Both the position numbers and the translations under genes were made by a program. A stretch of 64,000 bases of DNA, taken from the NCBI GenBank assembly GCA_963792415.1, contig CAWBVY010000001.1, forward strand, positions 343,900 to 407,899. Reading direction: 5' to 3'. Positions 1-64,000 of this stretch are shown here, piece by piece. Under the pieces are notes generated by a model. The model was not told the origin of the DNA. It did not search any database and worked only from the letters and a program-made list of their open reading frames with translations. Origin of the DNA: Candidatus Deferrimicrobiaceae bacterium (GTDB taxonomy: Bacteria; Desulfobacterota; Deferrimicrobia; Deferrimicrobiales; Deferrimicrobiaceae). Position 1 is the stretch's first letter, and each line of letters starts with the position of its first letter.

Positions 1-1
1 T

Positions 2-322
2 TCATCTTTCCCCCCTCCACTTGGCAACATCCGCCAAAAAGTCGCTCACCAACCGGTCAAGGGAGGTAAACCGATAAGGTTCCTCCCTATTCCCGTCGTG
101 CCGATGATCGCCCCGCCGTTCCGCGTTATCGTAGCCGATGACGCGCCTCCCCTCTGCAATGTAAACCAGGGAGTACCTGTACCCGTGAGGTTTATCGGGA
201 GACGCCGGCACGCCCCACAACTTCACCTCGATCAACCCGCCGTCGGCGAATCGCAACCGCGTGTGGCGGATCAGGACGGCTTTTATAGGGGTGATATTAT
301 CACCCCCTTCCGAAATTTTCAT
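2..322 (-). CDS. DUF6516/TumE-like toxin-family small protein (true start probably near 286)
   Basis: KAVLIRHTR...IEVKLWGVP...HGYRYSLVY...GYDNAERRGDHRH motif; its stop overlaps an ATGA of a partner gene that leaves the window. Confidence 0.7.
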   Translation of the reverse strand: MKISEGGDNITPIKAVLIRHTRLRFADGGLIEVKLWGVPASPDKPHGYRYSLVYIAEGRRVIGYDNAERRGDHRHDGNREEPYRFTSLDRLVSDFLADVAKWRGER

Positions 323-385
323 CCCCAAGTCCTTTTCGGTGACCTTGGAATATCGACCTCCAATACCACCCGTTTTCCCCGGATC

Positions 386-1099
386 GACAGGATCCGGTCT
401 CCCACTCGTTCCATCGGTACGGTCATCGATCTGTTCTCCCCGGGGAATTGGTTTCCATCCGGAGGAACGCATCTACCGTGCCGCCGGGGCCGGAAATGCG
501 AACGCCCCCGGTCAATACCCGATCCGCCGCCTCGGCTTTACCGGCGGTTCCATCAGCGCACGGATGGCGTCGAAGATCCCAGTGATACGAACATCATGCG
601 CGGCATACTTCTTTTCGAGCGCATCCAATCGCCTGGCGAGTTCCCGGTCCGAAACATCGCCTCACGCATCCGGACGAACGCCCGCATAATGGCAACGTTG
701 ACCTTTACCGCGCGGGGACTATTGAGAACCCCTGAGAGCATCGCAACTCCTTGTTCTGTGAAGGCCAGCGGGAGGGATCGGCGTCGTCCGCCCCAGCCGT
801 TTGAAATCACAATCTGTGATTTCAAGTATGCCCCCTCCTCGGCCGTCAATCGGAACATGAAATCGCCGGGGAACCGCTCCGCGTTCCTCTTCACGGCCTG
901 ATTGAGCGCCCCTGTCGTCACATCGTAAAGCACCGCCAGGTCGGCGTCCAACATCACCCGATGTCCCGCGGATGGTCAGGATCCGGTTGCCACTCGTTCC
1001 ATCGGTACGGTCATCGGTCTGTTCTCCCCGTCGAAATGAATCCCGTCCGGAGGAGAGCATGTACCGTGCCGCCAGGGCCGGAAATGCGAACGCCCCCGG
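386..1099. repeat. ~125 bp direct repeat (386-510 and 977-1099) containing the upstream region, RBS and start of the ORF6N gene
   Basis: Both copies share caggatccggt..ccactcgttccatcggtacggtcatcg.tctgttctcccc...gggccggaaatgcgaacgcccccgg; on the minus strand both begin MTVPMERV. Confidence 0.85.
553..1014 (-). CDS. ORF6N-domain (KilA-N-like) DNA-binding protein, frameshifted
   Basis: [38 protein letters not shown]...[31 protein letters not shown]; the N-terminus [15 protein letters not shown] lies in another frame. Confidence 0.85.
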
Positions 1100-1111
1100 A
1101 AGGGGGCGTTC
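1088..1111 (-). terminator. Hairpin terminator downstream of the UDP-GlcA decarboxylase gene
   Basis: gaacgccccc-ggaa-gggggcgttc, a perfect 10-bp stem. Confidence 0.55.
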
Positions 1112-1143
1112 CTGCATGACGAGCGCGGGTCGACCGGGAGGGG

Positions 1144-2088
1144 TTACCCCGGAAGAACCCCCGGATGCGACCGGAAATATTCGATCGTGCGGACGAGACC
1201 GTCGCGCAGCGGGATCGTCGGCTCCCAGCGAAGCTTCGCCTTCGCCAGGGTGATGTCCGGGCAGCGGCGGACCGGGTCATCCTGCGGGAGCGGCTGGAAA
1301 ACGATCTCCGATTTCGAGCCGGTGAGCTCCTTGACCAGCGTTGCCAGCTGGAGGATCGTGAACTCCCCGGGGTTCCCCAGGTTCACCGGCCCGATCAGCT
1401 CGTCCTGGTCCATCATCGCGATCATCCCGGTGACGAGGTCGTCCACGTAGCAGAAGGAGCGCGTCTGGCTCCCCGTTCCGAACAGCGTGATCGGCTTCCC
1501 CTTCAGCGCCTGGACGATGAAGTTCGACACCACGCGGCCGTCGTTGGGGTGCATCCGCGGGCCGTACGTGTTGAAGATCCGGATCACGCGGATCTGCAGT
1601 TTGTGCTGGCGATGATAGTCGAAGAAGAGCGTCTCCGCGCACCGCTTCGCTTCGTCGTAGCAGGCCCGCGGGCCGATCGGGTTCACGTTCCCCCAGTACG
1701 ACTCCGTCTGCGGGTGCTGCGCCGGGTCGCCGTACACCTCGGAGGTGGAGGATTGGAGGATGCGCACCTTGAGGCGCTTGGCGAGCCCGAGCATGTTGAT
1801 CGAGCCGTGCACGCAGGTCTTCGTCGTCTGCACCGGGTCGAACTGGTAATGGACGGGGGAGGCGGGGCAGGCGAGGTTGTAGATCTGGTCCACCTCGACG
1901 TAGAGCGGCCAGGTGATGTCGTGGCGCAGGAACTCGAACTGCGGGTTGCCGACGAGGTGGGCGATGTTCTGCCGGCGGGAGGTGAAGAAGTTGTCGACGC
2001 ACAGGACCTCGTCCCCCCGCGCCAGCAGCCGCTCGCACAGGTGCGATCCGATGAACCCGGCGCCGCCGGTGACCAGTACCCGTTTCAT
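1144..2088 (-). CDS. UDP-glucuronic acid decarboxylase (UDP-xylose synthase-like SDR)
   Basis: [45 protein letters not shown] motifs; intact 314 aa. Confidence 0.92.
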
Positions 2089-2157
2089 CGCTCCCCTCCC
2101 CGGTTCAGTGGTATTTCAGTATGCACCAGATGGCGCGAAGTTCCCGTCAAGGAGGCG

Positions 2158-2367
2158 TCAGGGGTCGAGATATCCCTTTTTTATATACTTCTCTCTCAGC
2201 GCCTCATTCCACGAGTATTTTTTCAGATTTTCCGTCTGCAATATGATTTCATCGGTGGTTGGATCCTGGTACACGGCGGCCTTGAGCACGAATCGCGGAT
2301 CTCTATAGATATGATGATCCATAAGATAGGGGTATCTTGGATCGACCCTGTCCTTTGGATGCCCCAA
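2158..2367 (-). CDS. Hypothetical protein fragment in low-GC DNA
   Basis: 69-aa ORF with no motif I recognise. Confidence 0.25.
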   Translation of the reverse strand: MGHPKDRVDPRYPYLMDHHIYRDPRFVLKAAVYQDPTTDEIILQTENLKKYSWNEALREKYIKKGYLDP

Positions 2368-3082
2368 AGGATGGCCTAAATATCTGCCAATATTGAATAT
2401 TGGAAATGACTTGTAGGGATGCGGGAAATGGATGCCAGCGGCTGCATATGCTGCTATTGCAAGCTGTTGACATGAAAATTGATTCTGTTTATGAAACTAT
2501 GTTAGGCAGACCAAATGCGTATGGCAACATTTTATATCTCCATCTTGACTGATCAAATTCTGAACCTACCTTTGATTTTGCAAAATCAACGATTATTTTC
2601 TTTGTTCCTCATCAATCCCTTCAAATTTCAAGTATTTCCATTCTGCGTCTCACTTCGGGATTTTCATTGGTAAATTTTCTTGGAGTTATATGCTGAATAT
2701 GAACACCTTTCTCTATAGTTGAATGAATAATCCAATTGTTGATTCTTTTGTGATTTTTTCTCTTTCTACTAATATAATATATTCCTACATGCCAAGTAGT
2801 CAAATCATCCCTGTCAAATCCAAGCCATGGTCTCCATCCAGGATATCCTCCCAAATTCCTCTTCTCAAATATTTGCTTCTACATTATCCTTTGTCGGTTT
2901 TATTATGATAACTAGTTATAAAAAATATAATATCTCCAGGTTCGGCAACAGGATAGGAACATTACAAATTTGAATAATATTTCGTTTATTTTTCTTTGTT
3001 TACTTAAGTTATTGCTCATATTAGACACGATCCCCATATCCTTTTAAAAAATTAGCAATTCAACCTTGAAGAATAGGGTCTA

Positions 3083-3489
3083 AGCGCAAAGCTTCCCTTC
3101 GTCGTAGCAGGCCCGCAGACCGATCGGGTTCACGTTCCCCCAGTACGACTCCGTCTGCGGGTGCTGGGCCGGATCGCCGTACACCACGGATGTGGAGAAT
3201 TGGAGGATGCGCACTCGAGGCCTTGGAGCCCGAGCATGTTGATGGAGCCGTGCACGCAGGTCTTCGTCGTCTGCACCGGGTCGAACTGGTAATGGACGGG
3301 GGAGGCGGGACACGCGAGGTTGTAGATCCGGTCGACCTCGACGTAGAGTGGCCAGGTGATGTCGTGGCGCATGAACTCGAACAGGGGGTTGCCGACCAGG
3401 TGGGCGATGTTCTGCCGGCGGGAGGTGAAGAAGTTGTCGACGCACAGGACCTCGTCCCCCCGCGCCAGCAGCCGCTCGCACAGGTGCGT
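3083..3489 (-). pseudogene. Truncated second copy of the UDP-GlcA decarboxylase gene
   Basis: Near-identical DNA to ~1650-2045 (HLCERLL...YDEGK); lacks the start and the C-terminal half and has small internal deletions. Confidence 0.85.
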
Positions 3490-3601
3490 GAGGATGATCC
3501 AACGAGGTGTGTGTCCTTGGTGGTCAGGCGGTCACTCTTAATTTATCCCAGGCAAGTCGTGGTGGCGGAGGATGTTTTATATCAAGTTCCAATAATTAGT
3601 T

Positions 3602-3928
3602 GAGCAGTTCCGTCCCACCCTACCGAGGGATTTCATAAAATCGTTTAAGATTCTTTTATCCATCAACTCGAACAATCAAAACGGTACCAATTCAACAATT
3701 ATGGCACCGTCATCTATCGGCCCCAATATTTTTTTAGAGCAGCTCCGTCCCGCCTTGGCGGGATTACATAAATTTTTCAACGAAAAATTTATTCAGTCTT
3801 GAACCTTGAACCTTGTACCTTGAACCCTGAAGCTTTTACCTTTCACCTTTGAGCTTCCCAGCTTCCAGGCTTAGTTTTTTAGAGCAGCTCCGCTGCGTTT
3901 CATAAATTTTTCCCGGGAAAAATTTATT
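3602..3928 (+). repeat. Family F double-hairpin repeat, three copies (3602-3658 degenerate, 3731-3793, 3875-3928)
   Basis: Consensus tttttAGAGCagctccGCTGCGTTTCATAAATTTTTc-n4-GAAAAATTTATT; further copies at 14517-14570, 14797-14849 and, reversed, 54368-54421 and 61850-61899. Confidence 0.75.
3798..3866 (+). repeat. Degenerate 7-8 nt tandem repeats (cttgaac / ctttcac / agcttcc)
   Basis: cttgaaccttgaaccttgtaccttgaaccc...ttttacctttcacctttgagcttcccagcttcc. Confidence 0.7.
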
Positions 3929-5592
3929 GGCACAACCCACCCTCCAACTCGACGACCTCCAGAACCTGTTTGACAACCAGGCCGGCCAACCGGAAAGCCA
4001 GCTCGACATCGGCTATTATGTCAACCTGGTGCTGCGCCGGCGCTGGTTTGTCATCATTCCCCTCTGTTTGGCCCTGATCGCAGGGATTTACCTGGCCGTT
4101 GCGCTGCCCAAGAAATATCAGGCCGAAACCCTGATTTTGATCGAACCCCAGAGAGTGCCGGACAATTACGTGCAGGCCATCGTATCGAGCGATCTCGAAG
4201 CGCGCATCGCCACCCTCAAGGAAATGATCTTGAGCCGGACCAACCTGTTCAAGATTATAGAAGATTTCAACCTGCTCAGCGATCCCAAGTATGCCGACAT
4301 GTTCCTGGATGAGAAGATCCAAGTCATGCGCAAACGCACGACGGTGGATATTGTCAGCGATAGACGAAATCGCACCGCCAATGCCTTTAAGATAACCTTT
4401 GAAGGTGAAGAACCCCGTAAGGTGATGCAGGTGGTCAACGCCATGGCCACGCTTGTCATCGATCAAAACCTGAAGGTGCGCGAATCACAGGCTATCGGCA
4501 CCGTCGAGTTTCTCGAAAATGAACGGGTCAAAATGCGCCGCAGGCTCGAGGAAGTCGAAGCCGCGCTCAAGGATTTCCGCGAGACCCACATGGGAGAGTT
4601 GCCGGATCAGCTGGCCGGCAACCTGATGGTACTTGAACGCGTGCAGCAGCAGTTGAGTGACAGACAAAAGAGCCTGCGCGACGAAAAATACAGGCTGATC
4701 TCCTTAAATAACCAGCTTAAGCTTGTCCGGGAGCAGGCCGCTATGACGGAGGTGGCTACTCCAATACCCGAAATCGGTGAGCCCACCACCCTCGAAGGTC
4801 TGAAACAGCAGCTGGCGGACTACAGAATCCGCTACACGCCGCAGCACCCGGATGTGATCAGGCTCCAAAGGAAAATAGAAGAGCTGGAAAAGCAAAGCCC
4901 GACGCCTTCCACTGATTCCACTGACGCCGGTTTGACGCGCGTGGCTGGCGGCGTCGGCTTCCCGGGGGTGAGAAGGAGCGTCGAAGCCGATTTGATCGCG
5001 CAGCGTAACAATGCCGCCAGGGAGATTGCCGCCATCAAGGAAGAAATCTCAGCCTTGCACGAGCAAATCACTTTCTACCAAGGGCGCATCGAAAATACAC
5101 CCAAGCTGGAACAAGAGCTCTTGTCCCTCAACCGCGATTACGACAATACCCAGAAAACATATGAATCACTGTTGACCCGCAAACAGGAAGCCGAGGTAGC
5201 CGCCAACATGGAGCGCCAGCAGAAGGGCGAACAGTTTCGCATTCTGGATCCCGCCCGCCTGCCCGACAAACCCCAAGTCGCCCGACATGCGCAAGCTGTT
5301 TTTAATGTGCGTCATGGCCGGACTGGGATTAGGCGGCGGCCTCATCTTTTTGCTGGAGTTTCTCGACAAATCCGTGAAGAAACTCGAGAGCGTTCCTGCT
5401 AAATTGGGGATCCCCATTTTGGTCGCTATACCATCAATCAGACGTCCTAAGGATATCATCAAACGCCGCATCAACGATGGCCTCAGCGTCCTCGCGGCAA
5501 TGATTTGCATGGCCCTCCTGGTCCTTTTCGCCGCCGTCTCCGTCCTCGGCATGCCCGGACCGACAGAGTTTGTAAAAAGTTTAATAACGTGA
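3927..5592 (+). CDS. Polysaccharide chain-length determinant (Wzz/GumC, N-terminal half of a split Wzc), one frameshift near 5275
   Basis: N-terminal TM, YQAETLILIEPQRVP, coiled coil, YTPQHPDV, QKGEQFRILDPARLP; the C-terminal TMs are in the 5287-5592 frame. Confidence 0.88.
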
Positions 5593-5655
5593 TTTGTATG
5601 TTGTCGGTTGTTGGTGGTATGTAGTTAGTTGCAGAAATAGAACTAATCGAATTTA

Positions 5656-6005
5656 TTTTACCACAGAGGCACAGAGTACGCAGAGATTTTTCCTTTTTTT
5701 CATTGTCGGTGATCCCAGTACCATCTAATAGAGCTACGGGACAAGGAGGCCGACAATGAAAAACCAATCTACAATTTCTATGAAATTAAGTGCCGGATTT
5801 TATTTATAGGCTGCAAAGCATATTCCACTGGGATCAAAGGATATGCCCCCCTTTAGGCAATAAAACACAATCTGTCGTAATCCCGGCGTCTATAGGAAAA
5901 ATTTAAAATTGAAGCGGATATCTTTATGTTTGCCGCCCTATCAACGGCAAACATAAAACAAGTACCCTCTTCTTCCTCCGTGCCTCGAGCGCAGCGGGTG
6001 GTGAA
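5656..6005. repeat. Family A element: left arm + hairpin A ... hairpin B + right arm
   Basis: taccacagaggcacagagtacgcagaga (5660-5686); ttttcattgtcgg...ccgacaatgaaaa; tttatgtttgccg..cggcaaacataaa; ctccgtgcctcgagcgcagcgggtggtgaa. Confidence 0.8.
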
Positions 6006-6020
6006 AACCTAAAGAAAGAT

Positions 6021-6222
6021 CTCACCACAGAGACACCGAGGACACAGCGAATTTTATTTTTCACCAAATCGGGAGACGACGATTTGATGAAACTTCTGTC
6101 CACAAATATCCAAATTTCACCCCAGAAGGTGAGCGGTTTTCATTGAGCGATGTCTCCTGCTCAATGAAAAAAATCTTAAACTCTCAGTGCTCTCTGTGCC
6201 TCAAGCGCAGCGGGTGGTGAAA
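6021..6222. repeat. Family A element
   Basis: ctcaccacagagacaccgaggacacag; hairpin loops gggagacgac and gatgtctcct (near reverse complements); ctctgtgcctcaagcgcagcgggtggtgaaa. Confidence 0.8.
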
Positions 6223-6260
6223 CCCTATTGATCCCCAACCTCCATTTGCGCAGCAAATAA

Positions 6261-7412
6261 ATGTCCAAAATCGTTAAAGCCCTCGAAAAGTATAAAAAAG
6301 AACACAACCTGACTTCGTCCCAGGTTTTCAATCTCGATCATGCGAAACCGCCTGAATCTGCACTGGATTCCGATGAAGACCAGTATATTCAGGAAAACGT
6401 CGATGCCGATGCGGCAAAAGAGTCGACGCAGCCGTATCCACAGCAAGAAGAAAGAATCGCTGTGCAAGTTGTTGATTCTCGCGAGGCATCGCAGCCGCAG
6501 GCTGATAGGCCTTTAAGTGAGCCGGCGAACATCGCGCCGAAACGAAGCCCCCATTTTGTTTTGGCCGATAAACAACCTGCAAAAACAGCATCCACAGAAA
6601 TCGAAAACAAAGGGAGGGTACCTCTCCTCGGTGACGAAAAGGCCAACCCGGCAACGCAACCACCAGAACTCACTTCGGCTGCCCCATCGGAGCCGACCTG
6701 CGCTTGCATGCCGTCAAATCGGTTCGCCCCGGACCTCATATCGATTGTCAATCCTCGCTGTGTCGAAGCGGAAATATTCAAGGTGCTGAGGGGTAAGATC
6801 CTTTTCCCGACTTCCGGCAAACCGCCGCGGTCCATAATGGTCACCAGCACGGTCCCGGGCGAGGGGAAATCCTTCGTTGCCGCTAATCTCGCCGTGAACA
6901 TGGCCCACAACATCGAAAAACACGTCCTGCTGGTAGACTGCGACATCCGCAGGCCGACCATTCACAAACTCTTTGGGATCGGCATGGTCAAGGGGCTGAG
7001 CGAGCACCTGTCGAATGGCAACAAGCTTCCCTCCTTGCTTCTCAAAACCGGAGTCGATAAGTTGACCATTCTGCCCAGCGGAACACCGCCCGCCAATCCA
7101 TCGGAACTCTTGTCCTCCGATAAAATGGCCGCCCTCATTGAGGAGCTCAAATCCCGCTATGATGACCGTTTTTTGATTATCGATTCCCCCCCGCCCATGC
7201 TGGGTCCGGAAACCACTGCCATCGCCAAGCAGGTCGACGGCATCATCGTGGTGATCAAGTTCGGCAGCACCCCGATGGATGCGGTCGAAGAGCTGATCGA
7301 CAACCTGGGCAAAGAAAAGATCATCGGCGCGGTCATCAACCGCTTCGATGGCCGCACCTCCAGATACTACGGCTACAAGAAATACGGGAAATATTACCGC
7401 AGCAAACCGTAG
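6261..7412 (+). CDS. Polysaccharide biosynthesis protein-tyrosine kinase (CpsD/CapB-like)
   Basis: Walker A GEGKS, LLVDCDIRRP, IIDSPP, Tyr-rich tail YYGYKKYGKYY. Confidence 0.92.
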   Translation: MSKIVKALEKYKKEHNLTSSQVFNLDHAKPPESALDSDEDQYIQENVDADAAKESTQPYPQQEERIAVQVVDSREASQPQADRPLSEPANIAPKRSPHFVLADKQPAKTASTEIENKGRVPLLGDEKANPATQPPELTSAAPSEPTCACMPSNRFAPDLISIVNPRCVEAEIFKVLRGKILFPTSGKPPRSIMVTSTVPGEGKSFVAANLAVNMAHNIEKHVLLVDCDIRRPTIHKLFGIGMVKGLSEHLSNGNKLPSLLLKTGVDKLTILPSGTPPANPSELLSSDKMAALIEELKSRYDDRFLIIDSPPPMLGPETTAIAKQVDGIIVVIKFGSTPMDAVEELIDNLGKEKIIGAVINRFDGRTSRYYGYKKYGKYYRSKP

Positions 7413-7469
7413 GTTTGTGTTTGTTGCGGGTTGTGTGTTGATTCAAGAGAAGTAAGCAGAGCAGCTGAA

Positions 7470-7982
7470 GGAATGGATTCGATTTGATGCTGAAAAGAAT
7501 TAGACAGGATAATCAGGATAAACATAAATATTCCTGGCTTTCCAGATGAAAGCCAGGAAGGCACTATCCGCCGCTTCACTCAATGATATTTTGATCTTTC
7601 GCCGAAGGCGATTGAGTTTTGCCTGTTTCATCCGGAAACAGGCAAAGCTAATAATTCAACAGATCCTGTAAATCCCGTCCAATAAAAAATCTTAAAATCG
7701 AATCCATTCCACTAAAATAAGAACTGGACAGGATAGACAAGATTGTCAGGTTAAATTTCCGGTTTCCAGCCTGCCCGCTGTGTCCTTTTTGGACTTCGGG
7801 AAGAAACCGAAAAACCAACACCCGCTTTCAGCGACAATAATATTTTTCGTATAACTGAAATGGTAGCCCTTCTCCGAAGGCGATTGAATTTTATAACTTT
7901 CTTCAGGAAAGTTATAAACAAAAAAATCCAAAAAATCCTGTAAATCCTGTCCAATAAAAAAACTTAAGATCGAATCCATTCC
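7470..7982. repeat. Family B elements, two units (7470-7710 and 7725-7982)
   Basis: Perfect 16-bp IR ggaatggattcgattt / aaatcgaatccattcc; gacaggat..caggat left arms; aatcctgtaaatcctgtccaa right arms; inner hairpins with complementary loops ttccagatgaaa / tttcatccggaa. Confidence 0.8.
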
Positions 7983-7996
7983 TCCAAGAGAAAAAT

Positions 7997-9134
7997 ATGC
8001 AAATCCCTTTCTTAGATCTCAAAGCCCAATACAAACAAATCGAGTCTGAAGTCGTCCCCGCCGTCACCGAAGCCATGGCCACCGGTATGTTCATCGGCGG
8101 CCCCCAGGTGTCCGGCTTCGAAGACGAATTCGCCCAATTTTGCGACAGCAAATACTGCATCGGCGTCGGTTCCGGCACTGACGCCCTCCGCTTCGCCCTC
8201 ATGGCGGCCGGCATCGGCCCGGGCGACGCGGTCATCACGGTCCCCAACACCTTCATCGCCACCACCGAAGCCATATCCCAGGTCGGCGCCACCCCGATCT
8301 TCGTCGACGTCGACCCCAAAACCTACACCATGGACCCCCAAAAACTAGCCGATTTACTGAAAAACAATCATAACAACAATCAAACCCACAACAATCCAAA
8401 TCGCCAAAGGCGTTATCCCCGTCCACCTCTACGGCCAGCCGGCCGACATGGACCCGATCCTCGACATTGCCCGGCAATACGACCTTGTCGTCATCGAAGA
8501 CGCCTGCCAGGCACACGGCGCCTCGTATAAAAACAGGAAGGCCGGATCACTGAGCACGGCCGGCTGCTTCAGCTTCTACCCCGGAAAGAATCTCGGCGCC
8601 TTCGGCGAAGCCGGGGCCGTCGTGACCCAGGATGAAGAGATGGCACAGAAGATGCGCATGATCCGGGATCACGGGCAGGCGCAGAAATATTTTCACGACC
8701 TCGAAGGCTACAACGGCCGCCTCGATGCGATCCAGGCCGCGGTGCTCCGCATCAAGCTGAAGCGGTTGCAGGGCTGGAACCGATCCCGCCGGAAAAATGC
8801 GGCCCTTTACACCGAACTCTTGCAGGACGTTCCCGGCATTACGCTGCCCGTGGAAGCCGAGTTCGCCGAATCGGTCTATCATCTCTACGTGATCCTTGCA
8901 GACAACCGCGATGGGCTTCAGAAGTTCCTTTCAGAAAAAGGCATCGCCACCGGCCTGCACTACCCGCTGCCGCTCCATCTGCAGAAAGCCTACGCTCACC
9001 TCGGCTATAAAAAAGGCGACTTCCCGGTCGCCGAGCACGCCGCCGAACGCCTCCTCTCGCTCCCCATGTACCCTGAGCTGACAGCAGAGCAGATCGATTA
9101 CGTCTGTTCATCTATCAGAGAATATTTTAAATAG
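7997..9134 (+). CDS. DegT/DnrJ/EryC1/StrS aminotransferase (WbpE/FdtB-like), frameshift near 8400
   Basis: GSGTDAL, VIEDACQAHG, FSFYPGKNLGAFGEAG, GYNGRLD, LSLPMYPEL. Confidence 0.92.
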
Positions 9135-9137
9135 TAA

Positions 9138-9410
9138 TTCACCACAGAGGCACAGAGAGCACAGAGAATACTTTTTTCTTTTCCTTTGCCGGTAGACAGC
9201 GGCAAAGGAAAACCAATCTGCACTTTCTACGAAATGAATTGCTGGATTGTATTCATAGGCTGCAAAGCATATTCCACTCGGATCAGCGAAAAAATAGATA
9301 ACCGTAAAGCCTGCCGCAGGCATGAGTTTATTTCATTTGCCGGTATCTCCCGGCAAATGAATGAACTAGACTCTCAGTGATCTCTGTGCCTCGAGCGAAG
9401 CGGGCGGTAA
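9138..9410. repeat. Family A element starting a few nt after the aminotransferase stop codon
   Basis: ttcaccacagaggcacagagagcacagaga ... ctctcagtgatctctgtgcctcgagcgaagcgggcggtaa, with two inner hairpins. Confidence 0.85.
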
Positions 9411-9430
9411 AAACCAAATAATAGATACTA

Positions 9431-9824
9431 ACCACAGAGACACAGGGAACACAGAGATATTTATTTTCTTTTCCTTTGCCGGTGCTTGCATCCCGTCTTG
9501 GCGGGGAAGACGACGGCAAAGGAAACCCAATCTGCCATCTGAGCAGGATTGCTTTACCTTCTTGAGTCTTTTGAACCTAATATAGAGGTGGCTATAAAAT
9601 ACATTGGAGTTAAGTGTTCCATATTTGGAAAAACTTCTGAACCTTACTCCCACAGGGATGAGTCCTTTTGTTCAATCGTCGCCAGCCCGCCATCGCTCCC
9701 TCGCTCAGGCGAGGCGGGCGGGTCTCCCGATTGAACAAAAAATAAAAAATCTCTCAGTGTCCTCAGTGTCTCTGTGGTAAAAAACATCATTAAACTCTCT
9801 TCGCACTTTGCGTCTCAGCAGTGA
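9431..9824. repeat. Family A element with micro-insertions in both hairpins and an extra right arm
   Basis: accacagagacacagggaacacagaga ... ctctcagtgtcctcagtgtctctgtggtaa, then aaaaacatcattaaa and a second degenerate arm. Confidence 0.8.
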
Positions 9825-9843
9825 ATGAATTAAAGGAGGAAAG

Positions 9844-10855
9844 ATGATTAAAATAGGGCTTATAGGATACGGCTATTGGGGACCGAACTTGGCCCGCAAC
9901 TTCCACTTCAACAACGACCTCGAGCTCATCGCCATCTGTGATTTTTCAAGCGATCGCCTGAAAGCCTCGTGCAAGCTCTACCCCCAAGTAGACTGCTATG
10001 ACAACGTCGACGATTTTTTCGCCAACACCGACATGGACGCCGTGGCCATCGCCACTCCGGTCGGCACCCACTTTGAGCTGGCCAAGCGGGCCATCGAGAG
10101 CGGTCGGCACCTGTGGCTGGAAAAGCCGATGACCGAAACGGTCGAGCAGGGCAGGGCAGCTGATCAAGCTGGCCAAAAAGAAAAAAAAGGTTCTCCTCGT
10201 CGACCACACCTTCGTCTACACCGGGGCGGTCCGCAAGATCAAAGACCTGATCCGCAAGGGCGAGCTGGGGCATATCATCTATTACGACTCGACCCGCATC
10301 AACCTGGGACTTTTCCAGCAGGACATCAACGTCATCTGGGACTTGGCGCCGCATGACATCTCTATCATGGACTTTCTGATGCCCTTCGAAAAGGTGGCCG
10401 TTTCGGCTACCGGCAGCCACTATTACGGCAACGGCATTGTGCCTAAATCGCTTTTGACCATCTATATGGCCGCCGATATCGTCGCCCACATCAACGTGAG
10501 CTGGGTCTCACCGGTCAAGATCCGCCAGACCCTGATCGGCGGCAGCCTGAAGATGATTCTCTACGACGACACACACCCCAGCGAAAAGGTCAAGATCTAC
10601 GACTCGGGCGTGGACCTCGACTTTACCAAGGAGGAACTCTACCACATGAAGGTCCAGTACCGGGTCGGGGACATGTACGCCCCCAAGCTGGAAGGCCACG
10701 AGGCCCTGGCTCTCGAAACCGAACATTTCGTCGACTGTCTGATCAACGGCACCGAGCCCTTGACCGGCGGCCGCGAAGGCCTCCAAATAGTAAAAATCCT
10801 CACCGCTGCCGAGCAGTCCCTAAAAAACAAAGGCACTCCCGTCGAATTGGTGTAG
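9844..10855 (+). CDS. Gfo/Idh/MocA oxidoreductase (sugar 3-dehydrogenase, WbpB-like), frameshift near 10150
   Basis: IGYGYWGPN, EKPM, VIWDLAPHD, SWVSPVKIR. Confidence 0.9.
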
Positions 10856-10878
10856 GATTCACCGCAGAAAGAACAAAT

Positions 10879-11232
10879 TTCACCACAGAGGCACAGAGGG
10901 CACAGAGATATTTCCTTTTTTTCATTGTCGGTGTGAGAGGCCGACAAGCAAAAGACAACTCACTGCAATAAATACTGAATATTGTAGATCTGCGTTTATT
11001 ACTGGATTATAGTACATAGGGTATGAAAACAACTGATTGTAAGGGTCGCAAATGAACTCCCTGTGACTCATGAGTGGAAAAACATAACTTCTTCGTCTCC
11101 GTGCCTCAGCGACGGATCTTCATTTGCCGGTCCTCTCACGGCAAATGAATATAATCAAATTCTCAGTGATCTCAGTGCCTCTGTGGTTAAAAACATCATT
11201 AAAGCTTGCGCTCTCTGTGCCTCTGTGGTGAA
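10879..11232. repeat. Family A element plus an extra right arm directly upstream of GxxExxY
   Basis: ttcaccacagaggcacagagggcacagaga; loops gtgagaggcc / gtcctctcac; tctcagtgatctcagtgcctctgtggtt; ctctctgtgcctctgtggtgaa. Confidence 0.85.
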
Positions 11233-11240
11233 TAATATTA

Positions 11241-11611
11241 ATGGACATCAATCAGCTAACCAGCAAGATCATCGGTGCGGCAATAGAGGTTCACAAAACA
11301 ATTGGTCCTGGTTTGTTAGAGGGGATATACGAAGACTGTTTATGCATTGAGTTAGAAAGGCGAGGAATTCCTTTTGAGCGGCAGAAAAGGATTGATATCG
11401 AATATAAAGGAGTAAAATTAAATAATCAATATCGACTTGACCTTGTTGTCAATAACATGGCTGTAGTTGAACTAAAACCGTAGATGAACTCGCACCAATT
11501 CATGATGCTCAGGTATTGACCTATCTCAAATTAACGGGCTTAAAGGTTGGTTTGCTCATCAATTTTAATACTGCAATACTTAAGGACGGTATAAAGCGTT
11601 TGATAATGTAG
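11241..11611 (+). CDS. GxxExxY protein (PD-(D/E)XK nuclease-like), frameshift in an A-run near 11475
   Basis: [22 protein letters not shown]...YRLDLVV...VELK, continuing [31 protein letters not shown]...KDGIKRLIM*. Confidence 0.9.
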
Positions 11612-11631
11612 AGTCAAGAGGTGATCATTAC

Positions 11632-11929
11632 TTTTGCCCTATCGCCGTCTCCCGATAGGACAAAAAACAAAATATCTCTCAGTGTCCTCAGTGTCGCTGT
11701 GGTAAATAAATAGCATCTTTTCTTAATTTTTCCAGTGCTTAAAGAAGGTATAAAACGACCTGTACCGTAGATTTACGAATTGCCGGAATTTCATCGACAT
11801 AGCCTGCCGCAGGCATGAGTGTGTTTCATTTGCCGGTATCCTCGCCCCGTAGCTCCAGCAGATGGTACCGGGGTTCCGGCAAATGAAATAAATATATCCT
11901 CTTTGCTCACTCTGCGCCTCTGTGGTAAA
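11632..11929 (+). repeat. Two tandem family A right ends (hairpin B + right arm)
   Basis: ttttgccctatcgccgtctcccgataggacaaaa + ctctcagtgtcctcagtgtcgctgtggtaaa; hairpin with a 33-bp insert + ctctgcgcctctgtggtaaa. Confidence 0.8.
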
Positions 11930-11935
11930 TAAATA

Positions 11936-12405
11936 ATGAAAAAAATAGCACCAGATGTCATCCTTGGCAAAGACGTCCAACTGAACGAATTCATCAACCT
12001 TTACGGCTGCACCATCGGCGACGGCACCAAGATCGGCCCCTTCGTCGAAATCCAAAAAAACGCCTCCATCGGCAAGAACTGCAAGATCCAGAGCCACACC
12101 TTCATCTGCGAGGGCGTCACCATCGAGGACGAGGTCTTCGTCGGTCACGGCGTCATGTTCATCAACGACAAATACCCCAAGGCCACCACCGACAGCGGCG
12201 GCCTGCAGACCGAAGCCGACTGGCAGGTCGTTCCCACGGTCGTCAAAACCAGAGCTTCTCTCGGCTCCAACGCCACCATCCTCTGCGGCGTCACCATCGG
12301 CGAAGGACGCCGTCGATCGGCGCCGGCAGCGTCGTCACCAAAGATGTACCGGCCAACACAGTAGTCGCAGGAAATCCAGCGTGCGTTTTGAAAAAACGCG
12401 GTTAA
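11936..12405 (+). CDS. Hexapeptide-repeat sugar N-acetyltransferase (WbpD/WxcM-like), frameshift near 12305
   Basis: NLYGCTIGDGTKIGPFVEIQ, CKIQSHTFICEGV, FINDKYP, ...VVAGNPA. Confidence 0.88.
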
Positions 12406-12609
12406 TGAGTTTATTGTGTTAATTGAGTGTAAAACAAGTGATTGAAATGGAAAAAAACGGCGCTCAGTCTCCTTGCAGTTCCCAATACATTAGTGTATGG
12501 TTATCATGCGCTATGGATTAGGAGATGATGAATGAAGCCGCACGTTCCTAACAAACATAACCAATAAAACTGATAAAACCAATTCAAAAAAACGAATTGT
12601 GTTATCTTA

Positions 12610-12767
12610 TATAACCCATATTCCGGAAAACTTTTTGAAAAACATTTCATTACAGTTTGTTAGGCGTCTCATTTTATGGGCTACAATTCTGGTGACGAAA
12701 TCGTAAACCCCCATCAATTGTGCCGCTATAACGTTTTTGAAAATTATTTTCCGGATTAGGGGCTATA
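12610..12767. mobile_element. Possible ~160 bp MITE with ~38-bp imperfect terminal inverted repeats
   Basis: tataacccatattccggaaaactttttgaaaaacatt versus the reverse complement of 12730-12767, tatagcccctaatccggaaaataattttcaaaaacgtt. Confidence 0.5.
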
Positions 12768-12919
12768 ACCAAAATTTTCTTAGAAAATGAAAATTATATA
12801 CGATCAAGAAACCGACACCATGTTCTTGCCAACAATGTTTTCGTGAAATATTCGAGCAGACAGGGTTTGACCGTAAATTGTTTTAAATTATCCACAGGTA
12901 AAATCTTGGAGAAGGAAAA

Positions 12920-13096
12920 ATGAGAGGTATCCAATATGTAGTGGATGATTCCGGCCGGAAGAAGGCTGTTATCATCGACCTGGAAGAATGGGGAGAGTTG
13001 TGGGAAGATTTCTCTGACATACTCGTCTCCGAAACGCGACGAGAAGAGCCGGTTGTACGGTGGGAAAAGCTAAAAGCCGAAACAATGAAAAAATAG
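12920..13096 (+). CDS. Putative antitoxin (58 aa, not in the ORF track)
   Basis: RBS gaagga; MRGIQYVVDDSGRKKAVIIDLEEWGELWEDFSDILVSETRREEPVVRWEKLKAETMKK; directly upstream of RelE. Confidence 0.7.
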   Translation: MRGIQYVVDDSGRKKAVIIDLEEWGELWEDFSDILVSETRREEPVVRWEKLKAETMKK

Positions 13097-13109
13097 ATCC
13101 AAAGCATCG

Positions 13110-13364
13110 ATGTATAAAATTGAATTATTGAAATCTGCAGCGAAAGAGTTTCGTGATCTGGATGATACAACAAAGAGGCGAATCACTGAAAAAATAGATA
13201 AACTGATTGAGGAACCTCGCCCTAGAGGAGTACGAAAGCTTAGAGGGCATAAAAGTCTATATAGGATTCGCGTTGGATCTTTCAGGATCGTTTATGATAT
13301 TAATGAGGAAATAGAATTGATTCAAGTAACCAGGATCAGACATCGAAGTGAAGTATATAAATAG
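13110..13364 (+). CDS. relE: RelE/ParE family toxin
   Basis: AAKEFRDL...PRPRGVRKLRG...YRIRVGSFRIVYDI...IRHRSEVY. Confidence 0.9.
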   Translation: MYKIELLKSAAKEFRDLDDTTKRRITEKIDKLIEEPRPRGVRKLRGHKSLYRIRVGSFRIVYDINEEIELIQVTRIRHRSEVYK

Positions 13365-13506
13365 GAAGAGTTTGCTATCATTTTTACCCATTGGTGCTCC
13401 GGACAAAAAAACCCATTTAATCCTGCCTGCCCTGTTAAATCATTACCATTTAACCGGGGTAGCCCCTGCAGACGGTACTGGGGTCAACGATAAATAGAAA
13501 AAATGT

Positions 13507-13692
13507 TTTTATTCACCTGACTTGGAAGGGTTTTCTGGAATAGGCGACTCTATAGAGGATTGCCGGTTTAAAGCTAAGTGGGGTATGAAGGAACTTGTTG
13601 AATTACTAAAAGAACAGGGTCTTTTCGTTCCTTTAAAAAATCCAGATCCTAAAATTATAATTCAAAACGAAAAGAAATTGGCTGTAGAGTGA
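13507..13692 (+). pseudogene. 5'-truncated HicB-like antitoxin fragment
   Basis: FYSPDLEGFSGIGDSIEDCRFKAKWGMKELVELLKEQGLFVP...*; no start codon; begins just after a repeat. Confidence 0.55.
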
Positions 13693-13742
13693 TCTTGTAT
13701 TGACGATAATGAATGTGAAGACATTGAATTAGAAGTTATTTT

Positions 13743-13828
13743 TTCGCCTCAGGCGATTGGATTTTTTAACTTTCGTCCGGAAAGTTAAAAACAAAAAGAA
13801 TCCTAAAAATCCAGTAAATCCTGTCCAA
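13743..13828 (+). repeat. Family B right end
   Basis: ttcgcctcaggcgattg; hairpin ttttaactttcgtccggaaagttaaaa; aatcctaaaaatccagtaaatcctgtccaa. Confidence 0.75.
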
Positions 13829-13890
13829 TAAATTCATTTCTGTGTTTTATACATTGGTTGACTGTCGTAGCATATTGAGGAGGAAACCAT

Positions 13891-14154
13891 ATGCTTATTG
13901 AATATGTCAATAAAGCAATGAGTAAGGCGGTGTACGATAAGATGGATGATGGCACTTTTAATGGAAAGATACCGCAGTGCCCCGGCGTTGTCGCCTTTGG
14001 AGAATCACTATATCAGTGCGAGCAAGAGTTGAGATCCTCTCTTGAAGGATGGTTAATTGTCAAAATAAGACATGGCGATAAACTTCCGGTGATTGGAAAA
14101 ATAAACTTAAACAAAAAAATGCCGGATATTCGAGGGGCTACCGTGAATGGCTAA
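13891..14154 (+). CDS. hicB: HicB family antitoxin
   Basis: MLIEYVNKAMSKAVYDKMDDGTFNGKIPQCPGVVAFGESLYQCEQELRSSLEGW; strong RBS. Confidence 0.85.
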   Translation: MLIEYVNKAMSKAVYDKMDDGTFNGKIPQCPGVVAFGESLYQCEQELRSSLEGWLIVKIRHGDKLPVIGKINLNKKMPDIRGATVNG

Positions 14155-14377
14155 ATGGAGGCCTTGCAAACGAAGGGATTTCATAAAAAAGCTTAAGAAG
14201 CTCGGTTTCGGCTCACCTGAACCGGGCGGCCGCCATTTTTATATGCGTTATGGTTCATATACATTTACGCTACCAAGCAACAAGGAATTCTCTGTTCAGC
14301 AAGTCAAAATGCTCATAGATGAGATTGAACATGGGATAGGGAAGAATATTTCAATTGAAGAGTGGGAAAAGCTATAG
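14147..14377 (+). CDS. hicA: HicA family toxin
   Basis: PCKRRDFIKKLKKLGFGSPEPGGRHFYMRYG; overlaps the hicB stop. Confidence 0.85.
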   Translation: MAKWRPCKRRDFIKKLKKLGFGSPEPGGRHFYMRYGSYTFTLPSNKEFSVQQVKMLIDEIEHGIGKNISIEEWEKL

Positions 14378-14516
14378 CATAGAAAGAACTTGCGCTTTAT
14401 GAGGTATTAAAGCACTAACCGATTCTCTTGATGCGCCTTACCTGCGACCTCTTTTACCGTCATGTCGGATGGCCGGATTGGCAAGTTGAGTGTTTAATGT
14501 GTTTCTCGTTTTTGCT

Positions 14517-14849
14517 TTTTTTAGAGCGACAAAGTCGCGTTTCATAAATTTTTCGCCAGAAAAATCTATTTGCGCCTTTTACCTTTCTCCATTAACCTTT
14601 TACCAGTAATTACAAATAAACTCTATCAACCTTCAGCCCGTTAAATTTGCGTAAGCAATAGTGCAACGAATTTAACTGGGCCAATAAATTTAGCCTGTGA
14701 AATTTACGATAGTAACAGTGCAACGCATTTCACTGGGCATAAATAACTCAAAAAACGCAATAAACTCTATAAACTATTACCAATGACTCCTTTACTTTTT
14801 TGAGAGCGGCAAGGCCGCGTTTCATAAATTTTTCACAGAAAAATTTATT
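14517..14849 (+). repeat. Two family F copies flanking two ccgttaaat/ctgtgaaat hairpin micro-elements and AATAAACTC-type repeats
   Basis: 14517-14570 and 14797-14849 match the F consensus; 14635-14682 and 14692-14738 are gcc(c/t)gt(t/g)aaat...attt(a/c)actgggc. Confidence 0.7.
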
Positions 14850-14914
14850 TAAAATCAATTAATCAAGGTTTTGACCCTAAAATCAATAAGACGAGATAAA
14901 AAAAAGGAAAAAAT

Positions 14915-15145
14915 ATGAATGGCTTTATAGTTGTCGATCCGAAAATTTGCTCGGTAAAACCGGTTATCAAGGGCACGTGAATCATGGTGAAAAACATCCT
15001 TGGCATGGTGGCTGGCGGATATTCAGCGGATAGAATTTTGGAGGCTTATCCTGAACTGACACGTGAAATGGTTCAAGCGGCATTGGAATATGCTGCCATC
15101 GTAATTGACGAAGAGCAAGTTATTGGTACGATTGCCTCATCATAA
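14915..15145 (+). pseudogene. DUF433 antitoxin-like gene with an in-frame stop
   Basis: MNGFIVVDPKICSVKPVIKGT*IMVKNILGMVAGGYSADRILEAYPELTREMVQAALEYAA; TGA in place of the conserved Arg of GTR. Confidence 0.8.
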
Positions 15146-15224
15146 TCGATAATAACAAAATTCTTGAAAGAAAAATTAAGCGGCTTTAGCGTACCGGCCA
15201 GCAGAAGAATCCATAAACCAACTC

Positions 15225-15330
15225 TGCCTCAGGTGGATGGACAATTTCAGTTTCTTCAGGAAACTGAAAATATATATTAATCCATTTAATCCCATGGATC
15301 CTGTCTAATTGATAATATAAATCGAATCCA
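15225..15330 (+). repeat. Family B right end
   Basis: Hairpin tttcagtttcttcaggaaactgaaa; aatccatttaatcccatggatcctgtctaa; aaatcgaatcca. Confidence 0.7.
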
Positions 15331-15351
15331 AACCTTGTTAATCAATAACAT

Positions 15352-15647
15352 ATTTTCTATACGACGACATGGAAGTCAGTGAAAAGATAAAGGTGTATGA
15401 CAAAAGCGTTCAGGTAAATGGACCGGAAAAGGTGCACGAAACTCTCATTTCCTATCGGCTGGGCGACATGTGGGCAACGGAACTCGACAACACGAAGGAC
15501 CTCCGACTCGTAGCCACTGAATTCATCGACTCGATTCAATCAGGCCGGAACCCGATCAACGATGGAATCAGTGGCCTAAAGGTTGTTAAAATATTGGAGG
15601 CTTTGGAGATGTCGATCAAACGCAAAGGCCGCGAGGTAAAATTGTAA
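15352..15647 (+). pseudogene. C-terminal fragment of a second Gfo/Idh/MocA oxidoreductase
   Basis: LYDDMEVSEKIKVYD...YRLGDMWA...GLKVVKILEA aligns to the C-terminus of the 9844-10855 protein. Confidence 0.8.
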
Positions 15648-15769
15648 TGGCCGGAGTGCCACGGAACCGCCTTTGAAATTGTTGCCGAGAGGAGATTCTT
15701 AATAAGTTTTCCACTTTTTATTTGCACTTATTTGAGTTAAGATCAAATTATAAATCTTTTCTATAGTCA

Positions 15770-16480
15770 ATGGTAGACAAAGTGGGTCACAACCAAAAAA
15801 TCGTCAATGCATTTCACAGCCGAAAAGAGATTGTAGAGGACCCTGAATTTGAAATCAAACTCAGCCAATCTCTTAAAAACCAGTACAGCCGAGAAGGTCT
15901 GATTGAACTGTACGGGCGTTTTGCAGACGGAGAAGGGTATGTCGATACCCTTATGAGGCGCGCCATCTGGCGTGCTGCGGCACACCGCTTCGGCAGCGGC
16001 ATCCATATCGGGAGCGGCACGGGATTCAAGCACATCGAAACCTTTGAGATTGGAGACGGTGTTTTCATCGGGTCCCAGTCGTATATTCAGGGCAGAATCG
16101 GAGGGAAATGCACGATTGGCAGAAAGACCTGGATCGGGCCGCAGAGTTATTTCGATGCCCGTGATCTGGTGATTGGAGATCACGTCGGATGGGGACCCGG
16201 TGCAAAGGTTCTGGGGTCGGCTCACGTCGGCATTCCGGTTGATATTCCCATCATTCAGACAGATCTGGAAATCAAACCGGTGACGATCGAGCCGTGGGCG
16301 GATATCGGGGTCAATGCGGTGATACTTCCCGGAGTGACAATCGGCAAGGGCAGCCAGGTCGGCGCCGGTGCCGTGGTAACCGCCGACGTTCCCCCGTTCG
16401 CTGTTGTTGCCGGGGTTCCTGCGAAATTTATCAGGTGGCGGAAAGGAGACGATGGTAAACATCATGGAACTGAGAAATAG
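15770..16480 (+). CDS. Hexapeptide-repeat acyltransferase
   Basis: Left-handed beta-helix repeats, ILPGVTIGKGSQVGAGAVVTADVPPFAVVAGVPA. Confidence 0.88.
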   Translation: MVDKVGHNQKIVNAFHSRKEIVEDPEFEIKLSQSLKNQYSREGLIELYGRFADGEGYVDTLMRRAIWRAAAHRFGSGIHIGSGTGFKHIETFEIGDGVFIGSQSYIQGRIGGKCTIGRKTWIGPQSYFDARDLVIGDHVGWGPGAKVLGSAHVGIPVDIPIIQTDLEIKPVTIEPWADIGVNAVILPGVTIGKGSQVGAGAVVTADVPPFAVVAGVPAKFIRWRKGDDGKHHGTEK

Positions 16481-17476
16481 GAGAGCATTGATAACGGGAG
16501 GCGCGGGGCTGGTCGGGTCGCATATTGCCGATCTTCTGGTCGAAGAAGGGGTTTCCGAGATCGTTGTTTTCGATAATTTTGATCGCGGCGGCGGGAAAAT
16601 CTGGCCTGGGCCATCGAAAACGGTCCGGTCACCATCATCGAGGGGGATATCCGCGACAGAGAATTGCTGGCCCGTTCAATGCAGGGAATCGACGTGCTGT
16701 TTCACCAGGCCGCCATCAGGATCACGCAGTGCGCCCAGGAACCGCGACTGGCACTCGAAGTACTGGTTGACGGTTCCTACAATGTCGTCGAAGCCGCCTT
16801 AAATGCCAAAGTCGAGAAGGTCGTCGCCGCCTCCTCCGCATCCGTCTACGGAGCCGCCGAAGATTTCCCCACCACGGAAAAACACCACTCTTACAACAAC
16901 CGGACAATATACGGTGCGGCGAAAGTCTTTAACGAATCTTTACTGAGAAGTTTCAATGAAATGTACGGTCTCGATTATGTCGCCCTGCGGTATTTCAACA
17001 TATACGGACCGCGAATGGACGCTTTTGGCGTCTACACCGAGGTGTTTATTCGCTGGATGGAGGCCATCGAGGCGGGAAAGGCACCCATGATTTTCGGGGA
17101 CGGAACCCAGACCATGGACTTCATTCATGTAAAGGATATCGCCAGGTCCAACATTCTCGCGGCGAAGTCGGCTGTGACCGACGATGTCATCAACATTGCC
17201 AGCGGTGAGGAGACCAGCCTGACCCAGCTCGCCGAGACGCTGCTGAAAGTGATGAAAAGTGATTTGCGGCCGGAATATGGTCCCGTAAGAAAGGTCAACA
17301 ACGTTCAACGCAGGCTCGCCTATACCGACAAGGCCAGAGAACTGCTGGGCTTTGAGACAACCATATCCCTGGAGGAAGGGTTGGCCGGCATGGTGGATTG
17401 GTGGCGCGAAGTAACCGCCAATCATAAAATGGCGGATCAATCGAAGGGGCAAGAACTTAGGCAGGCTGCAAACTAA
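16452..17476 (+). CDS. NAD-dependent epimerase/dehydratase, frameshift near 16590
   Basis: ITGGAGLVGSH, ASSASVYG, YGAAK, LRYFNIYGPR. Confidence 0.9.
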
Positions 17477-17488
17477 GCATAAAATCGC

Positions 17489-18295
17489 GTGCGATTTTAT
17501 AAGGCCATCATACCGGCGGCCGGTTTAGGGGAACGGTTGCACCCGGTTACCCAGGTGTTACCCAAAGAGATGTTTCCGGTTGGACGCCACCCGGCGATCG
17601 AATGGGTGATCGCAGAGGCCGTGGCCGGTGGCTGCCGGGAAATAGCGGTCGTCATCAGCCCCCGCAAGCAGGTTATACGGGAATACCTCACCAAATACTG
17701 CAGCATCGCCTCGTCACTTTGCGAACTGACGTTTATTATCCAATCCGAGCCTTTGGGTTTGGGGCATGCCCTGCTGCTGGCGAAGGAATTCGCCGACGGG
17801 CAGCCGGTTGCCGTTTTGCTGCCGGATGAGCTGACTGCCGGAACCCAGCTGCCGATTCTGCAACTCAACGAAGCATTTACAGACCTTGGGTGGTGCTGTT
17901 TTTGCCCTGGGGTCGGCGGAGTCTGCCGCCAACCCCGAGCTGGTCGGAGCGGTGGCATCTGACAAAAGTCGACAGCCGAATCTATAAGGTGCAGCCGTCT
18001 CGAGCCGGCGCATCATCGGAAAAAAGACCGGACCAATTCGCGGGAATGGGGCGCTATATCCTCTCACCCGAGTGCCTCGATGACGCGGCCTCCCTGTTCA
18101 ATGAAAGACCCCACGCGCGGCCTCGACGACGGAATGATCTTCGAGTTCATGTGTACCGCCGACAAACCCGTTCACGGTTATGTCTTCGAAGGCCGGCGTT
18201 TCGATATTTCAACGGTCGCCGGCTACATAGACGCCTGGCAGACCCTGGGAAATTCGGACCCCCTTAGCCTTTTTCCTCAAATCCCGGCTATTTGA
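17489..18295 (+). CDS. Sugar-1-phosphate nucleotidyltransferase (GalU-like), frameshifted
   Basis: AIIPAAGLGERLHPVT..PKEM, QSEPLGLGHA, GRYIL, RFDIST. Confidence 0.82.
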
Positions 18296-18311
18296 AACTC
18301 AGGTGTATATT

Positions 18312-18656
18312 ATTCACCGCTAGAGGCACAGAGGCCCGCCTGCCTTTCCTGCAGTGAGCCGGATGAAGCTAAAATGTATTACACATGTGGACTACTGACA
18401 AACTTTATGTTGGATAGTCCCCAACGATGAATGATTGGAACATATAAGATCTGTCGGCTGACGTTGATAAGTTGATTTCACAGTATATTCATAACCTCGG
18501 CCGCAGGGATAGAGTTCTTTTGTTCAATCGATCTTTCCCGATTGAATAAAAACTGAAATACTTACTCTTGCGACCTCTGTGCCTCGCAGCAGAGCGGGTG
18601 GTTAAAAATTCAAAACATCATGTGACCTCTGTGTCTCGAGCGAAGCGGGCGGTGAG
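18312..18656. repeat. Degenerate family A element with two right arms
   Basis: attcaccgctagaggcacagag; hairpin ttgttcaatcg..cgattgaata; ctctgtgcctcgcagcagagcgggtggt; ctctgtgtctcgagcgaagcgggcggtg. Confidence 0.75.
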
Positions 18657-18895
18657 CTCATTTCTAAACATGAAAGCGTACTCACAAAAAACAACCACCA
18701 TCAAGCGCTTTTAACCCGATTTATGCCCATCCACGGTTTCCTGCTATTTCTTTTCTCCACAGAACTATTACCTCGATGTAACAGCCCAATTAAGTGTAGT
18801 TCATTGTAAAACAAACCCCAACCATATAACTATCCAATTATTATCAAATTTTCCGTTAGCCTGTATTCCCGCGCAATTTTCCACTCATTCGTTAA

Positions 18896-18911
18896 CGGCA
18901 TCTAAATTGCT
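18896..18911 (+). promoter_or_regulatory. Putative sigma-54 (-24/-12) promoter
   Basis: cGGCATctaaaTTGCt (GG-N10-GC), ~105 bp upstream of the giant secreted protein gene. Confidence 0.55.
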
Positions 18912-19016
18912 GTTATTAATTGTTCTGTATCTATGACCTGCGACGAACAACATCCCCAGGATTTATTCTTTACCGTTTCGAAGGACCCTGGTGGGACCAC
19001 TAAAAGAAGGTGCGCT

Positions 19017-22000
19017 ATGAATCGGATGAACGGATTGATTCGGCATCTCTGCTTTTTCGTCCATCATCGCTTTATCCTTCTTGTTTTTCCTGAATTCCGG
19101 GGCATCCGCGAGTTCCATATGGGATGATACATTCATCCCGACGATTCTGTCCGATTCGGATACGAGTGCGGTGGAGCTGGGGGTCAAGTTTCAGAGCGAT
19201 GTCGACGGGTACATCACGGGTCTGCGGTTCTACAAGTCTGCGGCGAACACCGGCACGCACGTGGGCAACCTGTGGACGGCCGGCGGCACATTGCTGGCCA
19301 GCGTGACCTTCACCAACGAAACCGCCTCCGGTTGGCAGGAGATGGCCCTGCCCACTCCGGTGGCCATCACGGCCAACACGACCTATGTCGCCTCCTATCA
19401 CACCAACGTGGGACGCTACTCGGCCGATTCGGCCTACTTCACTTCCGCCTATGACAATCCGCCTCTGCGGGCGCCGTCCAACGGTGAGAGCGGCGGCAAC
19501 GGTGTCTACCTTTACGGTGCCGGTGGGTTTCCGAATCAGACCTGGAATGCCACCAACTACTGGGTCGATGTGGTGTTTCAGGAGAGCTGGGGCCGGACAC
19601 GACCCCGCCCACGGTGATCTCAACCCTGCCGGTCAGTGACGCTGTTAATGTGAGCATTAACGCATCTGTTACGGTCGACCTTCAACGAGGCGATGGACCC
19701 GGCGACGATCAACGAGAGCACCTTCGAGCTGCGGGATGCTGCGGATGCGCCGGTGGCCGCTGTGGTCTCCTATGACAGCGGCACGAACACGGCCACGCTT
19801 GACCCCCTCTGCCCCGCTGGCCAATTCTGAGACTTATACGGCCAGTGTGCTGGGCGATACCGGCGGTGTGACGGATTTGGCCGGCAATGCCTTGGCCGCC
19901 ACCTATACATGGTCTTTCACCACCGCTGCTGCCGGCACATCCGGTTCTTACAGCTTGTGGGACGATACCTTCATCCCGACGATTCTGGCCGATTCGGATA
20001 CGAGTGCGGTGGAGCTGGGGGTCAAGTTTCAGAGCGATCTCGACGGGTACATCACGGCCCTGCGCTTCTACAAGTCCGCGACCAATACCGGCACGCACGT
20101 GGGCAACCTGTGGACCGCCGCCGGCACGTTGCTTTCCAGCGTGACCTTCACCAACGAGACCGCCTCCGGGTGGCAGGAAATGGCCCTGCCCACTCCGGTG
20201 GCCATCACGGCCGGTACGACCTATATGGCCTCTTACCACGCTCCGGTGGGGCGCTACTCGGCCGACTCGGCCTACTTCACCTCCGCATACGACAATCCGC
20301 CTCTGACGGCGCCGTCCAGCAGCGCGAGCGGCGGCAACGGGGTGTATCGCTACGGGGCCAGCGCCTTCCCCAACCAGACCTACAATGCCACCAACTACTG
20401 GGTTGATGTGGTGTTTCAGGAGAACCTGGAGCCGGACACGACGCCGCCCAACGTGAGTTCGGTTTCTCCAACCGATGGCGCAACCGACGTTGCAACCGAT
20501 GGGGTCGTCACGGCGACCTTCAGCGAGGAAATGGATCCCGCCACGATCGGCGGGAGCACCTTCGAGCTGCGGGATGCTGCGGATGCGCCGGTGGCCGCTG
20601 TAATCTCCTATGACAGCGGCACAAGCACGGCCACGTTGACCCCCTCTGCCCCGCTGGCCAACTCTGAGACATACACGGCCAGTGTGCTGGGTGGTACCGG
20701 CGGTGTGACGGATTTGGCCGGCAATGCCTTGGCCGCCACCTCCACGTGGTCATTCACCACCGCTGCGCCCTCAGGTGATACGACGCCGCCAACGGTAACA
20801 GCGGTGCTGCCCCTTGACGGTGCAACTGACGTGGCCACCAGCACGGTCGTCACGGCGACCTTCAGCGAGGAAATGGATCCCACCACGATCGGCGGGAGCA
20901 CCTTCGAGCTGCGGGATGCTGCGGATGCGCCGGTGGCCGCTGTAATCTCCTATGACAGCGGCACAAGCACGGCCACGTTGACCCCCTCTGCCCCGCTGGC
21001 CAACTCTGAGACATACACGGCCAGTGTGCTGGGCGGTACCGGCGGTGTGACGGATTTGGCCGGCAATCTCTTGGCCGCCACCTCCACGTGGTCATTCACC
21101 ACCGCTGCGCCTTCAGGTGATACGACGCCGCCAACAGTAACAGCGGTGCTGCCCCTTGACGGTGCAACTGACGTGGCCACCAGCACGGTCGTCACGGCGA
21201 CCTTCAGCGAGGAAATGGATCCCGCCACGATCGGCGGGAGCACCTTCGAGCTGCGGGATGCTGCGGATGCGCCGGTGGCCGCTGTAATCTCCTATGACAG
21301 CGGCACAAGCACGGCCACGTTGACCCCCTCTGCCCCGCTGGCCAACTCTGAGACATACACGGCCAGTGTGCTGGGTGGTACCGGCGGTGTGACGGATTTG
21401 GCCGGCAATGCCTTGGCCGCCACCTCCACGTGGTCATTCACCACCGCTGCGCTCTTCAGGCGATACGACGCCGCCAACAGTAACAGCGTTGCTACCCCTC
21501 GACGGTGCAACTGACGTGGCCACCAGCACGGTCGTCACGGCGACCTTCAGCGGGCAATGGATCCGCCACGATCGGCGGGAGCACCTTCGAGCTGCGGATG
21601 CTGCGGATGCGCCGGTGGCCGCTGTAATCTCCTATGACAGCGGTACGAGCTACGGCCACGCTGACCCCCTCTGCCCCGCTGGCCAACTCTGAGACATCCA
21701 CGGCCAGTCGTGCTGGGCGACCGGCGGCTGGTCGGCGACGCCCCGACTTCCTACACCTTCGCGACAGCCGGCAGCAAGACCCTGTATGCCTGGGCCAAGG
21801 ACGCCGCCGGCAACGTGTCGGCGAGTCGGAGCGCTTCCGTTACCATTACCCTCCCGTCGGCGGGCCCGGAGCCGGCCGGCTGGTATGCGGGCGACATGCA
21901 TGTGCACAGGAGCTGCGGTGGATGCCCCGATACGATATGGGCACCATGCTGCGATACCATGGACGCCGCAGAATTTGGCCGTCATATCGCTGCTGGCCGA

Positions 22001-25000
22001 TATGGGCAATGGCGAGGTCCAGGACCCCGTTACGGATTTGCCGCTCGTGAACGGGCAGGACGACCCCGTATCGACGCCCGATCGGATCGTGCACTGGGAT
22101 GCCGAGTGGCACTGGGATGCGACCTATACTCAGTTCCCGCACCAGGCCCTGGGCGGGCATATTGTGGCTTTGGGGCTGACGGAGGCGCATCAGATCTGGG
22201 AAGAATACACGTATCCGATTTTCGAGTGGGCGCATCAGCAGGACGGCATCGCCGGGTTTGCGCACATGCAGTACCTGGATGACGGCATTCCGCAGAGCCT
22301 CGACTGCTGCAAGCCCATCGAATATCCGGTCGAAGTGGCCTTGGGGTCGGCCGATTTCATATCGGAGGATGTCAACGGCAGCGATTCCTTCATTCGGGCC
22401 TATTACCGCCTGCTCAACACCGGCTTTCGGCCCGGTTTCGCGGCCGGTTCGGACTTTCCCTGCGGCCAAGATGTGGGCGCTCTCCTGACCTATGTCCAGG
22501 TCGCGGGCGGCGAGATGACTTACCGCAACTGGATCGACGGCATTGCCCAGGGACGAACGGTCGTATCGCGCAACGGGCACAACGAATTTCTGAACCTGAC
22601 GGTCAACGGCAGCGCGACACCGGGGGATGAGATCAACTTGACCGGCGGCGGCAGTGTGCCGGTGACGATTCAGTGGACCGCGAATCAGAACCTGTCCGGG
22701 ACGATCGAGCTGGTAAAAAACGGCGTCGTCGTGGCCAGTGTGTCAAGAATCCGTTGCACCGGGCGCTCCGGCGAGTTTGAACACAACCGTGGATTTTACA
22801 AGCAGCGGCTGGCTGGCGGCGCGGCGGATGGACGGCAACGGCCATCAGGTGCACACGGCCGCCGTGTTCGTGACGGTCGACGGTGCGCCGGTGCGGGCGA
22901 GCGTCGCCGATGCCGAGTTTTACGTGCAGTGGATGGACAACCTGTTGGCAAAGACGTCGCCGGGCGGGGACTGGAACTCGTTTTTCCCGACCAGCCTGGC
23001 AGAAGCGCAAGCGCGGTACCAGGCAGGCAAGAGATATATTTCAGCAGATTGCCATGGAAGCCGGCGGCGGTGATCAACCACCCACGGTGATCTCGGTTTC
23101 ACCGGCCGGCAGGTGCGACGAATGTGAACACCGGAACGGCTGTCACGGTGACCTTCAGCGAGCCGATGGACCCGGCGACAATCAATGGGACAACCTTCGA
23201 ACTGATGAATCCTTCGAGTCAACTGGTACCGGCCGCGGTCGCCTACAACGGGCCTACGAACACGGCCACGCTGACCCCCGCGGCCCCGCTGGCCAACTCG
23301 ACGACTTACACGGCCAGGGTGGTGGGCGGAGCCGCCGGTGTGACCGATGTGACCGGCAATCCGCTGGCGACCGATTACACGTGGTCTTTCACCACCGCGG
23401 CGGCCGGTTCATCCGACTCCGCCAGCCTGTGGGATGATACCTTCATTCCGACGATTCTGTCCGATTCGGACACCAATGCGGTGGAGCTGGGCGTCAAGTT
23501 TCAGAGCGATGTCGACGGGTACATCACGGCCCTGCGCTTTTACAAGTCCGCGACCAACACCGGCACGCACGTGGGCAACCTGTGGACCGCCGGCGGCACG
23601 CTGCTCGCCAGCGTGACCTTCACCAACGAGACCGCCTCCGGGTGGCAGGAGATGGCCCTGCCCACTCCGGTGGCCATCACGGCCAACACGACCTATATCG
23701 CCTCTTACCACACCAACGTAGGGCGCTATTCGGCCGACTCGGCCTACTTCGCTTCCGCTTACGACAATCCGCCGCTGACGGGCGCTGGCCGACGGCGAGA
23801 GCGGCGGCAACGGCGTTTACCGCTACGGCGCGGCCGGCGGCTTTCCCAACCAGACCTGGAATGCCACCAACTACTGGGTCGATGTGGTGTTTCAGGAGAA
23901 TATAGGACCACCCGACACCACACCGCCGACGGTGACATCGGTTTTTCCGGCGGATGGGGCGACCGAGGTCAGCCCGACGGCCGCCGTCAGTGCCGTCTTC
24001 AGCGAGGCCATGGATCCGGCCACGATAAACGGGAGCAGCTTCGTGCTGCGCGACGCCGCCAATAATGTGGTGTCGGCCACCGTCGGCTACAGCGCCGGAT
24101 CCAAAACGGCCACCCTGTCGCCTGCTGCCCCCTCGAGTCCGGCGAAACGTACACTGCGACTGTATTGGGCGATGTCGATGGCGTGGCCGATCTGGCCGGA
24201 AATCCGCTGGATATGGATTATATTTGGTCGTTCACCACCACGGCAGCACACGGGAGACACGACCCCGCCGACGGTCATAGCGGTGCAGCCGGCGGACGGA
24301 GCCGTCGGGTGTCGAGCATCGCGACCGTCGTGACGGCGACGTTCAGCGAGGCGATGAATCCGGCAACCATCGGCGGAACCACCTTTGAACTGCAGGAGAC
24401 CGGTGGCGGGACCTGTACCCGCTGTCGTCGCCTACAACAGCGCCACCAACACGGCCACCCTGACACCGGATAGTCCCTTGTCGAACAACACGACCTACAC
24501 GGCGGTCGTCAGCGGGGGTCCGGGCGGTGTCAGCGATCTGGCCGGCAATGAGCTGGCGTCCGATGACAGCTGGTCGTTTACCACCGCGGTATCCTCCGAC
24601 ACGACGCCGCCGGTCGTCAGTTCGACCTCGCCGGCCGACGGCGCCACGGGCGTGAGCATCGGGACCCAGGTTGTCGCGATCTTCAGCGAGGCGATGGATC
24701 CGGCCACGATCACCACCACGACCTTCACGCTGAACGGCGTTGCCGCCGCGGTCGCCTACAACGACACCACGAACACGGCCACGCTGACCCCCGCGGCTCC
24801 GCTGGCCAACGCGACGACCTACACGGCCACGGTGGTAGGGCGGCACCAGCCGGGGTGAAGGACGCCGCCGGCAATCCGCTGACGGCCGATTACAGCTGGT
24901 CTTTCACCACCGCATCGTCTTCGGGCGGCGATACGACACCGCCCACGGTGACGGCCGTGCTGCCGCCCAACGATGCGCCCGCGGTCAGCACCGGAACGCG

Positions 25001-28000
25001 TCTCACGGTCACTTTCAGCGAGGCGATGATGGCGGCGACCATCAACACCGGGACCATCGAGCTGCGGAATGCCTCGGGCGCTCCTGGTGTCGGCCGCCGT
25101 CACCTATGACGGCGCAGCCAACCGGGCGACCGTTGACCCCCAACAGTCCCCTGGCGGTTTCTTCGGCCTATACAGCCATCGTCAAGGGCGGTGTCCGGCG
25201 GCGTGAAAGATGCGGCCGGAAATCCGTTAGGCCGCCGATTACGGCTGGGGATTCGTCAGCAGCGCGTCCAATCCGTTCGGCAATGGTCCCGGCGGACCGA
25301 TTCTGGTCGTCACCTCCGCCTCCAGCCCCTTCAGCCGCTATTACGCCGAGATTCTGCGGGCCGAAGGGCTGAACGCCTTCGCCCTGCAGCGACCTGTCAT
25401 CTGTCACGGCGACGATTCTCGACCAGTACGATGTCGTCGATCCTGGGGGAGATGCCGCTGACATCGACCCAGGTGACCATGTTCACCAACTGGGTCACCG
25501 CCGGCGGCAACCTGATCGCCATGCGGCCGGACAAGCAGCTGGCCGGGCTGCTCGGGTTGACCGACTCTCGGGACGACCCTGTCGGAAGGCTACCTGCTGG
25601 TCGACACGTCCTCCGATCCGGGGGCCGGCATCGTCGGGCAGACGATCCAGTTCCACGGCACGGCCGACCGCTACACCCTGGAGAGCGCCGCCGCCCTGGC
25701 AACGCTCTATTCGACGGCCACCACCGCGACCGCGAACCCGGCCGTCACCTTGCGCAGCGTGGGGTCGAACGGCGGGCAGGCCGCCGCCTTCACCTTCGAC
25801 CTGGCGCGCTCCATCGTCTACACCCGCCAGGGCAACCCGGCCTGGGTCGGACAGGAGCGCGACGGGATATCGCCGATCCGCTCCGATGATCTTTTCTACG
25901 GCAATGCGCCGGCGACTCCAGCCCGACTGGATCGATCTGAACAAGGTGGCCATTCCGCAGGCGGACGAGCAGCAGCGGCTGCTGGCCAACATGATCATCC
26001 GGATGAACGCCGACAAAAAGCCGCTGCCGCGGTTCTGGTACTTCCCGAACGACCATGAGGCGGTGGTCATCATGACCGGCGACGATCATGGCCATGACGG
26101 GACCGCCGGGCGCTTCAACGCCGAGATCATCAGCAGTCCTCCGGGCTGCTCGGTCGACGACTGGGAGTGCATCCGCAGCTCTTCCTACATCTATCCCGAT
26201 CCGGACGGTGCGGTGACCGACGCCGAGGCGGCGGCCTACGATGCCCACGGCTTTGAAATCGGCCTTCACGTCAACACCTTCTGCGCCGACTACACGGCCG
26301 GTATGCTCGAGACCTATTTCAGCGATCAGATGGGGGCCTGGTATGGCGTTGTTTCCGAGCCTGGCCCCGCCGGTCAGTCATCGGCAGCACTGCATCGCCT
26401 GGAGCGGTTACACGGTTCTGCCGGAGGAAGAGGCGAAATACGGCATCCGCCTGGATGTGAACTACTACTACTGGCCCCCGGACTGGATTGCAAACCGGCC
26501 GGGTTTCTTCACCGGCTCCGGCATGCCGATGCGGTTTGCGGCCCTGAACGGCACCCTCATCGATGTCTACCAGGCCACCACCCAGATGACCGACGAATCC
26601 GGGCAGACCTATCCCTACACGATAAACACGCTGCTCGACCGGGCCATCGGGCCCGAGAAGTACTACGGGGTCTTTACCGCCAACATGCACACCGATTATG
26701 CGACTCTCCGGTGATTACGATGCCCTCATCGCCTCGGCCCAGGCGCGGGGCGTGCCGGTGATTTCCGCGCGGCAGATGCTCAAATGGCTCGACGGGCGCA
26801 ACGGGTCGTCCTTCGGCTCGATCGCCTGGAACGGCACGCGTTCTCAGTTTCACGGTTTCAGCGCGGGCAGGGGGCCAACGGTCTGCAGGCGATGGTGCCG
26901 CTTGCGCCGGGGGTTACGGTGACGAACATCACCCGCAACGGCAGCGCGATCGGTTATGTGATCAAAGAGGTCAAAGGCATCAGTTATGCCGTATTTTCCG
27001 CCTCGGCCGGTTCCTATGCGGTAACGATGGCTGCCGATGTGACGCCGCCCACGGTCATCGACAATACGCCGTCGGATGGTGCGGTCGACGTGAGCACAGG
27101 GACGGCAGTGACGGTTACCTTCAGCGAGCCCATGGATGCGGCAACGGTCGAACCAGACGACCTTTGAGTTGCGCGATTCTTCGAATGCTCCAGTGTCTGC
27201 CGCTGTCTCGTACAACACCGGCACGAACACGGCAACGTTGACATCCGAACTCAAGGTTGAGCGCAGCGAAGACCTATACGGCGACCTTGCTTGGTGATGC
27301 CGGAGGGGCGGCCGACTTTAGCCGGGAACCCGCTTGCCGTTGACTACGCTTGGTCGTTTACCACCGCTGCTGCTGGAACTTCGGTTTCCTACAGCTTATG
27401 GGACGATGCAACTGATACCGTCGATTCTTGAGGACCCGGACCGAACCGCCCAGTCTCAGGGAATTGAGCTGGGCGTCAAGTTTCAGAGTGTGACGGATGG
27501 CTACATCACCGGGCTGCGGTTTTACAAGGGACCGAACAACACCGGCACCCACGTGGGCAATCTGTGGACGGCCGGCGGCACGTTGCTGGCCAGTGTGACC
27601 TTCACCAACGAGACGGCCTCGGGTGGCAGGAGATGGTTCTGCCGGCACCGGTGGCGATCACGGCCGACACGACCTACGTGGCCTCCTATCATGCGCCTGT
27701 GGGGCGTTATTCGGCCAATTCGGGTATTTCACGGCACGGGATTTCGACAATCCGCCGCTGCGGGCACTGGCGGATGGTGAAGATGGCGGCAACGGCGTTT
27801 ACCGCTATGGCGCCAGCGCGTTTCCGAACCTGACATATCAAGGCGAAAACTACTGGGTGGATGTGGTGTTTCAGGAGAGCTGGGGCCGGATACGACGCCG
27901 CCCACAGTGACACGCGACCGTGCCGGCAGCCGGTGCCGTCAATGTGAATCCTGCCGCGGTTGTCACGGTGACCTTCAGCGAGGCGATGGATGCGGCAACG

Positions 28001-28725
28001 ATCGACGACAACCACTTTTGAGCTGATGGATGCCGGCAGCATGCCTGTACCCGCCGTTGTCACTTACAACGGTTCAACTCGGACGGCGACCCTGATCCCG
28101 GCTGCGGCGCTGGCAAACACGGCGACCTACACGGCCGTTGTCAGGGGAGGGGCTGTTGGTGTGACCGATGCGGCCGGCAACCCGTTGGTCGCCAATCACA
28201 GCTGGTCGTTCACCACTGCTGCCGCTGGGACATCGGTTTCCTACAGCTTGTGGGACAATACGTTCACCCCGGCAATTCTGTCCGATTCGGATACCAGTGC
28301 GGTGGAGCTGGGGGTAAAGTTTCAGAGCAATGTCAACGGGTACATCACGGCCCTGCGGTTCTACAAGGCTGCAGCGAATACCGGCACGCACGTGGGCAAC
28401 CTGTGGACCGCCAGCGGCACGTTGTTGGCCAGTGTGACCTTCACCAACGAGACCGCCTCAGGGTGGCAGGAGATGGCACTGCCGTCACCGGTGGCGATAA
28501 CCGCCAACACGACCTACATAGCCTCCTACCACACCACCGTGGGGCGCTACTCGGCCAATTCGGCCTACTTCACTTCCGCCTATGACAATTCCCCGTTGCG
28601 GGCGCCGTCCAGCAGCGCGAGCGGCGGCAACGGCGTGTACCGGTACGGCGCAGCCAGCGCGTTTCCCCACCGACACTTGGAATGCAAGCAACTACTGGGT
28701 CGACGTGGTGTTTCAGGAGCAATGA
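19017..28725 (+). CDS. Giant secreted protein (~3,200 aa when reassembled): 5 DUF4082, ~12 Big_5/SbsA Ig-like domains, a CehA/McbA-like PHP metallohydrolase and a polysaccharide-deacetylase-like domain; many frameshifts
   Basis: Signal-like N-terminus; repeated VELGVKFQSD..GYITALRFYK..NYWVDVVF; repeated DTTPPTV..ATFSE.MDPATI..WSFTT; WYAGDMHVH (~21880); VIMTGDDHG and GFEIGLHV (~26060-26270). Confidence 0.82.
20501..21715 (+). repeat. Near-identical 342-bp tandem repeats encoding Big_5 domains
   Basis: tcagg(t/c)gatacgacgccgcc recurs at 20771, 21113 and 21456. Confidence 0.9.
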
Positions 28726-28746
28726 AATTGAATGTTCAATATCGGG

Positions 28747-29325
28747 CTCACCGCAGAGGCGCTAAGGATGCAGAGAATTTTGGATTTTTTGCTTTTCGCT
28801 GAGACGCCGAAAAGCAAAAAGCAACTTGCCCTTCGAATACAAGTGTCGACAAAAGAGTTATCAATTTAATTGGAAATAATAGATCACTTTAGATAATATC
28901 AGTCGGGATTATTCGCCAAAGGCGACAGCGTTTTTATGTTTTCCAGCGTCCCTGTCTTGTTGAATGAAAAGCAAATTCAACTGGGACCAGCGGAAAACAT
29001 AAAGAAGAATAAGCTCTGCGCTCTCTGGGTCTCTGCGGTGAATAATAAATATGTTGAGTCATACAGCCGATCCGTCTCCGGCAAACATAAAGGGCAATCC
29101 GCATTAAATGCGATAATTTCACGCCAAATTTCTAAAACTTAAAAGTTGTCACGAGCTTTAACCTCTTAGCACACAGAAGAAAGATAGAGATGCATGCAGT
29201 TTTGATTTCCTTTATCGTCCACTCAACGATAAAGGAAAAAAATATTTAAACTCTGCGCCCTCTGCGTCTCGAGCGAAGCCCCGGTGAAATGGCTTTCTGA
29301 TTTCACAGGGTAGGCGGGCGGTGAA
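28747..29325. repeat. Family A element (28747-29042) plus a tandem right end (29207-29325)
   Basis: ctcaccgcagaggcgctaaggatgcagaga; loop cgctgagacgc; ctctgcgctctctgggtctctgcggtgaa; ctctgcgccctctgcgtctcgagcgaagc[36 bp]gggcggtgaa. Confidence 0.85.
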
Positions 29326-29333
29326 TTCCTAAA

Positions 29334-29729
29334 ATGGACATCAATCAACTAACCAGTAAAATCATAGGCGCAGCAATTGAAGTTCATAAACATCTCGGTC
29401 CAGGACTCTTGGAATCGGCTTATGAAGAATGCCTTTGCCATGAATTAGAATTGCGCAGAATCAGATTCGATAGGCAGAAACCATTACCGATAGAATACAA
29501 AGGACGGAAGCTTGACTGTGGCTACAGACTCGATGTCCTGGTAGAGGATAAGGTTGTTTTAGAATTGAAATCCTGTGAAAAAATTGAACCTATCCACAAG
29601 GCACAGTTGCTGACATATCTCAAACTATCGAATATAAATTTAGGCTTACTGTTGAATTTCAATAGCATAACAATGAAAGAAGGAATAGTGCGCATCGCAA
29701 ATGAACTTCCCGATCGACAGGTAAATTAG
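29334..29729 (+). CDS. GxxExxY protein (PD-(D/E)XK nuclease-like), intact
   Basis: [25 protein letters not shown]...[18 protein letters not shown]...[10 protein letters not shown]...GLLLNFN. Confidence 0.93.
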
Positions 29730-29743
29730 TAGAGATTAAATCG

Positions 29744-29827
29744 TTTTCATTTCCGACCTCTCAACGGAAATGAAAATAATAAAACTACTCTGCGCTCTCT
29801 GCGCCTCGAGCGAAGCGGGCGGTGAAA
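29744..29827 (+). repeat. Family A right end directly downstream of GxxExxY
   Basis: ttttcatttccgacctctcaacggaaatgaaaa + ctctgcgctctctgcgcctcgagcgaagcgggcggtgaaa. Confidence 0.85.
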
Positions 29828-29848
29828 CATTTAAAAAAGGACAACCCT

Positions 29849-31061
29849 ATGCCCGAATCTCCCAAAATTATCCCCGTTGCCCGCCCCTGGCTCGACGAAC
29901 GCGAAGCCGAAGCCGCCAAGCGCCCCATCATGAGCGGCTGGGTCACCCAGGGGCCCGAGGTGGCGGCCTTTGAAAAGGAGTTTGCCGACTACGTCGGGGC
30001 GAAGCATGCCTGCGCGGTGTCGAGTTGCACCACGGCCCTTCATCTGGCGCTTTTGGCCGTCGGCGTGAAACCCGGCGACGAGGTGATCACCGTCAGCCAT
30101 TCCTTTATCGCCACGGCCAACAGCGTCGTGTATTGCGGCGCCAAGCCGGTTTTTGTGGATATCCAGCCGGAGACCTTCAACATCGACCCCAACCTTATCG
30201 AAAAGGTCATCACAGCCAAGACGCGCGCCATCCTGTGTGTGCACCAGATGGGGATGCCCTGCGATTTGGCGGCGATCACGGATCTTGCCAAAAAGAAGGG
30301 TCTGCCGGTCGTTGAAGATGCTGCCTGTGCCATCGGCAGCGAAATTCTGTGGAACGGGAATTGGGAAAAAATCGGAAAGCCGCAGGGCGATGCGGCCTGT
30401 TTTTCGTTTCATCCCCGCAAGGTCATCACGACCGGCGACGGCGGCATGATCACAACCGACAACGCGGAATGGGACAAGTTGTTTCGCCTCTTGCGGGTCC
30501 ACGGCATGAGCATGGACAGCTCGGCCAGGCATCGAGCCGGAAGCGTCGCGTTTGAATCCTATCTGGATCTCGGATATAATTACCGCATGACCGACATTCA
30601 GGCCGCCATCGGCCGCGAGCAGCTCAAACGCCTGCCGGAAATCGTTGCTCAGCGCCGGAAACTTGGGGATCGATACCGAAAACTCCTTGCCGACATTCCA
30701 GGGGTAATCCCTCCCTCAGAGCCCACATGGGCGCGGAGCAACTGGCAGAGCTACTGTGTGCGACTTACCGGAAGGGTGCGACCAGGTCAAGGTCATGCAG
30801 GAAATGCTCGAGGCCGGGGTTTCGACAAGACGCGGCATCATGTGCTCTCACCGGGAACCGGCCTACGCCAACGAACAGCCGTGGTCGTGCGGCAACGGAC
30901 CCGGCGATTGCGGCTGCCCGCCCGGTAGCTGTAAAAACTTACCGGAAAGCGAGAACGCCCAGGATCACAGTATCTTACTGCCGCTCTATCATCAAATGAC
31001 CGAGGAAGACCAGGACCGTGTGGTCGAGGCTCTCAAATCCGCTTGCAGTGCTAAGAAATGA
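29849..31061 (+). CDS. DegT/DnrJ aminotransferase (perosamine synthase-like), frameshift near 30765
   Basis: SGWVTQGPEV, SSCTTALH, VEDAACAIG, FSFHPRKVITTGDGG, GYNYRMTDIQAA. Confidence 0.92.
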
Positions 31062-31062
31062 A

Positions 31063-31148
31063 TTCACCACCCGCTTCGCTCGAGACGCAGAGTGCGCAGA
31101 GAAAAGAATATTCATTTTCCTTTGCCGTTGAGAGGACGGCAAAGGAAA
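31063..31148 (-). repeat. Family A left end immediately after the aminotransferase stop codon
   Basis: ttcaccacccgcttcgctcgagacgcagagtgcgcagaga is the reverse complement of the long right arm; hairpin loop gttgagaggac. Confidence 0.85.
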
Positions 31149-31528
31149 AAATCGTCTTTGCTGCAGGTTTAAGGTACTTTTGTTAATCGTTATTTAAGAC
31201 AGCTTTTTTAATATCGAAGTCGTTCAAAGCAGTATAATCAGTGTTGCCACTGTCTATCAGATTACAAAGATAAATTTTTAGAGGTTCATTGCCACTAACC
31301 CCAGTACCATCTGCCAGAGCTACCCCAGAGGAATAGGCTACACATTCCACGGGGCAGGCGCGGCAGGGAGGATGGCAATCATAAAGAATAATCTGCTTTA
31401 AACACGAGCACAACTTGACATGAAATATGTGATGCATGAGCTGTTTCACAACACCACTTGTAACAACCAAATAATATGTGTATTTTGTATTGGATAGGGA
31501 CAACAGTACGTTTTTAAAGGAGGTAATA

Positions 31529-31823
31529 ATGGCAGAGATAATATTGAAAACAAATAAGCCGGAAAAGGCTGCCGATATTTTGAGGGAAGCATTGGAAAAA
31601 GAAGCTTCGCGATTAAAATATAGTTTAAATCTCGCAAAAAAACGGCTTAAGAGATATGAAATAAAATACAATATTTCATCGGACAAAGTTCATTAAAGAA
31701 TGGAGCGCTGAAGACTTGAAAGGGAAGGATTTGGAATATGTGGAATGGGCCGGAGAATATCAATTATATTCAAGCTTAAATGAGCGTTTGAAAGTCTTGC
31801 AAAGTATAGAAAATGTCGCTTAA
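31529..31823 (+). CDS. Putative antitoxin (partner of a DUF6516-type toxin), one frameshift
   Basis: RBS aaggaggt; MAEIILKTNKPEKAADILREALEKEASRLKYSL...YNISSDK/FIKEWSAEDLKGKDLEYVEWAGEY. Confidence 0.6.
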
Positions 31824-31965
31824 TAAGTACCTGAAGCAGTTCCGGCAAGCTGTTGGAAAGTTTGAAAGTTATGGATATGCAGAATCAGTAGAGATTAGAG
31901 AAGAAATACGGCCAAACAAACAAGCGGTTGTCAAAGCAAAAATCGTCCTCATTGATAGGAGATAA
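31813..31965 (+). pseudogene. N-terminal half of a DUF6516/TumE-like toxin
   Basis: MSLNKYLKQFRQAVGKFESYGYAESVEIREEIRPNKQAVVKAKIVLID, then it stops; overlaps the upstream stop. Confidence 0.5.
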
Positions 31966-31968
31966 GAA

Positions 31969-32172
31969 ATGGAAACAATAGACAAAAAATTCATTGTCGA
32001 TGAGGACAATAAAAAAATAGCAGTACAAATTCCCATTGAAACCTTCGAAAAAATTGAAAAAGTTTTGGAGAATTATGCTCTATTCCAATTGATTAAAGAA
32101 AATGAAGGTGAAGAAATTTTTGGACTGACAGAGGCAAAGGCATATTATGATCGGCTGGAAAAGACACAATGA
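31969..32172 (+). CDS. Putative antitoxin; the coupled downstream toxin appears deleted
   Basis: KFIVDEDNKKIAVQIPIETFEKIE resembles the 12920 protein; the stop overlaps an ATGA (MKI...) that quickly degenerates. Confidence 0.6.
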   Translation: METIDKKFIVDEDNKKIAVQIPIETFEKIEKVLENYALFQLIKENEGEEIFGLTEAKAYYDRLEKTQ

Positions 32173-32274
32173 AAATCGCTATTTCCCTTAACTCGAAAGA
32201 TTATAGTGGCCTAAATTTCCTTAAAAAAATCGTGACTATTTGTTTTGTTCGGAAGTTCCAAAAATAGCTTCGGG

Positions 32275-32376
32275 GCCTGCCCTGCTTGCCCTGTTAAATC
32301 ATTCCCATTTAACCGGGGTAGCTCCGGAAGACGGTACCAGGGCCTGCCCCGTAGCTCCAGAAGATGGTACTGGGGT
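32275..32376 (+). repeat. Stack of nested CCTGCC micro-elements
   Basis: cctgccctgcttgccctgttaaatcattcccatttaaccggggtagctccggaagacggtaccagggcctgccccgtagctccagaagatggtactgggg. Confidence 0.75.
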
Positions 32377-32447
32377 CAACAACAAAGGAAAAAAGAAACA
32401 AAGCACTCTGTGCCCTCAGCCTGCCCAGTTAAATTGCCGGAAAATCA

Positions 32448-32737
32448 ATGTATTATACTTACGTTTTATTGAGCAAGTTGGATAGAGCCCTTTATGTAGG
32501 ATTCACTAATGATTTAAAGAAAAGACTTTTAGAACACAAAAAAGCTTGGTCCCCTCGACTAAACCAAGACGACCCCTAATGCTTATTTATTATGAAGCAT
32601 GTTTAAATAGAAATGATGCTGTTAAAAGAGAAAAGTATTTTAAGACTGGTTATGGAAGACGTTTCCTTAACGGTCGATTGGAAAATTACTTAAAGAGTAT
32701 TGGTAAATCAGGCACGCGACCAGACGGTTTCGTTTAA
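32448..32737 (+). CDS. Small GIY-YIG nuclease, frameshift in an A-run near 32540
   Basis: MYYTYVLLSKLDRALYVGFTNDLKKRLLEH / LVPSTKPRRPLMLIYYEACLNRNDAVKREKYFKTGYGRRFL. Confidence 0.85.
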
Positions 32738-33055
32738 GCTTAAAAGAATATCTAGTAGTACATAGATAGGTTTTTAAGACAAAGGTTATAATAAACACAA
32801 AACTCTGTATTCTCTGCCCCCCGCCTGCCTCGCCTGAGCCCGCCTGCCTCGTAAGCTTTGCGGGCAGGTCCGCCCTCCTGCCAAGCAGAGTGAGGTGGAC
32901 GGGTCTGAGGTAAAAAATCTAAACGGAGAATCTGCGAACAGTTGACCTCCGGCAAACATAAATTGATTCCGCTTCGATAGTGGTCCTTGGATTACATTAG
33001 GGAAACTGAAATAATTTTGCTTATGTGCCTGCTATAAGCGTCGATGACAGTGTAA

Positions 33056-33130
33056 TTTTTCTTTGTCGTCAACTCAAAGACAAAGAAAAAAGTCAAAACT
33101 CTCTGCTTTCTCTGTGCCTCTGTGGTGAAA
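33056..33130 (+). repeat. Family A right end
   Basis: tttttctttgtcgtcaactcaaagacaaagaaaaa + ctctctgctttctctgtgcctctgtggtgaaa. Confidence 0.8.
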
Positions 33131-33138
33131 TTATTATT

Positions 33139-33297
33139 ATGACTTCAACTTCCCAAAACACCACCATCACAACTCTCTTGGCAGAAGAAATACCACCAAC
33201 GGATGAGAAATCCCCTGCTGAAAAAGACACTTACGGCCAGATACTAAAGTCCTCAGCCTTGGTTGGCTGCTCTTCGGTACTGAATATCGGATTCGAT
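33139..33297 (+). pseudogene. Orphan 5' end of the flippase gene
   Basis: MTSTSQNTTITTLLAEEIP..EKDTYGQILKSSALVGCSSVLNIG parallels MSSTPQNSTITTPLTDEIP..EKNTYGQILKSSALIGGSQVLNIG at 36169. Confidence 0.85.
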
Positions 33298-33382
33298 ATT
33301 CTTGCGCGAAGGTTTTTACCATGTCTCATTTAGAACCGTAAATGAATCGGAACGATATGACTATGAGTGAAAGGAAAAAGTA

Positions 33383-34387
33383 ATGGAAACATGTTTAGTG
33401 ACAGGTGGTGCAGGATTTATAGGTTCGCATGTAGCTAAAAATCTAATCGATAGCGGATATAAAGTCATCGTATTAGATGATTTGAGTGGCGGATTTATGG
33501 AAAATGTGCCATCAAAAGCAGAATTTATTGAGGGAACAATAACTGATAGGAATTTAATTAATGAAATCGTAAAAAATCAAAAAATTGATTATATTTTTCA
33601 CCTCGCGGCATACGCTGCTGAGGGCTTAAGCCATTTTATAAAAAAATTTAACTATGAGAACAATTTAATAGGCTCCATTAACCTCATTAATGCAGCTGTA
33701 AATTACAATGTCAGATGTTTTGTTTTTACATCGTCAATAGCAGTGTACGGTACTGCGCAATTACCAATGACAGAAGACATGACGCCAAAACCGGAAGATT
33801 CGTATGGAATAGCCAAATATGCAGTCGAATTAGAGCTAAAAGAAACACATGAAATGTTTGGTTTAAATTACATCATTTTTAGACCTCATAATGTTTATGG
33901 AGAGCATCAAAATATTGGAGACAGATATAGGAATGTAATTGGAATTTTCATGAACCAATTAATGAATCATAAAAATATGACAATATTTGGGGATGGGCAA
34001 CAAACAAGAGCCTTTACCTACATAGATGATGTCGCGCCAGTGATAGCAAAATCAATAGAAGTAAAGAATTCTTACAATGAAGTTTTTAACATAGGAGCTG
34101 ATAAAGCATACACTGTCAATGAACTTGCCAAAATTGTCGCAAAAAAGTTTAAGAATGAGTTTAATATAGATTATTTAGAACCAAGAAAAGAAGTCGTTCA
34201 CGCATTTTCAGATCATAAAAAATTAGAAAATATATTTGGAAACAATCCTAAAATACGGTTAGAAGAAGGTATTGAAAAAATGGCAAAATGGGCATTAAAA
34301 GTTGGGCCTAGGAAAAGCCAAAAATTTGGTAGCATTGAAATACTAAAAAATATGCCTGATAGCTGGAGGAAAGAGTTTAGCGATTAA
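33383..34387 (+). CDS. NAD-dependent epimerase/dehydratase (low GC)
   Basis: [35 protein letters not shown]. Confidence 0.92.
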   Translation: METCLVTGGAGFIGSHVAKNLIDSGYKVIVLDDLSGGFMENVPSKAEFIEGTITDRNLINEIVKNQKIDYIFHLAAYAAEGLSHFIKKFNYENNLIGSINLINAAVNYNVRCFVFTSSIAVYGTAQLPMTEDMTPKPEDSYGIAKYAVELELKETHEMFGLNYIIFRPHNVYGEHQNIGDRYRNVIGIFMNQLMNHKNMTIFGDGQQTRAFTYIDDVAPVIAKSIEVKNSYNEVFNIGADKAYTVNELAKIVAKKFKNEFNIDYLEPRKEVVHAFSDHKKLENIFGNNPKIRLEEGIEKMAKWALKVGPRKSQKFGSIEILKNMPDSWRKEFSD

Positions 34388-34444
34388 ATACAAACTATTA
34401 CAATAAGTTTAAGCTCCATACACATAACATATAGAGGGTCATCT

Positions 34445-35397
34445 ATGAAAAAACCCTTAATGCTGACAATATCGATCGTAAATACAAATAATAGAGACTT
34501 GTTAAGGAACTGTTTAATATCCATATATGAAACCGTAAAGAGATACAGGTACGAAATAATATTGGTCGATAATTGCTCGAAAGACGGTAGCGTTGAGATG
34601 GTAATGAAAAATTTTAAAGATGTCATTATCATTCAAAATAAAGGTACAATGGGATACGGATTCTGTCATAATCGTGCAATTAAAATAGCAAGAGGTAAAT
34701 ATGTTTTAATTTTTAATGAGGATATGATTGTCAAAAAAAATGCCATTGATTTAATGATTGAGAGGATTGAAAAAGATGAAACAATAGGCGTATTAGGTTG
34801 TAAACTTTTAAACCCTGATGGAAGTATACAATACTCTAGCTGCTCAAACTTTCCAAGTATAAAGCAACATATTGTTGATACATTCATACCGACGAATAGT
34901 GGCTTTAAAAATAATAAAAATAGAAGATTTTTATATTTTTTTGACTATAAAACTGAGAAGGATGTTAACATAATACAAGGTAGTTGCATGTTAATACCAA
35001 AAAAAGTTTTAGATGATGTAGGAATATTTGATACGCAGTTTTTCGTTTATTCTGAAGAAGACGATCTTTGCAAAAGAATAAAGAACGGTGGCTATAAAAT
35101 TATTATTATATCCTGATGCTGAGATCATACATATTGGCGGACAAACATCAAAAAAAATGTCACTGAAGGATGGCGTTGATAATGATAGAGAGTAAAATAA
35201 AATATTATCAAAAACATCACAGCAGGATAGAATTGACAATGTTTAAAATGATATATTTCTGTGGAAGTACTTTTAGATTAATTGGCTGGAGTGCAGCAGC
35301 CCTCACGAAAGCATACGACAAAAAATACTGTAAAGAAAACATTATTTTGAATCTCAAATCTTTAGAGTTAATAAGTAAAAAATTATTAGAAATTTAA
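34445..35397 (+). CDS. GT2 glycosyltransferase (rhamnosyltransferase-like), frameshifted near 35100-35170
   Basis: ILVDNCSKDGS, FNED, GSCMLI, FFVYSEEDDLCKR. Confidence 0.85.
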
Positions 35398-35543
35398 TAA
35401 AAAGTAAAGATAGAATATCAAACCACAATTAACAACAAACTTTCCGCGTTCACTATCATGTAGACTTATTCCAGCTGAGTTTAAGGTTTTAAAGGAATCA
35501 CTGCAGGGACGATGAAGACGCAAAGAGTTTTTGTTATAATAAT

Positions 35544-36155
35544 TTTCGCTGAAACCCGCCTTCCTCGCCTGAACCCGTCTGCTTCGCAAGCATTGCGGGC
35601 AGGCGAGAGCTATGGCGGGCAGGGGGCGGAGAGATGATTAAATTTTTTCATTGTCGGTGAGGGGCCGACAATGAAAAAGGCATCCGCCTTTTCTGATTTA
35701 CATTCTTATTGAATCGTAGTCGATAATTTTGCGTTTGATCCATTACTCATCAATTGGGCGTTAAAAGATGGAAGACAGCATAGTAAGGAATCGCAAATGA
35801 ATTGCCAGAGTGACCAAATAAACTTGTAGAGGTTTCCCTTATTCATTCCCGGTAGTCCCTGTCCAGTTGAATGCAAGCATATTCACTGGGATCACGGGAA
35901 TGAATAAATAAATAATATTCTCCTGTGCCCTCCGCGCTTCGAGCGAAGCGGGCGGTGAATAGCAAATTGGATTTACTGTTGAATTTCATACCTGTACCAT
36001 GAAACAAGGTATCTCCAGAGAAGAAAGTGTATTACCTGTGTGACCATATAAAACCTGCGGAGATTATCCATATTCATTTTCGTCCTCTCAACGAAAATGA
36101 ATATAAAAATATTACTCTCTGCGTCCTCCGCGTCTCGAGCGCAGCGGGTGGTGAA
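35544..36155. repeat. Family A element (left arm broken by CCCGCC/GGCAGG inserts) plus a tandem right end before the flippase
   Basis: ttttcattgtcggtgaggggccgacaatgaaaa; ctccgcgcttcgagcgaagcgggcggtgaa (to 35959); tattcattttcgtcctctcaacgaaaatgaata + ctctgcgtcctccgcgtctcgagcgcagcgggtggtgaa. Confidence 0.8.
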
Positions 36156-36168
36156 TAAAAAATAAGAA

Positions 36169-37763
36169 ATGTCATCTACGCCTCAAAATTCCACCATCAC
36201 AACTCCCTTGACAGACGAAATACCCCAACCTGAGCAGGAAGCCCCTGCCGAGAAAAACACCTACGGCCAGATACTGAAATCCTCGGCCCTGATCGGCGGA
36301 TCACAGGTGCTGAACATCGGCATCGGGATCGTTCGCACCAAGGTCTTTGCTGTGTTGCTCGGTCCGGCCGGCTTCGGATTGATGGGCTTGTACAGTTCAA
36401 TTGTCGACCTTGCTCAGAGCATTGCCGGTATGGGCGTCAACAGCAGCGGTGTACGCCAGATCGCCGAATCTGTGGGCACGGGAGATGAAGAGCGGATTGC
36501 TCGAACAGTTGTCGTACTGAGAAAAACATCGATTGTATTGGGATTATTGGGCGCAATTTTTCTCGTCATATTTTCAAAACAGGTTTCAAACATAACATTC
36601 GGCAGTTATCAACACACTAGGTGCCGTTGCGGTGCTGTCGCTCGCTGTATTTTTCCGTATATTATCTGCAAACCAAGGGCGCCTTGATTCAAGGAATGCG
36701 GCGCATCGGCGATCTCGCCCGAATGGGTGTATTGAGTGCGTTCTTCGGTACAATTATCGGTATCCCCTTCGTGTATTTTTTTCGCGAAAAGGGAGTGGCA
36801 CCGGCCTTGGTGGGCCTTGCTGCCATGATGTTGTTTTTCTCATGGTGGTACAGCCGAAATGTAAAAGTTCAATCACCGGCAATGACCGTCTCCCAACTCC
36901 GACAGTGAAACCGGATCTCTGTTAAAACTTGGCTTCGTTTTCATGGCCAGCGGGTTTCTGATGATGGGCGCCGCCTACGCAGTCCGTATTATAATAACCC
37001 GAAAAGTTGGTCTTGATGCAGCCGGATTCTACCAATCTGCCTGGACGCTGGGTGGATTATATGTGGGCTTTATTCTCCAAGCCATGGGAGCGGACTTCTA
37101 TCCTCGTCTTACCGGCGTGTTGCAAGGATAATAATGAATGCAACGCGGTTGGTAAACGAGCAGACGCTGATCAGCCTTTTATTGGCAGGACCGGGTGTGA
37201 TAGCCACACTTACTTTCGCTCCTTTAGTGATTGCAGTTGTTTTACAGTGCCAAGTTCTTGGCAGCGGTTGACATTTTGCGCTGGATTTGTCTCGGCATGG
37301 CTCTCCGAGTGATTACTTGGCCAATGGGTTATATCATTATTGCAAAAGGTGAGAAAAAACTATTTTTTTTCACAGAACTGGCCTGGACAGTCGTCAATGT
37401 TGGACTCTCGTGGATATGTGTGAAATATTTCGGATTGAATGGTGCCGGAATTGCGTTTTTTGGATCGTACGTCTTTCATGGATTATGATTTATCCGATTG
37501 TAAGACGGCTTAGCGGTTTTAGTTGGTCCAACACTAATAAACGTACAGGCCTGCTTTTTCTCGCCATAATTGCAATTGTTTTTTGCGGGGTTTATTTGTT
37601 ACCGTTCTTTTTGTCGACAGTAATTGGGGTATCAGCAATGGTTTTTATTGGTGTTTACTCTATTCGGATGATAATTAATTTAATCCCTTTAGAACGGATT
37701 CCACTCCCAATACAAAGTTTTCTGATGAGATTTAGTAACTTAAAATCTGGTTTTAAAAAGTGA
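36169..37763 (+). CDS. wzx: O-antigen/oligosaccharide flippase, several frameshifts
   Basis: IVRTKVFAVLLGPAGFGLMG, LIQGMRRIGDLA, YVGFILQAMGADFYPRL; multi-TM. Confidence 0.88.
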
Positions 37764-37815
37764 AGTAAAAAAAGTAATATGAAAGAGCGTGTTATTTTTT
37801 AGCAGCATCAGGTAT

Positions 37816-37860
37816 TATAGTCACTTTACCAACCACCTTGAAGGTGGTAAGGTGACTATA
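37816..37860 (+). terminator. Long hairpin after wzx, directly adjacent to the IS insertion site
   Basis: tatagtcac...accaccttgaaggtggt...gtgactata. Confidence 0.45.
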
Positions 37861-38112
37861 AATAAGGGTGTAGCTCTTTTGTGACGACCTAAAAACCGCT
37901 TAAAAACGGTCAGTTATACAATTTATTGAGTCAATCATATGCCTGGTTATTCCGAGATAGCATTCGGCTAAATTGATAGGTCTGCATTTTTTACCAGTTT
38001 GAAAGCGAGAGTGGTTAGGGGGCAGCCGTGATAAATATTTCCGGCCGCGCGCATTTTTTGCTGGACAAGACGCCATTGTTCTGCTACGTGATAATAGAGA
38101 AAGGACAATGGC

Positions 38113-39006
38113 ATGCAAACAGCAACAGATCAACAGAGGTTCTGTGGTCGGGAATTTACCGCAGAAGAGGTGTCGCTGATCCAAGAGGTTGTCGAGACCT
38201 GTGCAGGGATCAGCCGGCTGGAGCTGGCCCACACGGTATGCGAACTGCTTGGAGTGGAAGCGCCCCGGCGGCGGACTCAAGGCGCGGGAGTGCCGGGATC
38301 TTCTGGAGCGTCTGGAGAGCCAGGGGGTTTTGAGGCTTCCGGACAAAAAGTCGTGTGGATCGAGCAAACCCAGAAAGTGTATTGCGCCCGCTGAAAAGGG
38401 GCAGGTTCATAGCGAGCTTACCGGCAGTGTGGAGGAATTTGCCCCCCTGGATGTAGAGCTGGTAGAAAGCCGGCAGCAGCGGCAGCTGTTTCAAGAACTT
38501 TTGAGCCGTTACCACTATCTGGGCTACGCGATGCCCTACGGTGCGCGGCTGCAGTATCTGGTCTACGTCAGACGACCCCGGCGCGAAGTGGTCGGGTGCG
38601 TGCAGTTTTCGAGCCCTGCCTGGCGGATGAAGGTTCGAGATCAATGGATCGGCTGGGACGATGCGACCCGCAAGCTGCGACTGCAGCACATCGTCAATAA
38701 CAGCCGTCTTCTGGTGGTGGCGCGCATCCGCAACCTGGCCAGCATGACGCTGTCTGGTGCTCTTAAGCGGCTGCGCGCCGACTGGCAGCAGCAATATGGG
38801 GTGGCTCTTGGCTGGTGGAGACACTGGTGGACCGTCAGCGGTTTTACGGGGGGTGTTATCGTGCGGCCAACTGGATGGTTCTGGGAGAAACCAGCGGCCG
38901 TGGACGTATGGACCGGACCCACCAGCGTCACGGAGCCCAGGTAAAAACCGTATTGGTTTATCCGCTGGTCAAAAATGCCAGGCGCAGGCTCACAGGTGGA
39001 GAGTAA
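38113..39006 (+). CDS. DUF4338 (DruA-like) protein, frameshifted
   Basis: FCGREFT, LSRYHYLGY, RDQWIGWD, IVNNSRLL, ETLVD..RFYGGCYRAANWMVLGETSGRGR. Confidence 0.85.
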
Positions 39007-39012
39007 CAGGCG

Positions 39013-40573
39013 ATGACGGCACTGGCTGAACTCTCGCCCCTGGAACACTCCTACGATCAGGCGCGAGAAGAATTTGAGAATATCGTAGGGCATCTTGACT
39101 CTAAAGAGGCCTCTGGGATGACCCACAGCGAACTTGAGCGCGAGCTTGAAAAGAAGGGTCGGGAGCTGATGCGCATGCTGCTGCAGGAGCACCTTGATAA
39201 CCGCGGCCCCGGCCAATGCGACCAACCGGTTTGCGGTGTAGACGGTCAAGAGCGATCGCGGATGCGTCTTCAGAAGCGAAAGCTGGAAACGGTGTTTGGA
39301 ACTGTCTCGATAGAGCGAGCCGGATACGATCAGCAAGGGGTAAAGAGTCTGCATCCTTTGGATGCTGAGCTCAACCTGCCCGATGAGCGCTACTCTCTTG
39401 AGATGCGCCGCCGCGTGGCCGAAGAAGCCGCCAAGAGTTCCTTTGACGAAACACTGGAGAGCATTGGCAAAAACACCGGCGGCCATGTCCCCAAGCGCCA
39501 GGTCGAAGAGTTGGTGATGCGAGCGGCCCGGGACTTCGACGCCTTTTACCAGACGCGCCAGGCGCTGCCCGGCGAGGCTCAAGGCGCCGGTTCGGTATTG
39601 GCCATCAGCGTCGATGGTAAAGGTGTGACGATGCGAACTCAGGACCTGCGGGAGCAGACCCGCAAAGCCGCCGAGGTGCGTGCACACAAAATGGGTACGC
39701 GGCTGTCCAAGGGGGAAAAGAAAAATTCCAAGCGCATGGCCACCGTGGCCGCTGTCTATACGATTGCGCCGTTTGTGCGAACGGCCGAGGAGCTGGTTGG
39801 CAACAGCAGTTCCCCCCATCCCGGCCCGCCACGCCCCCGGCCGGAGCAAAAGCGTGTCTGGGCAAGTCTCGAGAAAGAACCCGAACAGGTCATTGAAGAA
39901 GCGTTGGCCGAAGCCCGCCATCGAGACCCGACCGATAAGAAGACCTGGGTTGCGCTGGTCGATGGCAATAAGAGTCAAATCCGCATCCTGAAACGCCTGG
40001 CAAAAAAGAACGGCCTTGATCTTACGATCATTGTCGATTTGATCCACGTCATCGAGTACCTGTGGGATGCCGGAAGGGTCGATTCACCCTGCCTCCGGGT
40101 CGGAATTGGAAAACTAGGTCCGGCATCGTCTACTTGAAACGCTTCGGGGAAAGGCGGGCTTGATGGCAGGGGGAATGCGTCGAAGTGCAACGCTTCGTGG
40201 TCTGTCTACTAAAGCACGCGAACCCATGGACGTTTGCGCGCTTTATTTGTCCAATCATGCTCCCTATCTCCGGTATGATCGCTACCTTGCTAAAGGATTG
40301 CCCGTCGCCACGGGAGTTATCGAAGGTGCCTGTCGGCACTTGGTAAAAGACCGCATGGCTGTAACTGGTGCTCGTTGGAGCATGAACGGTGCCGAGGCCG
40401 TTTTGCGACTGCGCGCCCTTCGATCCAGTCGTGACTTCGATGAGTACTGGAGCTTCCATGAGGCTCGCGAGTACGAAAGGATCCATCAGGCTCTCTACGC
40501 CGGGAGAATTGTGCCGCCTACTAGTACTTCGCTTTCGACTATCAAACACGACCATCTGAAAGTAATCAAGTAA
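39013..40573 (+). CDS. ISKra4 family DDE transposase, frameshifted near 40080-40160
   Basis: ISVDGKGVTMR, KRMATVAAVY, ALVDG, DLIHVIEYLW, GLPVATGVIEGACRHLVKDRM..GARWS. Confidence 0.9.
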
Positions 40574-40752
40574 GAAATTTTAACTGGTATGGAGCAATAC
40601 AAACTGCCGTTAACTGTTAAAAAGGGTCGCACTAAAAGAGCCGCACCCAATAAATAATTGGTTATTATAATAGGAACCTCAGTTATATGGACTGACTTAC
40701 AGTTTAGATGTTTTCAAATTGCAATGATTTATAAATTTCTAGTAATAATATA

Positions 40753-41796
40753 ATGAGTACAGTTGACATCGTTATACCCTGTTACAACTATGCCCGCTAT
40801 CTACAAGGCTGCGTTCATAGTGTACTTTCGCAATTAGGGGTTGATGTTCGTGTGCTTGTGATCGATGACGCTTCCTCTGACGACACAGCCGAAATCGGCA
40901 AAAAATTAGCGGCATACGATAATCGGGTTGAATTCCATCAGCATAAATTAAACAAGGGCCATATCGCCACTTACAACGAAGGGGTGATCGACTGGTCATC
41001 CGCAGAATACGTAGTCTTGCTATCGGCTGACGATTTGCTGGCGCCAGGTTCGCTTAGACGGGCTGTGAAGATCATGAATGCTGATAAAACAATAGGATTG
41101 GTTTACGGACGTTCAATCTACTTTGAGATGGAAAACGAAATTCCTAAAACTACCAGACGTGAACGCGGATATACGCGATGGCCAGGAACTGAATGGATAG
41201 AAGAACGATGTCGAGCTGGATACAATGTTATTTCATCACCCGAAGTTGTCGTGCGCAGAACAATCCAGCAGGCTGTCGGCGGTTATTGTCAAGAACTTCC
41301 ACATACTGGTGACCTGGAGATGTGGCTGCGGATAGCAGCGGTCTCTGACATCGCATATGTAAGAGGTGTGCCGCAGGCTTACTACCGACGGCACTCCAGT
41401 AGTATGTTACAGTCACTGTATCGAAATAAGATCGTCGACTTGCAGCAACTAAAAGCCGCCTTTGACATTTTCTTTGAAAATCACCACAACATTATCGCAG
41501 ACTCATTCCAGCTGCACGAATTAGCCAATCATGCACTCGCCCGTGAAGCACTATGGGAAGCGTGCCGGGCATATGACCACAATCAAGTTGAAGAATCTGG
41601 TGCTGAGGAGTATGTGCGGTTCGCGATGAAGACCTATTCAGCCGCAAAGACCCTATCCGAGTATGCGGCACTGCGGCGGCGGCGAACCCTTGGACCTATC
41701 ATATGCAACCGAACCCAAATTTTCGCTGTGTCGGCACTTATGCGGCGTATTCGAGGCTGGTTGTTGCGGGAGCGGTGGAAGAGGCAGGGAATATGA
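40753..41796 (+). CDS. GT2 glycosyltransferase
   Basis: IPCYNY, IDDASSD, LSADD, GDLEMWLR. Confidence 0.92.
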   Translation: MSTVDIVIPCYNYARYLQGCVHSVLSQLGVDVRVLVIDDASSDDTAEIGKKLAAYDNRVEFHQHKLNKGHIATYNEGVIDWSSAEYVVLLSADDLLAPGSLRRAVKIMNADKTIGLVYGRSIYFEMENEIPKTTRRERGYTRWPGTEWIEERCRAGYNVISSPEVVVRRTIQQAVGGYCQELPHTGDLEMWLRIAAVSDIAYVRGVPQAYYRRHSSSMLQSLYRNKIVDLQQLKAAFDIFFENHHNIIADSFQLHELANHALAREALWEACRAYDHNQVEESGAEEYVRFAMKTYSAAKTLSEYAALRRRRTLGPIICNRTQIFAVSALMRRIRGWLLRERWKRQGI

Positions 41797-42568
41797 GTGG
41801 ACTATCACAACTCCTATTCACCGTTGTTGAACCAGCAGTTACGTATTATCTGGCTTGTTTAAAGGCTGCATGGAATCTTACACCGAACACGGCTGACCGC
41901 GGTGTGATGGCACATCCCGATGGATGTTAAAATGGTAGTCCACCTCGACGATGTGTTAGCGGCTTGCCTTTTCACAACATTCCAAGCCGTAGTCAAGAAA
42001 ATTACTCATAGGTAACACTTAATCTTCAACTAGGTTACGATTTTCGCTGACTCTAGTGGACGGAAATAAGCATTATATTGAATAATTAGGCACATAGAGA
42101 CACATAGTTAAATTTACCGGATATACTTTTGAGACATTCAAAACGTCGACCGCTAATATTTTTAATCAAGCCTACGCAATTCATGTGGATTCAACGGTCA
42201 AGTGGTATCAAATGAAAGATGAGAATGTATGACGTCATGGTAACAATCTACTTGCCAATACAAATCCTGTCTTCAATTCGCAATTTAACTGCAAGCGCTT
42301 TTATTTCGTGCTTACTCTTATCATTACATTTAACAATTTGGCGATTTAAGAGTTCTACATGAAAACTTGTATCGCAAGATTTTCCATGACATTCAAGTCA
42401 GACGTTGGCTGGTGGAAAAATACAATATCGAGTTCAGTGGCTAATGCTAATTTATTATGGTTATTCGTTGGTCTCGCTGCAAAAGTTGGCGAAGCTTGAT
42501 TTCTACAAAATAAGTTTAAAGAGTTGAATAATCCAAGATTTTACGAAGAATCAAAAGGTTAAGCAAAG

Positions 42569-43522
42569 ATGAGAGTGCACGGTATTTGCATAGTCAGAGA
42601 CGAAGCTGATGTTTTTGAAGAGTGTATCACTGCAGCTCTGCTTTGGTGCGACCACGTATATGTTTTCGATAATGGCAGTATCGACGGCACATGGGAATTA
42701 GTCCAGAAACTCGCAGAGCGACATCCGCAAATCGTGCCTTACAAACGGGAGGATACCTGCTTCAGCGACGGGCTGCGCGCTGACATTTTCAACGAATTTA
42801 GGGCGAGATGTCACCCCAGCGATTGGTGGTGCCGACTTGATGCAGATGAGTTTTATATTGATGACCCACGCATTTTTCTTGCCAAAGTACCTTTTAAGTA
42901 CGACACGGTCTGGACTGCAAGTTTCTCTTATTACTTTACTGATAAAGACGCAGAGCTATATCGTGAGAATCCAGCAAAGTACTCTGCAACACCGGTTCAG
43001 CAACGACTTCGATACTACGTAAATCATTGGAGTGAGCCTCGCTTCATAAGACACCGAGACAGTATCGTCTGGACTCGAGAACACGGCGGCTGGCCCGAAT
43101 CTATGAGTCAAGCATTAGCTTACCCAGTCCGAATATGGGTAAAACACTATGCTTATCGTTCTCCCGAGCAAATCGAACGACGACTTCTGAGTCGACGCCC
43201 GGCAATCGAGTCTGGAAAGTCGTTCAGTCACGAAGCGGTTGCAAATTGGAGTAGCGCCGTGGCATCCGTGCGCCAGACTCGAGCCGGATTCGCTAATTAC
43301 AGTCCTAAGCTAGCTGCTCGAAACTGGGAAGAGCGTATCGTCTCGGCTTCTAGCTTAGACTTTGACAATTTTGATCGCAGGTATAATATAAACGAAAACA
43401 TTATGCCAAGAATTCAAAAACCTCGATATTTCAATATTAAGAAATTTGTTCCATTACCAATGCGAAAACTCTTGAAAGGTTTGCTGAGTATATCAGAAGG
43501 TCTGCTTAATCGAGAAAGGTAG
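42569..43522 (+). CDS. GT2-like glycosyltransferase
   Basis: CIVRDEAD, FDNGSIDGT, RLDADEF, HYAYRSPEQ. Confidence 0.85.
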   Translation: MRVHGICIVRDEADVFEECITAALLWCDHVYVFDNGSIDGTWELVQKLAERHPQIVPYKREDTCFSDGLRADIFNEFRARCHPSDWWCRLDADEFYIDDPRIFLAKVPFKYDTVWTASFSYYFTDKDAELYRENPAKYSATPVQQRLRYYVNHWSEPRFIRHRDSIVWTREHGGWPESMSQALAYPVRIWVKHYAYRSPEQIERRLLSRRPAIESGKSFSHEAVANWSSAVASVRQTRAGFANYSPKLAARNWEERIVSASSLDFDNFDRRYNINENIMPRIQKPRYFNIKKFVPLPMRKLLKGLLSISEGLLNRER

Positions 43523-43633
43523 AAATCGAGAAAAAGTAAGATAAAGTATAGTTTTAAGAAAGCAATTATTGGATCCTATTGTATTTATAATGCATATTAT
43601 TATTTATTTTTATGGCTAATAAGAATATTATTA

Positions 43634-45253
43634 ATGACAAAACTATATTATATCAATATTTACACAGAGTTAAATCATTCACCTATGGAAAAATTGTTTT
43701 CTGTCTTGGAGCGAATACTGCCGGTAAAATTCTTTTTTAATGAACAAGGCAGGATTAAGCCAGCAGGGAAAATTTTCATCAAGGACATTAAAAAACACAA
43801 TTTAGAAGAGAAACCGAAAAACATCCCGTGCCTAAGTGTACCGATGCAAGGAAATAATGCAACTGATGAAGAGAAAGTACAAATTGAAGTGACGTTCACG
43901 GACTACCTGGATGTTCCGATTCCGTTTCGAGGTCGGACGGTAAAGACCAAGGTGATTGAAAACACGCATTTTCTATTGTTGCATCAGAATGAAAAAGTTA
44001 TCGCGAAAAACCACAAGAACCCGATTTGGACAATCTCCGACACGGGTATGGTGAAACATTACAGATCAAGCTTGTTTTTTCCAAAGATTATTAGTAATGG
44101 GAATTTTAGTGATGTGTTTAATGGCGAAAGCTTTTTAGAAATTCTCCCCTTAATCCACTTTCTGCGTGAAGTGTGCAAAACTGCGCTATATAAAACTCCA
44201 ACGTTTCGGGCTACTTTCATAATTGATGACCCAAATCTACACTGGCCGCGATACGGGTTTGTTGATTACAGAGAACTCGCTGTACACGCAAAACGTGAAA
44301 ACTACCATGTTTCATTTGCAACTATTCCAATAGATACATGGTTTACGCACACTGCTACTGCTGAATTATTTATAAAGAATTCGAAGTGGCTTTCATTGTC
44401 AGTTCATGGCAACAACCACGCGAAAGTAGAACTTGCGAGGAAATATACGCAATCGGAAAGGATATCTTTGCTGAAACAGGCACATCAGCGAATGAAACGG
44501 CTTGAAGAAAAGACAAATCTTTCTGTTTGTCGAGTGATTGTGCCGCCACATGGAGCATGTTCTGAAGAAATGTTGGCAGATATAATAAAATGTGGCTTTG
44601 AATCAGCATGCATCTCGGTAGGCTCATTGAGAGAATATAACAAAGAAAAATCGTGGACAAGAAAACTAGGATATTTTCCTTCCGAAGTTGTCGCAGGCTG
44701 TCCTGTCTTGCCGCGATCAGGATTGACTGGGAATATAGAGAATACCTTGCTTATTGCTGGATATCTTGGCCGACCATTGATTCTCAGAGGACATCACTAC
44801 GATTTAAAAAACGGTATAGAAGTAATCGATAAGATCGCAAAATTTGTCAATGAAATGGGAAATGTCTTATGGATGAATTTGACTAATATTAGCCGGTCGA
44901 ATTACTTATGGCGGATGGAGGGGGGGGCCTGTCGAGTAAAGCCTTTAGGCAATAAGATCGTTATTAAGTTGCCAAGTTACGCAACAGATGTCATCATTGA
45001 AGAGCTTAATGATATGAATGAAGGTGCTTGGCGAATGTTCTCTGCCGACGGTTTTTCATGTAAAATAAAAACGGGGGTGCAGTTCCGTTTACCGGATTCA
45101 ATAGGCAGCGAGATCTTTATAGAGCAGGCAGAACTACCGGAGCGAGATTTGCCCATGTTGAGGGTAAAGACGACAAGTGCTTGGCTCATCATACGTCGTT
45201 TATTGACCGAGGCGAGAGATCGACTTTCACTTTTGGCTCAATATAAGACCTGA
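43634..45253 (+). CDS. Hypothetical protein with a polysaccharide-deacetylase-like barrel
   Basis: FIIDDPNL, VHGNNH, VPPHG, GHH; NodB-like metal-binding pattern. Confidence 0.55.
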   Translation: MTKLYYINIYTELNHSPMEKLFSVLERILPVKFFFNEQGRIKPAGKIFIKDIKKHNLEEKPKNIPCLSVPMQGNNATDEEKVQIEVTFTDYLDVPIPFRGRTVKTKVIENTHFLLLHQNEKVIAKNHKNPIWTISDTGMVKHYRSSLFFPKIISNGNFSDVFNGESFLEILPLIHFLREVCKTALYKTPTFRATFIIDDPNLHWPRYGFVDYRELAVHAKRENYHVSFATIPIDTWFTHTATAELFIKNSKWLSLSVHGNNHAKVELARKYTQSERISLLKQAHQRMKRLEEKTNLSVCRVIVPPHGACSEEMLADIIKCGFESACISVGSLREYNKEKSWTRKLGYFPSEVVAGCPVLPRSGLTGNIENTLLIAGYLGRPLILRGHHYDLKNGIEVIDKIAKFVNEMGNVLWMNLTNISRSNYLWRMEGGACRVKPLGNKIVIKLPSYATDVIIEELNDMNEGAWRMFSADGFSCKIKTGVQFRLPDSIGSEIFIEQAELPERDLPMLRVKTTSAWLIIRRLLTEARDRLSLLAQYKT

Positions 45254-45268
45254 TGAAAGAACTATTAC

Positions 45269-46471
45269 ATGTCAACCTCGGTTAAAGTGCTTCTGCTTGT
45301 TGAAAATAACCCCTACCCGTACGATTTTCGGGTGTATCGAGAAGCTCGCGCTCTTCGTAATGCTGGATTTGATGTTTCTGTTATCGCTCCTCGGAAGGCT
45401 ATGCAACCATTGAGGGAGGATATCGATGGCATTAACGTATATCGTTTTCCTGCCCCACCTGGAGGTGTTGGAATATTCGGTTATGTGGTTGAATTTGGTT
45501 ATGCCACTCTGGCGATGTTTCTAATAGCTGTTTGGATTGCAGTGAGTAGAGGAATTGACGTAATTCATGCGGCTAATCCACCTGACACACTTTGCGTGAT
45601 TGGTGCCGCATTTAAGGTCTTTGGAAAACGGTACGTGTTTGACCAACATGACCTATCGCCAGAGATTTATCTCTCGCGTTTTTCGAGGCCTCATAAGAAC
45701 TTTGTCTATCATATATTACGTTTTATTGAACGATGTTCATATAAAATCGCCGATGTGGTTATAGCAACCAATGAATCGTATAAGAAACTAGCAATTAAAC
45801 GAGGATATAAAGATATTAATAAGGTCTTCGTTGTACGGAACGGCCCACCTTTCTCGTATCGTCTAATAGAGTCAGATTTTGTCATACCAAAAAGAGCAAA
45901 ATATCTGATTGGATACATCGGTACCATAGGACCACAAGACGGAGTTGATTACTGGCTGCGAGCTATTCGCGAGATGGTTTTCACACTTGGAAGAAGTGAC
46001 TTCCTATCTATTATAATTGGTGACGGGGATGCTTTCGATAAGGTGAAAGCTTTGGCAAAGGATTTAAAAATTGATTCTTACGTATTGTTCACTGGACGCC
46101 TTTCGGAGTTGGAAGCTCGCAAGTACCTTTCAGCTGTTAATGTGTGCGTTCAACCTGACCCATTAAGCCCGTTGAATGATATATCGACTATGAACAAGCT
46201 TATGGAGTATATGGCATTAGGCAAGCCGATGGTGGCTTTCGATTTAGTAGAAACTCGATACTCCGCTCAGGATGCAGCGCTTTATGTAAAGCCGAATAAC
46301 GAGAGAGAGTTCGCAGAAAGAGTTAGTTGGTTGTTGGACAACCCAAGCGAAGGAAAAAAAATGGGAGATATTGGGCGACAACGGGTAGCAAATGAACTTG
46401 CCTGGGAATACTCTGTGTCTAAATTAATTCTGGCTTACAGTGAAGGTTTAAAAATGCGACAAAGTGCTTAG
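45269..46471 (+). CDS. GT4 glycosyltransferase
   Basis: HAANPPD, FDQHDLSPE, STMNKLMEYMALGKP. Confidence 0.92.
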   Translation: MSTSVKVLLLVENNPYPYDFRVYREARALRNAGFDVSVIAPRKAMQPLREDIDGINVYRFPAPPGGVGIFGYVVEFGYATLAMFLIAVWIAVSRGIDVIHAANPPDTLCVIGAAFKVFGKRYVFDQHDLSPEIYLSRFSRPHKNFVYHILRFIERCSYKIADVVIATNESYKKLAIKRGYKDINKVFVVRNGPPFSYRLIESDFVIPKRAKYLIGYIGTIGPQDGVDYWLRAIREMVFTLGRSDFLSIIIGDGDAFDKVKALAKDLKIDSYVLFTGRLSELEARKYLSAVNVCVQPDPLSPLNDISTMNKLMEYMALGKPMVAFDLVETRYSAQDAALYVKPNNEREFAERVSWLLDNPSEGKKMGDIGRQRVANELAWEYSVSKLILAYSEGLKMRQSA

Positions 46472-46530
46472 GCGTTACTCAAAAAAAAACTGTAATTAAA
46501 GATGAAATTACAACACTGAATATTTAAAGA

Positions 46531-47397
46531 ATGAAAAATAAGTATATAATAATAACACCAGCAAAAAACGAAGAAGTGCACATTGAAAAAACGATCAATT
46601 CCGTTTTATTACAAACTATTCTACCCGAAAAATGGGTGATAATTAGTGACGGCTCGACAGATAGAACTAACACAATAGTTAGAAAATATAGTGAGAAAAA
46701 CAGAAATATTGAGTTTATAAATCTGAGAAAAACAGATAAAAGAAATTTTGCATCCAAAGTTTGTGCCATAAAAATCGGATATGATAGGTTGAAAAATTTA
46801 TCCTTTGATTTCATTGGAATATTAGATGCCGATATTTCAATTGAAAGAAATTACTATAAAAAAATTATCGAAAAATTTACAAAAAATTTAAAACTTGGGA
46901 TAGCCGGAGGTCATATTTATGAACCAATGGGAAAAGGATTTAAGAGTCGAAAAAGTAACACGAAGGTCTCTGTTGCTGGATCGATACAGGTTTTTAGAAG
47001 GTTATGTTATGAAAAAATAGGAGGCTTTGTTCCAATTAAAATTGGTGGAGAAGACTGGTATTTAGAAATACTAGCAAGAATGAACAACTGGGAAGTAGAA
47101 TCATTTAGTAATATAATTGCTTTACATCATAAACCCGATGTAGAAAAAAATAAAAGGTTAAAGAGAAGTTTTATTGAGGGTAAAAAAGATTACTTGTTCG
47201 GAAGTCATCCCTTGTTTGAAATTATTAAATGTATTCGCAGAATAAAAGAAGAGCCGAAACTGATAAACGCCTACTGTAGAGGAATTGGATATTTATGTGC
47301 GACAATTGAGAGAGAAAGAAGAGTTGTACCGAGTAATGTGGCTAAATACTTAAGAAAAGAACAGGTTAAAAGAATTAAAAGAATTTTAGAACTATAA
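46531..47397 (+). CDS. GT2 glycosyltransferase
   Basis: ITPAKNEE, SDGSTDRT, LDADI, GGED. Confidence 0.9.
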   Translation: MKNKYIIITPAKNEEVHIEKTINSVLLQTILPEKWVIISDGSTDRTNTIVRKYSEKNRNIEFINLRKTDKRNFASKVCAIKIGYDRLKNLSFDFIGILDADISIERNYYKKIIEKFTKNLKLGIAGGHIYEPMGKGFKSRKSNTKVSVAGSIQVFRRLCYEKIGGFVPIKIGGEDWYLEILARMNNWEVESFSNIIALHHKPDVEKNKRLKRSFIEGKKDYLFGSHPLFEIIKCIRRIKEEPKLINAYCRGIGYLCATIERERRVVPSNVAKYLRKEQVKRIKRILEL

Positions 47398-47413
47398 GTC
47401 CTGGAGTGTCACC

Positions 47414-47755
47414 TTACCAACGGCTCCAGACCTCATTGAGGCTAAGCACGGCGGGAAGGCGTTGTTCCCGTTTGGAGTAGATCAGTTTTAGTGTGTGCCA
47501 GTCACGTTTTAGGACGTTTACAAAGAGGAATTTGATGCCGCTGTAAAAGATCCGCATCGTAGCCGATGACCATTTGTCGACATTTTTTCGATGCAGAAAA
47601 TAATCTTGCAGCTCCTGTTCATTGATTTGATCTGGTGCTTTGTTGTAAAAATCCACCAGCATACGAACCGATCGGCTATAGCATTGCTGAGTGCGTTGGC
47701 TCATCCCGGCAAGTTGTAAGGCTCTCATAGACTTTGTGTAATAATCTTTCATCAT
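47414..47755 (-). pseudogene. N-terminal (SAM-like) fragment of a tyrosine recombinase of the IS91-associated type
   Basis: MRALQLAGMSQRTQQCYSRSV...SGIKFLFVNVLKRDW...LPAVLSLNEV, then it stops; catalytic domain absent. Confidence 0.75.
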
Positions 47756-47981
47756 ACCATTCTCCTTTCGTTTGAAGGTTTTTTGGATGGGGGTCCGAAT
47801 TAGAATGGTATGACAGAAAATCGAGAATATTTGCAACTTGTCGGGATTGAGTTTTACTGGCGGGAATTATGGATGTGTTTTTCTGCCGCGAAGCGGCTTA
47901 CTTGAACTATCAGTTGAAAAGGACGACACAATGAATAATGAATTATCATTAAAAAAATATTATAAATCAGAAAAAATAATA

Positions 47982-48014
47982 AAGAATCCACTCCTTTTGA
48001 GAAGTGGATTCTTT
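47982..48014 (-). terminator. Intrinsic terminator of the beta-helix protein gene
   Basis: aagaatccact-ccttttgaga-agtggattctt stem with an A/T-rich flank. Confidence 0.65.
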
Positions 48015-48031
48015 AGTAGATTTTAAACGAG

Positions 48032-49288
48032 CTAATTTGTAACTCTCAGGTTTTTTGGTGGTGAAATAGTTGTTGCAGCCGAAGTTGAGAACTCGTAGGC
48101 TCCCATAGTCGGTTGAAGATTATTGGGAATTGGTGTTCCAAGTGCGTCTGCATTATAGCCTAAATCGACACCAGCATTTTTCACAGGTGAATTTTCTTGT
48201 AGAGTAAAATCGTAGCCGCTATAATTTTTGAACAAAGGATCGCTAACTACTCGCCCTGTTTCTGATGGCGTGCCGCCAGAATTATAATAATTATTGTAGG
48301 AATGGCTACCTTGAGCACAACCACCGCAGCTGCTATCATAAAGAATATTGTTTCTAAAATAATAATTTTGGAGATTAGTTGAATTTGTGCATGCTGGCAC
48401 ATTATAAACAGCAGACCCGGTTCCATAGCTCGAAGATCGTATAGCAAAAGTATTATTTTCGATTTTTGTGGTATAAGAACCACTTTTGTTGACACCTTTA
48501 AGAACAAGTGAATTATAACTGAAGCGTTCAGGGGGGTTATAGAATACATTGTGGTGAATATATAAACCGTTTACATATTGATTGCCCCACTCACAATCCC
48601 CGACAAATAAATGCATACCACTATTACTGAATCTGTTATAGCGAAAAGTAGCGTTTGTACCACTTGGCATCTGTACACCATCATTATGGTAATATCCACC
48701 TTTATATGTATAATCATGGATGTCGCAAAACTCTACGATTAGATTTGTTAGGCTGCCAAATCTGAACCCATCCTCACCAATATCAATTGATCCCTCATAA
48801 TTGCCATCCATGTCTAAATTTCGAAAGGTTACGTTTGTTGAAGATTCAAACAAAATCATCCCATTTTGACCGGAAGAACCAACAATCCTGAATCTCCATG
48901 GGTTATTTGAGACGCCATCCAAAGTAAAATTGTCGCAGCCGTCAGCATCTATAAATCGCCCCGAAGGATCGATATTTACTTGCCCATCATAAGAATTAGA
49001 CCATCCGGTCGAAGTCCCATGACTTGCTGTCGTCCCACGTTTGATAGTTACATTGTCTATATTGTTCATGTATGGTAATCCAGATGTATAGTTGCCTGCC
49101 GCCACCCATAGTGTATAGCCGCTCAAACCGGAAAAACTGACGTTGCTAAACTCGCCATAAGCATCAGACCAACTTGTCCCACCGCCGGATGCACCTTTCC
49201 TGACGTATTTATCTGCAGCGAAAGAAATAGAAGTAAGGCAAGATACAGTAATTATTAAAAATAATTGAAATAATCTTTTATTTATCAT
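48032..49288 (-). CDS. Secreted right-handed parallel beta-helix protein (polysaccharide lyase/hydrolase-like)
   Basis: Signal peptide (..SFA-ADKYV), G.SW.DAY motif, HNDGVQ, N-rich beta-helix coils, DPLF..DFTLQ..SP..NAG...MGAYEF, C-terminal PPKNLRV. Confidence 0.75.
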   Translation of the reverse strand: MINKRLFQLFLIITVSCLTSISFAADKYVRKGASGGGTSWSDAYGEFSNVSFSGLSGYTLWVAAGNYTSGLPYMNNIDNVTIKRGTTASHGTSTGWSNSYDGQVNIDPSGRFIDADGCDNFTLDGVSNNPWRFRIVGSSGQNGMILFESSTNVTFRNLDMDGNYEGSIDIGEDGFRFGSLTNLIVEFCDIHDYTYKGGYYHNDGVQMPSGTNATFRYNRFSNSGMHLFVGDCEWGNQYVNGLYIHHNVFYNPPERFSYNSLVLKGVNKSGSYTTKIENNTFAIRSSSYGTGSAVYNVPACTNSTNLQNYYFRNNILYDSSCGGCAQGSHSYNNYYNSGGTPSETGRVVSDPLFKNYSGYDFTLQENSPVKNAGVDLGYNADALGTPIPNNLQPTMGAYEFSTSAATTISPPKNLRVTN

Positions 49289-49442
49289 GTTTCGACCTCC
49301 GATAATTTTTCACAAAAATGCAGAAAATTTTAATGAAAATTAGTTGAAAATTAAATGGGTTGCATAATGTCAACACAAAACGTCCAACTATTAGCTAAGA
49401 CAAACAATGAATTCGGCATACGCTTTATGTGTTTAAATATTG

Positions 49443-49458
49443 AGCAATAATTGTGCCA
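49443..49458 (-). promoter_or_regulatory. Sigma-54 (-24/-12) promoter
   Basis: Minus strand TGGCACaattaTTGCT, near-perfect consensus, ~155 bp upstream of the start codon. Confidence 0.7.
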
Positions 49459-50229
49459 GAGCTTGATCTCAAATTCTGAGTTAATGTCCAATTTATGCGA
49501 TTTAAAAAGTTTTTAAACTCCAAAAATTGAAATTGAAAATGTATTGGCTTCTGTAAAAGCCTGATACCCGTTAGATACATTTGCAAATACAAAACCAACG
49601 GTTATCCCAGTAAGAGGTAATGGTTTCATTTGAGACTTTCGATAATTTCAATTGCGATTTCAAAAACGGACTTTGAATCTCGTTCATCGCTATATGCTAT
49701 TTACCCAATATTGTTCACAGTTTCAAGTTTGAGTCAATATAAGGATTAGAGACATTCACCGGTTTTCCACTCCTTGCCGACCTTTTTGGGTGAAAGTCAA
49801 TAAAACCAAGGGATAGTATGAGGCGTGATACCGTATGACGCAGGGGCGGTTCCATCCACATTTCAACCTTTTGCTTACCGTGCGTTTGGCCTGATCGACA
49901 TCAAAATTGATAGGAGGGATCCTTTAAGGGTATAAAGTATTAATATAATATGAAAAAATTTAAAAACGAAAATTGAAGGCCATTTGATAAGTTGCTGAAA
50001 CATTATTTTGAAAACAGTAATCATGTATGAAATAAACTACGGAATATGTTAATTTAGCGCTTATAGAGATTTAACATATTTGAATTACGTAAAATCTTAC
50101 TGTATGAGATTCCGTACACGTCGATATATATTGCTCAAAAAAGGGCAAAAAATTTGAACTTTTTTTAAACCGCTACGCCGATTAAAAGGACGAAATCTGC
50201 AGACGATACATCGTTCGCAACGGTTGCCT

Positions 50230-51313
50230 GACGAAACGCGAGACCCAGTCCAGCGTCGGTGCGGTTCAAAGCACCGCGTATACGAGAACGCCACAGGAAT
50301 CCATCGGAGAGGATTCATTGCAGTTCCGCAATTCTGCCGTCGTATCTTAGCAAAACCAGAAACATCGAAGAGCTGATTCCCTGGCTGTAATTGAAGGGCT
50401 TATCAAACGGCGATTTCAGCGATGCTCCGGCTGCGTTGGTCGGTCGAGATGCTCTGCGCCTGTCACCGGCCATGATCAGCCGTTTAAAAGCCATCTGGCA
50501 TCAGGCTTGGGAACAGTGGCAAAGGCGCGATCTGCCGACAAAACGGTATGTGTTTTCAGGGCCTAAGGGGTTTCTTGCCATTTGCGAATTGACGATGGGC
50601 ATTGTCTGTTGGTGATAATCGGCACCACGCAAGACGGCTTCAAGGAGCTGGTTGCCATCGAGGGGGGTTCCACGAAAGCGAATTGTCCTTGAGCCAGTCG
50701 CTGCTGAACTTTAAAGGCCGTAGTTTTTAAGATATCGGACTGCAACTGGCCGTGAGAGACGGCGCTCTGGGCGTCTGGAATGCTTTGGGCAAGGTATACG
50801 GCAATACCCACCGGCAACGATGCTGGGTTCATAAGACCGCCAACGTGCTCAATAAATTGCTAAAGAGCCCACAGGCAAGGGCCAAGGCCACAACTGCACA
50901 AGATCTGGCAAGTCTCCGAAAAAGAAGAAGCGCAGCGTCATTTTGATGATTTTATCAGCGTCTACGGTACCAAGTATTTCGAGCCAGCAGAGTGTCTCAA
51001 AAAGGACATGATGTGCTTTTGATCTTTTGCGGTTTTCCGGCCGAATGCTGACGGCACATCCAAACGACCTATCCGATTGAATCGACTTCCGCAAGCGTCA
51101 GGTTGCGGATAAACAAAGTGCGCAGTTGTTTTTCAGTGCAAACTCTTACTACAAAGGCTTTAAAACTCAGTCAGCGTAAATATAAACGGTTGATTCGACT
51201 CCATCATCCAAACCGTCTGGCAGAAGTCAGTAGAGGAGTAAAACTTGTCGATGGTATCAAAGAGAAACGGGTTGCCGCCTGATTCCGCCATACACAAATA
51301 TTGACTATATCTC
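50230..51313 (+). mobile_element. Decayed IS256-family element
   Basis: ILPSYL.KTRNIEELIPWL*LKGLSNGDF, DGALG.W.AL..VY...QRCWVHKTANVL, IESTSASVRLR; right IR tacacaaatattgactatatctc; many stops. Confidence 0.8.
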
Positions 51314-51404
51314 TTTCCGGAACTGGTAAAATTCAGGGAACCCAGAGCGCCGGAGTTTTACATACATTAAATTATAATTCAAAAAAACTTTGTGATTTTA
51401 CAAA

Positions 51405-52715
51405 ATGGAATTAAATGGATATTCAGTTGCATTTTTCATAACAAATGCAATACTTATATTTAAGCTGCCGCGAAAATGGGCATTGCTTCCTATTTTGGTG
51501 AGTGCTTGCTACATGACACGTGCACAGGGAATAATAATCGGACCATTACATTTCAGTATTATAAGACTTATGCTTCTTCTAGGCTTTTTAAGGGCATTAA
51601 TCAGAGAAAAACGATTAATGATTTCTTTGAATGTACTTGACCGTCTTGTGTTGGTCTGGGCTATTTGGATCTTAATAAGTAGTATTTTCCACAATGATTT
51701 TTCGGGTGCACTAGTTTACAGGCTTGGATTATTTTATGATGTATGTGGCATATATTTTTTGGTCCGTATATTCTGTCAATCAAAACAAGAAGTTGTACAA
51801 CTCTTCAAGATAATAGCTATTATACTGGTGCCGGTAGCTGCTGAGATGCTTTATGAAAAAATAGCTGAACATAATATTTTTTCTATTTTTGGCGGCGTGG
51901 ATGAAATTCCTTATATTCGGTTGGGTAAAGCTCGCGCATCGGGCCCTTTTTCGCATGCTATTCTTGCTGGGACAGTTGGTGCTATTTGCTTTCCGATTAC
52001 TGTTTCGTTATGGAAAATTGATCGTAAAATTTCATTTATTGGGAGTTTGGCGAGCTTAATAATGATATATGCAAGTACGTCGAGTGGTCCGATTCTAAGT
52101 GCATTGGCCGGCATTTCAGCGCTAATAATGTGGAGGGTCCGCCAAAAAACAAAAATAATTTTGTGGTTTATAATTATAGGATATATTTCGTTAGACATTT
52201 TTATGAATGATCCAGCGTATTATATTATGGCCCGTATAGACATAACGGGAGGCAGCACAGGTTGGCATCGTGCTAAACTAATACAATCTTCGATTGAACA
52301 TATCTCCGAATGGTGGATAGGCGGTACGGACTACACTCGACATTGGATGCATATCGGTCTTGCCACGAATCCAAATCATGCTGACATCACAAATCATTAT
52401 ATACAAATGGGAGTATGGGGTGGTTTGCCGTTAATGATCCTTTTTATTTCTCAACTTATACAAGGGTTTTCCTATGTAGCAAAAACACTAAAACGTTGGT
52501 CTGAGATGCATATACCGGTTAGGTATCAATTCGCAATGTGGGCTTTGGGAGCATCCCTATTCGCCGCCTCAGTAACTGGTCTATCCATATCGTATTTTGA
52601 TCAATCTTATATCTTTTTATACATACCTCTTGCTGCAATTAGCTCCATGAAGCCTGCTAACTTACAGGGATTTTATGAACGACAAAAAGTGATCTCAATT
52701 CATTACAATTTATAA
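51405..52715 (+). CDS. Wzy polymerase / O-antigen ligase-like membrane protein
   Basis: Multiple TMs, RASGPFSHAILAG, STGWHR, DITNHYI. Confidence 0.8.
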   Translation: MELNGYSVAFFITNAILIFKLPRKWALLPILVSACYMTRAQGIIIGPLHFSIIRLMLLLGFLRALIREKRLMISLNVLDRLVLVWAIWILISSIFHNDFSGALVYRLGLFYDVCGIYFLVRIFCQSKQEVVQLFKIIAIILVPVAAEMLYEKIAEHNIFSIFGGVDEIPYIRLGKARASGPFSHAILAGTVGAICFPITVSLWKIDRKISFIGSLASLIMIYASTSSGPILSALAGISALIMWRVRQKTKIILWFIIIGYISLDIFMNDPAYYIMARIDITGGSTGWHRAKLIQSSIEHISEWWIGGTDYTRHWMHIGLATNPNHADITNHYIQMGVWGGLPLMILFISQLIQGFSYVAKTLKRWSEMHIPVRYQFAMWALGASLFAASVTGLSISYFDQSYIFLYIPLAAISSMKPANLQGFYERQKVISIHYNL

Positions 52716-52903
52716 AGAGGTCAAAATACAAATGTAAGTATAGAAAGTATGATCTAAAACGTTAGTTGTGATCTATTCCCTTCGTATCTGGTGGAAGGAT
52801 TCTCAATGACTCTACGGTTCGGCCAAGAAATATAATATTTTTTTCTCAAAAATTATATCGCGCTTAAAAAAAAAGAATCTTTAAAGTAACAAAAGGAGTC
52901 GTC

Positions 52904-54133
52904 ATGAAATCCCTGACTGAACGAGCCCGAACCCAAATTGCTCGTCGTTATAGGCAGTTTCGCGAGGTCTCGAAGAACGAGGGATCGCGATGGATTATCG
53001 ACCGAATTCGGGCGGCTTTCGCGAATTGGATCGCTCCGAAGAAAGACATAATGCCAGTTCGTCGAAACGACGTATTGGCGGCGGATCTCTCAAAACCATA
53101 CCAAGCCGTAGTCCCGAAAATCGACCCTGGACATAAGATAACTGTCAACTGGGTGACTACTCCGCCAAGTCCGGGATCGGGAGGACATACGACCATGTTC
53201 CGAATAATCAGATATCTTGAAGCACACGGTTACGCCAACAGAGTTTACCTCTATGATGTTTACCACAGTGACCGACATTACTATGAATCGATCATCCGTC
53301 GTTTTTACAACTTCGAAGGTAAGGTAGCTAGTTTAGATGATAAAATGGAGGATTCGAATGCCGTGGTAGCTACCTCTTGGCTAACAGCATACCCAGTCTT
53401 CAACTCTCGATGCACCGGCAAGCGCTTTTACTTCGTGCAGGATTTTGAACCGTACTTTTATCCCTTAGGTGCTTTAAATTTATTGGCTGAGAACACATAC
53501 CGAATGGGCTTTCATGCCATAACAGCTGGTAGCTGGCTGGCCCCGAAGCTTAGAAAAGAATATCATATGGACGCAGATTTCTTTGAGTTCGGTTGCGATA
53601 CTTCATGCTATTATCGCCTCCCCAACTCAAAACGATGTGGAATTGTTTTCTTCGCCAGACCTGAAGCTACAAGGCGTGGTTTTGAACTCGGGTTGATGGC
53701 AATTGAGCTATTTGCTGGTAGACGACCGGAAATCAAAATCCATTTTTATGGTGATAAAATTGGCAAATTACCTTTTGTTTTCATTGATCACGGCCGTGTA
53801 ACACCAGAAAGACTTAATTCCATTTACAATAAATGCTATGCTGGGCTGAGTCTGTCGCTGACGAACGTATCACTAGTTCCTCATGAGATGCTCGCAGCTG
53901 GATGCATTCCGGTCGTCAACGATACCGATCATAATCGAATCGTTCTTAATAATTCATTTATACGTTATGCACCGCCTGATCCCCACGCTCTGGCCTCAGA
54001 ACTCGAAGCTTTGGTTGATACAGAGAATTTCGACTCGATGTCCCATGCAGCTTCTGATAGTGTTCAATCTACGAAGTGGGAAGATGCAGGTGCCTCAGTC
54101 GATCAGATTTTCCGGCGAACTCTTTTGGCGTGA
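52904..54133 (+). CDS. WsaF-like glycosyltransferase (rhamnosyltransferase family)
   Basis: GSGGHTT, VATSWLTA, YFVQDFEP, RRGFELG, SLTNVSLVPHEM. Confidence 0.85.
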   Translation: MKSLTERARTQIARRYRQFREVSKNEGSRWIIDRIRAAFANWIAPKKDIMPVRRNDVLAADLSKPYQAVVPKIDPGHKITVNWVTTPPSPGSGGHTTMFRIIRYLEAHGYANRVYLYDVYHSDRHYYESIIRRFYNFEGKVASLDDKMEDSNAVVATSWLTAYPVFNSRCTGKRFYFVQDFEPYFYPLGALNLLAENTYRMGFHAITAGSWLAPKLRKEYHMDADFFEFGCDTSCYYRLPNSKRCGIVFFARPEATRRGFELGLMAIELFAGRRPEIKIHFYGDKIGKLPFVFIDHGRVTPERLNSIYNKCYAGLSLSLTNVSLVPHEMLAAGCIPVVNDTDHNRIVLNNSFIRYAPPDPHALASELEALVDTENFDSMSHAASDSVQSTKWEDAGASVDQIFRRTLLA

Positions 54134-54367
54134 ATATAATTGTGCCCTGAGTGGGGGGAAGGCCATGACGTTGTTGCATTGTTGACTTATTGGGTGGTAC
54201 GGCGACACCCATTTAAAAGAACCGCTGATGGAAAGAAAACTCCCAGAGAGCGAGCGTTGTCAGATCTTGATCATTGATTATCGTGCAACTGACGTTGCTG
54301 TTAGTTGTTAGTGGAGTGTTGTTGATAGAAGTGAAAATGCAAGGCGCACGGATTAAGGCTAAAGGTG

Positions 54368-54421
54368 AAATATATTTTTCTTCGGAAAAATATATGAAAC
54401 GCAGCAAAGCTGCTATAAAAA
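54368..54421 (-). repeat. Family F repeat (reverse orientation) upstream of the lasso cluster
   Basis: aaatatatttttcttcggaaaaatatatgaaacgcagcaaagctgctataaaaa. Confidence 0.75.
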
Positions 54422-54568
54422 CCAATGGAAGAAAGGTTTACGGCGCAGGGCTCAAGGCGAATGGAACAAGTAAAGAGGGGTAAACGGCCAGGAGGCTAAG
54501 AAGCTGGAAAGGTTAAGACAAAGGCTAAATCGGAGCTGTATCTGAAGCCGGAAGGATAGAAAGCCTAA

Positions 54569-55820
54569 ATGCCCGGTGGCAAAAGGAAGACTGCCATTAA
54601 TACTAAAAATTCCCAAATACTCTCGACGATTCACGGCGTTAGACCTGAAGTTGAACTTTTGTTGGCAGCCGCCGGGAATTATGATGAAGATCATCGCAGA
54701 GCGTTAATAGAAGACATTCTTAAAGACGAGATCGATTGGGATTACTTCAAGCAGTTAACTAATCATCATCGTATCTGGCCTTTGGTATACTGGAACCTTA
54801 ATCTGGCTGATTCAAAAGCGATTAGCAAACAATTTCTTGACCATTTAAAAGATCAATTTAATCAGACTGCATTGAGGAACCTGTTCCTCTCACAAAAACT
54901 GTTAGAGTTGTTAGAGCTCTTAAAATCTAACCACATCGATGCAATACCTTATAAAGGATCTTTTTTAGCATCAGAATATTACGGCAATTTAGCTTTACGT
55001 CAATTTGGGGATATCGATATTTTGGTAAAGCAAAAAGATATCCTGAATGTAAGAGCAATTCTGATCGATTCGGGCTTTATTCCCCTTGATAAGCTCGATA
55101 AAAAAAATGAAAAAATATTTTTAAAACACAATTACGATTTTCATTTTAATAGTTCCGATGGAAAATTCCACGTCGAAATTCACTGGCAGCTTATCTATCG
55201 CCCACTTCAACCCGCGATAGAATACATATGGGAAAGTTGTATCAATACCAAATTTTTTGGAACTGAAGTGCTGACCCTTCCTCCTGAAGAATGGTTAGTA
55301 ATATTATGTCTGCACGGCTACAAACACTATTGGCAGAGATTGAAATGGCTATGCGACATTGCCTTGATTATAAAATCAAACCCAAATCTTAATTGGAATC
55401 ATATCAAATGGCGCGCAAACAACCTGGGAACTGAAAAATCATTATATCTCGGACTATATGTCGCTCATTTCCTTTTAAATGCTAAACTCCCAAATGACAT
55501 TGTTCAAATTATCCGATCGCAATAAAGAGATATTTCTGCAAGGTTCTTTGCATATGCGGACGTTTATTTAACACAAACCTTTGGACTACCAGGTTTTAAT
55601 GAATGGCAAACCTACTTAATCGCAGGGATGCAAAAAATTAAAAAAACGATGTTCTTCATCGAAGTCAATTTATTTGCTTATGTACCTGAGAGCTTTATCG
55701 TATCCGGAATTTGATGATTTTTGCTCTATATGGCTTTGCCCTTCAGGTTTTCGTTTATTTATTATTTTTATCGTCTATCCGACTTACCAGACGACATAAA
55801 ACTCATATTTTTAAACGATT
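54569..55820 (+). CDS. Nucleotidyltransferase family protein (NTP_transf_5, lasso-cluster associated); C-terminus frameshifted, end approximate
   Basis: PYKG..LA..YYG...LRQFGDIDILV, VEIHW, LCLHGYKH.W.RLKWLCD. Confidence 0.85.
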
Positions 55821-55921
55821 GAGATAACCATAATTTTTATAAAATATGCCGGCTGATGGAACATGATCTTAATACCGGTATTTTAGTATCATGGTAACTT
55901 TTAGCAAATAGGATGGGTTAA

Positions 55922-56215
55922 ATGTACAAAAGTGAAAAATTCGTAAAAGCAATCGATGATCATTTATGTGCTGAATTCACGGATGGTGATCTGGTGATTT
56001 TAAGTTTAGATAACGGCGTGTATTATGGGCTTAATCCGGTAGGAGCTCGTATCTGGCAGTTAGTCCAACAACCAAGAACAATTGATGAAATAACCAAAGT
56101 TCTTACAAAAGAATATGATGTGGAAGCCGGGTGCTGTGAGCAGGAATTACTTAAGCTGCTGAGCGAATTAGAAAATCACGGGTTGGTCGTTTTAACAAAT
56201 GAAACTTCTTCTTAA
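55922..56215 (+). CDS. PqqD-family RiPP recognition element (lasso B1)
   Basis: VILSLDNGVYYGLNPVGARIWQLVQQP...LTKEYDV...LLSEL...GLV. Confidence 0.92.
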   Translation: MYKSEKFVKAIDDHLCAEFTDGDLVILSLDNGVYYGLNPVGARIWQLVQQPRTIDEITKVLTKEYDVEAGCCEQELLKLLSELENHGLVVLTNETSS

Positions 56216-56663
56216 ATTTACTCGCCTTTCTCAAATTGAGAGGATACTTTTAGTTAAGGCAGTGACATTAATGGCAGTTGTCCGGATCGGATTGCTTCTA
56301 ATACCGTTTAAGAGACTGCATCGGCTTGTTTCTGAAGCCGGCAAAAAGAATTCGGGGCGCCATAATTCAGATCCTGAGTATCAGAAGCACGTTGTTTGTG
56401 CAATTGCCCGGGCAAGCAAGTATTTCCATGGTAACAACACATGTTTAATCCAATCAGTGGTCGGCCTATATCTACTTGAGAAAAAAGGCATCTCCACTAA
56501 ACTTTGCATAGGTGTGGTGAAAGATGAGAGCGGAGGGCTTTGCGCCCATGCGTGGGTTGAGAGTAACGGAAAAATTATAATCGGCGGTACAAAAAGCCCT
56601 CTTAATTTCATGACACTCACCTCATTGTCGAAAATTTCAAAACAGAATACCTCTATAGAATAG
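56199..56663 (+). CDS. Lasso peptide leader protease B2 (transglutaminase-like)
   Basis: TCLIQS (catalytic Cys), IGV, AHAWVE. Confidence 0.9.
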   Translation: MKLLLKFTRLSQIERILLVKAVTLMAVVRIGLLLIPFKRLHRLVSEAGKKNSGRHNSDPEYQKHVVCAIARASKYFHGNNTCLIQSVVGLYLLEKKGISTKLCIGVVKDESGGLCAHAWVESNGKIIIGGTKSPLNFMTLTSLSKISKQNTSIE

Positions 56664-56728
56664 TATACACGCCAATTAATCGGGGCAGCACACTTCTAAT
56701 ATAATCAATCAGGGATCATTTATAAAAA

Positions 56729-57604
56729 TTGCAATTTTATACAGCATATGGTTTTGCGATTCAGTCTGACTTTACTTTACCGGCATTGATCAAAGGTGAA
56801 GGAAAAACAGATATCCGCATTCGACGTGGACGAGTGGGAAAGCCACTTAAAAAATTTGGGCCTATAATATGTCTCTCTGAAAGTTCAGGCGAGGCTCACT
56901 TATCATGGGGGAATATTGCCGAATTGATTGTGCGAAACGGTAACGAAATTATCGTTGAACCGGTTTATAAAGCGCAAGAACAACTGCTCATTAATTTTAT
57001 ACTCGGTCCTGCCTTGGGGATTTTGCTCTACCAGCGTGGATTTTTGGTTTTGCATGGAAGTGCAGTATCGAAAAACGGGTATGCCATAGCATTTTTAGGA
57101 TATAAAGGTTCCGGAAAATCTACAATTGCCGCTTTTTTACACAGCATCGGATTTTCATTTATAACCGATGACGTGCTTTTGATAGAAATAGACAAAAGAA
57201 TATCGGTCCGCCCAGGAATTCCACAAATAAAATTATGGCCCGATGCGGTTGAGAATATTGGCGAAGACCCCGAAACGCTTCCTAGAATTTGTGAACAGAC
57301 AGACAAACGCATTCTTAAAATTAAAAATAGTTTTCTTAATAAATCATTACCGTTAGAGAAGATCTACATAATAGAAAGAGGGGATAGACAAATAGTCGAA
57401 TCTATGAAAAATACGACAGCTTTTATAGAACTCATTCGGCACTCATATGCTCAAAGGTTTTTAATAAACAAAATTAGCAATCCTGAACATTTCAAACAAT
57501 GCTTTTTTGTGACAAACACTATTCCCATGTACAGTTTAAAAACCGAGATCAGGGCGATCAGTGAACTTGGGATTTCACAATTGATTTATGGTCAAAACGA
57601 CTAA
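56729..57604 (+). CDS. HPr-kinase-like lasso peptide kinase
   Basis: VLHGSAV, GYKGSGKST, ITDD, IKLWPD. Confidence 0.88.
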   Translation: MQFYTAYGFAIQSDFTLPALIKGEGKTDIRIRRGRVGKPLKKFGPIICLSESSGEAHLSWGNIAELIVRNGNEIIVEPVYKAQEQLLINFILGPALGILLYQRGFLVLHGSAVSKNGYAIAFLGYKGSGKSTIAAFLHSIGFSFITDDVLLIEIDKRISVRPGIPQIKLWPDAVENIGEDPETLPRICEQTDKRILKIKNSFLNKSLPLEKIYIIERGDRQIVESMKNTTAFIELIRHSYAQRFLINKISNPEHFKQCFFVTNTIPMYSLKTEIRAISELGISQLIYGQND

Positions 57605-57651
57605 ACTAAGCTTAAAAAGATTTAATAAAAACTCGATAAGGAACAATCAAA

Positions 57652-59562
57652 ATGAGCGGCATTGCCGGTATACTTTTTCATCATGCGAGACCAGTCAATT
57701 CAGTTGATTTAATTCGGATGATAAAGGCGATCGCTCATAGGGGCCCAGACGATGAAGGGCATTGGACTGAGGGATGTATCGGTTTAGCTCATAGAATGCT
57801 GTGGACAACGCCGGAATCTTTATTTGAAAAACTGCCTCATATTCATAATTCAGGTCGATATGTTATTACAGCAGATACACGGATAGACAATCGCGATCAC
57901 CTCATCAATATACTCGGATTAAATGATTGTGGAAAGAGAGTTATTACCGATTGCCAAATAGCTTTGGCTGCTTATATAAAGTGGGGACTTAATTGTTTAG
58001 ATAGACTGATTGGCGATTATGCTTTTGCGATTTGGGACAAAAAAGAGTCACTGCTTTTTTGTGCCAGAGACCATATAGGGGTTAAGCCCTTTTACTATTA
58101 CCACTCTGATAAACTCTTTTGCTTTTCCAGCGAAATAAAGTCCATTTTCTGTCTTCCTGAAATTCCCCGTAAACTAAATGAATTAAAGATCGCCTATCAC
58201 ATCGCCACATACTTTGAAGATAAATCCATCACTCATTATAAAGATATTTTCAGGCTGCCACCGGCCCATTATTTGATTGTAAAGGACGGACGGAAAAAAT
58301 TAGGATCGTATTGGTCATTAGACCCTGAATACGAAATACGATACAATTCCGACAAAGAATATGCTGAAGCTTTTCGGGAAATTTTTGTAACCGCTGTCAA
58401 AGATCGATTAAGGAGTGCGTATCCTATTGGCTCCACCTTAAGCGGCGGGCTAGATTCAAGTTCGATCGCATGCGTGAGCCGCAACCTTCTCAAGGAACAA
58501 GGTCAGGAAAGGCTCCATACATTTTCAGCGATTTTTCCAAGTCTACCAAAAACCGATCTAAGAAAAATCGACGAACGATCTTTTATAGAAAAGGTCTTAT
58601 CTACTGGCGGATTTTCACCTCACTTCATAGAAGCCGACCGCTTAAGTCCCCTTTCTGATTTAGAAAAGTTGACGAGAACTGCAGATGAAGCCGTTCTGGC
58701 TCCCAATCTTTATATTCATCATGCTCTGTATAAAACTGCCAGCGAAAATGGTGTTCGCATATTTTTAGACGGTATTGATGGGGACACGACGGTTTCACAT
58801 GGGCTTGAACTTCTCCCCGAACTGATAAGCAAGGGAAACGTAAACTCTTTGATCAAAGAGGCGAAAGGCATAGCTAATAAAAGCAAATTTTCATACCAAA
58901 AAATTATACTGATATATGGAATAAAACCTTTATTACCAAACATGGCATTAAAATTATTTAATCGACTTTTGAAAAATAACGATACGTCCCCTGATTACGA
59001 TATGGTGATCAATCCGAAATTTAGAAAAAGTATTGGTTTGGATCAGCACATAACGTATGAAGTAAAAAAAACCTCATTATTTTTCAGTGCCAAGGAGGCG
59101 CATTTAAGCAGTCTTAACTCCGGACTCAACACGCACGCATTGCAACAGCTCGACAACGCCGCTGTGAGTTTTTGCATTGAGCCGCGCTACCCTTTCTTTG
59201 ACAGACGATTGCAGGAGTTCTGCCTGGCAATTCCTCCACACATAAAATTAAAAAACGGGTGGGGGCGATATATCATGAGGCGTGCAATGGAGGACATCCT
59301 CCCCTATGAGATACAATGGCGACCCTTAAAGGCCAACCTCAGTCCAAACCTGACAAGGAAATTAGCTGAATATGAGAAAAATACATTAAACGATATCATT
59401 TATAAAGATAATGTACAAATGTTTCCATATTACAATATTGCCTATTTAGGCAAAATATTTGACCGATATACTAAAAATCCGATTCATTTTCCTAAAGAAG
59501 CCATAATTCTATACGGTGCCGCAACATTATCAGAATTTCTTAAATCTCAAAAAAATTTATGA
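57652..59562 (+). CDS. Lasso peptide cyclase (asparagine synthetase-like)
   Basis: MSGIAG (Ser replaces the glutaminase Cys), HRGPD, LSGGLDSS, RYPFFDRRL. Confidence 0.92.
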   Translation: MSGIAGILFHHARPVNSVDLIRMIKAIAHRGPDDEGHWTEGCIGLAHRMLWTTPESLFEKLPHIHNSGRYVITADTRIDNRDHLINILGLNDCGKRVITDCQIALAAYIKWGLNCLDRLIGDYAFAIWDKKESLLFCARDHIGVKPFYYYHSDKLFCFSSEIKSIFCLPEIPRKLNELKIAYHIATYFEDKSITHYKDIFRLPPAHYLIVKDGRKKLGSYWSLDPEYEIRYNSDKEYAEAFREIFVTAVKDRLRSAYPIGSTLSGGLDSSSIACVSRNLLKEQGQERLHTFSAIFPSLPKTDLRKIDERSFIEKVLSTGGFSPHFIEADRLSPLSDLEKLTRTADEAVLAPNLYIHHALYKTASENGVRIFLDGIDGDTTVSHGLELLPELISKGNVNSLIKEAKGIANKSKFSYQKIILIYGIKPLLPNMALKLFNRLLKNNDTSPDYDMVINPKFRKSIGLDQHITYEVKKTSLFFSAKEAHLSSLNSGLNTHALQQLDNAAVSFCIEPRYPFFDRRLQEFCLAIPPHIKLKNGWGRYIMRRAMEDILPYEIQWRPLKANLSPNLTRKLAEYEKNTLNDIIYKDNVQMFPYYNIAYLGKIFDRYTKNPIHFPKEAIILYGAATLSEFLKSQKNL

Positions 59563-59630
59563 ATCCATTTAGTTCTTTGAGGCAAAGGGCTCGCTACCAT
59601 TCTATTCCTGAAGTGAGGAGGTGTAAAAAC

Positions 59631-59777
59631 GTGGAAAAAAAGAAAACTTGGGAAACTCCCGAAATGAAAGTATTCGGGAGTGTTCAAGAAATAACTAAAC
59701 AAGCCATTCCACAGAAGGAATTTGGAGGTTCTGACGGCGCTGTTTACATGAGCCAACCTGTCAATTGGGCCTCCTAA
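59631..59777 (+). CDS. Lasso peptide precursor, 48 aa (GTG start)
   Basis: RBS gaggaggtg; MEKKKTWETPEMKVFGSVQEITK-QAIPQKEFGGSDGAVYMSQPVNWAS has the WxxPx(M) and GxxxxxT leader motifs and a C-terminal Ser. Confidence 0.88.
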   Translation: MEKKKTWETPEMKVFGSVQEITKQAIPQKEFGGSDGAVYMSQPVNWAS

Positions 59778-59874
59778 ATGCCTAAGGTGGGTTACCTTCA
59801 ACCTATAACCTAGAAATACACTTCCAAAAACGTTATTATTCCATAGTTTGGTAGCGAGCCCTTTGCTTCAAAGT

Positions 59875-61804
59875 GTGAGTCCTACGCCTAATCAAACCAT
59901 CTCACAGGAAAATAAAAAATTTTTCAAAATAAAATTAAACACTTTTTGTTTCAAATAAAATATTTGCCATGGGCAGTGCAGGTTGGTTTGGTCGGCAACT
60001 CCGCGCCTTACAACAGTCTGGGCGATACTGCTGATTTTGCAAGGCTTGTTGCCGGCGGCCACTGTTTATCTAACTCGGATTTTAGTCGATAGCTTGGTTT
60101 CAGTTATTGGTTCCGAGGGGACTGGCGCAATATCAAGCCAGCACTTGTCGTGGCCGTTATCATGGCAGTTCTTTTGCTTCTGAGTGAGGTCATCCGCAGT
60201 GCTGGTAATTGGGTTCGCACAGCGCAATCCGAATATATCCAGGATCATCTGAGTGGTCTTATTCATAAAAAATCCATGCAGGTTGATTTAGGCTTTTATG
60301 AATCTTCCGATTATCATGATCGGCTGGAACAAGCTCGATCTGACCTCAAGACGCGACCGCTGGTGATTTTAGAAAATGCAGGCAGGTTTTTCCAGAACGG
60401 CTTAACGCTTGTAGCCATGGCGGCATTGTTAATTCCTTATGGTGTTTGGATTCCTCTGATTCTGTTGATAAGTACCTTGCCGGCGTCTTTGGTACTGATG
60501 TGGTTTAACTGGCGTACGCATCAATGGTGGGAGGAAACGACTGCAGACCGTCGCAGAACAAATTACTATGAATTCCTGCTGACCCATAGTGCGGTAGCCG
60601 CTGAGTTAAGACTTTTTAACTTTGGCCTTCATTTTCAGCAGGCCTATCAGGCTTTAAGAGGGCGCCTGAGGAACGAAAAATTGCAACTTAACAGGAACCA
60701 GGGGGTAGGCCTTTTGCTGTCTGGTCTGATTGGTTTGCTGATATCAGGTCTCCTGATGGTTTGGTTTATTTGGCGTGCCGTGCAGGGTTTTCTCTCATTG
60801 GGCGACATAGCGCTATTTTATCAAGCCCTCAATCGTGGACAGGGGGTCCTTCGTGAGTCGCTTAACAACTTAGGGCAAATCTATGGTAATGCTCTATTTT
60901 TGCGTAACTTATATGAATTTTTGAATTTAGAACCTAAAATCAACGACACGGTCAATCCGAAATCAACGCCGTAAAACGCTCAAAAAGTATATTCAGTTCC
61001 GAGGCATTACCTTTCATTACCCTGGAAGCAACAAACCGGTTTTTAATGATTTTAGCTTGGATATTCCCGCTAACAGAATTGCCGCTATCGTTGGACCGAA
61101 TGGAACGGGTAAAAGCACATTGCTCAAATTGATGTGCCGCTTCTATGATATTGAAAAAGGTTGCATTGAGTTTGATGGAATCGACATTCGACAGTTCTCT
61201 ATCCGGAGATTTAAGAGGAATGTTGACCGTGCTTTTCCAATGGCCGGTACCTTATTATGCAACTGCAGCCGAAAACATCACTTTAGGCGATCTATCAAAA
61301 ACCGGCACTGAGGTTTCGATTGAAGCGGCAGCCCGGGGGGCCGGCATTCACCACATTATTCAGCGCTTGCCCCAAGGCTATCAGACACATTTAGGTAAAT
61401 GGTTCAAAAACGGTAGCGAATTGAGTATAGGGGAGTGGCAGCGTTTGGCGTTGGCACGAGCGTACTATCGTCAGGCCCCAATTGTCATTCTTGATGAACC
61501 GACCAGCGCTTTGGACCCTTGGTCTGAGATGGACTGGTTCCACCGATTCAAAACCTTAGCCAAGGATCGCACGGCCATTCTTATAACGCATCGGTTCACG
61601 ACCGCAATGCATGCCGATCGGATCTACGTCATGGTCAACGGGCAGATCGTCGAGCGTGGCAGTCACAATGACCTGATTTCTCACAATGGTGTCTATGCCC
61701 GGTCATGGAATGCACAAATGGTAAGCCCCAACGAAAATAAAGTGAAAATAGTGTCAGAAGCTGAGAAGCTGGGAAGCCAGGAGGCAGTTGATATTCGGGC
61801 GTAA
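59875..61804 (+). CDS. ABC transporter (fused permease + ATPase), frameshifted; start approximate
   Basis: TM domain, AAELRLF, GPNGTGKST, LSIGEWQRLALARA, ILDEPTSALD, ITHR. Confidence 0.88.
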
Positions 61805-61849
61805 TAAGGGTACGGGTATGGAAACCAGTAGGGTCGCATCTTAATTATT

Positions 61850-61899
61850 AAATATATTTTTCTGATGAAAAATATATGAAACGCAGCAGAGCTGCTCAA
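61850..61899 (-). repeat. Family F repeat (reverse orientation) downstream of the lasso cluster
   Basis: aaatatatttttctgatgaaaaatatatgaaacgcagcagagctgctcaa. Confidence 0.75.
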
Positions 61900-62080
61900 C
61901 CAAAAGCCGAGTTTAGTCAGAATAGAAGACACTTCTTCCGGCTTGAAAACCTGGGTGGTGCCCATGATTATGCTACCACTACGTTCTGAGTTCCTATGAA
62001 TTCTGTTTCAAGACGCGGTTCACCATCCTCCAGCAGCAAGGTAATGACCTCCTTGAGGTTTTCGTTCAATTCTTCAAGCT
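61900..62080 (-). pseudogene. hicB 3' fragment followed by a hicA 5' fragment cut off at the F repeat
   Basis: ELNENLKEVITLLLEDGEPRLETEFIGTQNVVVA*, then MGTTQVFKPEEVSSILTKLGF. Confidence 0.65.
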
Positions 62081-62410
62081 GGAATACCAGCGACAACAAG
62101 GGACATCCTGTAATCCCTTTGTCAAGCTTTTATTTTAGTTATTAATTACAATTACTTAAAAACACTGAAGACGAATAAATACACTACACCTGTAAGTACT
62201 CGGTTAAAGATTTCGGCGGATACTCTCGCTAATAAATGAGCCCTGACTTGATCGTTACGTTTATACGGTATATCCCCGCCACAGCGGGATCACCCATCAT
62301 CCCTTGTCAAAGTTTGGGGCTCAGCGAGAGGCCCTTAATTGTCCCTCCGGAGGTCTCAATGCCTCTACGTCCATGCTTGGGCTCTCTCGCCGAAGTCTGT
62401 TTGCCTCATG

Positions 62411-63619
62411 CTATATCTTCAGATATGACGGGCTGAACGGTTCTTTTTTCTTCATCAAGGTCCAGGCGATCACCAAGAATTTTGACGCCAGCTTGACACG
62501 CATTTTCGTGCGAATGCCTTTTTCTCTTTCTCTTCCTTTCAGAATACTGTGATAATAAGCCCTGAATTGCCTGGTGAGACTCGAAGCCACCAGGGCGGCC
62601 TGGTAAAGAGCATAACGTAAATCGCCTTTACCCTTCTAGCTGATTACCGGCACGGCGCTGCTGCTTCTTTTACCGCTGCGCGAAGCATTCAGGTCAAAGC
62701 CTGCCAGTCGCTTAAGCTGTTGGATGTTTTCAAAGCGGTGCGGGTTGCCGATCGCAGCCAACACGACCGCCGACACATACGGCCCGAATCCCGGAATTGT
62801 CAGCAGGTGCGTATACTCTTCGCAGCTGCCGCAAATCTTTTCGATTTCCTTATCAACTTTTTCGATCTGCTCTTTGGTGTTTTTGATACTTTCCGTAAGG
62901 ACTTTTGCTTCAAATTGCATCGCAGCGCCCGGGCGGCAGCCGATCGACTCGCCGGCCATCTCCCAAATTGTGCGTAGACGACGATGTTGTCGGATGCCCC
63001 TGCAGCGCTTTGTCACCCGATTAAAAAAGTCTTCAAATTCCAAAGATCGAATTTTCGCGGGAGACAAAAACCAGCGCACTATGGCCAGGTTCTCATCTTC
63101 GGCCTGATTCCACGATTTATCGAGCTCCGGAAAGTACTGTGCTACCAGGTTGTTGCGGATGCGAACACGGCAGCTGTGAAGCTGCTTCTTCAAACGCCTT
63201 CGCAGCAACAGCAGACTGCGCAGCTCACGGACCGGCATGCGGGGCAGATCGTAATAGTTGCATTTACCCTGACTGATAAGATCGGCCACGTTGGCTGCAT
63301 CTTTGGTGTCGTTTTTATCCCAGCGTCCATCGAGTAAAGACCGATTTTTCTTTATGGCCTCATTGGTGACATACACGACCATGTGACCGTGCTCGATTAG
63401 TTGCTCTGCCAGGGGCTTATGATACACACTGGTCGGTTCAACGCCGAAAACGACCTTCTGGAAACCGTCGCGGTCCATGTAAAACTGCACATTGGTGAGC
63501 AGCTTTTCCAGCCCTTTTCACGAATTTTCAAAGATCAGGCCTTTCAGAACGGTCTTGCCGTTTGCGGTACCCAGGAAAGCGTGATGCTTGCTCTTGGCGA
63601 TATCGATTCCTACAATCAT
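62411..63619 (-). mobile_element. IS110-family transposase (in-frame stop at 62636, a frameshift, 5' end apparently lost)
   Basis: MIVGIDIAKSKH, GVEPTSVYH, KNDTKDA, LLTIPGFGP, SRSGK, LRYALYQAA. Confidence 0.88.
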
Positions 63620-63629
63620 ATGTCGATCG

Positions 63630-63986
63630 CGGCCGGAGGATGATCACCTCGGGATCGTCGCTCGGAAGTTCGAGAACAAACGCTTCATATATCCCGCCGA
63701 GAAGGATATCCACCCGCGGGCTTCGGCTTATGAAAATTCCGTTCTTGTCCAGCAAAATATCGCCCTGGTCGTCTTTTTTGATCTTGAGCGAAAACAGCTC
63801 GCGCCTGCCCTTGTGAATGCTGAACCGGTCGCCGATGGTAAAAGGCCGATCAGCCAGACAGTCCCTGTGAATGAATATCCCGTTGCGATCACGGTCGAAC
63901 AGAACGATGTTTTGCTTGCCGATCGTTTCTTTCGAGAGCAATGGTGCCTCCTCTTTCTGTTCAAAGAAGCACTCTATTTCAACCAC
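63630..63986 (-). CDS. Hypothetical protein joined to the IS110 remnant
   Basis: ORF with an internal D.NGIFI duplication; no family recognised. Confidence 0.4.
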
Positions 63987-64000
63987 TTAAAAGGTTTTTA

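Follow-up and report, generated by a model that had tools for sequence, protein, structure and literature searches.

Precisely inserted 33-nt tagged hairpins in Desulfobacterota genomes

Results

Tagged hairpins in the window

The window, a stretch of 64,000 nucleotides from a Candidatus Deferrimicrobiaceae bacterium, harbours no fewer than 14 whole or partial copies from one superfamily of 31–36-nt elements (Table 1). They share one plan: an unpaired 4-nt tag, in most cases CCTG, stands before an imperfect hairpin with CCC at its 5' side and GGG(G/A) at its 3' end. CCTG is the commonest tag, and CTTG or TTTA are rarer; the tag forms the 5' foot of a 27–32-nt imperfect hairpin whose conserved base reads CCC, a pyrimidine irregularity and then G-C. 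Families (A, B, C and others) are set by the upper stem and loop. The best defined is the 33-nt A family (for example, 32343-32375), with a 4-nt unpaired tag and a 29-nt imperfect hairpin, present in the window as six copies or modules per 64 kb. The tags among 136 copies include CCTGCCCC (60/136), TTTACCCC (12) and CTTGCCCC (10).

Table 1. Micro-elements, their hosts and matching empty sites in the window
Feature	Position	Strand	Remarks
A-family element, 33 nt	5713..5745	-	tag CTTG, end GGGA; stand-alone, hairpin loop
Host hairpin, cattgtcgg family	5693..5765	.	filled
Empty host hairpin, cattgtcgg family	35640..35680	.	junction 35660/35661
Second empty hairpin, cattgtcgg family	10905..10947	.	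loop 2 nt longer
Tagged hairpin of another family, 31 nt	7770..7800	+	tag CCTG, base CCCG/CGGG; within loop of hairpin 7752-7816
Empty 'aatcctg^tcc' short-repeat site	7930..7966	.	matches flanks of filled site in L108
A-family element, 33 nt	11841..11873	+	tag CTCG; stand-alone, hairpin loop
Host hairpin, catttgccgg family	11822..11890	.	filled
Empty host hairpin, catttgccgg family, with 5' flank	9318..9361	.	junction 9347/9348
C-type element, 34 nt	13426..13459	+	tag CCTG, arms GTTAAAT/ATTTAAC
A module, 24 nt	13460..13483	+	A element minus first 9 nt; abuts C-type element 13426..13459
49-nt hairpin	14633..14681	+	base and arms C-type; membership uncertain
Second 49-nt hairpin	14690..14738	+	
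B-type element, 36 nt	28951..28986	+	tag CCTG, T..A basal pair, end GGGA; loop of hairpin 28926-29008
C-type element, 36 nt	29279..29314	-	tag CCTA; border G ambiguous, 29280-29315 equally valid
Empty copy of site filled at 29279-29315	29787..29826	.	
Nested stack	31299..31368	-	outer tag remnant 10 nt (31359-31368), C-type 36 nt (31323-31358), A module 24 nt (31299-31322)
Nested stack and tandem copy	32276..32375	+	outer tag 32276-32284, C-type 32285-32318, A module 32319-32342, complete A 32343-32375
Truncated C-type element	32420..32434	+	5' half
B-type element, 34 nt	35858..35891	+	loop of hairpin 35834-35908

The tag-plus-hairpin grammar matches 14 times in the window; 30 Markov shuffles gave 2.2 matches on average (range 0–8). 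In 106 kb of related loci, where palindromic matches are scored on both strands, there are 105 matches against a mean of 8.25 (20 shuffles).

Covariation supports the predicted hairpin. Among 89 distinct copies, the proposed structure pairs 99.4% of cells, and two-sided changes occur in 22 cells over the three pairs left free by the search pattern, a count reached by none of 500 shuffles. Three of 54 distinct copies have T-A in place of C-G as the basal pair, and the minimum-energy fold of the single-stranded DNA is the same tag and hairpin. A rival fold consisting of GTAG plus a stem shows no covariation; the GTAG within family A is base-paired and is not a tag. The arms of the two 49-nt hairpins also differ in a compensatory way (GTTAAAT/ATTTAAC versus GTGAAAT/ATTTCAC). 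The original prediction had described a cctg(c/t)c-like 5' tag, an imperfect hairpin and a ggg(g/a) end; covariation bears this out, and every position that it named holds the described sequence.

Base-exact insertion

Exactly 33 nt were cut out of 112 stand-alone A copies, and the joined flanks were used as queries. Element-free sites spanning the junction, mostly paralogous copies rather than the same locus in sister strains, were recovered for 50 of the 112; 48 of these 50 alignments are gapless, and 30 reach E ≤ 1e-6. Gapless matches between the flanks and empty sites once 33 nt are deleted mean that no target bases are duplicated. The unit goes in whole with its tag, exact to the base, and leaves no footprint, in line with the earlier view of the elements as small, discrete insertions lacking target duplication.

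The 50 matched copies include both window pairs that had been proposed from the sequence (5713-5745 with 35649-35675, and 11841-11873 with 9331-9360). When 5713-5745 is removed, its flanks match 35643-35678 gaplessly over 36 nt (97%); against 10905-10947 they align with a 2-nt gap. Removal of 11841-11873 gives a gapless match to 9318-9361 over 44 nt (93%). The joined flanks of 29280-29315 (minus strand) find six gapless empty copies in the window, at 29787-29826, 31060-31101, 18626-18655, 36117-36156, 35939-35960 and 5984-6005. The elements at 28951-28986 and 35858-35891 split palindromes of 12–13 bp, and no empty hosts were found for either, nor was an empty copy found of the host around 7770..7800. 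By eye, 13803-13835 and 15280-15312 resemble the empty site at 7930..7966.

Other assemblies also contain filled and empty pairs inside one genome, such as loci L022 and L063 of a single assembly. In one conserved host repeat, the element occupies two sites separated by 5 nt, one in L068/L082/L101 and the other, with the element in the opposite orientation, in L007/L013/L019/L053/L086/L096; the repeat also exists as an empty copy (L044).

Target choice and nesting

Insertion occurs mostly between G and T or C, with the consensus YG^T(G). Over 59 non-redundant host sites, position -1 is G in 49/59 and position -2 a pyrimidine in 48/59; on the 3' side, +1 is T in 42/59 or C in 13/59, and +2 is G in 30/59. 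Tested against base composition, these preferences have binomial p values between 4e-22 and 4e-6. The site selectivity originally proposed is therefore real, and its TC|TC junction applies only to hairpin-loop sites (5 of 8 viewed by eye), the general junction being YG^T. A strong correlation between tag and target is seen in family A only.

Sites fall between short tandem repeat units, in hairpin loops and 9 nt inside other copies (CCTGCCCCG^TAG). Nested stacks arise because one of the preferred targets, G^T at 9 nt, occurs inside the elements themselves. The nesting noted earlier follows this rule at 13426-13483, 31299-31368 and 32275-32375, and tags accumulate 5' and modules 3' in the stacks, as expected from nested insertion.

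Distribution

In one pattern scan, the A family is found almost unchanged in at least 126 loci from at least 62 species-level assemblies, 55 of the 62 listed being labelled Desulfobacter-type, Thermodesulfobacteriota or Deltaproteobacteria. Many relatives of sulfate-reducing bacteria carry the insert. Family diversity is under-sampled, because the scan pattern fixed 16 positions. Among the matches listed, the maximum per assembly is nine loci, and seven loci hold two or more strict matches, five direct or tandem and two inverted at about 400 nt. Some insertions lie in frame inside protein-coding genes (L102, L092, L004 and L034); 33 nt equal 11 codons, and by our own reading five of the six frames of 32343-32375 are open. 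Copies show no preferred orientation with respect to the long ORFs beside them (17 versus 17; 12 versus 13).

A candidate enzyme

The most recurrent gene family in the flanks of the listed loci encodes a Y1_Tnp protein with a DnaA_C domain. Parts of such genes lie within 500 nt of the element at 5 of the 126 loci listed, in five assemblies, a figure that stands without a proper background rate, and none is present within 300–500 nt at the other 121. In a REPtron, the repeats flank a cognate tnpA_REP gene; here, one element copy sits about 20 nt upstream of the start codon of a Y1_Tnp/DnaA_C gene in L108, and element stacks lie inside and after another in L092. The window itself shows no Y1 gene among the 91 of 96 ORFs of at least 60 aa that were scanned.

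This protein family is abundant in the lineages that carry the element and comprises 6084 proteins at E ≤ 1e-5; the best 120 of the 6084 are 88–99% identical over 94 aa, a conservation that mirrors that of the element. PF01797 and PF08299 occur in most of these best 120, and HFH and RYKS are invariant in the candidate alignment A3. Of the NCBIfam models, NF047646 for REP-associated tyrosine transposases fits best, at 67 bits against a cut-off of 80, and the C-terminal part finds DnaA domain IV chains (E 5e-5). The protein thus combines a Y1 HUH core with a C-terminal DnaA_C-type helix-turn-helix, the defining combination of TnpA_REP subclass 2.1 or TIRYT proteins.

Discussion

Relation to known repeats

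Among described repeats, REPs and the small dispersed repeats (SDRs) of cyanobacteria come closest. SDR4-6 reportedly nest in one another and occupy tandem heptamer repeats. As far as descriptions can be compared, they resemble the present elements in being very small modules with base-exact insertion at defined sites and nesting, and differ in length (21–27 nt versus 31–36 nt here), phylum and host sites. SDR5 of Nostocaceae, for instance, is described as 21 nt inserted between nucleotides 3 and 4 of GCGATCGC, that is, after G (PMC4390886, PMC13756078).

The description of REPs as 20–50-nt palindromes after a conserved tetranucleotide (PMC8266576) covers the 4-nt unpaired tag and 29-nt imperfect hairpin of the A element. 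Further likenesses are the conserved stem irregularities, the dispersed and mostly intergenic copies with some intragenic ones, and the presence in the same genomes of a Y1 HUH gene of REP-transposase type. The GTAG-23 family of T. roseum is likewise described as a REP family sitting in larger palindromes, with empty targets elsewhere (PMC3733652). Unlike species-specific REPs, however, the element is nearly identical across at least 62 species-level assemblies, and the enzyme proposed for it falls in the subclass with DnaA_C, where the account in PMC6006769 gives no known REPs. The GTAG and CGTC super-families (Di Nocera 2013) do not fit, since the tags here are CCTG, CTTG or TTTA and the internal GTAG is paired. 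Nor were inverted doublets at short fixed spacing, as in REPINs or BIMEs, seen; the stacks are direct and nested.

IS200/IS605 elements share the lack of target duplication, insertion beside a short motif and, on the mechanism proposed here, strand specificity, as well as irregular-stem hairpins whose foot is preceded on the 5' side by a 4-nt 'guide', as described in PMC8266576. They have two distinct hairpin ends and span hundreds to thousands of bases, whereas the present elements consist of a single hairpin and have no coding capacity. MITEs (70–300 bp, with terminal inverted repeats and target-site duplication) are excluded by a length of 31–36 nt and by 48/50 gapless comparisons with no duplicated bases. 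Rickettsia palindromic elements and intragenic REPs, as outlined in PMC3733652, also insert in frame into working genes; the Rickettsia elements are larger, and their mechanism and targets are not comparable. At some sites the element end and flank read GGGGTCAG or GGGGTGAG, recalling GGGGWSAS, the motif of the inverted repeats that flank the gene in TIRYT/TIRtron units; the 4 nt after GGGG start T[CG]A in only 23 of 112 copies, and no complete gene with both flanks was seen. We read the elements as non-coding, non-autonomous mobile micro-elements of REP-like build, an explanation that, taken whole with the single-strand movement proposed below, we hold at even odds.

Mechanism and alternatives

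That the elements are discrete mobile insertions is very probable. The case that the original prediction had set against itself, in which the empty hairpins arose by deletion from longer ancestral ones, is compatible with the in-window pairs taken alone; it fails on the same 33 nt standing in 59 unrelated contexts, on constant insert borders in hosts whose empty loops vary and on the two sites and both orientations in one host, which contradict deletion and leave it almost no credibility. A copying process with no transposition, by replication template switching or gene conversion among hairpins and short tandem repeats, would suit hosts that are nearly all slippage-prone (tandem 7–9-mers, hairpin loops), tag-like 9-mers arranged in tandem, and numbers of tags and modules that sometimes differ. 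It is nonetheless improbable, as the hosts lack mutual homology beyond a few junction bases, borders are base-identical in unrelated hosts, one host holds both orientations and some insertions lie within protein-coding genes. We give little weight to a cellular function, such as a conserved-protein binding site or a structured RNA signal, that keeps the sequence while spread is secondary: the unusually high identity over at least 62 species-level assemblies and the covariation, which shows a selected structure, agree with it, but selection for transposase recognition accounts for the same conservation, loops, arrays and reading frames as well as other copies all harbour the element, and there is neither an Rfam family in the window nor an orientation bias to genes.

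How mobile elements of this kind would move is less certain. The element may travel as folded single-stranded DNA, with a HUH tyrosine (Y1) enzyme of REP-transposase type that would bind the tag and irregular stem, cut 3' of G at either end and in the target (G^C, G^T, G^Y) and rejoin the strands, the donor being restored exactly. We infer such a single-strand HUH mechanism with confidence poised midway. E. coli TnpA_REP offers a precedent in that it is described as acting on single-stranded REP and requiring an imperfect, bulged hairpin with a conserved 4-nt motif on its 5' side, in an account that still calls the spread of classical REPs unresolved (PMC8266576). Mobility by another route, through a reverse-transcribed RNA copy or a nuclease/ligase or recombinase unrelated to HUH, appears rather unlikely. 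The mechanism of the closest analogue, SDR5, is described as unknown (PMC4390886, PMC13756078), the window ORFs scanned lack a transposase, and the commonest stem variant has T.G oppositions that pair in RNA only (UG in 5+1+3+5 cells). Against an RNA route, no reverse transcriptase occurs among the window ORFs scanned or among 376 flank ORFs as far as the 150 longest, and orientation is unbiased relative to neighbouring ORFs, where a transcript-derived element might show bias; junctions that are exact, free of duplication and placed after G at each end and at the target better fit a cut-and-rejoin enzyme.

Within the single-strand HUH mechanism, the Y1_Tnp and DnaA_C protein (TnpA_REP subclass 2.1 or TIRYT type) is a tentative choice of enzyme, somewhat short of an even prospect. 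Quentin et al., in the part of their work that treats subclass 2.1, describe its genes without adjacent REP-like sequences (PMC6006769). A more speculative proposal, which we hold as doubtful, is that a 33-nt single tagged hairpin could be the complete substrate of these DnaA_C-bearing Y1 enzymes, with the tag helping to pick the target (TTTA copies before C, CCTG copies before T).

Implications

The 33-nt hairpin is among the smallest mobile DNA with directly comparable filled and empty sites. SDRs are reported in Nostocaceae only (PMC5861425), and the only 'very small mobile repeats' reported in the sources cited here are confined to that family and have no known mechanism (PMC5861425, PMC13756078). 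SDR-like behaviour now appears in another phylum, as a fixed 33-nt unit with filled/empty pairs by the dozen, a consensus for the target, a rule for self-targeting that accounts for the nested stacks, a covariation-backed structure and a plausible, very conserved enzyme family previously without known substrates. The mechanism is therefore testable with oligonucleotides and one purified protein. If the proposed substrate and tag-guided targeting hold, the element would be smaller than any other defined mobile DNA whose targeting rule can be read and possibly re-programmed, and a natural system for directly testing the spread of REP-like repeats. For Desulfobacterota genomes, the practical effects are broken assemblies, in-frame gene insertions and inflated intergenic regions.

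Micro-element anatomy

Family A, the family with filled/empty pairs, consists of 33-nt micro-elements, of which 32343-32375 is an intact copy. Re-inspection of the window found the sequences of the original prediction at their named coordinates, and the tag plus imperfect hairpin it had described is matched by both covariation and the predicted single-stranded DNA (ssDNA) fold. In an alignment of 89 distinct family A copies (window plus related loci), paired cells make up 99.4%. Double-sided changes affect 22 cells where 2.6 are expected, and none of 500 shuffles reaches this value. Among pairs not fixed by the search pattern, one switches from C-G to G-C in 13 copies and a second from C-G to T-A, A-T or G-C in 7; three more pairs are invariant, having been fixed by the pattern itself. 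The basal stem (CCCC with GGGG) has T-A instead of C-G as its outer pair in 3 of the 54 distinct stand-alone copies, 5713-5745 among them, and the minimum-energy ssDNA fold is the same hairpin, at a modest -5.5 to -5.6 kcal/mol (z-scores -1.1 to -3.9). Covariation, basal-pair switch and fold therefore define the unit: a 4-nt unpaired tag, then a hairpin of 29 nt that contains a G.G mismatch and two bulged T residues. An alternative fold, with a GTAG tag and a 6-bp stem, was rejected: it has no pair changed on both sides and fares no better than shuffles.

The tag and a CCC...GGG base recur in families B and C and in the copy at 7770-7800, which differ in the upper stem, where many compensatory arm variants occur. 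The tag-plus-hairpin grammar matches 14 times in the window (2.2 in shuffles) and 105 times in 106 kb of related loci (8.25 in shuffles). Two adjacent 49-nt hairpins have the C-type base, and their arms differ in a compensatory way; they may be micro-element relatives with a longer loop. No Rfam family reaches gathering score within the window.

Precise insertion without duplication

Exactly 33 nt were removed from 112 stand-alone copies, and the joined 30+30-nt flanks were used as queries. An element-free match across the junction was obtained for 50 of the 112, with E <= 1e-6 in 30 (the self-match of related locus L083 being left out of the count); roughly six of the 50 count as weak or trivial, three matches being 19 nt long and three being to tag stacks or to self. 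The alignment is gapless in 48, in line with the predicted lack of target duplication, and the other two have a gap of 1 nt outside the junction. Both filled/empty window pairs originally proposed are among the strong gapless matches. The C-type copy at 29279-29315 has gapless empty copies, six in the window and one in related locus L012. BLAST found no empty copies for the hosts of 28951, 35858, 7770 and 13426.

Fuzzy de-duplication leaves 59 distinct host sites. One conserved host repeat of ~60 nt is empty in L044; six loci have the element at one site in it, and three others (L068, L082, L101) have it 5 nt from there with the orientation reversed. The original prediction had named deletion from a longer ancestral hairpin as the reading that would explain the empty sites otherwise. 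The empty-site matches, the unrelated hosts at 59 sites and the host filled at two sites in two orientations exclude it in favor of insertion. A second reading, in which the tag is a copied target and thus a hidden duplication, is rejected because the last four flanking nucleotides, compared by eye in the 59-site list, are often unlike the tag. Single assemblies contain several copies of the ~60-nt host repeat, usually with an A element on board; some A copies have therefore spread as its passengers.

Target choice and nesting

The 59 host sites yield a target consensus, bearing out the proposed site selectivity: G occupies position -1 in 49 of them, a pyrimidine stands at -2 in 48, T (42 sites) or C (13 sites) at +1, and G at +2 in 30. 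Each of the four biases is far from base composition. G also precedes C-type elements in 25 of 36 non-redundant sites. The TC junction originally proposed holds in part: by eye, the insertion point (^) follows TC in five of eight loop sites (5713, 11841, 28951, 35858 and one in L012), but G in the remaining three (7770 and related loci L116 and L117). Of the 8 family A sites with a TTTA tag, 7 have C at +1; among the 51 with other tags, 6 do (p = 3.6e-5); the corresponding correlation in family C is weak (p = 0.09). This hints at a guide role for the family A tag in target choice, and shared history could also yield the correlation.

The elements themselves contain a recurrent target, nine bases in: ..CCCCG^TAG.. 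in A and ..CCYG^T.. in C. Insertion of C-type and A elements at this point produces stacks of the form 'tag, tag, ..., module, module', where the module is the 24-nt A element without its first 9 nt. Nesting had been predicted, and two such stacks are present in the window (table). The match between tag and module numbers is rough: of 16 runs with at least two modules, the numbers are equal in 3 and off by one in 11; at 13426-13483 the outer tag is missing.

Genomic setting

The window covers a polysaccharide-biosynthesis region of very uneven G+C content (36-64%). Pfam matches reveal many frameshift-split genes, among them those for a DegT aminotransferase, an epimerase, a nucleotidyl transferase and a giant Big_5/DUF4082 repeat protein (>8 pieces); these split ORFs are either pseudogenes or assembly indel errors. 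The 19000-28800 block contains 342-nt tandem coding repeats (Big_5, DUF4082 domains) at 64% G+C, is flanked by sequence of 36-50% G+C, and looks foreign within the window.

Intergenic regions form a mosaic of A/T-ended hairpins of 10-13 bp, CTCTGYG-type short tandem arrays and 'aatcctg' repeats. Members of the CTCTGYG-type family have the 3' end ..CGAGCGAAGCGGGCGGTGAA, often with a start codon immediately after, and contain GCGAAGC, a very stable DNA mini-hairpin. One member hosts the C-type insertion at 29279-29315. The polysaccharide cluster is interrupted by repeat-rich islands, and these contain small toxin-antitoxin-type genes.

Features of the window and of related loci (L handles, from a pattern scan of species-level genomes)
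Feature	Position or locus	Remark
Family B	28951-28986; 35858-35891	
Family C	13426-13459; 29279-29314; 31323-31358; 32285-32318	
31-nt copy	7770-7800	Neither A, B nor C
49-nt hairpins	14633-14681; 14690-14738	Adjacent
Stacks	31299-31368; 32276-32342; L001, L009, L017, L056, L115	
~60-nt host repeat, filled	L007, L013, L019, L048, L053, L054, L086, L091, L096	
~60-nt host repeat, empty	L044:650-709; L124:355-395	
Three tandem in-frame copies	L102:300-420	DnaA_C-like DNA-binding domain of Y1-DnaA_C gene fragment
In-frame stack	L092:636-760	Linker of Y1 gene
In-frame copies	L034, L004, around 493-525	ORFs with epimerase and glycosyltransferase domains
Split genes	7997-9131; 16404-17473; 17489-18264; 19000-28800	Overlapping ORFs, Pfam matches running on
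CTCTGYG-type repeats	5952-6005; 6168-6221; 9358-9411; 18603-18656; 29236-29289; 29773-29826; 35906-35959; 36102-36155	
PD-(D/E)XK nuclease gene (PDDEXK_3)	29334-29726	Directly behind CTCTGYG-type array
Decayed second PDDEXK_3 copy	11241-11602	60% identity, frame broken; directly behind CTCTGYG-type array
Larger repeat pair	5780-5836; 9230-9285	Ends like 3' half of B-type element (..ATATTCCACTGGGA), 5' half missing
Toxin-antitoxin-type genes (ParE, UPF0150 family protein, RelB-like antitoxin)	13110-13361; 13891-14151; 31969-32169	
IS110-family transposase gene	62639-63490	

Element orientation is unbiased relative to flanking long ORFs (17 vs 17 downstream, 12 vs 13 upstream) in a crude count of stop-to-stop ORFs at least 110 aa long. 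The 33 nt correspond to 11 codons, and we read 32343-32375 as open in five of its six frames. In other genomes, element and short-repeat arrays occur in frame within protein-coding genes, and the element-encoded peptide is present in 8 of the best 120 Y1 homologues.

Distribution

A single scan of a species-representative genome collection with a 24-letter degenerate pattern found at least 126 loci, against ~9 chance matches by our estimate from information content. The listed loci lie in at least 62 assemblies, across which the family A sequence is nearly identical; among the 62 listed, 55 carry Desulfobacter-type, Desulfatiglandales, Desulfohalobiaceae, Thermodesulfobacteriota or Deltaproteobacteria labels and 7 other or unspecific ones. 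On this distribution, the window too is most probably from a member of that group. Nothing in plasmid and phage collections matches 32343-32375. In the literature, two strings of the element gave four hits, all of them unrelated primers, searches found nothing relevant tying RAYT to Desulfo- taxa or extragenic palindromes to Desulfobacter, and a paper on Beggiatoaceae heptamer repeats mentions neither Desulfo- taxa nor the small dispersed repeats (SDRs) of Nostocaceae.

Candidate enzyme and proposed mechanism

IS110 transposases often target REPs, and the window encodes one; micro-elements are absent beside its gene, so it was rejected as the mobilizer. PDDEXK_3 was likewise discarded, its gene family being missing from all 126 loci listed. 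A candidate HUH tyrosine enzyme is a protein combining Y1_Tnp and DnaA_C domains, whose gene occurs in 5 of the 126 loci listed, in five assemblies. It belongs to a huge, very conserved family with invariant HFH and RYKS motifs in aligned homologues, and in NCBIfam it scores highest, though below cut-off, against the REP-associated tyrosine transposase model. Sequence search matched it to solved structures of DnaA domain IV only, and its AlphaFold model, built on a 24-sequence alignment, is poor, with a mean pLDDT of 49 and values under 50 in the N-terminal domain. Quentin et al. class such proteins as TnpA_REP subclass 2.1 (= TIRYT) and, in their account of it, report that REP-like partners were not found (PMC6006769).

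The micro-element resembles the REP substrate of E. coli TnpA_REP in having a 4-nt motif followed by an irregular hairpin. As set out in PMC8266576, this enzyme needs the motif at the 5' foot of the hairpin when acting on single-stranded REP DNA; in IS200/IS605, the four corresponding nucleotides guide the choice of cleavage site. In the proposed mechanism, left border, right border and target would each be cut between a G and the pyrimidine that follows it, and a tyrosine HUH enzyme would excise the element, restore the donor and integrate the element elsewhere with no bases lost or gained. Because the three junctions are alike in placing G before a pyrimidine, such HUH excision and integration without base change would be possible.

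Follow-up and report, generated by a model that had tools for sequence, protein, structure and literature searches.

The window (the whole 64,000-nt stretch analysed, whose positions are used throughout) contains an EPS locus, and between 5651 and 36155 the gaps between its genes hold arm-plus-hairpin elements, here called Family A, with 7–8 left (L) ends and 15–18 right (R) ends. Most copies are ORF-less L..R pairs (seven, 203–355 bp) or single hairpin-plus-R modules, and two gene copies, both of GxxExxY, remain; TA modules and small orphan ORFs also occupy gaps of the window. The features are listed below, unstranded where no sign is given.

5651–6005: element E1; plain L arm, hairpin with nested small palindrome, interior, hairpin, R arm (GCGCAGC variant)
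6019–6221: element E2 (203 bp), an interior between an L end and an R end, each with its hairpin; the variant R arm ends 40 nt 5' of the Tyr-kinase start at 6261
9138–9411: element E3, 274 bp; L arm beginning 4 nt past the stop at 9134, and a variant R arm
9428–9781: element E4, an interior between an L end and an R end, both with a nested insert in the hairpin (of GCCCGCC type on the right); R arm plain
9806–9825: weak extra R copy beside E4
10879–11190: element E5 (312 bp), an interior between an L end and an R end, each with its hairpin; R arm plain
11213–11232 (+): solo R arm identical to the 20-mer CTCTGTGCCTCTGTGGTGAA, 8 nt 5' of the GxxExxY-1 start
11241–11612 (+): GxxExxY-1 gene (TIGR04256, 99 bits), frame broken near 11470–11472
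11632–11706 (+): hairpin (loop GTCTCC) and R arm, directly 3' of GxxExxY-1
11822–11929 (+): hairpin with nested CCCCGTAGCTC..GGTACCGGGG insert and R arm, ending 7 nt 5' of the start at 11936
18310–18656: composite; degenerate L arm (18310–18335), interior, hairpin and R variant (18515–18605), solo R variant (18627–18656)
28747–29042: element E7 (296 bp), an interior between an L end with hairpin and an R end whose hairpin has a nested insert and whose arm bears the CTCTGCG word
29206–29325 (+): hairpin and R variant arm split by a 33-nt small palindrome, ending 8 nt 5' of GxxExxY-2
29334–29729 (+): GxxExxY-2 gene, intact, 131 aa (159.2 bits; PF13366, 156.9 bits)
29743–29826 (+): hairpin (loop CCTCTCAA) and R variant arm, directly 3' of GxxExxY-2 and ~23 nt 5' of the ATG at 29850
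31063–31149 (−): L variant arm and hairpin (loop GTTGAGAGGA on the + strand), beginning 2 nt past the stop at 31061
33056–33129 (+): hairpin and R arm, an exact 20-mer copy, ~11 nt 5' of the ATG at 33141
35848–35959 (+): hairpin with nested insert and R variant arm
36070–36155 (+): hairpin and R variant arm, 14 nt 5' of the flippase start at 36169

In each arm the heptamer C[A/G]CN[A/G]AG stands two to three times in tandem, with an almost invariant outer cap, TTCACC on the left and GGTGAA on the right, and the TIRs are about 28 nt long. With at most one mismatch, CACAGAGNNCACAGAG has six matches in the window and none in 100 shuffles, while a looser double-heptamer pattern has 21, all within 5670–36132 (1–8 in 20 mononucleotide shuffles). 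Two stricter patterns recover 22 arms (7 L and 15 R), 14 of them plain and eight of the CTCGAGCG(A/C)AGCGGG variant. Inspection by eye adds the degenerate L arm at 18310–18335, R variants at 18565–18605 and (with a 33-nt insert) 29251–29325, and two arm fragments at 11097 and 32406; patterns and additions together give about 8 L and 17–18 R arms. The R arm, exactly reverse-complemented, is the L arm, and a single module of hairpin, A-rich linker and arm emerges when ten R ends are aligned with five L ends in reverse complement (an alignment of 15 of the ~25 ends, those with nested inserts or without a hairpin being excluded). Within an element, the L arm matches the reverse-complemented R arm with a mean local score of 23.1, where permuting the partners gives 14.1 (at most 15.7 in 300), and this match persists although the heptamer word varies between elements. 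Sense-strand G.U mismatches between L and R (61) equal A.C mismatches (55), and transversions number 111; the constraint on arm pairing is therefore at the DNA rather than the RNA level, which we count in support of the reading favoured below.

In this subfamily the arm is followed by a subterminal hairpin; most arms of the locus adjoin one, and its stem varies yet stays paired, as a preliminary description of this DNA had reported. All 15 aligned ends fold into stems of 11–14 bp, and 95.8% of stem positions are paired; permuting the 3' halves between copies lowers this to 58.7% (at most 75.2% in 1000 permutations). The loops, (C)CTCTCA(A) or GTCTCC, keep one orientation relative to the arm and L is an inverted R, so that the loops of left and right hairpins are mutually reverse-complementary, again as described. 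The other observations of that description are confirmed as well. L ends begin 2–24 nt past stop codons (24 nt past 10855 for E5) and R ends finish 7–40 nt before start codons, with the exception of the R end upstream of 9844, which is 63 nt off, or 19 nt if the weak extra copy is counted. Five arms overlap ORFs of at least 100 aa, all five being opposite-strand shadow ORFs or over-extended starts, and the statement that no copy lies inside an ORF stands. Some interiors are homologous (86% between 5751–5836 and 9200–9285); between copies of this genome they are about 80–86% identical, hence diverged. The E2 DNA folds at −33.8 kcal/mol (z −3.97) and E3 as RNA at −103.1 kcal/mol (z −6.60), and the first ~83 nt of E3 (arm and hairpin) are its sole part recurring in other genomes of the phylum.

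At least 120 contigs, from a wide range of phyla, contain the exact 20-mer; among the matches listed are Acidobacteriota, Planctomycetota, Pseudomonadota, Chloroflexota, Cyanobacteria, Nitrospirota, Gemmatimonadota, Bacteroidota and others, as well as one Methanotrichaceae MAG; 44 viral-contig stretches also possess it. Of 126 neighbouring arm pairs in 120 listed loci, 94 converge as L..R; with one exception these measure 56–670 bp, mostly below 300 bp, and those of 56–100 bp are without gene remnant. No L..R distance of 700–5000 bp, and hence no IS-sized arm pair, occurs in these loci. Target-site duplications were sought in 97 pairs: two were observed at k=4 (0.63 expected) and none at k>=5. 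Copy number in the phylum reaches 214 arms in one genome and is at least 10 in 33 of 201 sampled genomes (a reversed-pattern control gave 10 at most). Arms of other genomes adjoin all kinds of genes, and none of the 120 listed arm-bearing loci of other genomes has an EPS-type gene at E<=1e-10, as against 11 of 336 own-genome windows outside the locus; the special tie to polysaccharide loci that had been proposed is thus not borne out. Nor do the elements spread genome-wide in their own organism, where every arm copy is confined to this one locus. Sediment contigs (four runs) show abundant repeats in other organisms and no excision.

By tblastn, GxxExxY occurs in its own genome solely at the two window loci, both beside arms and both in the order R-gene-hairpin-R. 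GxxExxY-2 possesses the PD-(D/E)XK motif (E27, D67, E77-x-K79), in which E27 and D67 are invariant and E77/K79 conserved in at least 90% of 89 GxxExxY sequences. Its model is confident (pLDDT 92.5) and the structural neighbours are almost all PD-(D/E)XK nucleases (BpuSI, Cas4, BglII, NucS, Hjc; Z up to 7.9), so that, judged from catalytic residues and predicted fold, the nuclease looks active. One sediment run out of the four (X4) has two contigs with an extra base at 11472, which would restore the frame of GxxExxY-1. The hairpin-plus-R module 3' of GxxExxY-2 also follows GxxExxY in locus L136, and at least in L189 and L200.

The association between arms and GxxExxY, already suspected, proved very strong. 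Among 80 GxxExxY genes from independent metagenome loci, 56 are bracketed by an L-oriented arm upstream and an R-oriented arm downstream, each within 150 nt, as against 0 of 63 control positions from the same loci. An arm lies on at least one side of 74 of the 80; about ten show the reversed order R..gene..L, and L187 and L189, like the window genes, have an R-oriented arm on the upstream side. Independently of the heptamer word, a strong flanking inverted repeat was detected at 53 of 78 genes (controls, 10–11 of 78), and with a stricter pattern arms bracket 11 of 30 GxxExxY loci from the phylum sample. GxxExxY is present in 29 of 33 arm-rich genomes versus 42 of 168 others (odds ratio 21.8, phylogeny ignored), leaving four arm-rich genomes without it and 42 genomes where few arms accompany the gene. 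GxxExxY is often present in several copies, with up to ten matches per genome; one genome (G209) has 214 arms versus four gene matches and another (G176) 71 versus one. In its full-length form the element is about 435–490 bp long, and its single gene, for the ~125-aa GxxExxY protein, starts 2–40 nt past the third heptamer and has its stop abutting the R arm; the L arm overlaps the 5' leader of the gene. Rfam gave no match to the arm elements and no description of these elements, or of the arm-GxxExxY pairing, was found in the literature searched, in agreement with the earlier suggestion of an undescribed system.

Comparison of orthologous sites in genus g28 indicates turnover. At site 1 the gene-bearing elements of two species are identical at 453 of 454 bases, far above their flanks (92.0% and 89.1%), in MAGs where repeat collapse during assembly could fake such identity; three other species have an ORF-less 83-bp pair there. 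Site 2 holds a gene-bearing element in one species and other palindromic elements in four. At site 3 two genera share a conserved arm pair. A sister genome has at least 35 copies of the interior of one 284-bp L..R element. The search for empty sites that had been proposed, which bears on whether the elements drive cargo insertion, gave turnover but no clean empty site: all three orthologous sites are occupied in the five genomes, and no transposition event was seen. Because these sites are all occupied and site 3 is kept across genera, a long-lived, perhaps useful structure fits as well as a mobile one.

Family A represents, at this locus, a family of small inverted-repeat DNA elements that is very widespread. 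We favour, with a probability of roughly 0.6, the reading that the Family A copies, ORF-less and MITE/REPIN-like, are related to a presumably selfish element of ~450 bp (arm-GxxExxY-arm) and came with a foreign EPS locus. The earlier interpretation is partly supported. The GxxExxY nuclease may recognise the heptamer arrays and cut at or near the conserved termini, and spread without target-site duplication would then proceed, at least partly, by a homing-like swapping of the content of existing arm pairs. ORF-less pairs would depend on the nuclease as MITEs and REPINs do on their enzyme, and the elements may have arrived with, or accumulated in, a putatively low-GC, horizontally acquired XrtA/PEP-CTERM EPS locus. 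Against this, the copies of the own genome are diverged and limited to a single locus, with no sign of activity here; neither the R..gene..L order nor the R-gene-hairpin-R order of the window is predicted by a simple TIR-element model, the four arm-rich genomes without GxxExxY and the 42 with the gene but few arms count against it too, and a 125-aa PD-(D/E)XK protein is not known to catalyse strand transfer. Free-standing homing endonuclease genes are similar in being small nuclease genes, more conserved than their surroundings, located at the same site in different species and alternating with nuclease-less versions of that site. However, homing leaves the dozens of ORF-less copies at unrelated sites unexplained, and the supposed target in Family A is the arm pair and not a host gene.

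It is also possible, though unlikely, that the elements punctuate operons at the RNA level. Transcribed arm pairs and hairpins would then be processing, stability or translation-control structures (e.g. RNase III stems), the GGTGA of the R arm would be a ribosome-binding site, and the elements would be kept for use and not by moving. The strictly intergenic copies, the R ends 7–40 nt 5' of starts, the arm pair retained across two genera, the very stable folds (z −6.6 as RNA) and the overlap of the L arm with the gene's 5' leader fit this. So do five g28 genomes (5/5), in which the R arm ends 3–4 nt before a conserved gene's start codon with no other purine-rich motif between. However, structured RNAs normally favour G.U, and the arms lack such a wobble signature; the arm pairs are symmetric, hence without a fixed strand, and Rfam is silent. 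The exact 20-mer shared by many phyla, the tens to hundreds of copies in some genomes and the viral copies likewise argue against it.

Less probable again is a control of a toxic nuclease, in which the GxxExxY mRNA is kept closed by its 5' arm pairing with its 3' arm and ORF-less pairs are the decayed remains of such genes; fold-back inhibition of hok-type toxin mRNAs offers an analogy. With the start just past the L arm and the stop abutting the R arm, the transcript would form a panhandle, and the nuclease's intact active site and the TA modules in the same gaps of the window are in line with this idea. Yet ORF-less pairs far outnumber genes (as in G209 and G176), pairs of 56–100 bp retain no gene remnant, and the wobble bias is absent.

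Three further candidates fail the tests: a conventional IS parent, REP-RAYT and attC/integron cassette sites. Bacterial MITEs comprise Correia/NEMIS, ERIC, RUP and similar families. It appears improbable that Family A represents ordinary MITEs of a catalogued insertion sequence, mobilised in trans by a conventional DDE transposase. Both are small (60–350 bp), non-coding, intergenic, often co-transcribed and multi-copy, with TIRs (~28 nt in Family A) and variable interiors. But the 97 pairs gave no target-site duplication and the 120 listed loci no IS-sized arm pair, a scan of 30 window ORFs revealed no transposase family, no parent IS with DDE transposase emerged, and the ORF-bearing relative has just ~450 bp. 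Bacterial MITEs are reviewed in PMC3184786 and PMC2229807.

REPINs are short, hairpin-folding inverted doublets that are intergenic, occur in tens to hundreds of copies, with variants specific to the genome, and make no target-site duplication, and the RAYT gene lies between two inverted repeat copies. The arm elements share all of these traits, including high copy number in some genomes, and the part of the preliminary description that saw structured inverted-repeat sites of the REPIN/MITE kind holds. A REP/REPIN system proper, served by a RAYT (Y1 HUH transposase), is nevertheless largely refuted and most improbable: arms flank none of eight Y1_Tnp loci in four arm-rich genomes, G176 with its 71 arms has no Y1_Tnp match, and the gene between the arms, often multi-copy (<=10 matches per genome), encodes a ~125-aa PD-(D/E)XK nuclease. 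Moreover, one arm taken alone consists of heptamers in tandem and not of a small palindrome as in REP doublets, and its word is common to several phyla letter for letter. REPIN-RAYT systems are the subject of Bertels & Rainey (2011, PMC3116915).

The attC part of that description found no support, and sites of an integron-like cassette array assembling the EPS locus are just as improbable: structured sites do part co-oriented genes, R..R..R arrays have every unit closing with hairpin and R arm, GxxExxY lies as R-gene-hairpin-R (an upstream R-oriented arm again in L187 and L189) and TA genes and small orphan ORFs occupy gaps as cargo, but the 7–8 L ends are the same module inverted, the outer end is GGTGAA without RYYYAAC/GTTRRRY cores, the best integron integrase match in the own genome reaches 83 bits (cut-off 265), and elsewhere most copies are short cargo-free arm pairs not enriched near EPS genes.

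The favoured reading, of small inverted-repeat elements that at full length carry a gene for a tiny nuclease (a combination found in no paper searched), has a further parallel. The 23S rRNA intervening sequences have a small ORF of the four-helix-bundle TIGR02436/PF05635 family and, like Family A, hold a small ORF or nothing between inverted repeats. They differ in location, no Family A copy being found in an rRNA gene, and in protein fold, and the CACAGAG-type word is present at 0 of 30 TIGR02436 genes. In the same phylum, strong inverted repeats bracket 22 of these 30 genes versus 2–5 of 30 controls, and by eye they are tandem-word arms; the GxxExxY and TIGR02436 families are both multi-copy in the same genomes.

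The Family A repeats, arms joined to hairpins in the gaps between genes, lie in an exopolysaccharide (EPS) locus of the XrtA/PEP-CTERM type whose main features are as follows.

3927-5402, + strand: chain-length determinant
6261-7412, + strand: tyrosine autokinase
downstream of 6261-7412, + strand: aminotransferases, epimerases, acetyltransferases, glycosyltransferases, Wzx- and Wzy-like genes
11241-11612, + strand: GxxExxY-1
29334-29729, + strand: GxxExxY-2 (131 aa)
12920-15145 and 31969-32172, large gaps: small TA-type ORFs (RelB-like and ParE, UPF0150/HicB-like and HicA, a DUF433 fragment, a second RelB-like)

Two pattern scans of the window recovered 22 arms, 7 left (L) and 15 right (R), of which 14 are of the plain type and the other 8 contain a 13-nt insert, CTCGAGCG(A/C)AGCGGG. 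A few further copies were recognised by eye, inverted (L) copies numbering 7-8 altogether, and all Family A copies fall within 5651-36155. Reverse complementing the L arm, TTCACCACAGAGGCACAGAG, gives the R arm exactly, so that terminal inverted repeats are present, and the conserved outer end of the arm is GGTGAA. When the window arms were checked against ORFs, none was in a credible coding frame. R ends are more numerous than L ends, successive units consisting of a spacer or gene followed by a hairpin and an R arm; small non-coding L..R pairs, those of the window and of loci elsewhere taken together, measure 56-355 bp. In the variant arms the 13-nt insert contains GCGAAGC or GCGCAGC and sits immediately internal to TTCACC/GGTGAA, at these positions and others:

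5976-6005: variant arm
9382-9411: variant arm
18627-18656: variant arm
29797-29826: variant arm
31063-31092: variant arm
35930-35959: variant arm

The oligonucleotide d(GCGAAGC) forms a very stable DNA mini-hairpin. Outside the loci of this genome, the variant arm was found in a single locus (L263) among those fetched, and one L arm of another genome (G192) has a different insert at the equivalent point.

Fifteen simple ends (10 R, and 5 L after reverse complementation) can be aligned as a single module in which a hairpin, an A-rich linker and the arm follow one another. The two hairpins distinguished in the preliminary description are therefore a single hairpin viewed from two sides, which explains why their loops are reverse complements. 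Since RNAalifold on a MAFFT alignment missed the hairpin by misaligning the 3' stem halves, single folds and a permutation test were used instead. All 15 ends fold with stems of 11-14 bp, and stem pairing reaches 95.8% compared with 58.7% after swapping of the 3' halves among copies (maximum 75.2% in 1000 permutations). The stems thus co-vary and the loops, (C)CTCTCA(A) or GTCTCC, are constant. Whole-element folds close on the arms as a stem (z = -3.97 as DNA, -6.60 as RNA). Our reading of the gaps together with the pattern scans accordingly bears out the preliminary description of the repeats, including its variable but paired stems, conserved loops and lack of copies inside ORFs.

Both GxxExxY genes of this genome (TIGR04256, PF13366) are in the window; each begins 8 nt past an R arm and is followed directly by a hairpin and another R arm. 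An R-oriented arm just 5' of the gene was also seen in metagenome loci L187 and L189. The R-gene-hairpin-R order, together with the serial R units, is the sole feature reminiscent of cassette arrays, and the R-end excess and R-flanked genes could reflect one-ended insertion beside a pre-existing R end. The usual form elsewhere comprises an L arm, a start codon 2-40 nt further on, the ORF and a stop codon abutting the R arm, in a total of 435-490 bp. Under a strict pattern, 11 of the 30 best-scoring GxxExxY loci in our sample of the phylum have the gene bracketed by L and R arms. In an independent metagenome sample an arm is present next to the gene in 74 of 80 loci, and 56 of the 80 are bracketed, compared with none of 63 control pseudo-genes placed elsewhere in those loci. 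A word-independent test likewise found a strong flanking inverted repeat at 53 of 78 genes (controls, 10-11 of 78).

The heptamer itself varies among elements (CACAGAG, CGCAGAG, CACGGAG, CACGAAG, CGCCGAG, CGCAAAG and others), and within any one element the L and R arms match each other (score 23.1 vs 14.1 for permuted partners). The TCACC end is near-constant. The gene is present in 29 of 33 arm-rich genomes and in 42 of 168 others, a statistic that ignores kinship. The association between GxxExxY and the elements suggested earlier is thus well borne out by the bracketing and by the arm-rich genomes. With most GxxExxY genes found between matched heptamer-array arms, the family gains a testable job, that of a nuclease acting on its own flanks; in many phyla the arms are also dispersed through genomes as ORF-less pairs. 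An open-frame test for co-direction of the genes flanking gene-bearing elements was set aside as non-discriminating in GC-rich DNA (58/64 on the same strand vs 43/64 on the opposite strand).

GxxExxY-2 and GxxExxY-1 match TIGR04256 at 159.2 and 99 bits (cut-off 35), and a PF13366 (PDDEXK_3) match scores 156.9 bits. E27 and D67 are invariant, and E77 and K79 (E77-x-K79) are conserved in at least 90% of sequences. A search of PDB sequences gave no relative of solved structure; in the predicted model (pLDDT 92.5) the top structural neighbours are almost all PD-(D/E)XK nucleases, among them restriction enzymes, Cas4, NucS and Hjc (Z up to 7.9). A PD-(D/E)XK nuclease fold is therefore predicted for the protein, a likeness at the level of the fold only. 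The family comprises 24,293 clusters at 50% identity (E <= 1e-3), and only five plasmid records contain a relative. The best-scoring relatives in a library of 1.84 billion proteins (P0001-P0010) have two domains in tandem and are 240-295 aa long. Many single-domain relatives have 20-70 additional N-terminal residues, which may stem from start codons called across the L arm.

The exact 20-mer of the arm occurs in at least 120 contigs from many phyla; those listed include Acidobacteriota, Planctomycetota, Chloroflexota, Cyanobacteria, Nitrospirota, Gemmatimonadota, Bacteroidota, Alpha-, Beta- and Gammaproteobacteria, Verrucomicrobiota-type and Clostridia MAGs, two isolates and one Methanotrichaceae MAG. 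It is also found in 44 viral-contig stretches, in none of which GxxExxY was detected. In the 120 loci listed, 94 of 126 neighbouring arm pairs converge (L..R), spanning 56-670 bp with one exception and mostly less than 300 bp, and the sequence flanking 97 arm pairs is rich in A on the left and in T on the right. Across 201 genomes of the phylum, arm copies range from 0 to 214, with 10 or more in 33 genomes. What recurs in other genomes of the phylum is the end module (arm plus hairpin, ~83 nt), and no interior of the window elements recurs there. A loose double-heptamer pattern matches about once per 17 kb per strand in DNA of 63% GC and was used only with a matched control. The proposed tie to polysaccharide loci fails outside this genome, EPS genes lying near arms in 0 of 120 loci compared with 11 of 336 control windows. 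Family A also accounts for a common kind of intergenic 'junk' in environmental genomes, and many spurious short ORFs and over-long N-termini have probably been called across the arms.

Among known systems, the integron attC site or cassette array does not fit, since the arms occur in both orientations, end in GGTGAA and lack RYYYAAC/GTTRRRY cores, and the best match to the integron integrase model (TIGR02249) reaches 83.3 bits against a cut-off of 265 in the own genome minus 72 kb; the attC-like nature proposed earlier is accordingly dropped. Elements of the REPIN-RAYT kind resemble Family A in their inverted, hairpin-forming doublets and many copies (94 of 126 pairs converging, up to 214 arms per genome), unlike the situation in the window's own genome, where copies occupy one locus only. 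Service by a RAYT was rejected, as none of 8 Y1_Tnp loci in arm-rich genomes is flanked by arms and one genome with 71 arms (G176) has no Y1_Tnp. MITEs share the terminal inverted repeats and small non-coding size, and differ in that Family A has no target-site duplication: at 97 pairs, end-flanking direct repeats 2-8 nt long were no commoner than with permuted flanks. No IS-sized arm pair was present in the 120 loci listed and no transposase domain among 30 window ORFs scanned. Rfam gave no match in the window at gathering score and, on 12 gene-bearing loci, a single weak unrelated match (E = 0.067).

Mismatches between L and R arms (61 G.U, 55 A.C, 111 transversions) are without RNA-type bias, which speaks for constraint at the DNA level, through protein-recognised terminal repeats or copying, rather than for a conserved RNA helix. 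The inverted arms, paired hairpins and converging pairs agree with structured REPIN/MITE-like elements. The earlier interpretation is therefore right in kind, and its specifics (an attC-like nature, a special tie to glycan loci, genome-wide spread in this organism) are wrong. Its view of the system as undescribed also stands as far as the literature was searched: no paper describing the arms or their link to GxxExxY, nor anything for the arm sequences, CACAGAG repeats or IVS proteins, was found in a search with subscription journals and supplements outside its range. The literature search found almost nothing on GxxExxY proteins and nothing relevant under PDDEXK_3, PF13366 or TIGR04256.

Three orthologous intergenic sites were compared in five species of one arm-rich genus. 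At site 1, two species (G128 and G091) share a gene-bearing element in which 453 of 454 bases agree, between flanks of 92.0% and 89.1% identity, and the remaining three have a solo L arm and an 83-bp ORF-less pair. Site 2 holds a gene-bearing element in one species, a short pair with a different word in two and an unrelated nested palindrome in two. At site 3 the arm pair is retained in each of the five genomes and also in another genus, with the interior swapped for other small repeats; one such interior is present at least 35 times in a sister genome. No clean empty site was seen at these sites in the five species. Because the sites differ in content and the site 1 element is more identical than its flanks, their content turns over, and at least one case points to recent lateral spread into a site that was already occupied, although MAG assembly could have inflated the identity at site 1. 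Some arm pairs are old.

A similar architecture surrounds the four-helix-bundle genes of TIGR02436 (the '23S rRNA IVS protein' family), which are absent from the window's genome. Strong inverted repeats bracket 22 of 30 such genes (L287-L316), compared with 2-5 of 30 controls; by eye these brackets are arms of tandem 7-8-mers with many different words, the CACAGAG-type word occurring in none of the 30. As TIGR02436 genes are bracketed alike by other tandem words, the architecture is more general than this one family. We tentatively propose, at a probability of about 0.3, that the ~450-bp arm-GxxExxY-arm unit is a minimal autonomous selfish element and forms, with the TIGR02436 units, a new superclass of 'tandem-word-armed' elements. 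No known insertion sequence would be as small as such a unit (TTCACC-heptamer arm, GxxExxY, heptamer arm-GGTGAA). The PD-(D/E)XK nuclease of the unit would move it and its ORF-less derivatives via the arm arrays without target duplication, a possible route being homing into pre-existing arm pairs, and members of the superclass would be scattered through the intergenic operon spacers of most bacterial phyla. If mobile, the unit would rank among the smallest self-contained mobile elements known and would provide a nuclease that is compact and recognises a defined, repeated word.

In the window's own genome (2.84 Mb, contigs of 60-67% GC), arm and integrase scans covered everything except a 72-kb stretch (contig C6). 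Every arm match with up to three mismatches lies at 349-377 kb of contig C1, that is, in this locus only, contrary to the genome-wide spread expected earlier; a degenerate pattern gave 19 matches, compared with 3 for the reversed control. GC content swings from 34% to 66% along the locus, the arm is absent from all 24 congeners in one draw from the same genus, and, two trivial matches aside, nothing in 27 congeners corresponds to the locus DNA. From this GC mosaic and these absences we infer that the EPS locus is foreign to this lineage, and for the same want of a counterpart no empty-site comparison is possible for the window's own elements. Annotators should take note that mosaic loci acquired by horizontal transfer, this EPS cluster among them, are marked by such repeats.

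Sediment contigs from four metagenome runs (X1-X4), aligned to the window at 88% likeness, pile up on the repeat modules to summed depths in the hundreds, with genes thinly covered, and contain many joints that link one repeat end to another. No sequencing run contained half or more of the sampled window words. The joints having short sides, they and the peaks most likely derive from other organisms, and a reading as excision or inversion was not adopted. Single-base indels in these contigs at 10154, 11472 and 12307-12316 adjoin frame breaks of a Gfo/Idh/MocA oxidoreductase (9844-10855) and GxxExxY-1, the 10154 deletion being present in all four runs and the 11472 insertion in X4 only. They might restore both frames, and the many frame breaks of the window may therefore be assembly errors or strain-specific.

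Several minor features accompany these elements. A GIY-YIG domain match at 32546-32737 is weak and under the Pfam cut-off. The N-terminal part of a tyrosine recombinase is weakly matched at 47426-47725 (- strand), inside a 140-aa ORF (47414-47836) 11 kb past the last arm, and scores 41 bits against the integron-integrase model, far under cut-off. ARAGORN places a tRNA-Ala(GGC) at 17159-17234 (- strand), within an epimerase frame (16664-17476), and this prediction is probably false.

A second repeat family with hairpins and tandem words AATCCTGTAAATCC(T/C)GTCCAATAAAA occupies 7440-7990 and also 13740-13850 and 15230-15340; in three of the four sets of sediment contigs, summed depth is highest in the bin 7740-7973 (743 in X1, 1031 in X3). 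ATCCGTG-type words, like those of this family, flank arm elements in other phyla. A palindrome of ~29 nt, CCCCGTAGCTC..AGATGGTAC(C/T)GGGG, is nested in Family A hairpin loops and other gaps, and small palindromes occur in hairpin loops and even within arms:

5716-5745, 11843-11875, 13450-13480, 31300-31330 and 32318-32380: ~29-nt palindrome
13420-13450, 14640-14740 and 32290-32320: related CCC(C)GTTAAAT..ATTTAAC(C/T)GGG hairpins

One hairpin of the latter type splits an R arm at 29280-29312. A GC-rich repeat, GCCCGCC..GGCGGGC ('cccgcctgcctcgcctgagcccgcctgc' type), lies at 9680-9725, 32810-32900 and 35555-35625, once inside a Family A hairpin loop and once replacing the L arm before the hairpin at 35640-35680. 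A further repeat of 45-94 bp, of the 'CCCCCTTT..GAAAAA..GGGGGAT' type (L132:1119-1204), is present in dozens of copies per genome in G050, G091, G128, G161 and G221, and at one site it is cleanly present in one of two species and absent from the other.

What the first reader, a model, noticed from the sequence alone, without database searches (positions are those of the whole stretch)
11161..29827. Both GxxExxY nuclease genes sit as cassettes between direct family A right ends
Each GxxExxY ATG lies 8 nt after a right arm (11232 to 11241; 29325 to 29334). Each stop is followed within ~20 nt by hairpin B plus a right arm. The two genes share an almost identical N-terminus ([19 protein letters not shown]) and then diverge. 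GxxExxY is a PD-(D/E)XK-like family with no established function. The geometry suggests it is the cognate mobilising nuclease, or a gene+site cassette analogous to an integron cassette.
Basis: partly seen in the sequence, partly recalled or inferred. Interest (0 to 1): 0.8.

Follow-up and report, generated by a model that had tools for sequence, protein, structure and literature searches.

The report
GxxExxY nuclease genes ride inverted-repeat elements
The two small nuclease genes are copies of a very widespread, apparently undescribed kind of tiny selfish DNA element, bounded by inverted repeats and hairpins, that slips between the genes of operons; this gives a large protein family of unknown function a concrete, testable role.

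Summary
Both GxxExxY starts lie 8 nt after a GGTGAA-ended arm, and a hairpin plus arm follows each stop. Gene 1 is frameshifted.

The geometry was read incompletely. An inverted left arm lies upstream of each gene (10879-10920; 28747-28788), so each gene sits in a roughly 1.05-kb inverted envelope stacked with extra right-end units.

In 80 loci from other genomes, covering many bacterial phyla and archaea, 79 of 86 GxxExxY copies have such arms within 250 nt. 47 of 86 have a '-' arm upstream and a '+' arm downstream, against 0 of 1079 control windows. All 35 inverted arm pairs spaced 369-792 nt enclose GxxExxY. 46 closer pairs are gene-less and MITE-like.

Other findings:
- The ends are sharp and there is no target duplication.
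- The subterminal hairpins covary around a fixed CCTCTCA loop.
- Divergent paralogues carry their own repeat types.
- Near-identical elements sit in unrelated contexts.
- A Sphingomonas fabD-fabG junction is filled in one species and empty in another.

Best reading: a tiny inverted-repeat element whose only gene is this PD-(D/E)XK nuclease. That the nuclease mobilises the element is inferred, not shown. The integron analogy is not supported.

The parts
10858..10868 (-). Partial extra left-arm fragment (TTCACCGCAGA)
   Evidence: weak hit, E 4.7; sequence
10879..10920 (-). Left (inverted) arm of composite element E1: TTCACC + 3 heptamers CACAGAG + T-rich tract
   Evidence: nhmmer E 3.7e-13; sequence
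10921..10953 (-). Subterminal hairpin of the E1 left end (loop CCTCTCA on the '-' strand)
11120..11190 (+). Hairpin (11120-11149, loop CCTCTCA) plus right-type arm ending GGTTAA
   Evidence: E 4.7e-10; z -4.74
11191..11232 (+). Right-type arm ending GGTGAA, 8 nt before the GxxExxY #1 ATG
   Evidence: E 1.8e-9
11241..11611 (+). GxxExxY gene #1, split by a 1-nt frameshift near 11480 (ORFs 11241-11483 and 11483-11611)
   Evidence: PF13366 9.1e-28 and 2.8e-11; TIGR04256 99 bits
11631..11706 (+). Hairpin (loop CCGTCTCC) plus right-type arm after gene #1
   Evidence: E 2.2e-8; z -3.9
11714..11767 (+). Possible decayed C-terminal remnant of a further GxxExxY gene (..LKEGIKR..)
   Evidence: Family profile, E 9, weak; read by eye
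11824..11929 (+). Hairpin with a nested palindrome in its loop, plus the right-type arm that closes E1. The hexapeptide-transferase ATG is at 11936
   Evidence: (E 9.3e-9)
28747..28788 (-). Left (inverted) arm of composite element E2
   Evidence: nhmmer E 1e-9
28784..28822 (-). Subterminal hairpin of the E2 left end
   Evidence: z -3.57
28937..29043 (+). Hairpin with nested insert, plus right-type arm
   Evidence: E 6e-11
29206..29325 (+). Hairpin (loop CCACTCA) plus a long-variant right arm (..CTCGAGCGAAGC..GGGCGGTGAA) carrying a nested 34-nt palindrome at 29271-29304. It ends 8 nt before the ATG of gene #2
   Evidence: family D15; E 5.6e-5; z -4.61
29334..29729 (+). GxxExxY gene #2, intact, 131 aa, with E37, D67, E77 and K79 present
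   Evidence: PF13366 3.3e-46; TIGR04256 159 bits; invariant columns
29744..29826 (+). Hairpin (loop CCTCTCA) plus the long-variant right arm that closes E2. The DegT-family gene ATG is at 29850
   Evidence: E 6e-6; z -4.31
5657..6221 (.). Two gene-less inverted arm pairs: '-' 5657-5698 with '+' 5955-6005, and '-' 6021-6061 with '+' 6170-6221, between the Wzz-like gene and the kinase-like gene
   Evidence: D15
9138..9825 (.). Two gene-less inverted arm pairs: '-' 9138-9179 with '+' 9367-9411, and '-' 9428-9469 with '+' 9741-9781 (plus a degenerate arm to 9825), between the DegT fragment and the GFO_IDH gene
18312..18656 (.). Degenerate '-' arm (18312-18334) and two long-variant '+' arms (18563-18606; 18621-18656)
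   Evidence: D15
31082..31148 (-). Long-variant '-' arm plus hairpin
   Evidence: E 7.8e-5
33057..33129 (+). Hairpin plus '+' arm
   Evidence: E 1.6e-12
35910..36155 (+). Long '+' arm (35910-35959), a GxxExxY C-terminal remnant (35963-36040), then a hairpin and long '+' arm (36071-36155). The flippase-like gene ATG is at 36169
   Evidence: D15; remnant E 0.14

Best explanation
Both genes are copies, one intact and one frameshifted, of a widespread family of tiny selfish DNA elements. The only gene of these elements is the GxxExxY PD-(D/E)XK nuclease.

A complete element runs in this order:
- a left arm: TTCACC followed by 2-4 tandem heptamers such as CGCAGAG;
- a T-rich tract and a hairpin;
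- a short leader and the GxxExxY ORF;
- a hairpin with loop CCTCTCA and an A-rich tract;
- the heptamers again in inverse (CTCTGCG) and GGTGAA.

Elements are 0.44-0.65 kb long. They sit in the spacers between co-directional genes, in the sense orientation, make no target duplication, and leave gene-less derivatives of about 80-250 bp.

The window's polysaccharide locus has collected full, decayed and gene-less copies. The direct right ends around each gene are stacked right-end units inside a larger inverted envelope (10879-11929 and 28747-29826). The terminal GGTGA often stands 5-15 nt before the next gene's start, where it can serve as a ribosome-binding site.

Inferred, not shown: the nuclease is the element's own enzyme. 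It would recognise the arms and hairpins as DNA and start copying by breakage and host recombination or repair, rather than by DDE-type transposition.
For: Shown:
1. Arms flank GxxExxY in other genomes. 79 of 86 copies have an arm within 250 nt. The nearest upstream arm is '-' in 54 and the nearest downstream arm is '+' in 48. 47 of 86 have both, against 0 of 1079 control windows (60 of these have an arm on one side).
2. Arm density is 2.12 per kb within 250 nt of the gene and 0.088 per kb elsewhere.
3. Of 85 consecutive ('-','+') arm pairs, all 35 spaced 369-792 nt hold GxxExxY, and 46 spaced 301 nt or less are gene-less.
4. Conservation stops right after GGTGA(A) (218 ends).
5. Two contigs of one assembled genome (L029, L042) and a third genome (L001) carry the element at 37-40 of 40 identical bases per window. 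Identity drops to 8-13 of 40 exactly outside the left arm.
6. Sphingomonas parapaucimobilis has a 437-bp arm-to-arm element between fabD and fabG. S. paeninsulae has the same junction empty, with spacers of 27 and 32 nt.
7. 5 of 5 distant homologues (43-57% identity) on complete RefSeq replicons have flanking inverted repeats. 4 are tandem-heptamer arms, and Bacteroides finegoldii has the canonical TTCACCACAGAGG..GGTGAA.
8. 4 of 4 divergent paralogues carry different tandem-repeat arms: CACAGAC, GACAGGATT, GTCTGCG and CACGAAAG.
9. The heptamer class needs 7 changes on the protein tree against a mean of 18.45 when shuffled (minimum 14 of 200), and it crosses host phyla.
10. Left and right terminal heptamers are identical in 44 of 62 pairs against 14.3 expected.
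11. Hairpin: 82.1% of cells pair against 60.7% when shuffled (0 of 500), and all 13 pairs show changes on both sides. The loop is oriented with the arm (57 against 8).
12. The catalytic E37, D67, E77 and K79 are invariant in 56 sequences.
13. The gene is co-oriented with both neighbours in 45 of 57 cases.
14. 78 of 230 arms are followed within 60 nt by an ORF of 90 aa or more, most often at 5-24 nt.
Against: - No nuclease activity, DNA binding or movement was tested.
- A 125-aa PD-(D/E)XK protein has no separate DNA-binding or strand-transfer domain.
- The loci were chosen for holding GxxExxY, so the cargo census is biased. 3 of the 4 wider ('-','+') pairs hold other small ORFs: DUF5615, HEPN and one unknown.
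- Minority geometries exist in which the gene lies outside the inverted pairs: nearest arms ('+','+') 9, ('-','-') 6, ('+','-') 2. Examples are L022, L024 and Gemmatirosa.
- 7 of 86 copies have no arm by my pattern. 4 of those have other repeat types.
- Covariation of repeat and protein could reflect common descent of the whole element rather than recognition.
- Most loci are assembled from metagenomes.
Confidence: 0.55

Rival explanations
1. GxxExxY is cargo, not the engine. The arm-hairpin units would be moved by an enzyme encoded elsewhere, by the host or by another element. The nuclease would ride along as an addiction, defence or toxin-like gene that stabilises the unit.
For: - Gene-less pairs outnumber filled ones (46 against 36).
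- Three inverted pairs hold other small genes of toxin-antitoxin type (DUF5615, HEPN) or of unknown type.
- In some loci the gene lies between two complete gene-less units.
- The protein is very small.
Against: - All 35 gene-sized inverted pairs (369-792 nt) hold GxxExxY.
- Divergent protein lineages have their own repeat types.
- No recombinase or transposase gene recurs beside the elements. The window's integrase fragment and IS110 gene are 11 kb or more from the last arm.
- The toxin-antitoxin genes at 13.1-15.1 kb in the window have no arms.
Confidence: 0.25
2. The repeats work mainly at the RNA level as operon punctuation. The inverted arms would pair in the polycistronic transcript and be cut, for example by RNase III. 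The hairpins would stabilise the ends, and the terminal GGTGA would feed ribosomes to the next gene. This may hold in addition to DNA mobility.
For: - The gene is in the sense orientation within operons: 45 of 57 cases are co-oriented with both neighbours.
- GGTGA stands 5-24 nt before many downstream starts.
- The arms are 81% complementary.
- RNase III cutting of another inverted-repeat element (Correia) in transcripts is described in a review (passages read, PMC10969869).
Against: - Mismatches between the arms show no bias toward G-U on the sense strand (39 against 46, p 0.52).
- G-U pairs are rare in the hairpin stems (about 20 of 806 cells). This fits a constraint on both DNA strands better than one on a single RNA.
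- RNA function does not explain dispersal to unrelated sites.
Confidence: 0.12
3. The genes are integron-like cassettes. Each ORF plus its hairpin-arm would be a unit recombined by a tyrosine integrase at an attC-like site.
For: - In the window the ORFs are small, lack promoters and are followed by an imperfect palindrome.
- Units lie in the same direction.
- A fragment with weak similarity to integron integrase lies at 47414-47836 (43 bits against a cut-off of 265).
Against: - No RYYYAAC..GTTRRRY ends are present; the ends are TTCACC..GGTGAA.
- The prevailing geometry is inverted arms around one gene.
- The integrase-like ORF is a 140-aa N-terminal fragment, 11 kb beyond the last arm.
- No integrase lies near the five annotated RefSeq loci.
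Confidence: 0.03
4. The arms are just a shared regulatory or ribosome-binding motif of this locus and meet GxxExxY by chance.
For: - Only 2 of 13 '+' arms in the window precede GxxExxY.
- Others precede polysaccharide genes.
Against: - The same arms flank GxxExxY in many phyla and in archaea.
- Arms occur in both orientations, including facing gene ends.
- The window holds two further decayed GxxExxY remnants next to arms.
Confidence: 0.02

Closest known systems
Insertion sequences with their MITE derivatives
   Same: Terminal inverted repeats with sharp ends. Many copies in unrelated contexts. A gene-bearing form plus more numerous gene-less forms that differ by a clean internal deletion.
   Different: No target-site duplication in 61 pairs. 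The only ORF is a roughly 125-aa PD-(D/E)XK nuclease, not a DDE, DEDD, HUH, serine or tyrosine enzyme. The arms are built of tandem heptamers with a covarying subterminal hairpin. Insertion is strongly in the sense orientation between operon genes.
REP/REPIN sequences with their RAYT transposase (recalled, not from a call)
   Same: Short intergenic palindromic repeats in alternating orientation. A small dedicated nuclease gene flanked by inverted copies of the repeat. No target duplication. Repeat sequence specific to the lineage.
   Different: RAYT is an HUH tyrosine enzyme and is usually single-copy. Here the enzyme has the PD-(D/E)XK fold and is multi-copy. No Y1 transposase domain was found among the 79 window ORFs scanned.
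Free-standing homing endonuclease genes, and the PD-(D/E)XK homing enzyme I-Ssp6803I (recalled)
   Same: A small nuclease ORF placed precisely between genes, co-oriented with them, without target duplication. A filled and an empty junction occur in related species.
   Different: Homing genes target one cognate locus and carry no terminal inverted repeats. These elements occupy many unrelated junctions and bring their own arms.
Integron gene cassettes with attC
   Same: A promoterless small ORF followed by an imperfect palindrome. Arrays in gene-dense loci.
   Different: No attC end motifs, no nearby intact integrase, and an inverted rather than direct envelope.
Chunjie MITE of Geobacter uraniireducens
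   Same: An inverted-repeat element reported to insert into an operon without disrupting it, and to fold stably (passages in PMC3184786 and PMC10969869).
   Different: Reported with 21-bp inverted repeats and 9-bp direct repeats, and with no coding capacity. Its sequence could not be compared because the original paper is not held.
23S rRNA intervening sequences with an ORF (four-helix-bundle protein family; recalled)
   Same: A small ORF bounded by inverted repeats and inserted inside a transcription unit.
   Different: A different protein family. Not examined here.

Membership tests
GxxExxY protein family (TIGR04256 / Pfam PF13366 PDDEXK_3) | Profile match above the curated cut-off | tested here: met
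   Gene #2: TIGR04256 159.2 bits (cut-off 35) and PF13366 E 3.3e-46. Gene #1: 99 bits for the first fragment, and PF13366 2.8e-11 for the second
GxxExxY protein family (TIGR04256 / Pfam PF13366 PDDEXK_3) | G-x-x-E-x-x-Y motif near the N-terminus | tested here: met
   G24, E27 and Y30 are invariant in 56 sequences, including gene #2. Gene #1 reads GLLEGIY
PD-(D/E)XK nuclease superfamily | Catalytic D ... (D/E)-x-K signature with an upstream acidic residue | tested here: met
   E37, D67, E77 and K79 are invariant. Assigning these residues to the active site rests on the known motif, not on a structure
PD-(D/E)XK nuclease superfamily | Restriction-endonuclease-like fold | not testable with these tools
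There is no sequence relative in the PDB
Integron gene cassette | attC site with RYYYAAC ... GTTRRRY ends | tested here: not met
   The ends are TTCACC..GGTGAA followed by an A/T-rich stretch (218 ends). No attC covariance model was available
Integron gene cassette | Adjacent intact integron integrase | tested here: not met
   There is only a 140-aa N-terminal fragment at 47414-47836 (43 bits against a cut-off of 265). No integrase appears in five annotated loci
Classical IS / MITE | Terminal inverted repeats | tested here: met
   (81% complementary)
Classical IS / MITE | Target-site duplication | tested here: not met
   In 61 pairs, with offsets 0-3 and lengths 2-9, nothing rose clearly above shuffled partners
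Classical IS / MITE | Known transposase class in the autonomous copy | tested here: not met
   The only ORF is GxxExxY
REP / RAYT | HUH Y1 transposase flanked by REPs | tested here: not met
   No Y1 transposase domain among the 79 window ORFs. The flanked gene is PF13366
IS200/IS605 | Subterminal hairpins on one strand at both ends, no inverted repeats, and a TnpA Y1 enzyme | tested here: not met
   The hairpins lie in inverted orientation at the two ends, with inverted arms. No Y1 enzyme was found
Free-standing homing endonuclease gene | Cleavage of the empty allele and copying by repair | not testable with these tools
   Only a filled and an empty junction in two Sphingomonas species was seen

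The most novel reading that the evidence does not exclude
The GxxExxY proteins would be the endonucleases of a previously unrecognised class of minimal mobile elements found across prokaryotes. The family has about 24,000 clusters at 50% identity. The elements are 0.44-0.65 kb, with arms of tandem heptamers plus a hairpin.

They would spread by a PD-(D/E)XK-only mechanism based on breakage and repair, without target duplication. They would seed families of gene-less MITE-like repeats. They would live inside operons by donating a ribosome-binding site to the next gene.
Probability: 0.4. Interest if true: 0.9.

Novelty: new variant of a known kind. Interest (0 to 1): 0.78.

Why it matters
GxxExxY is a very large family with no known function: 24,293 representatives at E<=0.001, and 8,966 at 1e-10 or better. 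It is present in gut Bacteroides, soil and sediment bacteria, and methanogens.

Tying the family to a defined DNA architecture turns 'unknown function' into direct experiments:
- which strand or structure the enzyme cuts;
- whether marked elements copy themselves;
- whether the gene-less copies depend on it.

If the nuclease drives movement, this would be a new enzymatic route to DNA mobility and one of the smallest autonomous elements known.

The result also has practical uses:
- It explains repeat-rich, mosaic polysaccharide loci.
- It explains contig breaks in assembled genomes.
- It explains spurious ORF extensions that translate the arms.
- It gives annotators a simple signature for these insertions.

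Tried and rejected
- **Rfam:** a gathering-threshold search of the whole window found no family.
- **Promoter and terminator scan** of 28700-29900: 3 promoter-like and 2 terminator-like sites, within chance. None coincides with the hairpins.
- **Target-site duplication:** none found.
- **Sense-strand RNA pairing bias between the arms:** none found.
- **Solved structures by sequence:** no match for the single protein or for the profile, up to E 10.
- **ESM Atlas:** it does not hold the window protein. A stored homologue gave no usable hit and has no model.
- **Complex prediction for a homodimer:** not available, so the fold and oligomeric state are unchecked.
- **Phage collection:** no GxxExxY match.
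- **Literature:** 'GxxExxY', 'PF13366/PDDEXK_3' and 'TIGR04256' returned only listings or a table row saying function unknown. The four 12-base arm strings returned only unrelated primers.
- **Chunjie paper:** not held.
- **A direct repeat (CTTTCAG) around the gene inside the element:** not borne out by aligning filled and gene-less copies of one locus.


Full report
**What is at the coordinates**

The window is a polysaccharide-biosynthesis locus with strongly mosaic G+C. It holds Wzz-like, kinase-like, DegT, GFO_IDH, hexapeptide-transferase, epimerase, flippase and glycosyltransferase genes.

ORF 29334-29729 (131 aa) is an intact GxxExxY protein: PF13366 E 3.3e-46, and TIGR04256 159 bits against a cut-off of 35. 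The other copy is split by a 1-nt frameshift near 11480 into 11241-11483 and 11483-11611. Its Pfam match covers profile positions 2-76 and 80-117. Many other genes in the window are broken in the same way, so an assembly indel cannot be excluded.

- The arms end at 11232 and 29325, 8 nt before each ATG.
- After each stop come 20 and 14 nt, then a hairpin, then an arm ending at 11706 and 29826.
- The first 19 residues are identical. The DNA differs at 9 of 57 positions, all synonymous, and overall the proteins share 76 of 119 aligned residues. The shared N-terminus is therefore the conserved N-terminus of the family, not a DNA repeat.

**The repeat unit**

Aligning window copies shows one unit. 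It consists of:
- a hairpin with a T-rich 5' half and an A-rich 3' half;
- about 10 A-rich bases;
- two or three heptamers CTCTG(C/T)G spaced by 1-2 nt;
- GGTGAA at the end.

A long variant carries CTCGAGCG(A/C)AGCGGG(C/T) before GGTGAA (family D15).

A profile built from 12 window copies finds 20 arms at E<=0.01 (the 12 seeds plus 8 others). 13 are on '+' and 7 on '-', and all lie between 5657 and 36136. There are none in the remaining 28 kb. Five of six units fold as single strands with z between -3.6 and -4.7.

Only two '+' arms precede GxxExxY. Others precede the kinase-like gene (6261), GFO_IDH (9844), the hexapeptide transferase (11936), DegT (29850) and the flippase-like gene (36169). 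The '-' arms face the 3' ends of genes.

An inverted arm with its own hairpin lies upstream of each GxxExxY gene, at 10879-10920 and 28747-28788. Each gene therefore sits in an inverted envelope (10879-11929 and 28747-29826) that contains extra right-end units. Two further decayed GxxExxY C-terminal remnants lie next to arms, at 35963-36040 (E 0.14) and, more weakly, at 11714-11767.

One scan of one-genome-per-species contigs with the protein gave 538 confirmed relatives. The best 80 loci were kept, at 61-78% identity. They come from Thermodesulfobacteriota, Planctomycetota, Acidobacteriota, Verrucomicrobiota, Nitrospirota and others, and from the archaea Methanothrix and Methanoperedens. They hold 90 tblastn matches, of which 86 near-full copies were analysed.

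The window-derived arm profile finds 306 hits in these loci. A strict pattern finds 219 arms in 1,128,715 bp, against 1 in block-shuffled sequence.

With a relaxed definition (two heptamers 1-2 nt apart), the counts are:

| Measure | Count |
|---|---|
| Nearest upstream arm '-' | 54 |
| Nearest upstream arm '+' | 16 |
| No upstream arm | 16 |
| Nearest downstream arm '+' | 48 |
| Nearest downstream arm '-' | 13 |
| No downstream arm | 23 |
| Downstream at a contig edge | 2 |
| Copies with a '-' arm upstream and a '+' arm downstream | 47 of 86 |
| Copies with no arm on either side | 7 of 86 |
| Control windows with an arm on one side | 60 of 1079 |
| Control windows with arms on both sides | 0 of 1079 |

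Arm density is 2.12 per kb within 250 nt of the gene and 0.088 per kb elsewhere. The association is therefore specific and general, but the usual geometry is inverted arms with GGTGAA pointing outward.

**Filled and gene-less forms**

Among 85 consecutive ('-','+') arm pairs:
- 46 are 301 nt apart or less and hold no gene.
- All 35 that are 369-792 nt apart hold GxxExxY.
- Of the 4 wider pairs, one holds GxxExxY. Three hold other small ORFs: DUF5615, HEPN and one unknown.

In one locus (L054) four near-identical gene-less copies sit in different spacers of host operons, for example around the hslV- and hslU-like genes and the ornithine-carbamoyltransferase-like gene. Aligned with the filled copy of the same locus, they differ by a clean loss of leader plus ORF between the two hairpins.

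Intervals of the other orientations mostly hold ordinary host genes. This fits elements inserted between them.

**Ends, target and mobility**

Conservation stops after GGTGA(A) and is followed only by a weak A/T preference (218 ends). No target-site duplication appears in 61 pairs.

Two contigs of one assembled genome (L029, L042) and a third genome (L001) carry the element at 37-40 identical bases per 40-nt window. Identity falls to 8-13 of 40 exactly outside the left arm, in three unrelated contexts. In L042 the arm follows directly on the stop codon of the upstream gene.

Five more distant homologues (43-57% identity) on complete RefSeq replicons all have flanking inverted repeats:
- Bacteroides finegoldii: between radA and the next gene, with the canonical TTCACCACAGAGG...GGTGAA.
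- Bernardetia: tandem-heptamer arms.
- Sphingomonas parapaucimobilis: between fabD and fabG.
- Gemmatirosa: the gene lies between two gene-less units.
- Treponema: a single 16-nt repeat.

S. paeninsulae has the fabD-fabG junction empty. The 437-bp arm-to-arm unit is a clean insertion, with 27 nt of spacer left against 32 nt in the empty junction.

**Signs that repeat and protein belong together**

- Left and right terminal heptamers are identical in 44 of 62 pairs, against 14.3 expected by shuffling partners (maximum 23 in 1000 shuffles).
- Four divergent paralogues in the flanks (31-47% identity) have the same architecture built from different short repeats: CACAGAC, GACAGGATT, GTCTGCG and CACGAAAG.
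- On a tree of 75 proteins the heptamer class (GCG or GTG) needs 7 changes, against a mean of 18.45 when shuffled (minimum 14 of 200). Clades that mix host phyla share one class.

Related rows share labels. This therefore shows that gene and arms travel together, not that the protein reads the arms.

**The hairpin**

179 of 272 arms have a hairpin of 5 bp or more within 70 nt. The commonest loop is CCTCTCA, oriented with the arm in 57 cases and reversed in 8.

On 62 distinct hairpins:
- 82.1% of cells pair, against 60.7% when shuffled (0 of 500).
- Slid controls give 45-53%.
- All 13 pairs show changes on both sides, in 174 cells against 57.5 expected.
- G-U pairs are rare, about 20 of 806 cells.

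Mismatches between the two arms show no bias toward sense-strand wobble (39 against 46, p 0.52). Both results fit a constraint on DNA, acting on both strands or on a cruciform, better than a constraint on a single RNA. Neither result is decisive.

**Life inside operons**

The gene is co-oriented with the upstream neighbour in 62 of 68 cases, with the downstream neighbour in 58 of 71, and with both in 45 of 57. 78 of 230 arms are followed within 60 nt by an ORF of 90 aa or more, most often 5-24 nt away and often with no other purine-rich motif between. The terminal GGTGA matches the extended Shine-Dalgarno sequence (established knowledge) and can serve the next gene, whatever that gene is.

**The protein**

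E37, D67, E77 and K79 are invariant in 56 sequences, together with G24, E27 and Y30. This fits an active PD-(D/E)XK site. The family is very large: 24,293 representatives at E<=0.001. It includes tandem fusions whose second copy lacks the E-x-K signature (P0121 and P0122), which hints that the working unit is a dimer. No solved relative was found by sequence.

**Interpretation**

Shown:
- There is a discrete inverted-repeat element with GxxExxY as its gene.
- It has gene-less derivatives.
- It has dispersed to unrelated junctions across phyla.

Inferred:
- The nuclease is the element's own enzyme.
- Copying proceeds by breakage and host repair. The lack of target duplication argues against DDE-type transposition.

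The main rival reading is that the gene is cargo of a unit moved in trans. An RNA-level role for the arms may coexist with either reading. The integron analogy fails on its defining features.

**Prior work**

Searches for GxxExxY, PF13366/PDDEXK_3 and TIGR04256 returned five papers in all. I read the matching passages. They are listings, or a table row stating unknown function. Searches for the arm strings returned only unrelated primers. The Chunjie MITE of Geobacter is the nearest described repeat (passages in two reviews), but its sequence could not be checked. I therefore found no description of this architecture in the library searched. Subscription journals and supplements were not covered.

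Noticed in passing
window 54569-59562: A gene set typical of lasso-peptide biosynthesis: NTP_transf_5, PqqD, a transglutaminase-like core and an asparagine-synthase-like enzyme, in a row on the '+' strand.
   Followed up: no
window 47414-47836 (-): A 140-aa N-terminal fragment whose best match is integron integrase (43 bits against a cut-off of 265). It is cut off by the neighbouring glycosyltransferase gene and lies 11 kb beyond the last arm.
   Followed up: partly
window 62636-63490 (-): An IS110-family transposase ORF (DEDD_Tnp_IS110 plus Transposase_20).
   Followed up: no
window 9844-10855 and 19081-28802: Many genes are split by frame changes. The GFO_IDH oxidoreductase is in two overlapping ORFs. 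A very large Big_5/DUF4082 repeat protein, with 342-nt tandem units, is broken into ten or more ORFs. These are either assembly indels or wholesale decay, and they bear on whether the frameshift in GxxExxY #1 is real.
   Followed up: no
window 13110-15145 and 31969-32172: Toxin-antitoxin-type genes: ParE, UPF0150/HicB-like with HicA-like, DUF433 and RelB-like. Those at 13-15 kb have no arms around them. The RelB-like gene lies between a '-' arm (31082-31117) and '+' arms (32398-33129).
   Followed up: partly
window 29271-29304, 11853-11881 and 5715-5745; also L001, L005, L025: Small secondary palindromes (for example CCCGGTGAAAT...ATTTCACAGGG) are nested inside hairpin loops or inside the long arm. 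This looks like a second layer of mini-insertions that target the hairpins.
   Followed up: no
window 5955-6005, 6170-6221, 9367-9411, 18563-18656, 29238-29325, 29779-29826, 31082-31117, 35910-35959, 36105-36155; also L019, L021, L039, L054: The long arm variant inserts CTCGAGCG(A/C)AGCGGG(C/T) before GGTGAA. The core GCGAAGC/GCGCAGC varies at the middle base of a G-N-A triplet. From memory, this is the shape of a very stable DNA mini-hairpin. No explanation was tested.
   Followed up: no
proteins P0121 and P0122: Natural tandem fusions of two GxxExxY domains (276-293 aa). The second domain lacks the E-x-K signature. This suggests a dimeric working unit with one active site in these forms.
   Followed up: partly
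L033, L028, L040, L052, L058, L077, L063, L083: Where arms abut the ORF they are translated in ORF calls: N-terminal runs like NHKDTKDTK or NHRDTE, and C-terminal tails like SAPPRLRG. Many database GxxExxY proteins with odd ends are probably read through the arms.
   Followed up: partly
window 1783-2057 and 3226-3500: A 275-nt direct repeat at 95% identity, 1.4 kb apart (family D20).
   Followed up: no
L054 2650-2730 and 7400-7477: The left flanks of two gene-less copies share a further short tandem motif (GGTTGAGGTTAAGGCTGAGG...). This is possibly another repeat family abutting the arms.
   Followed up: no
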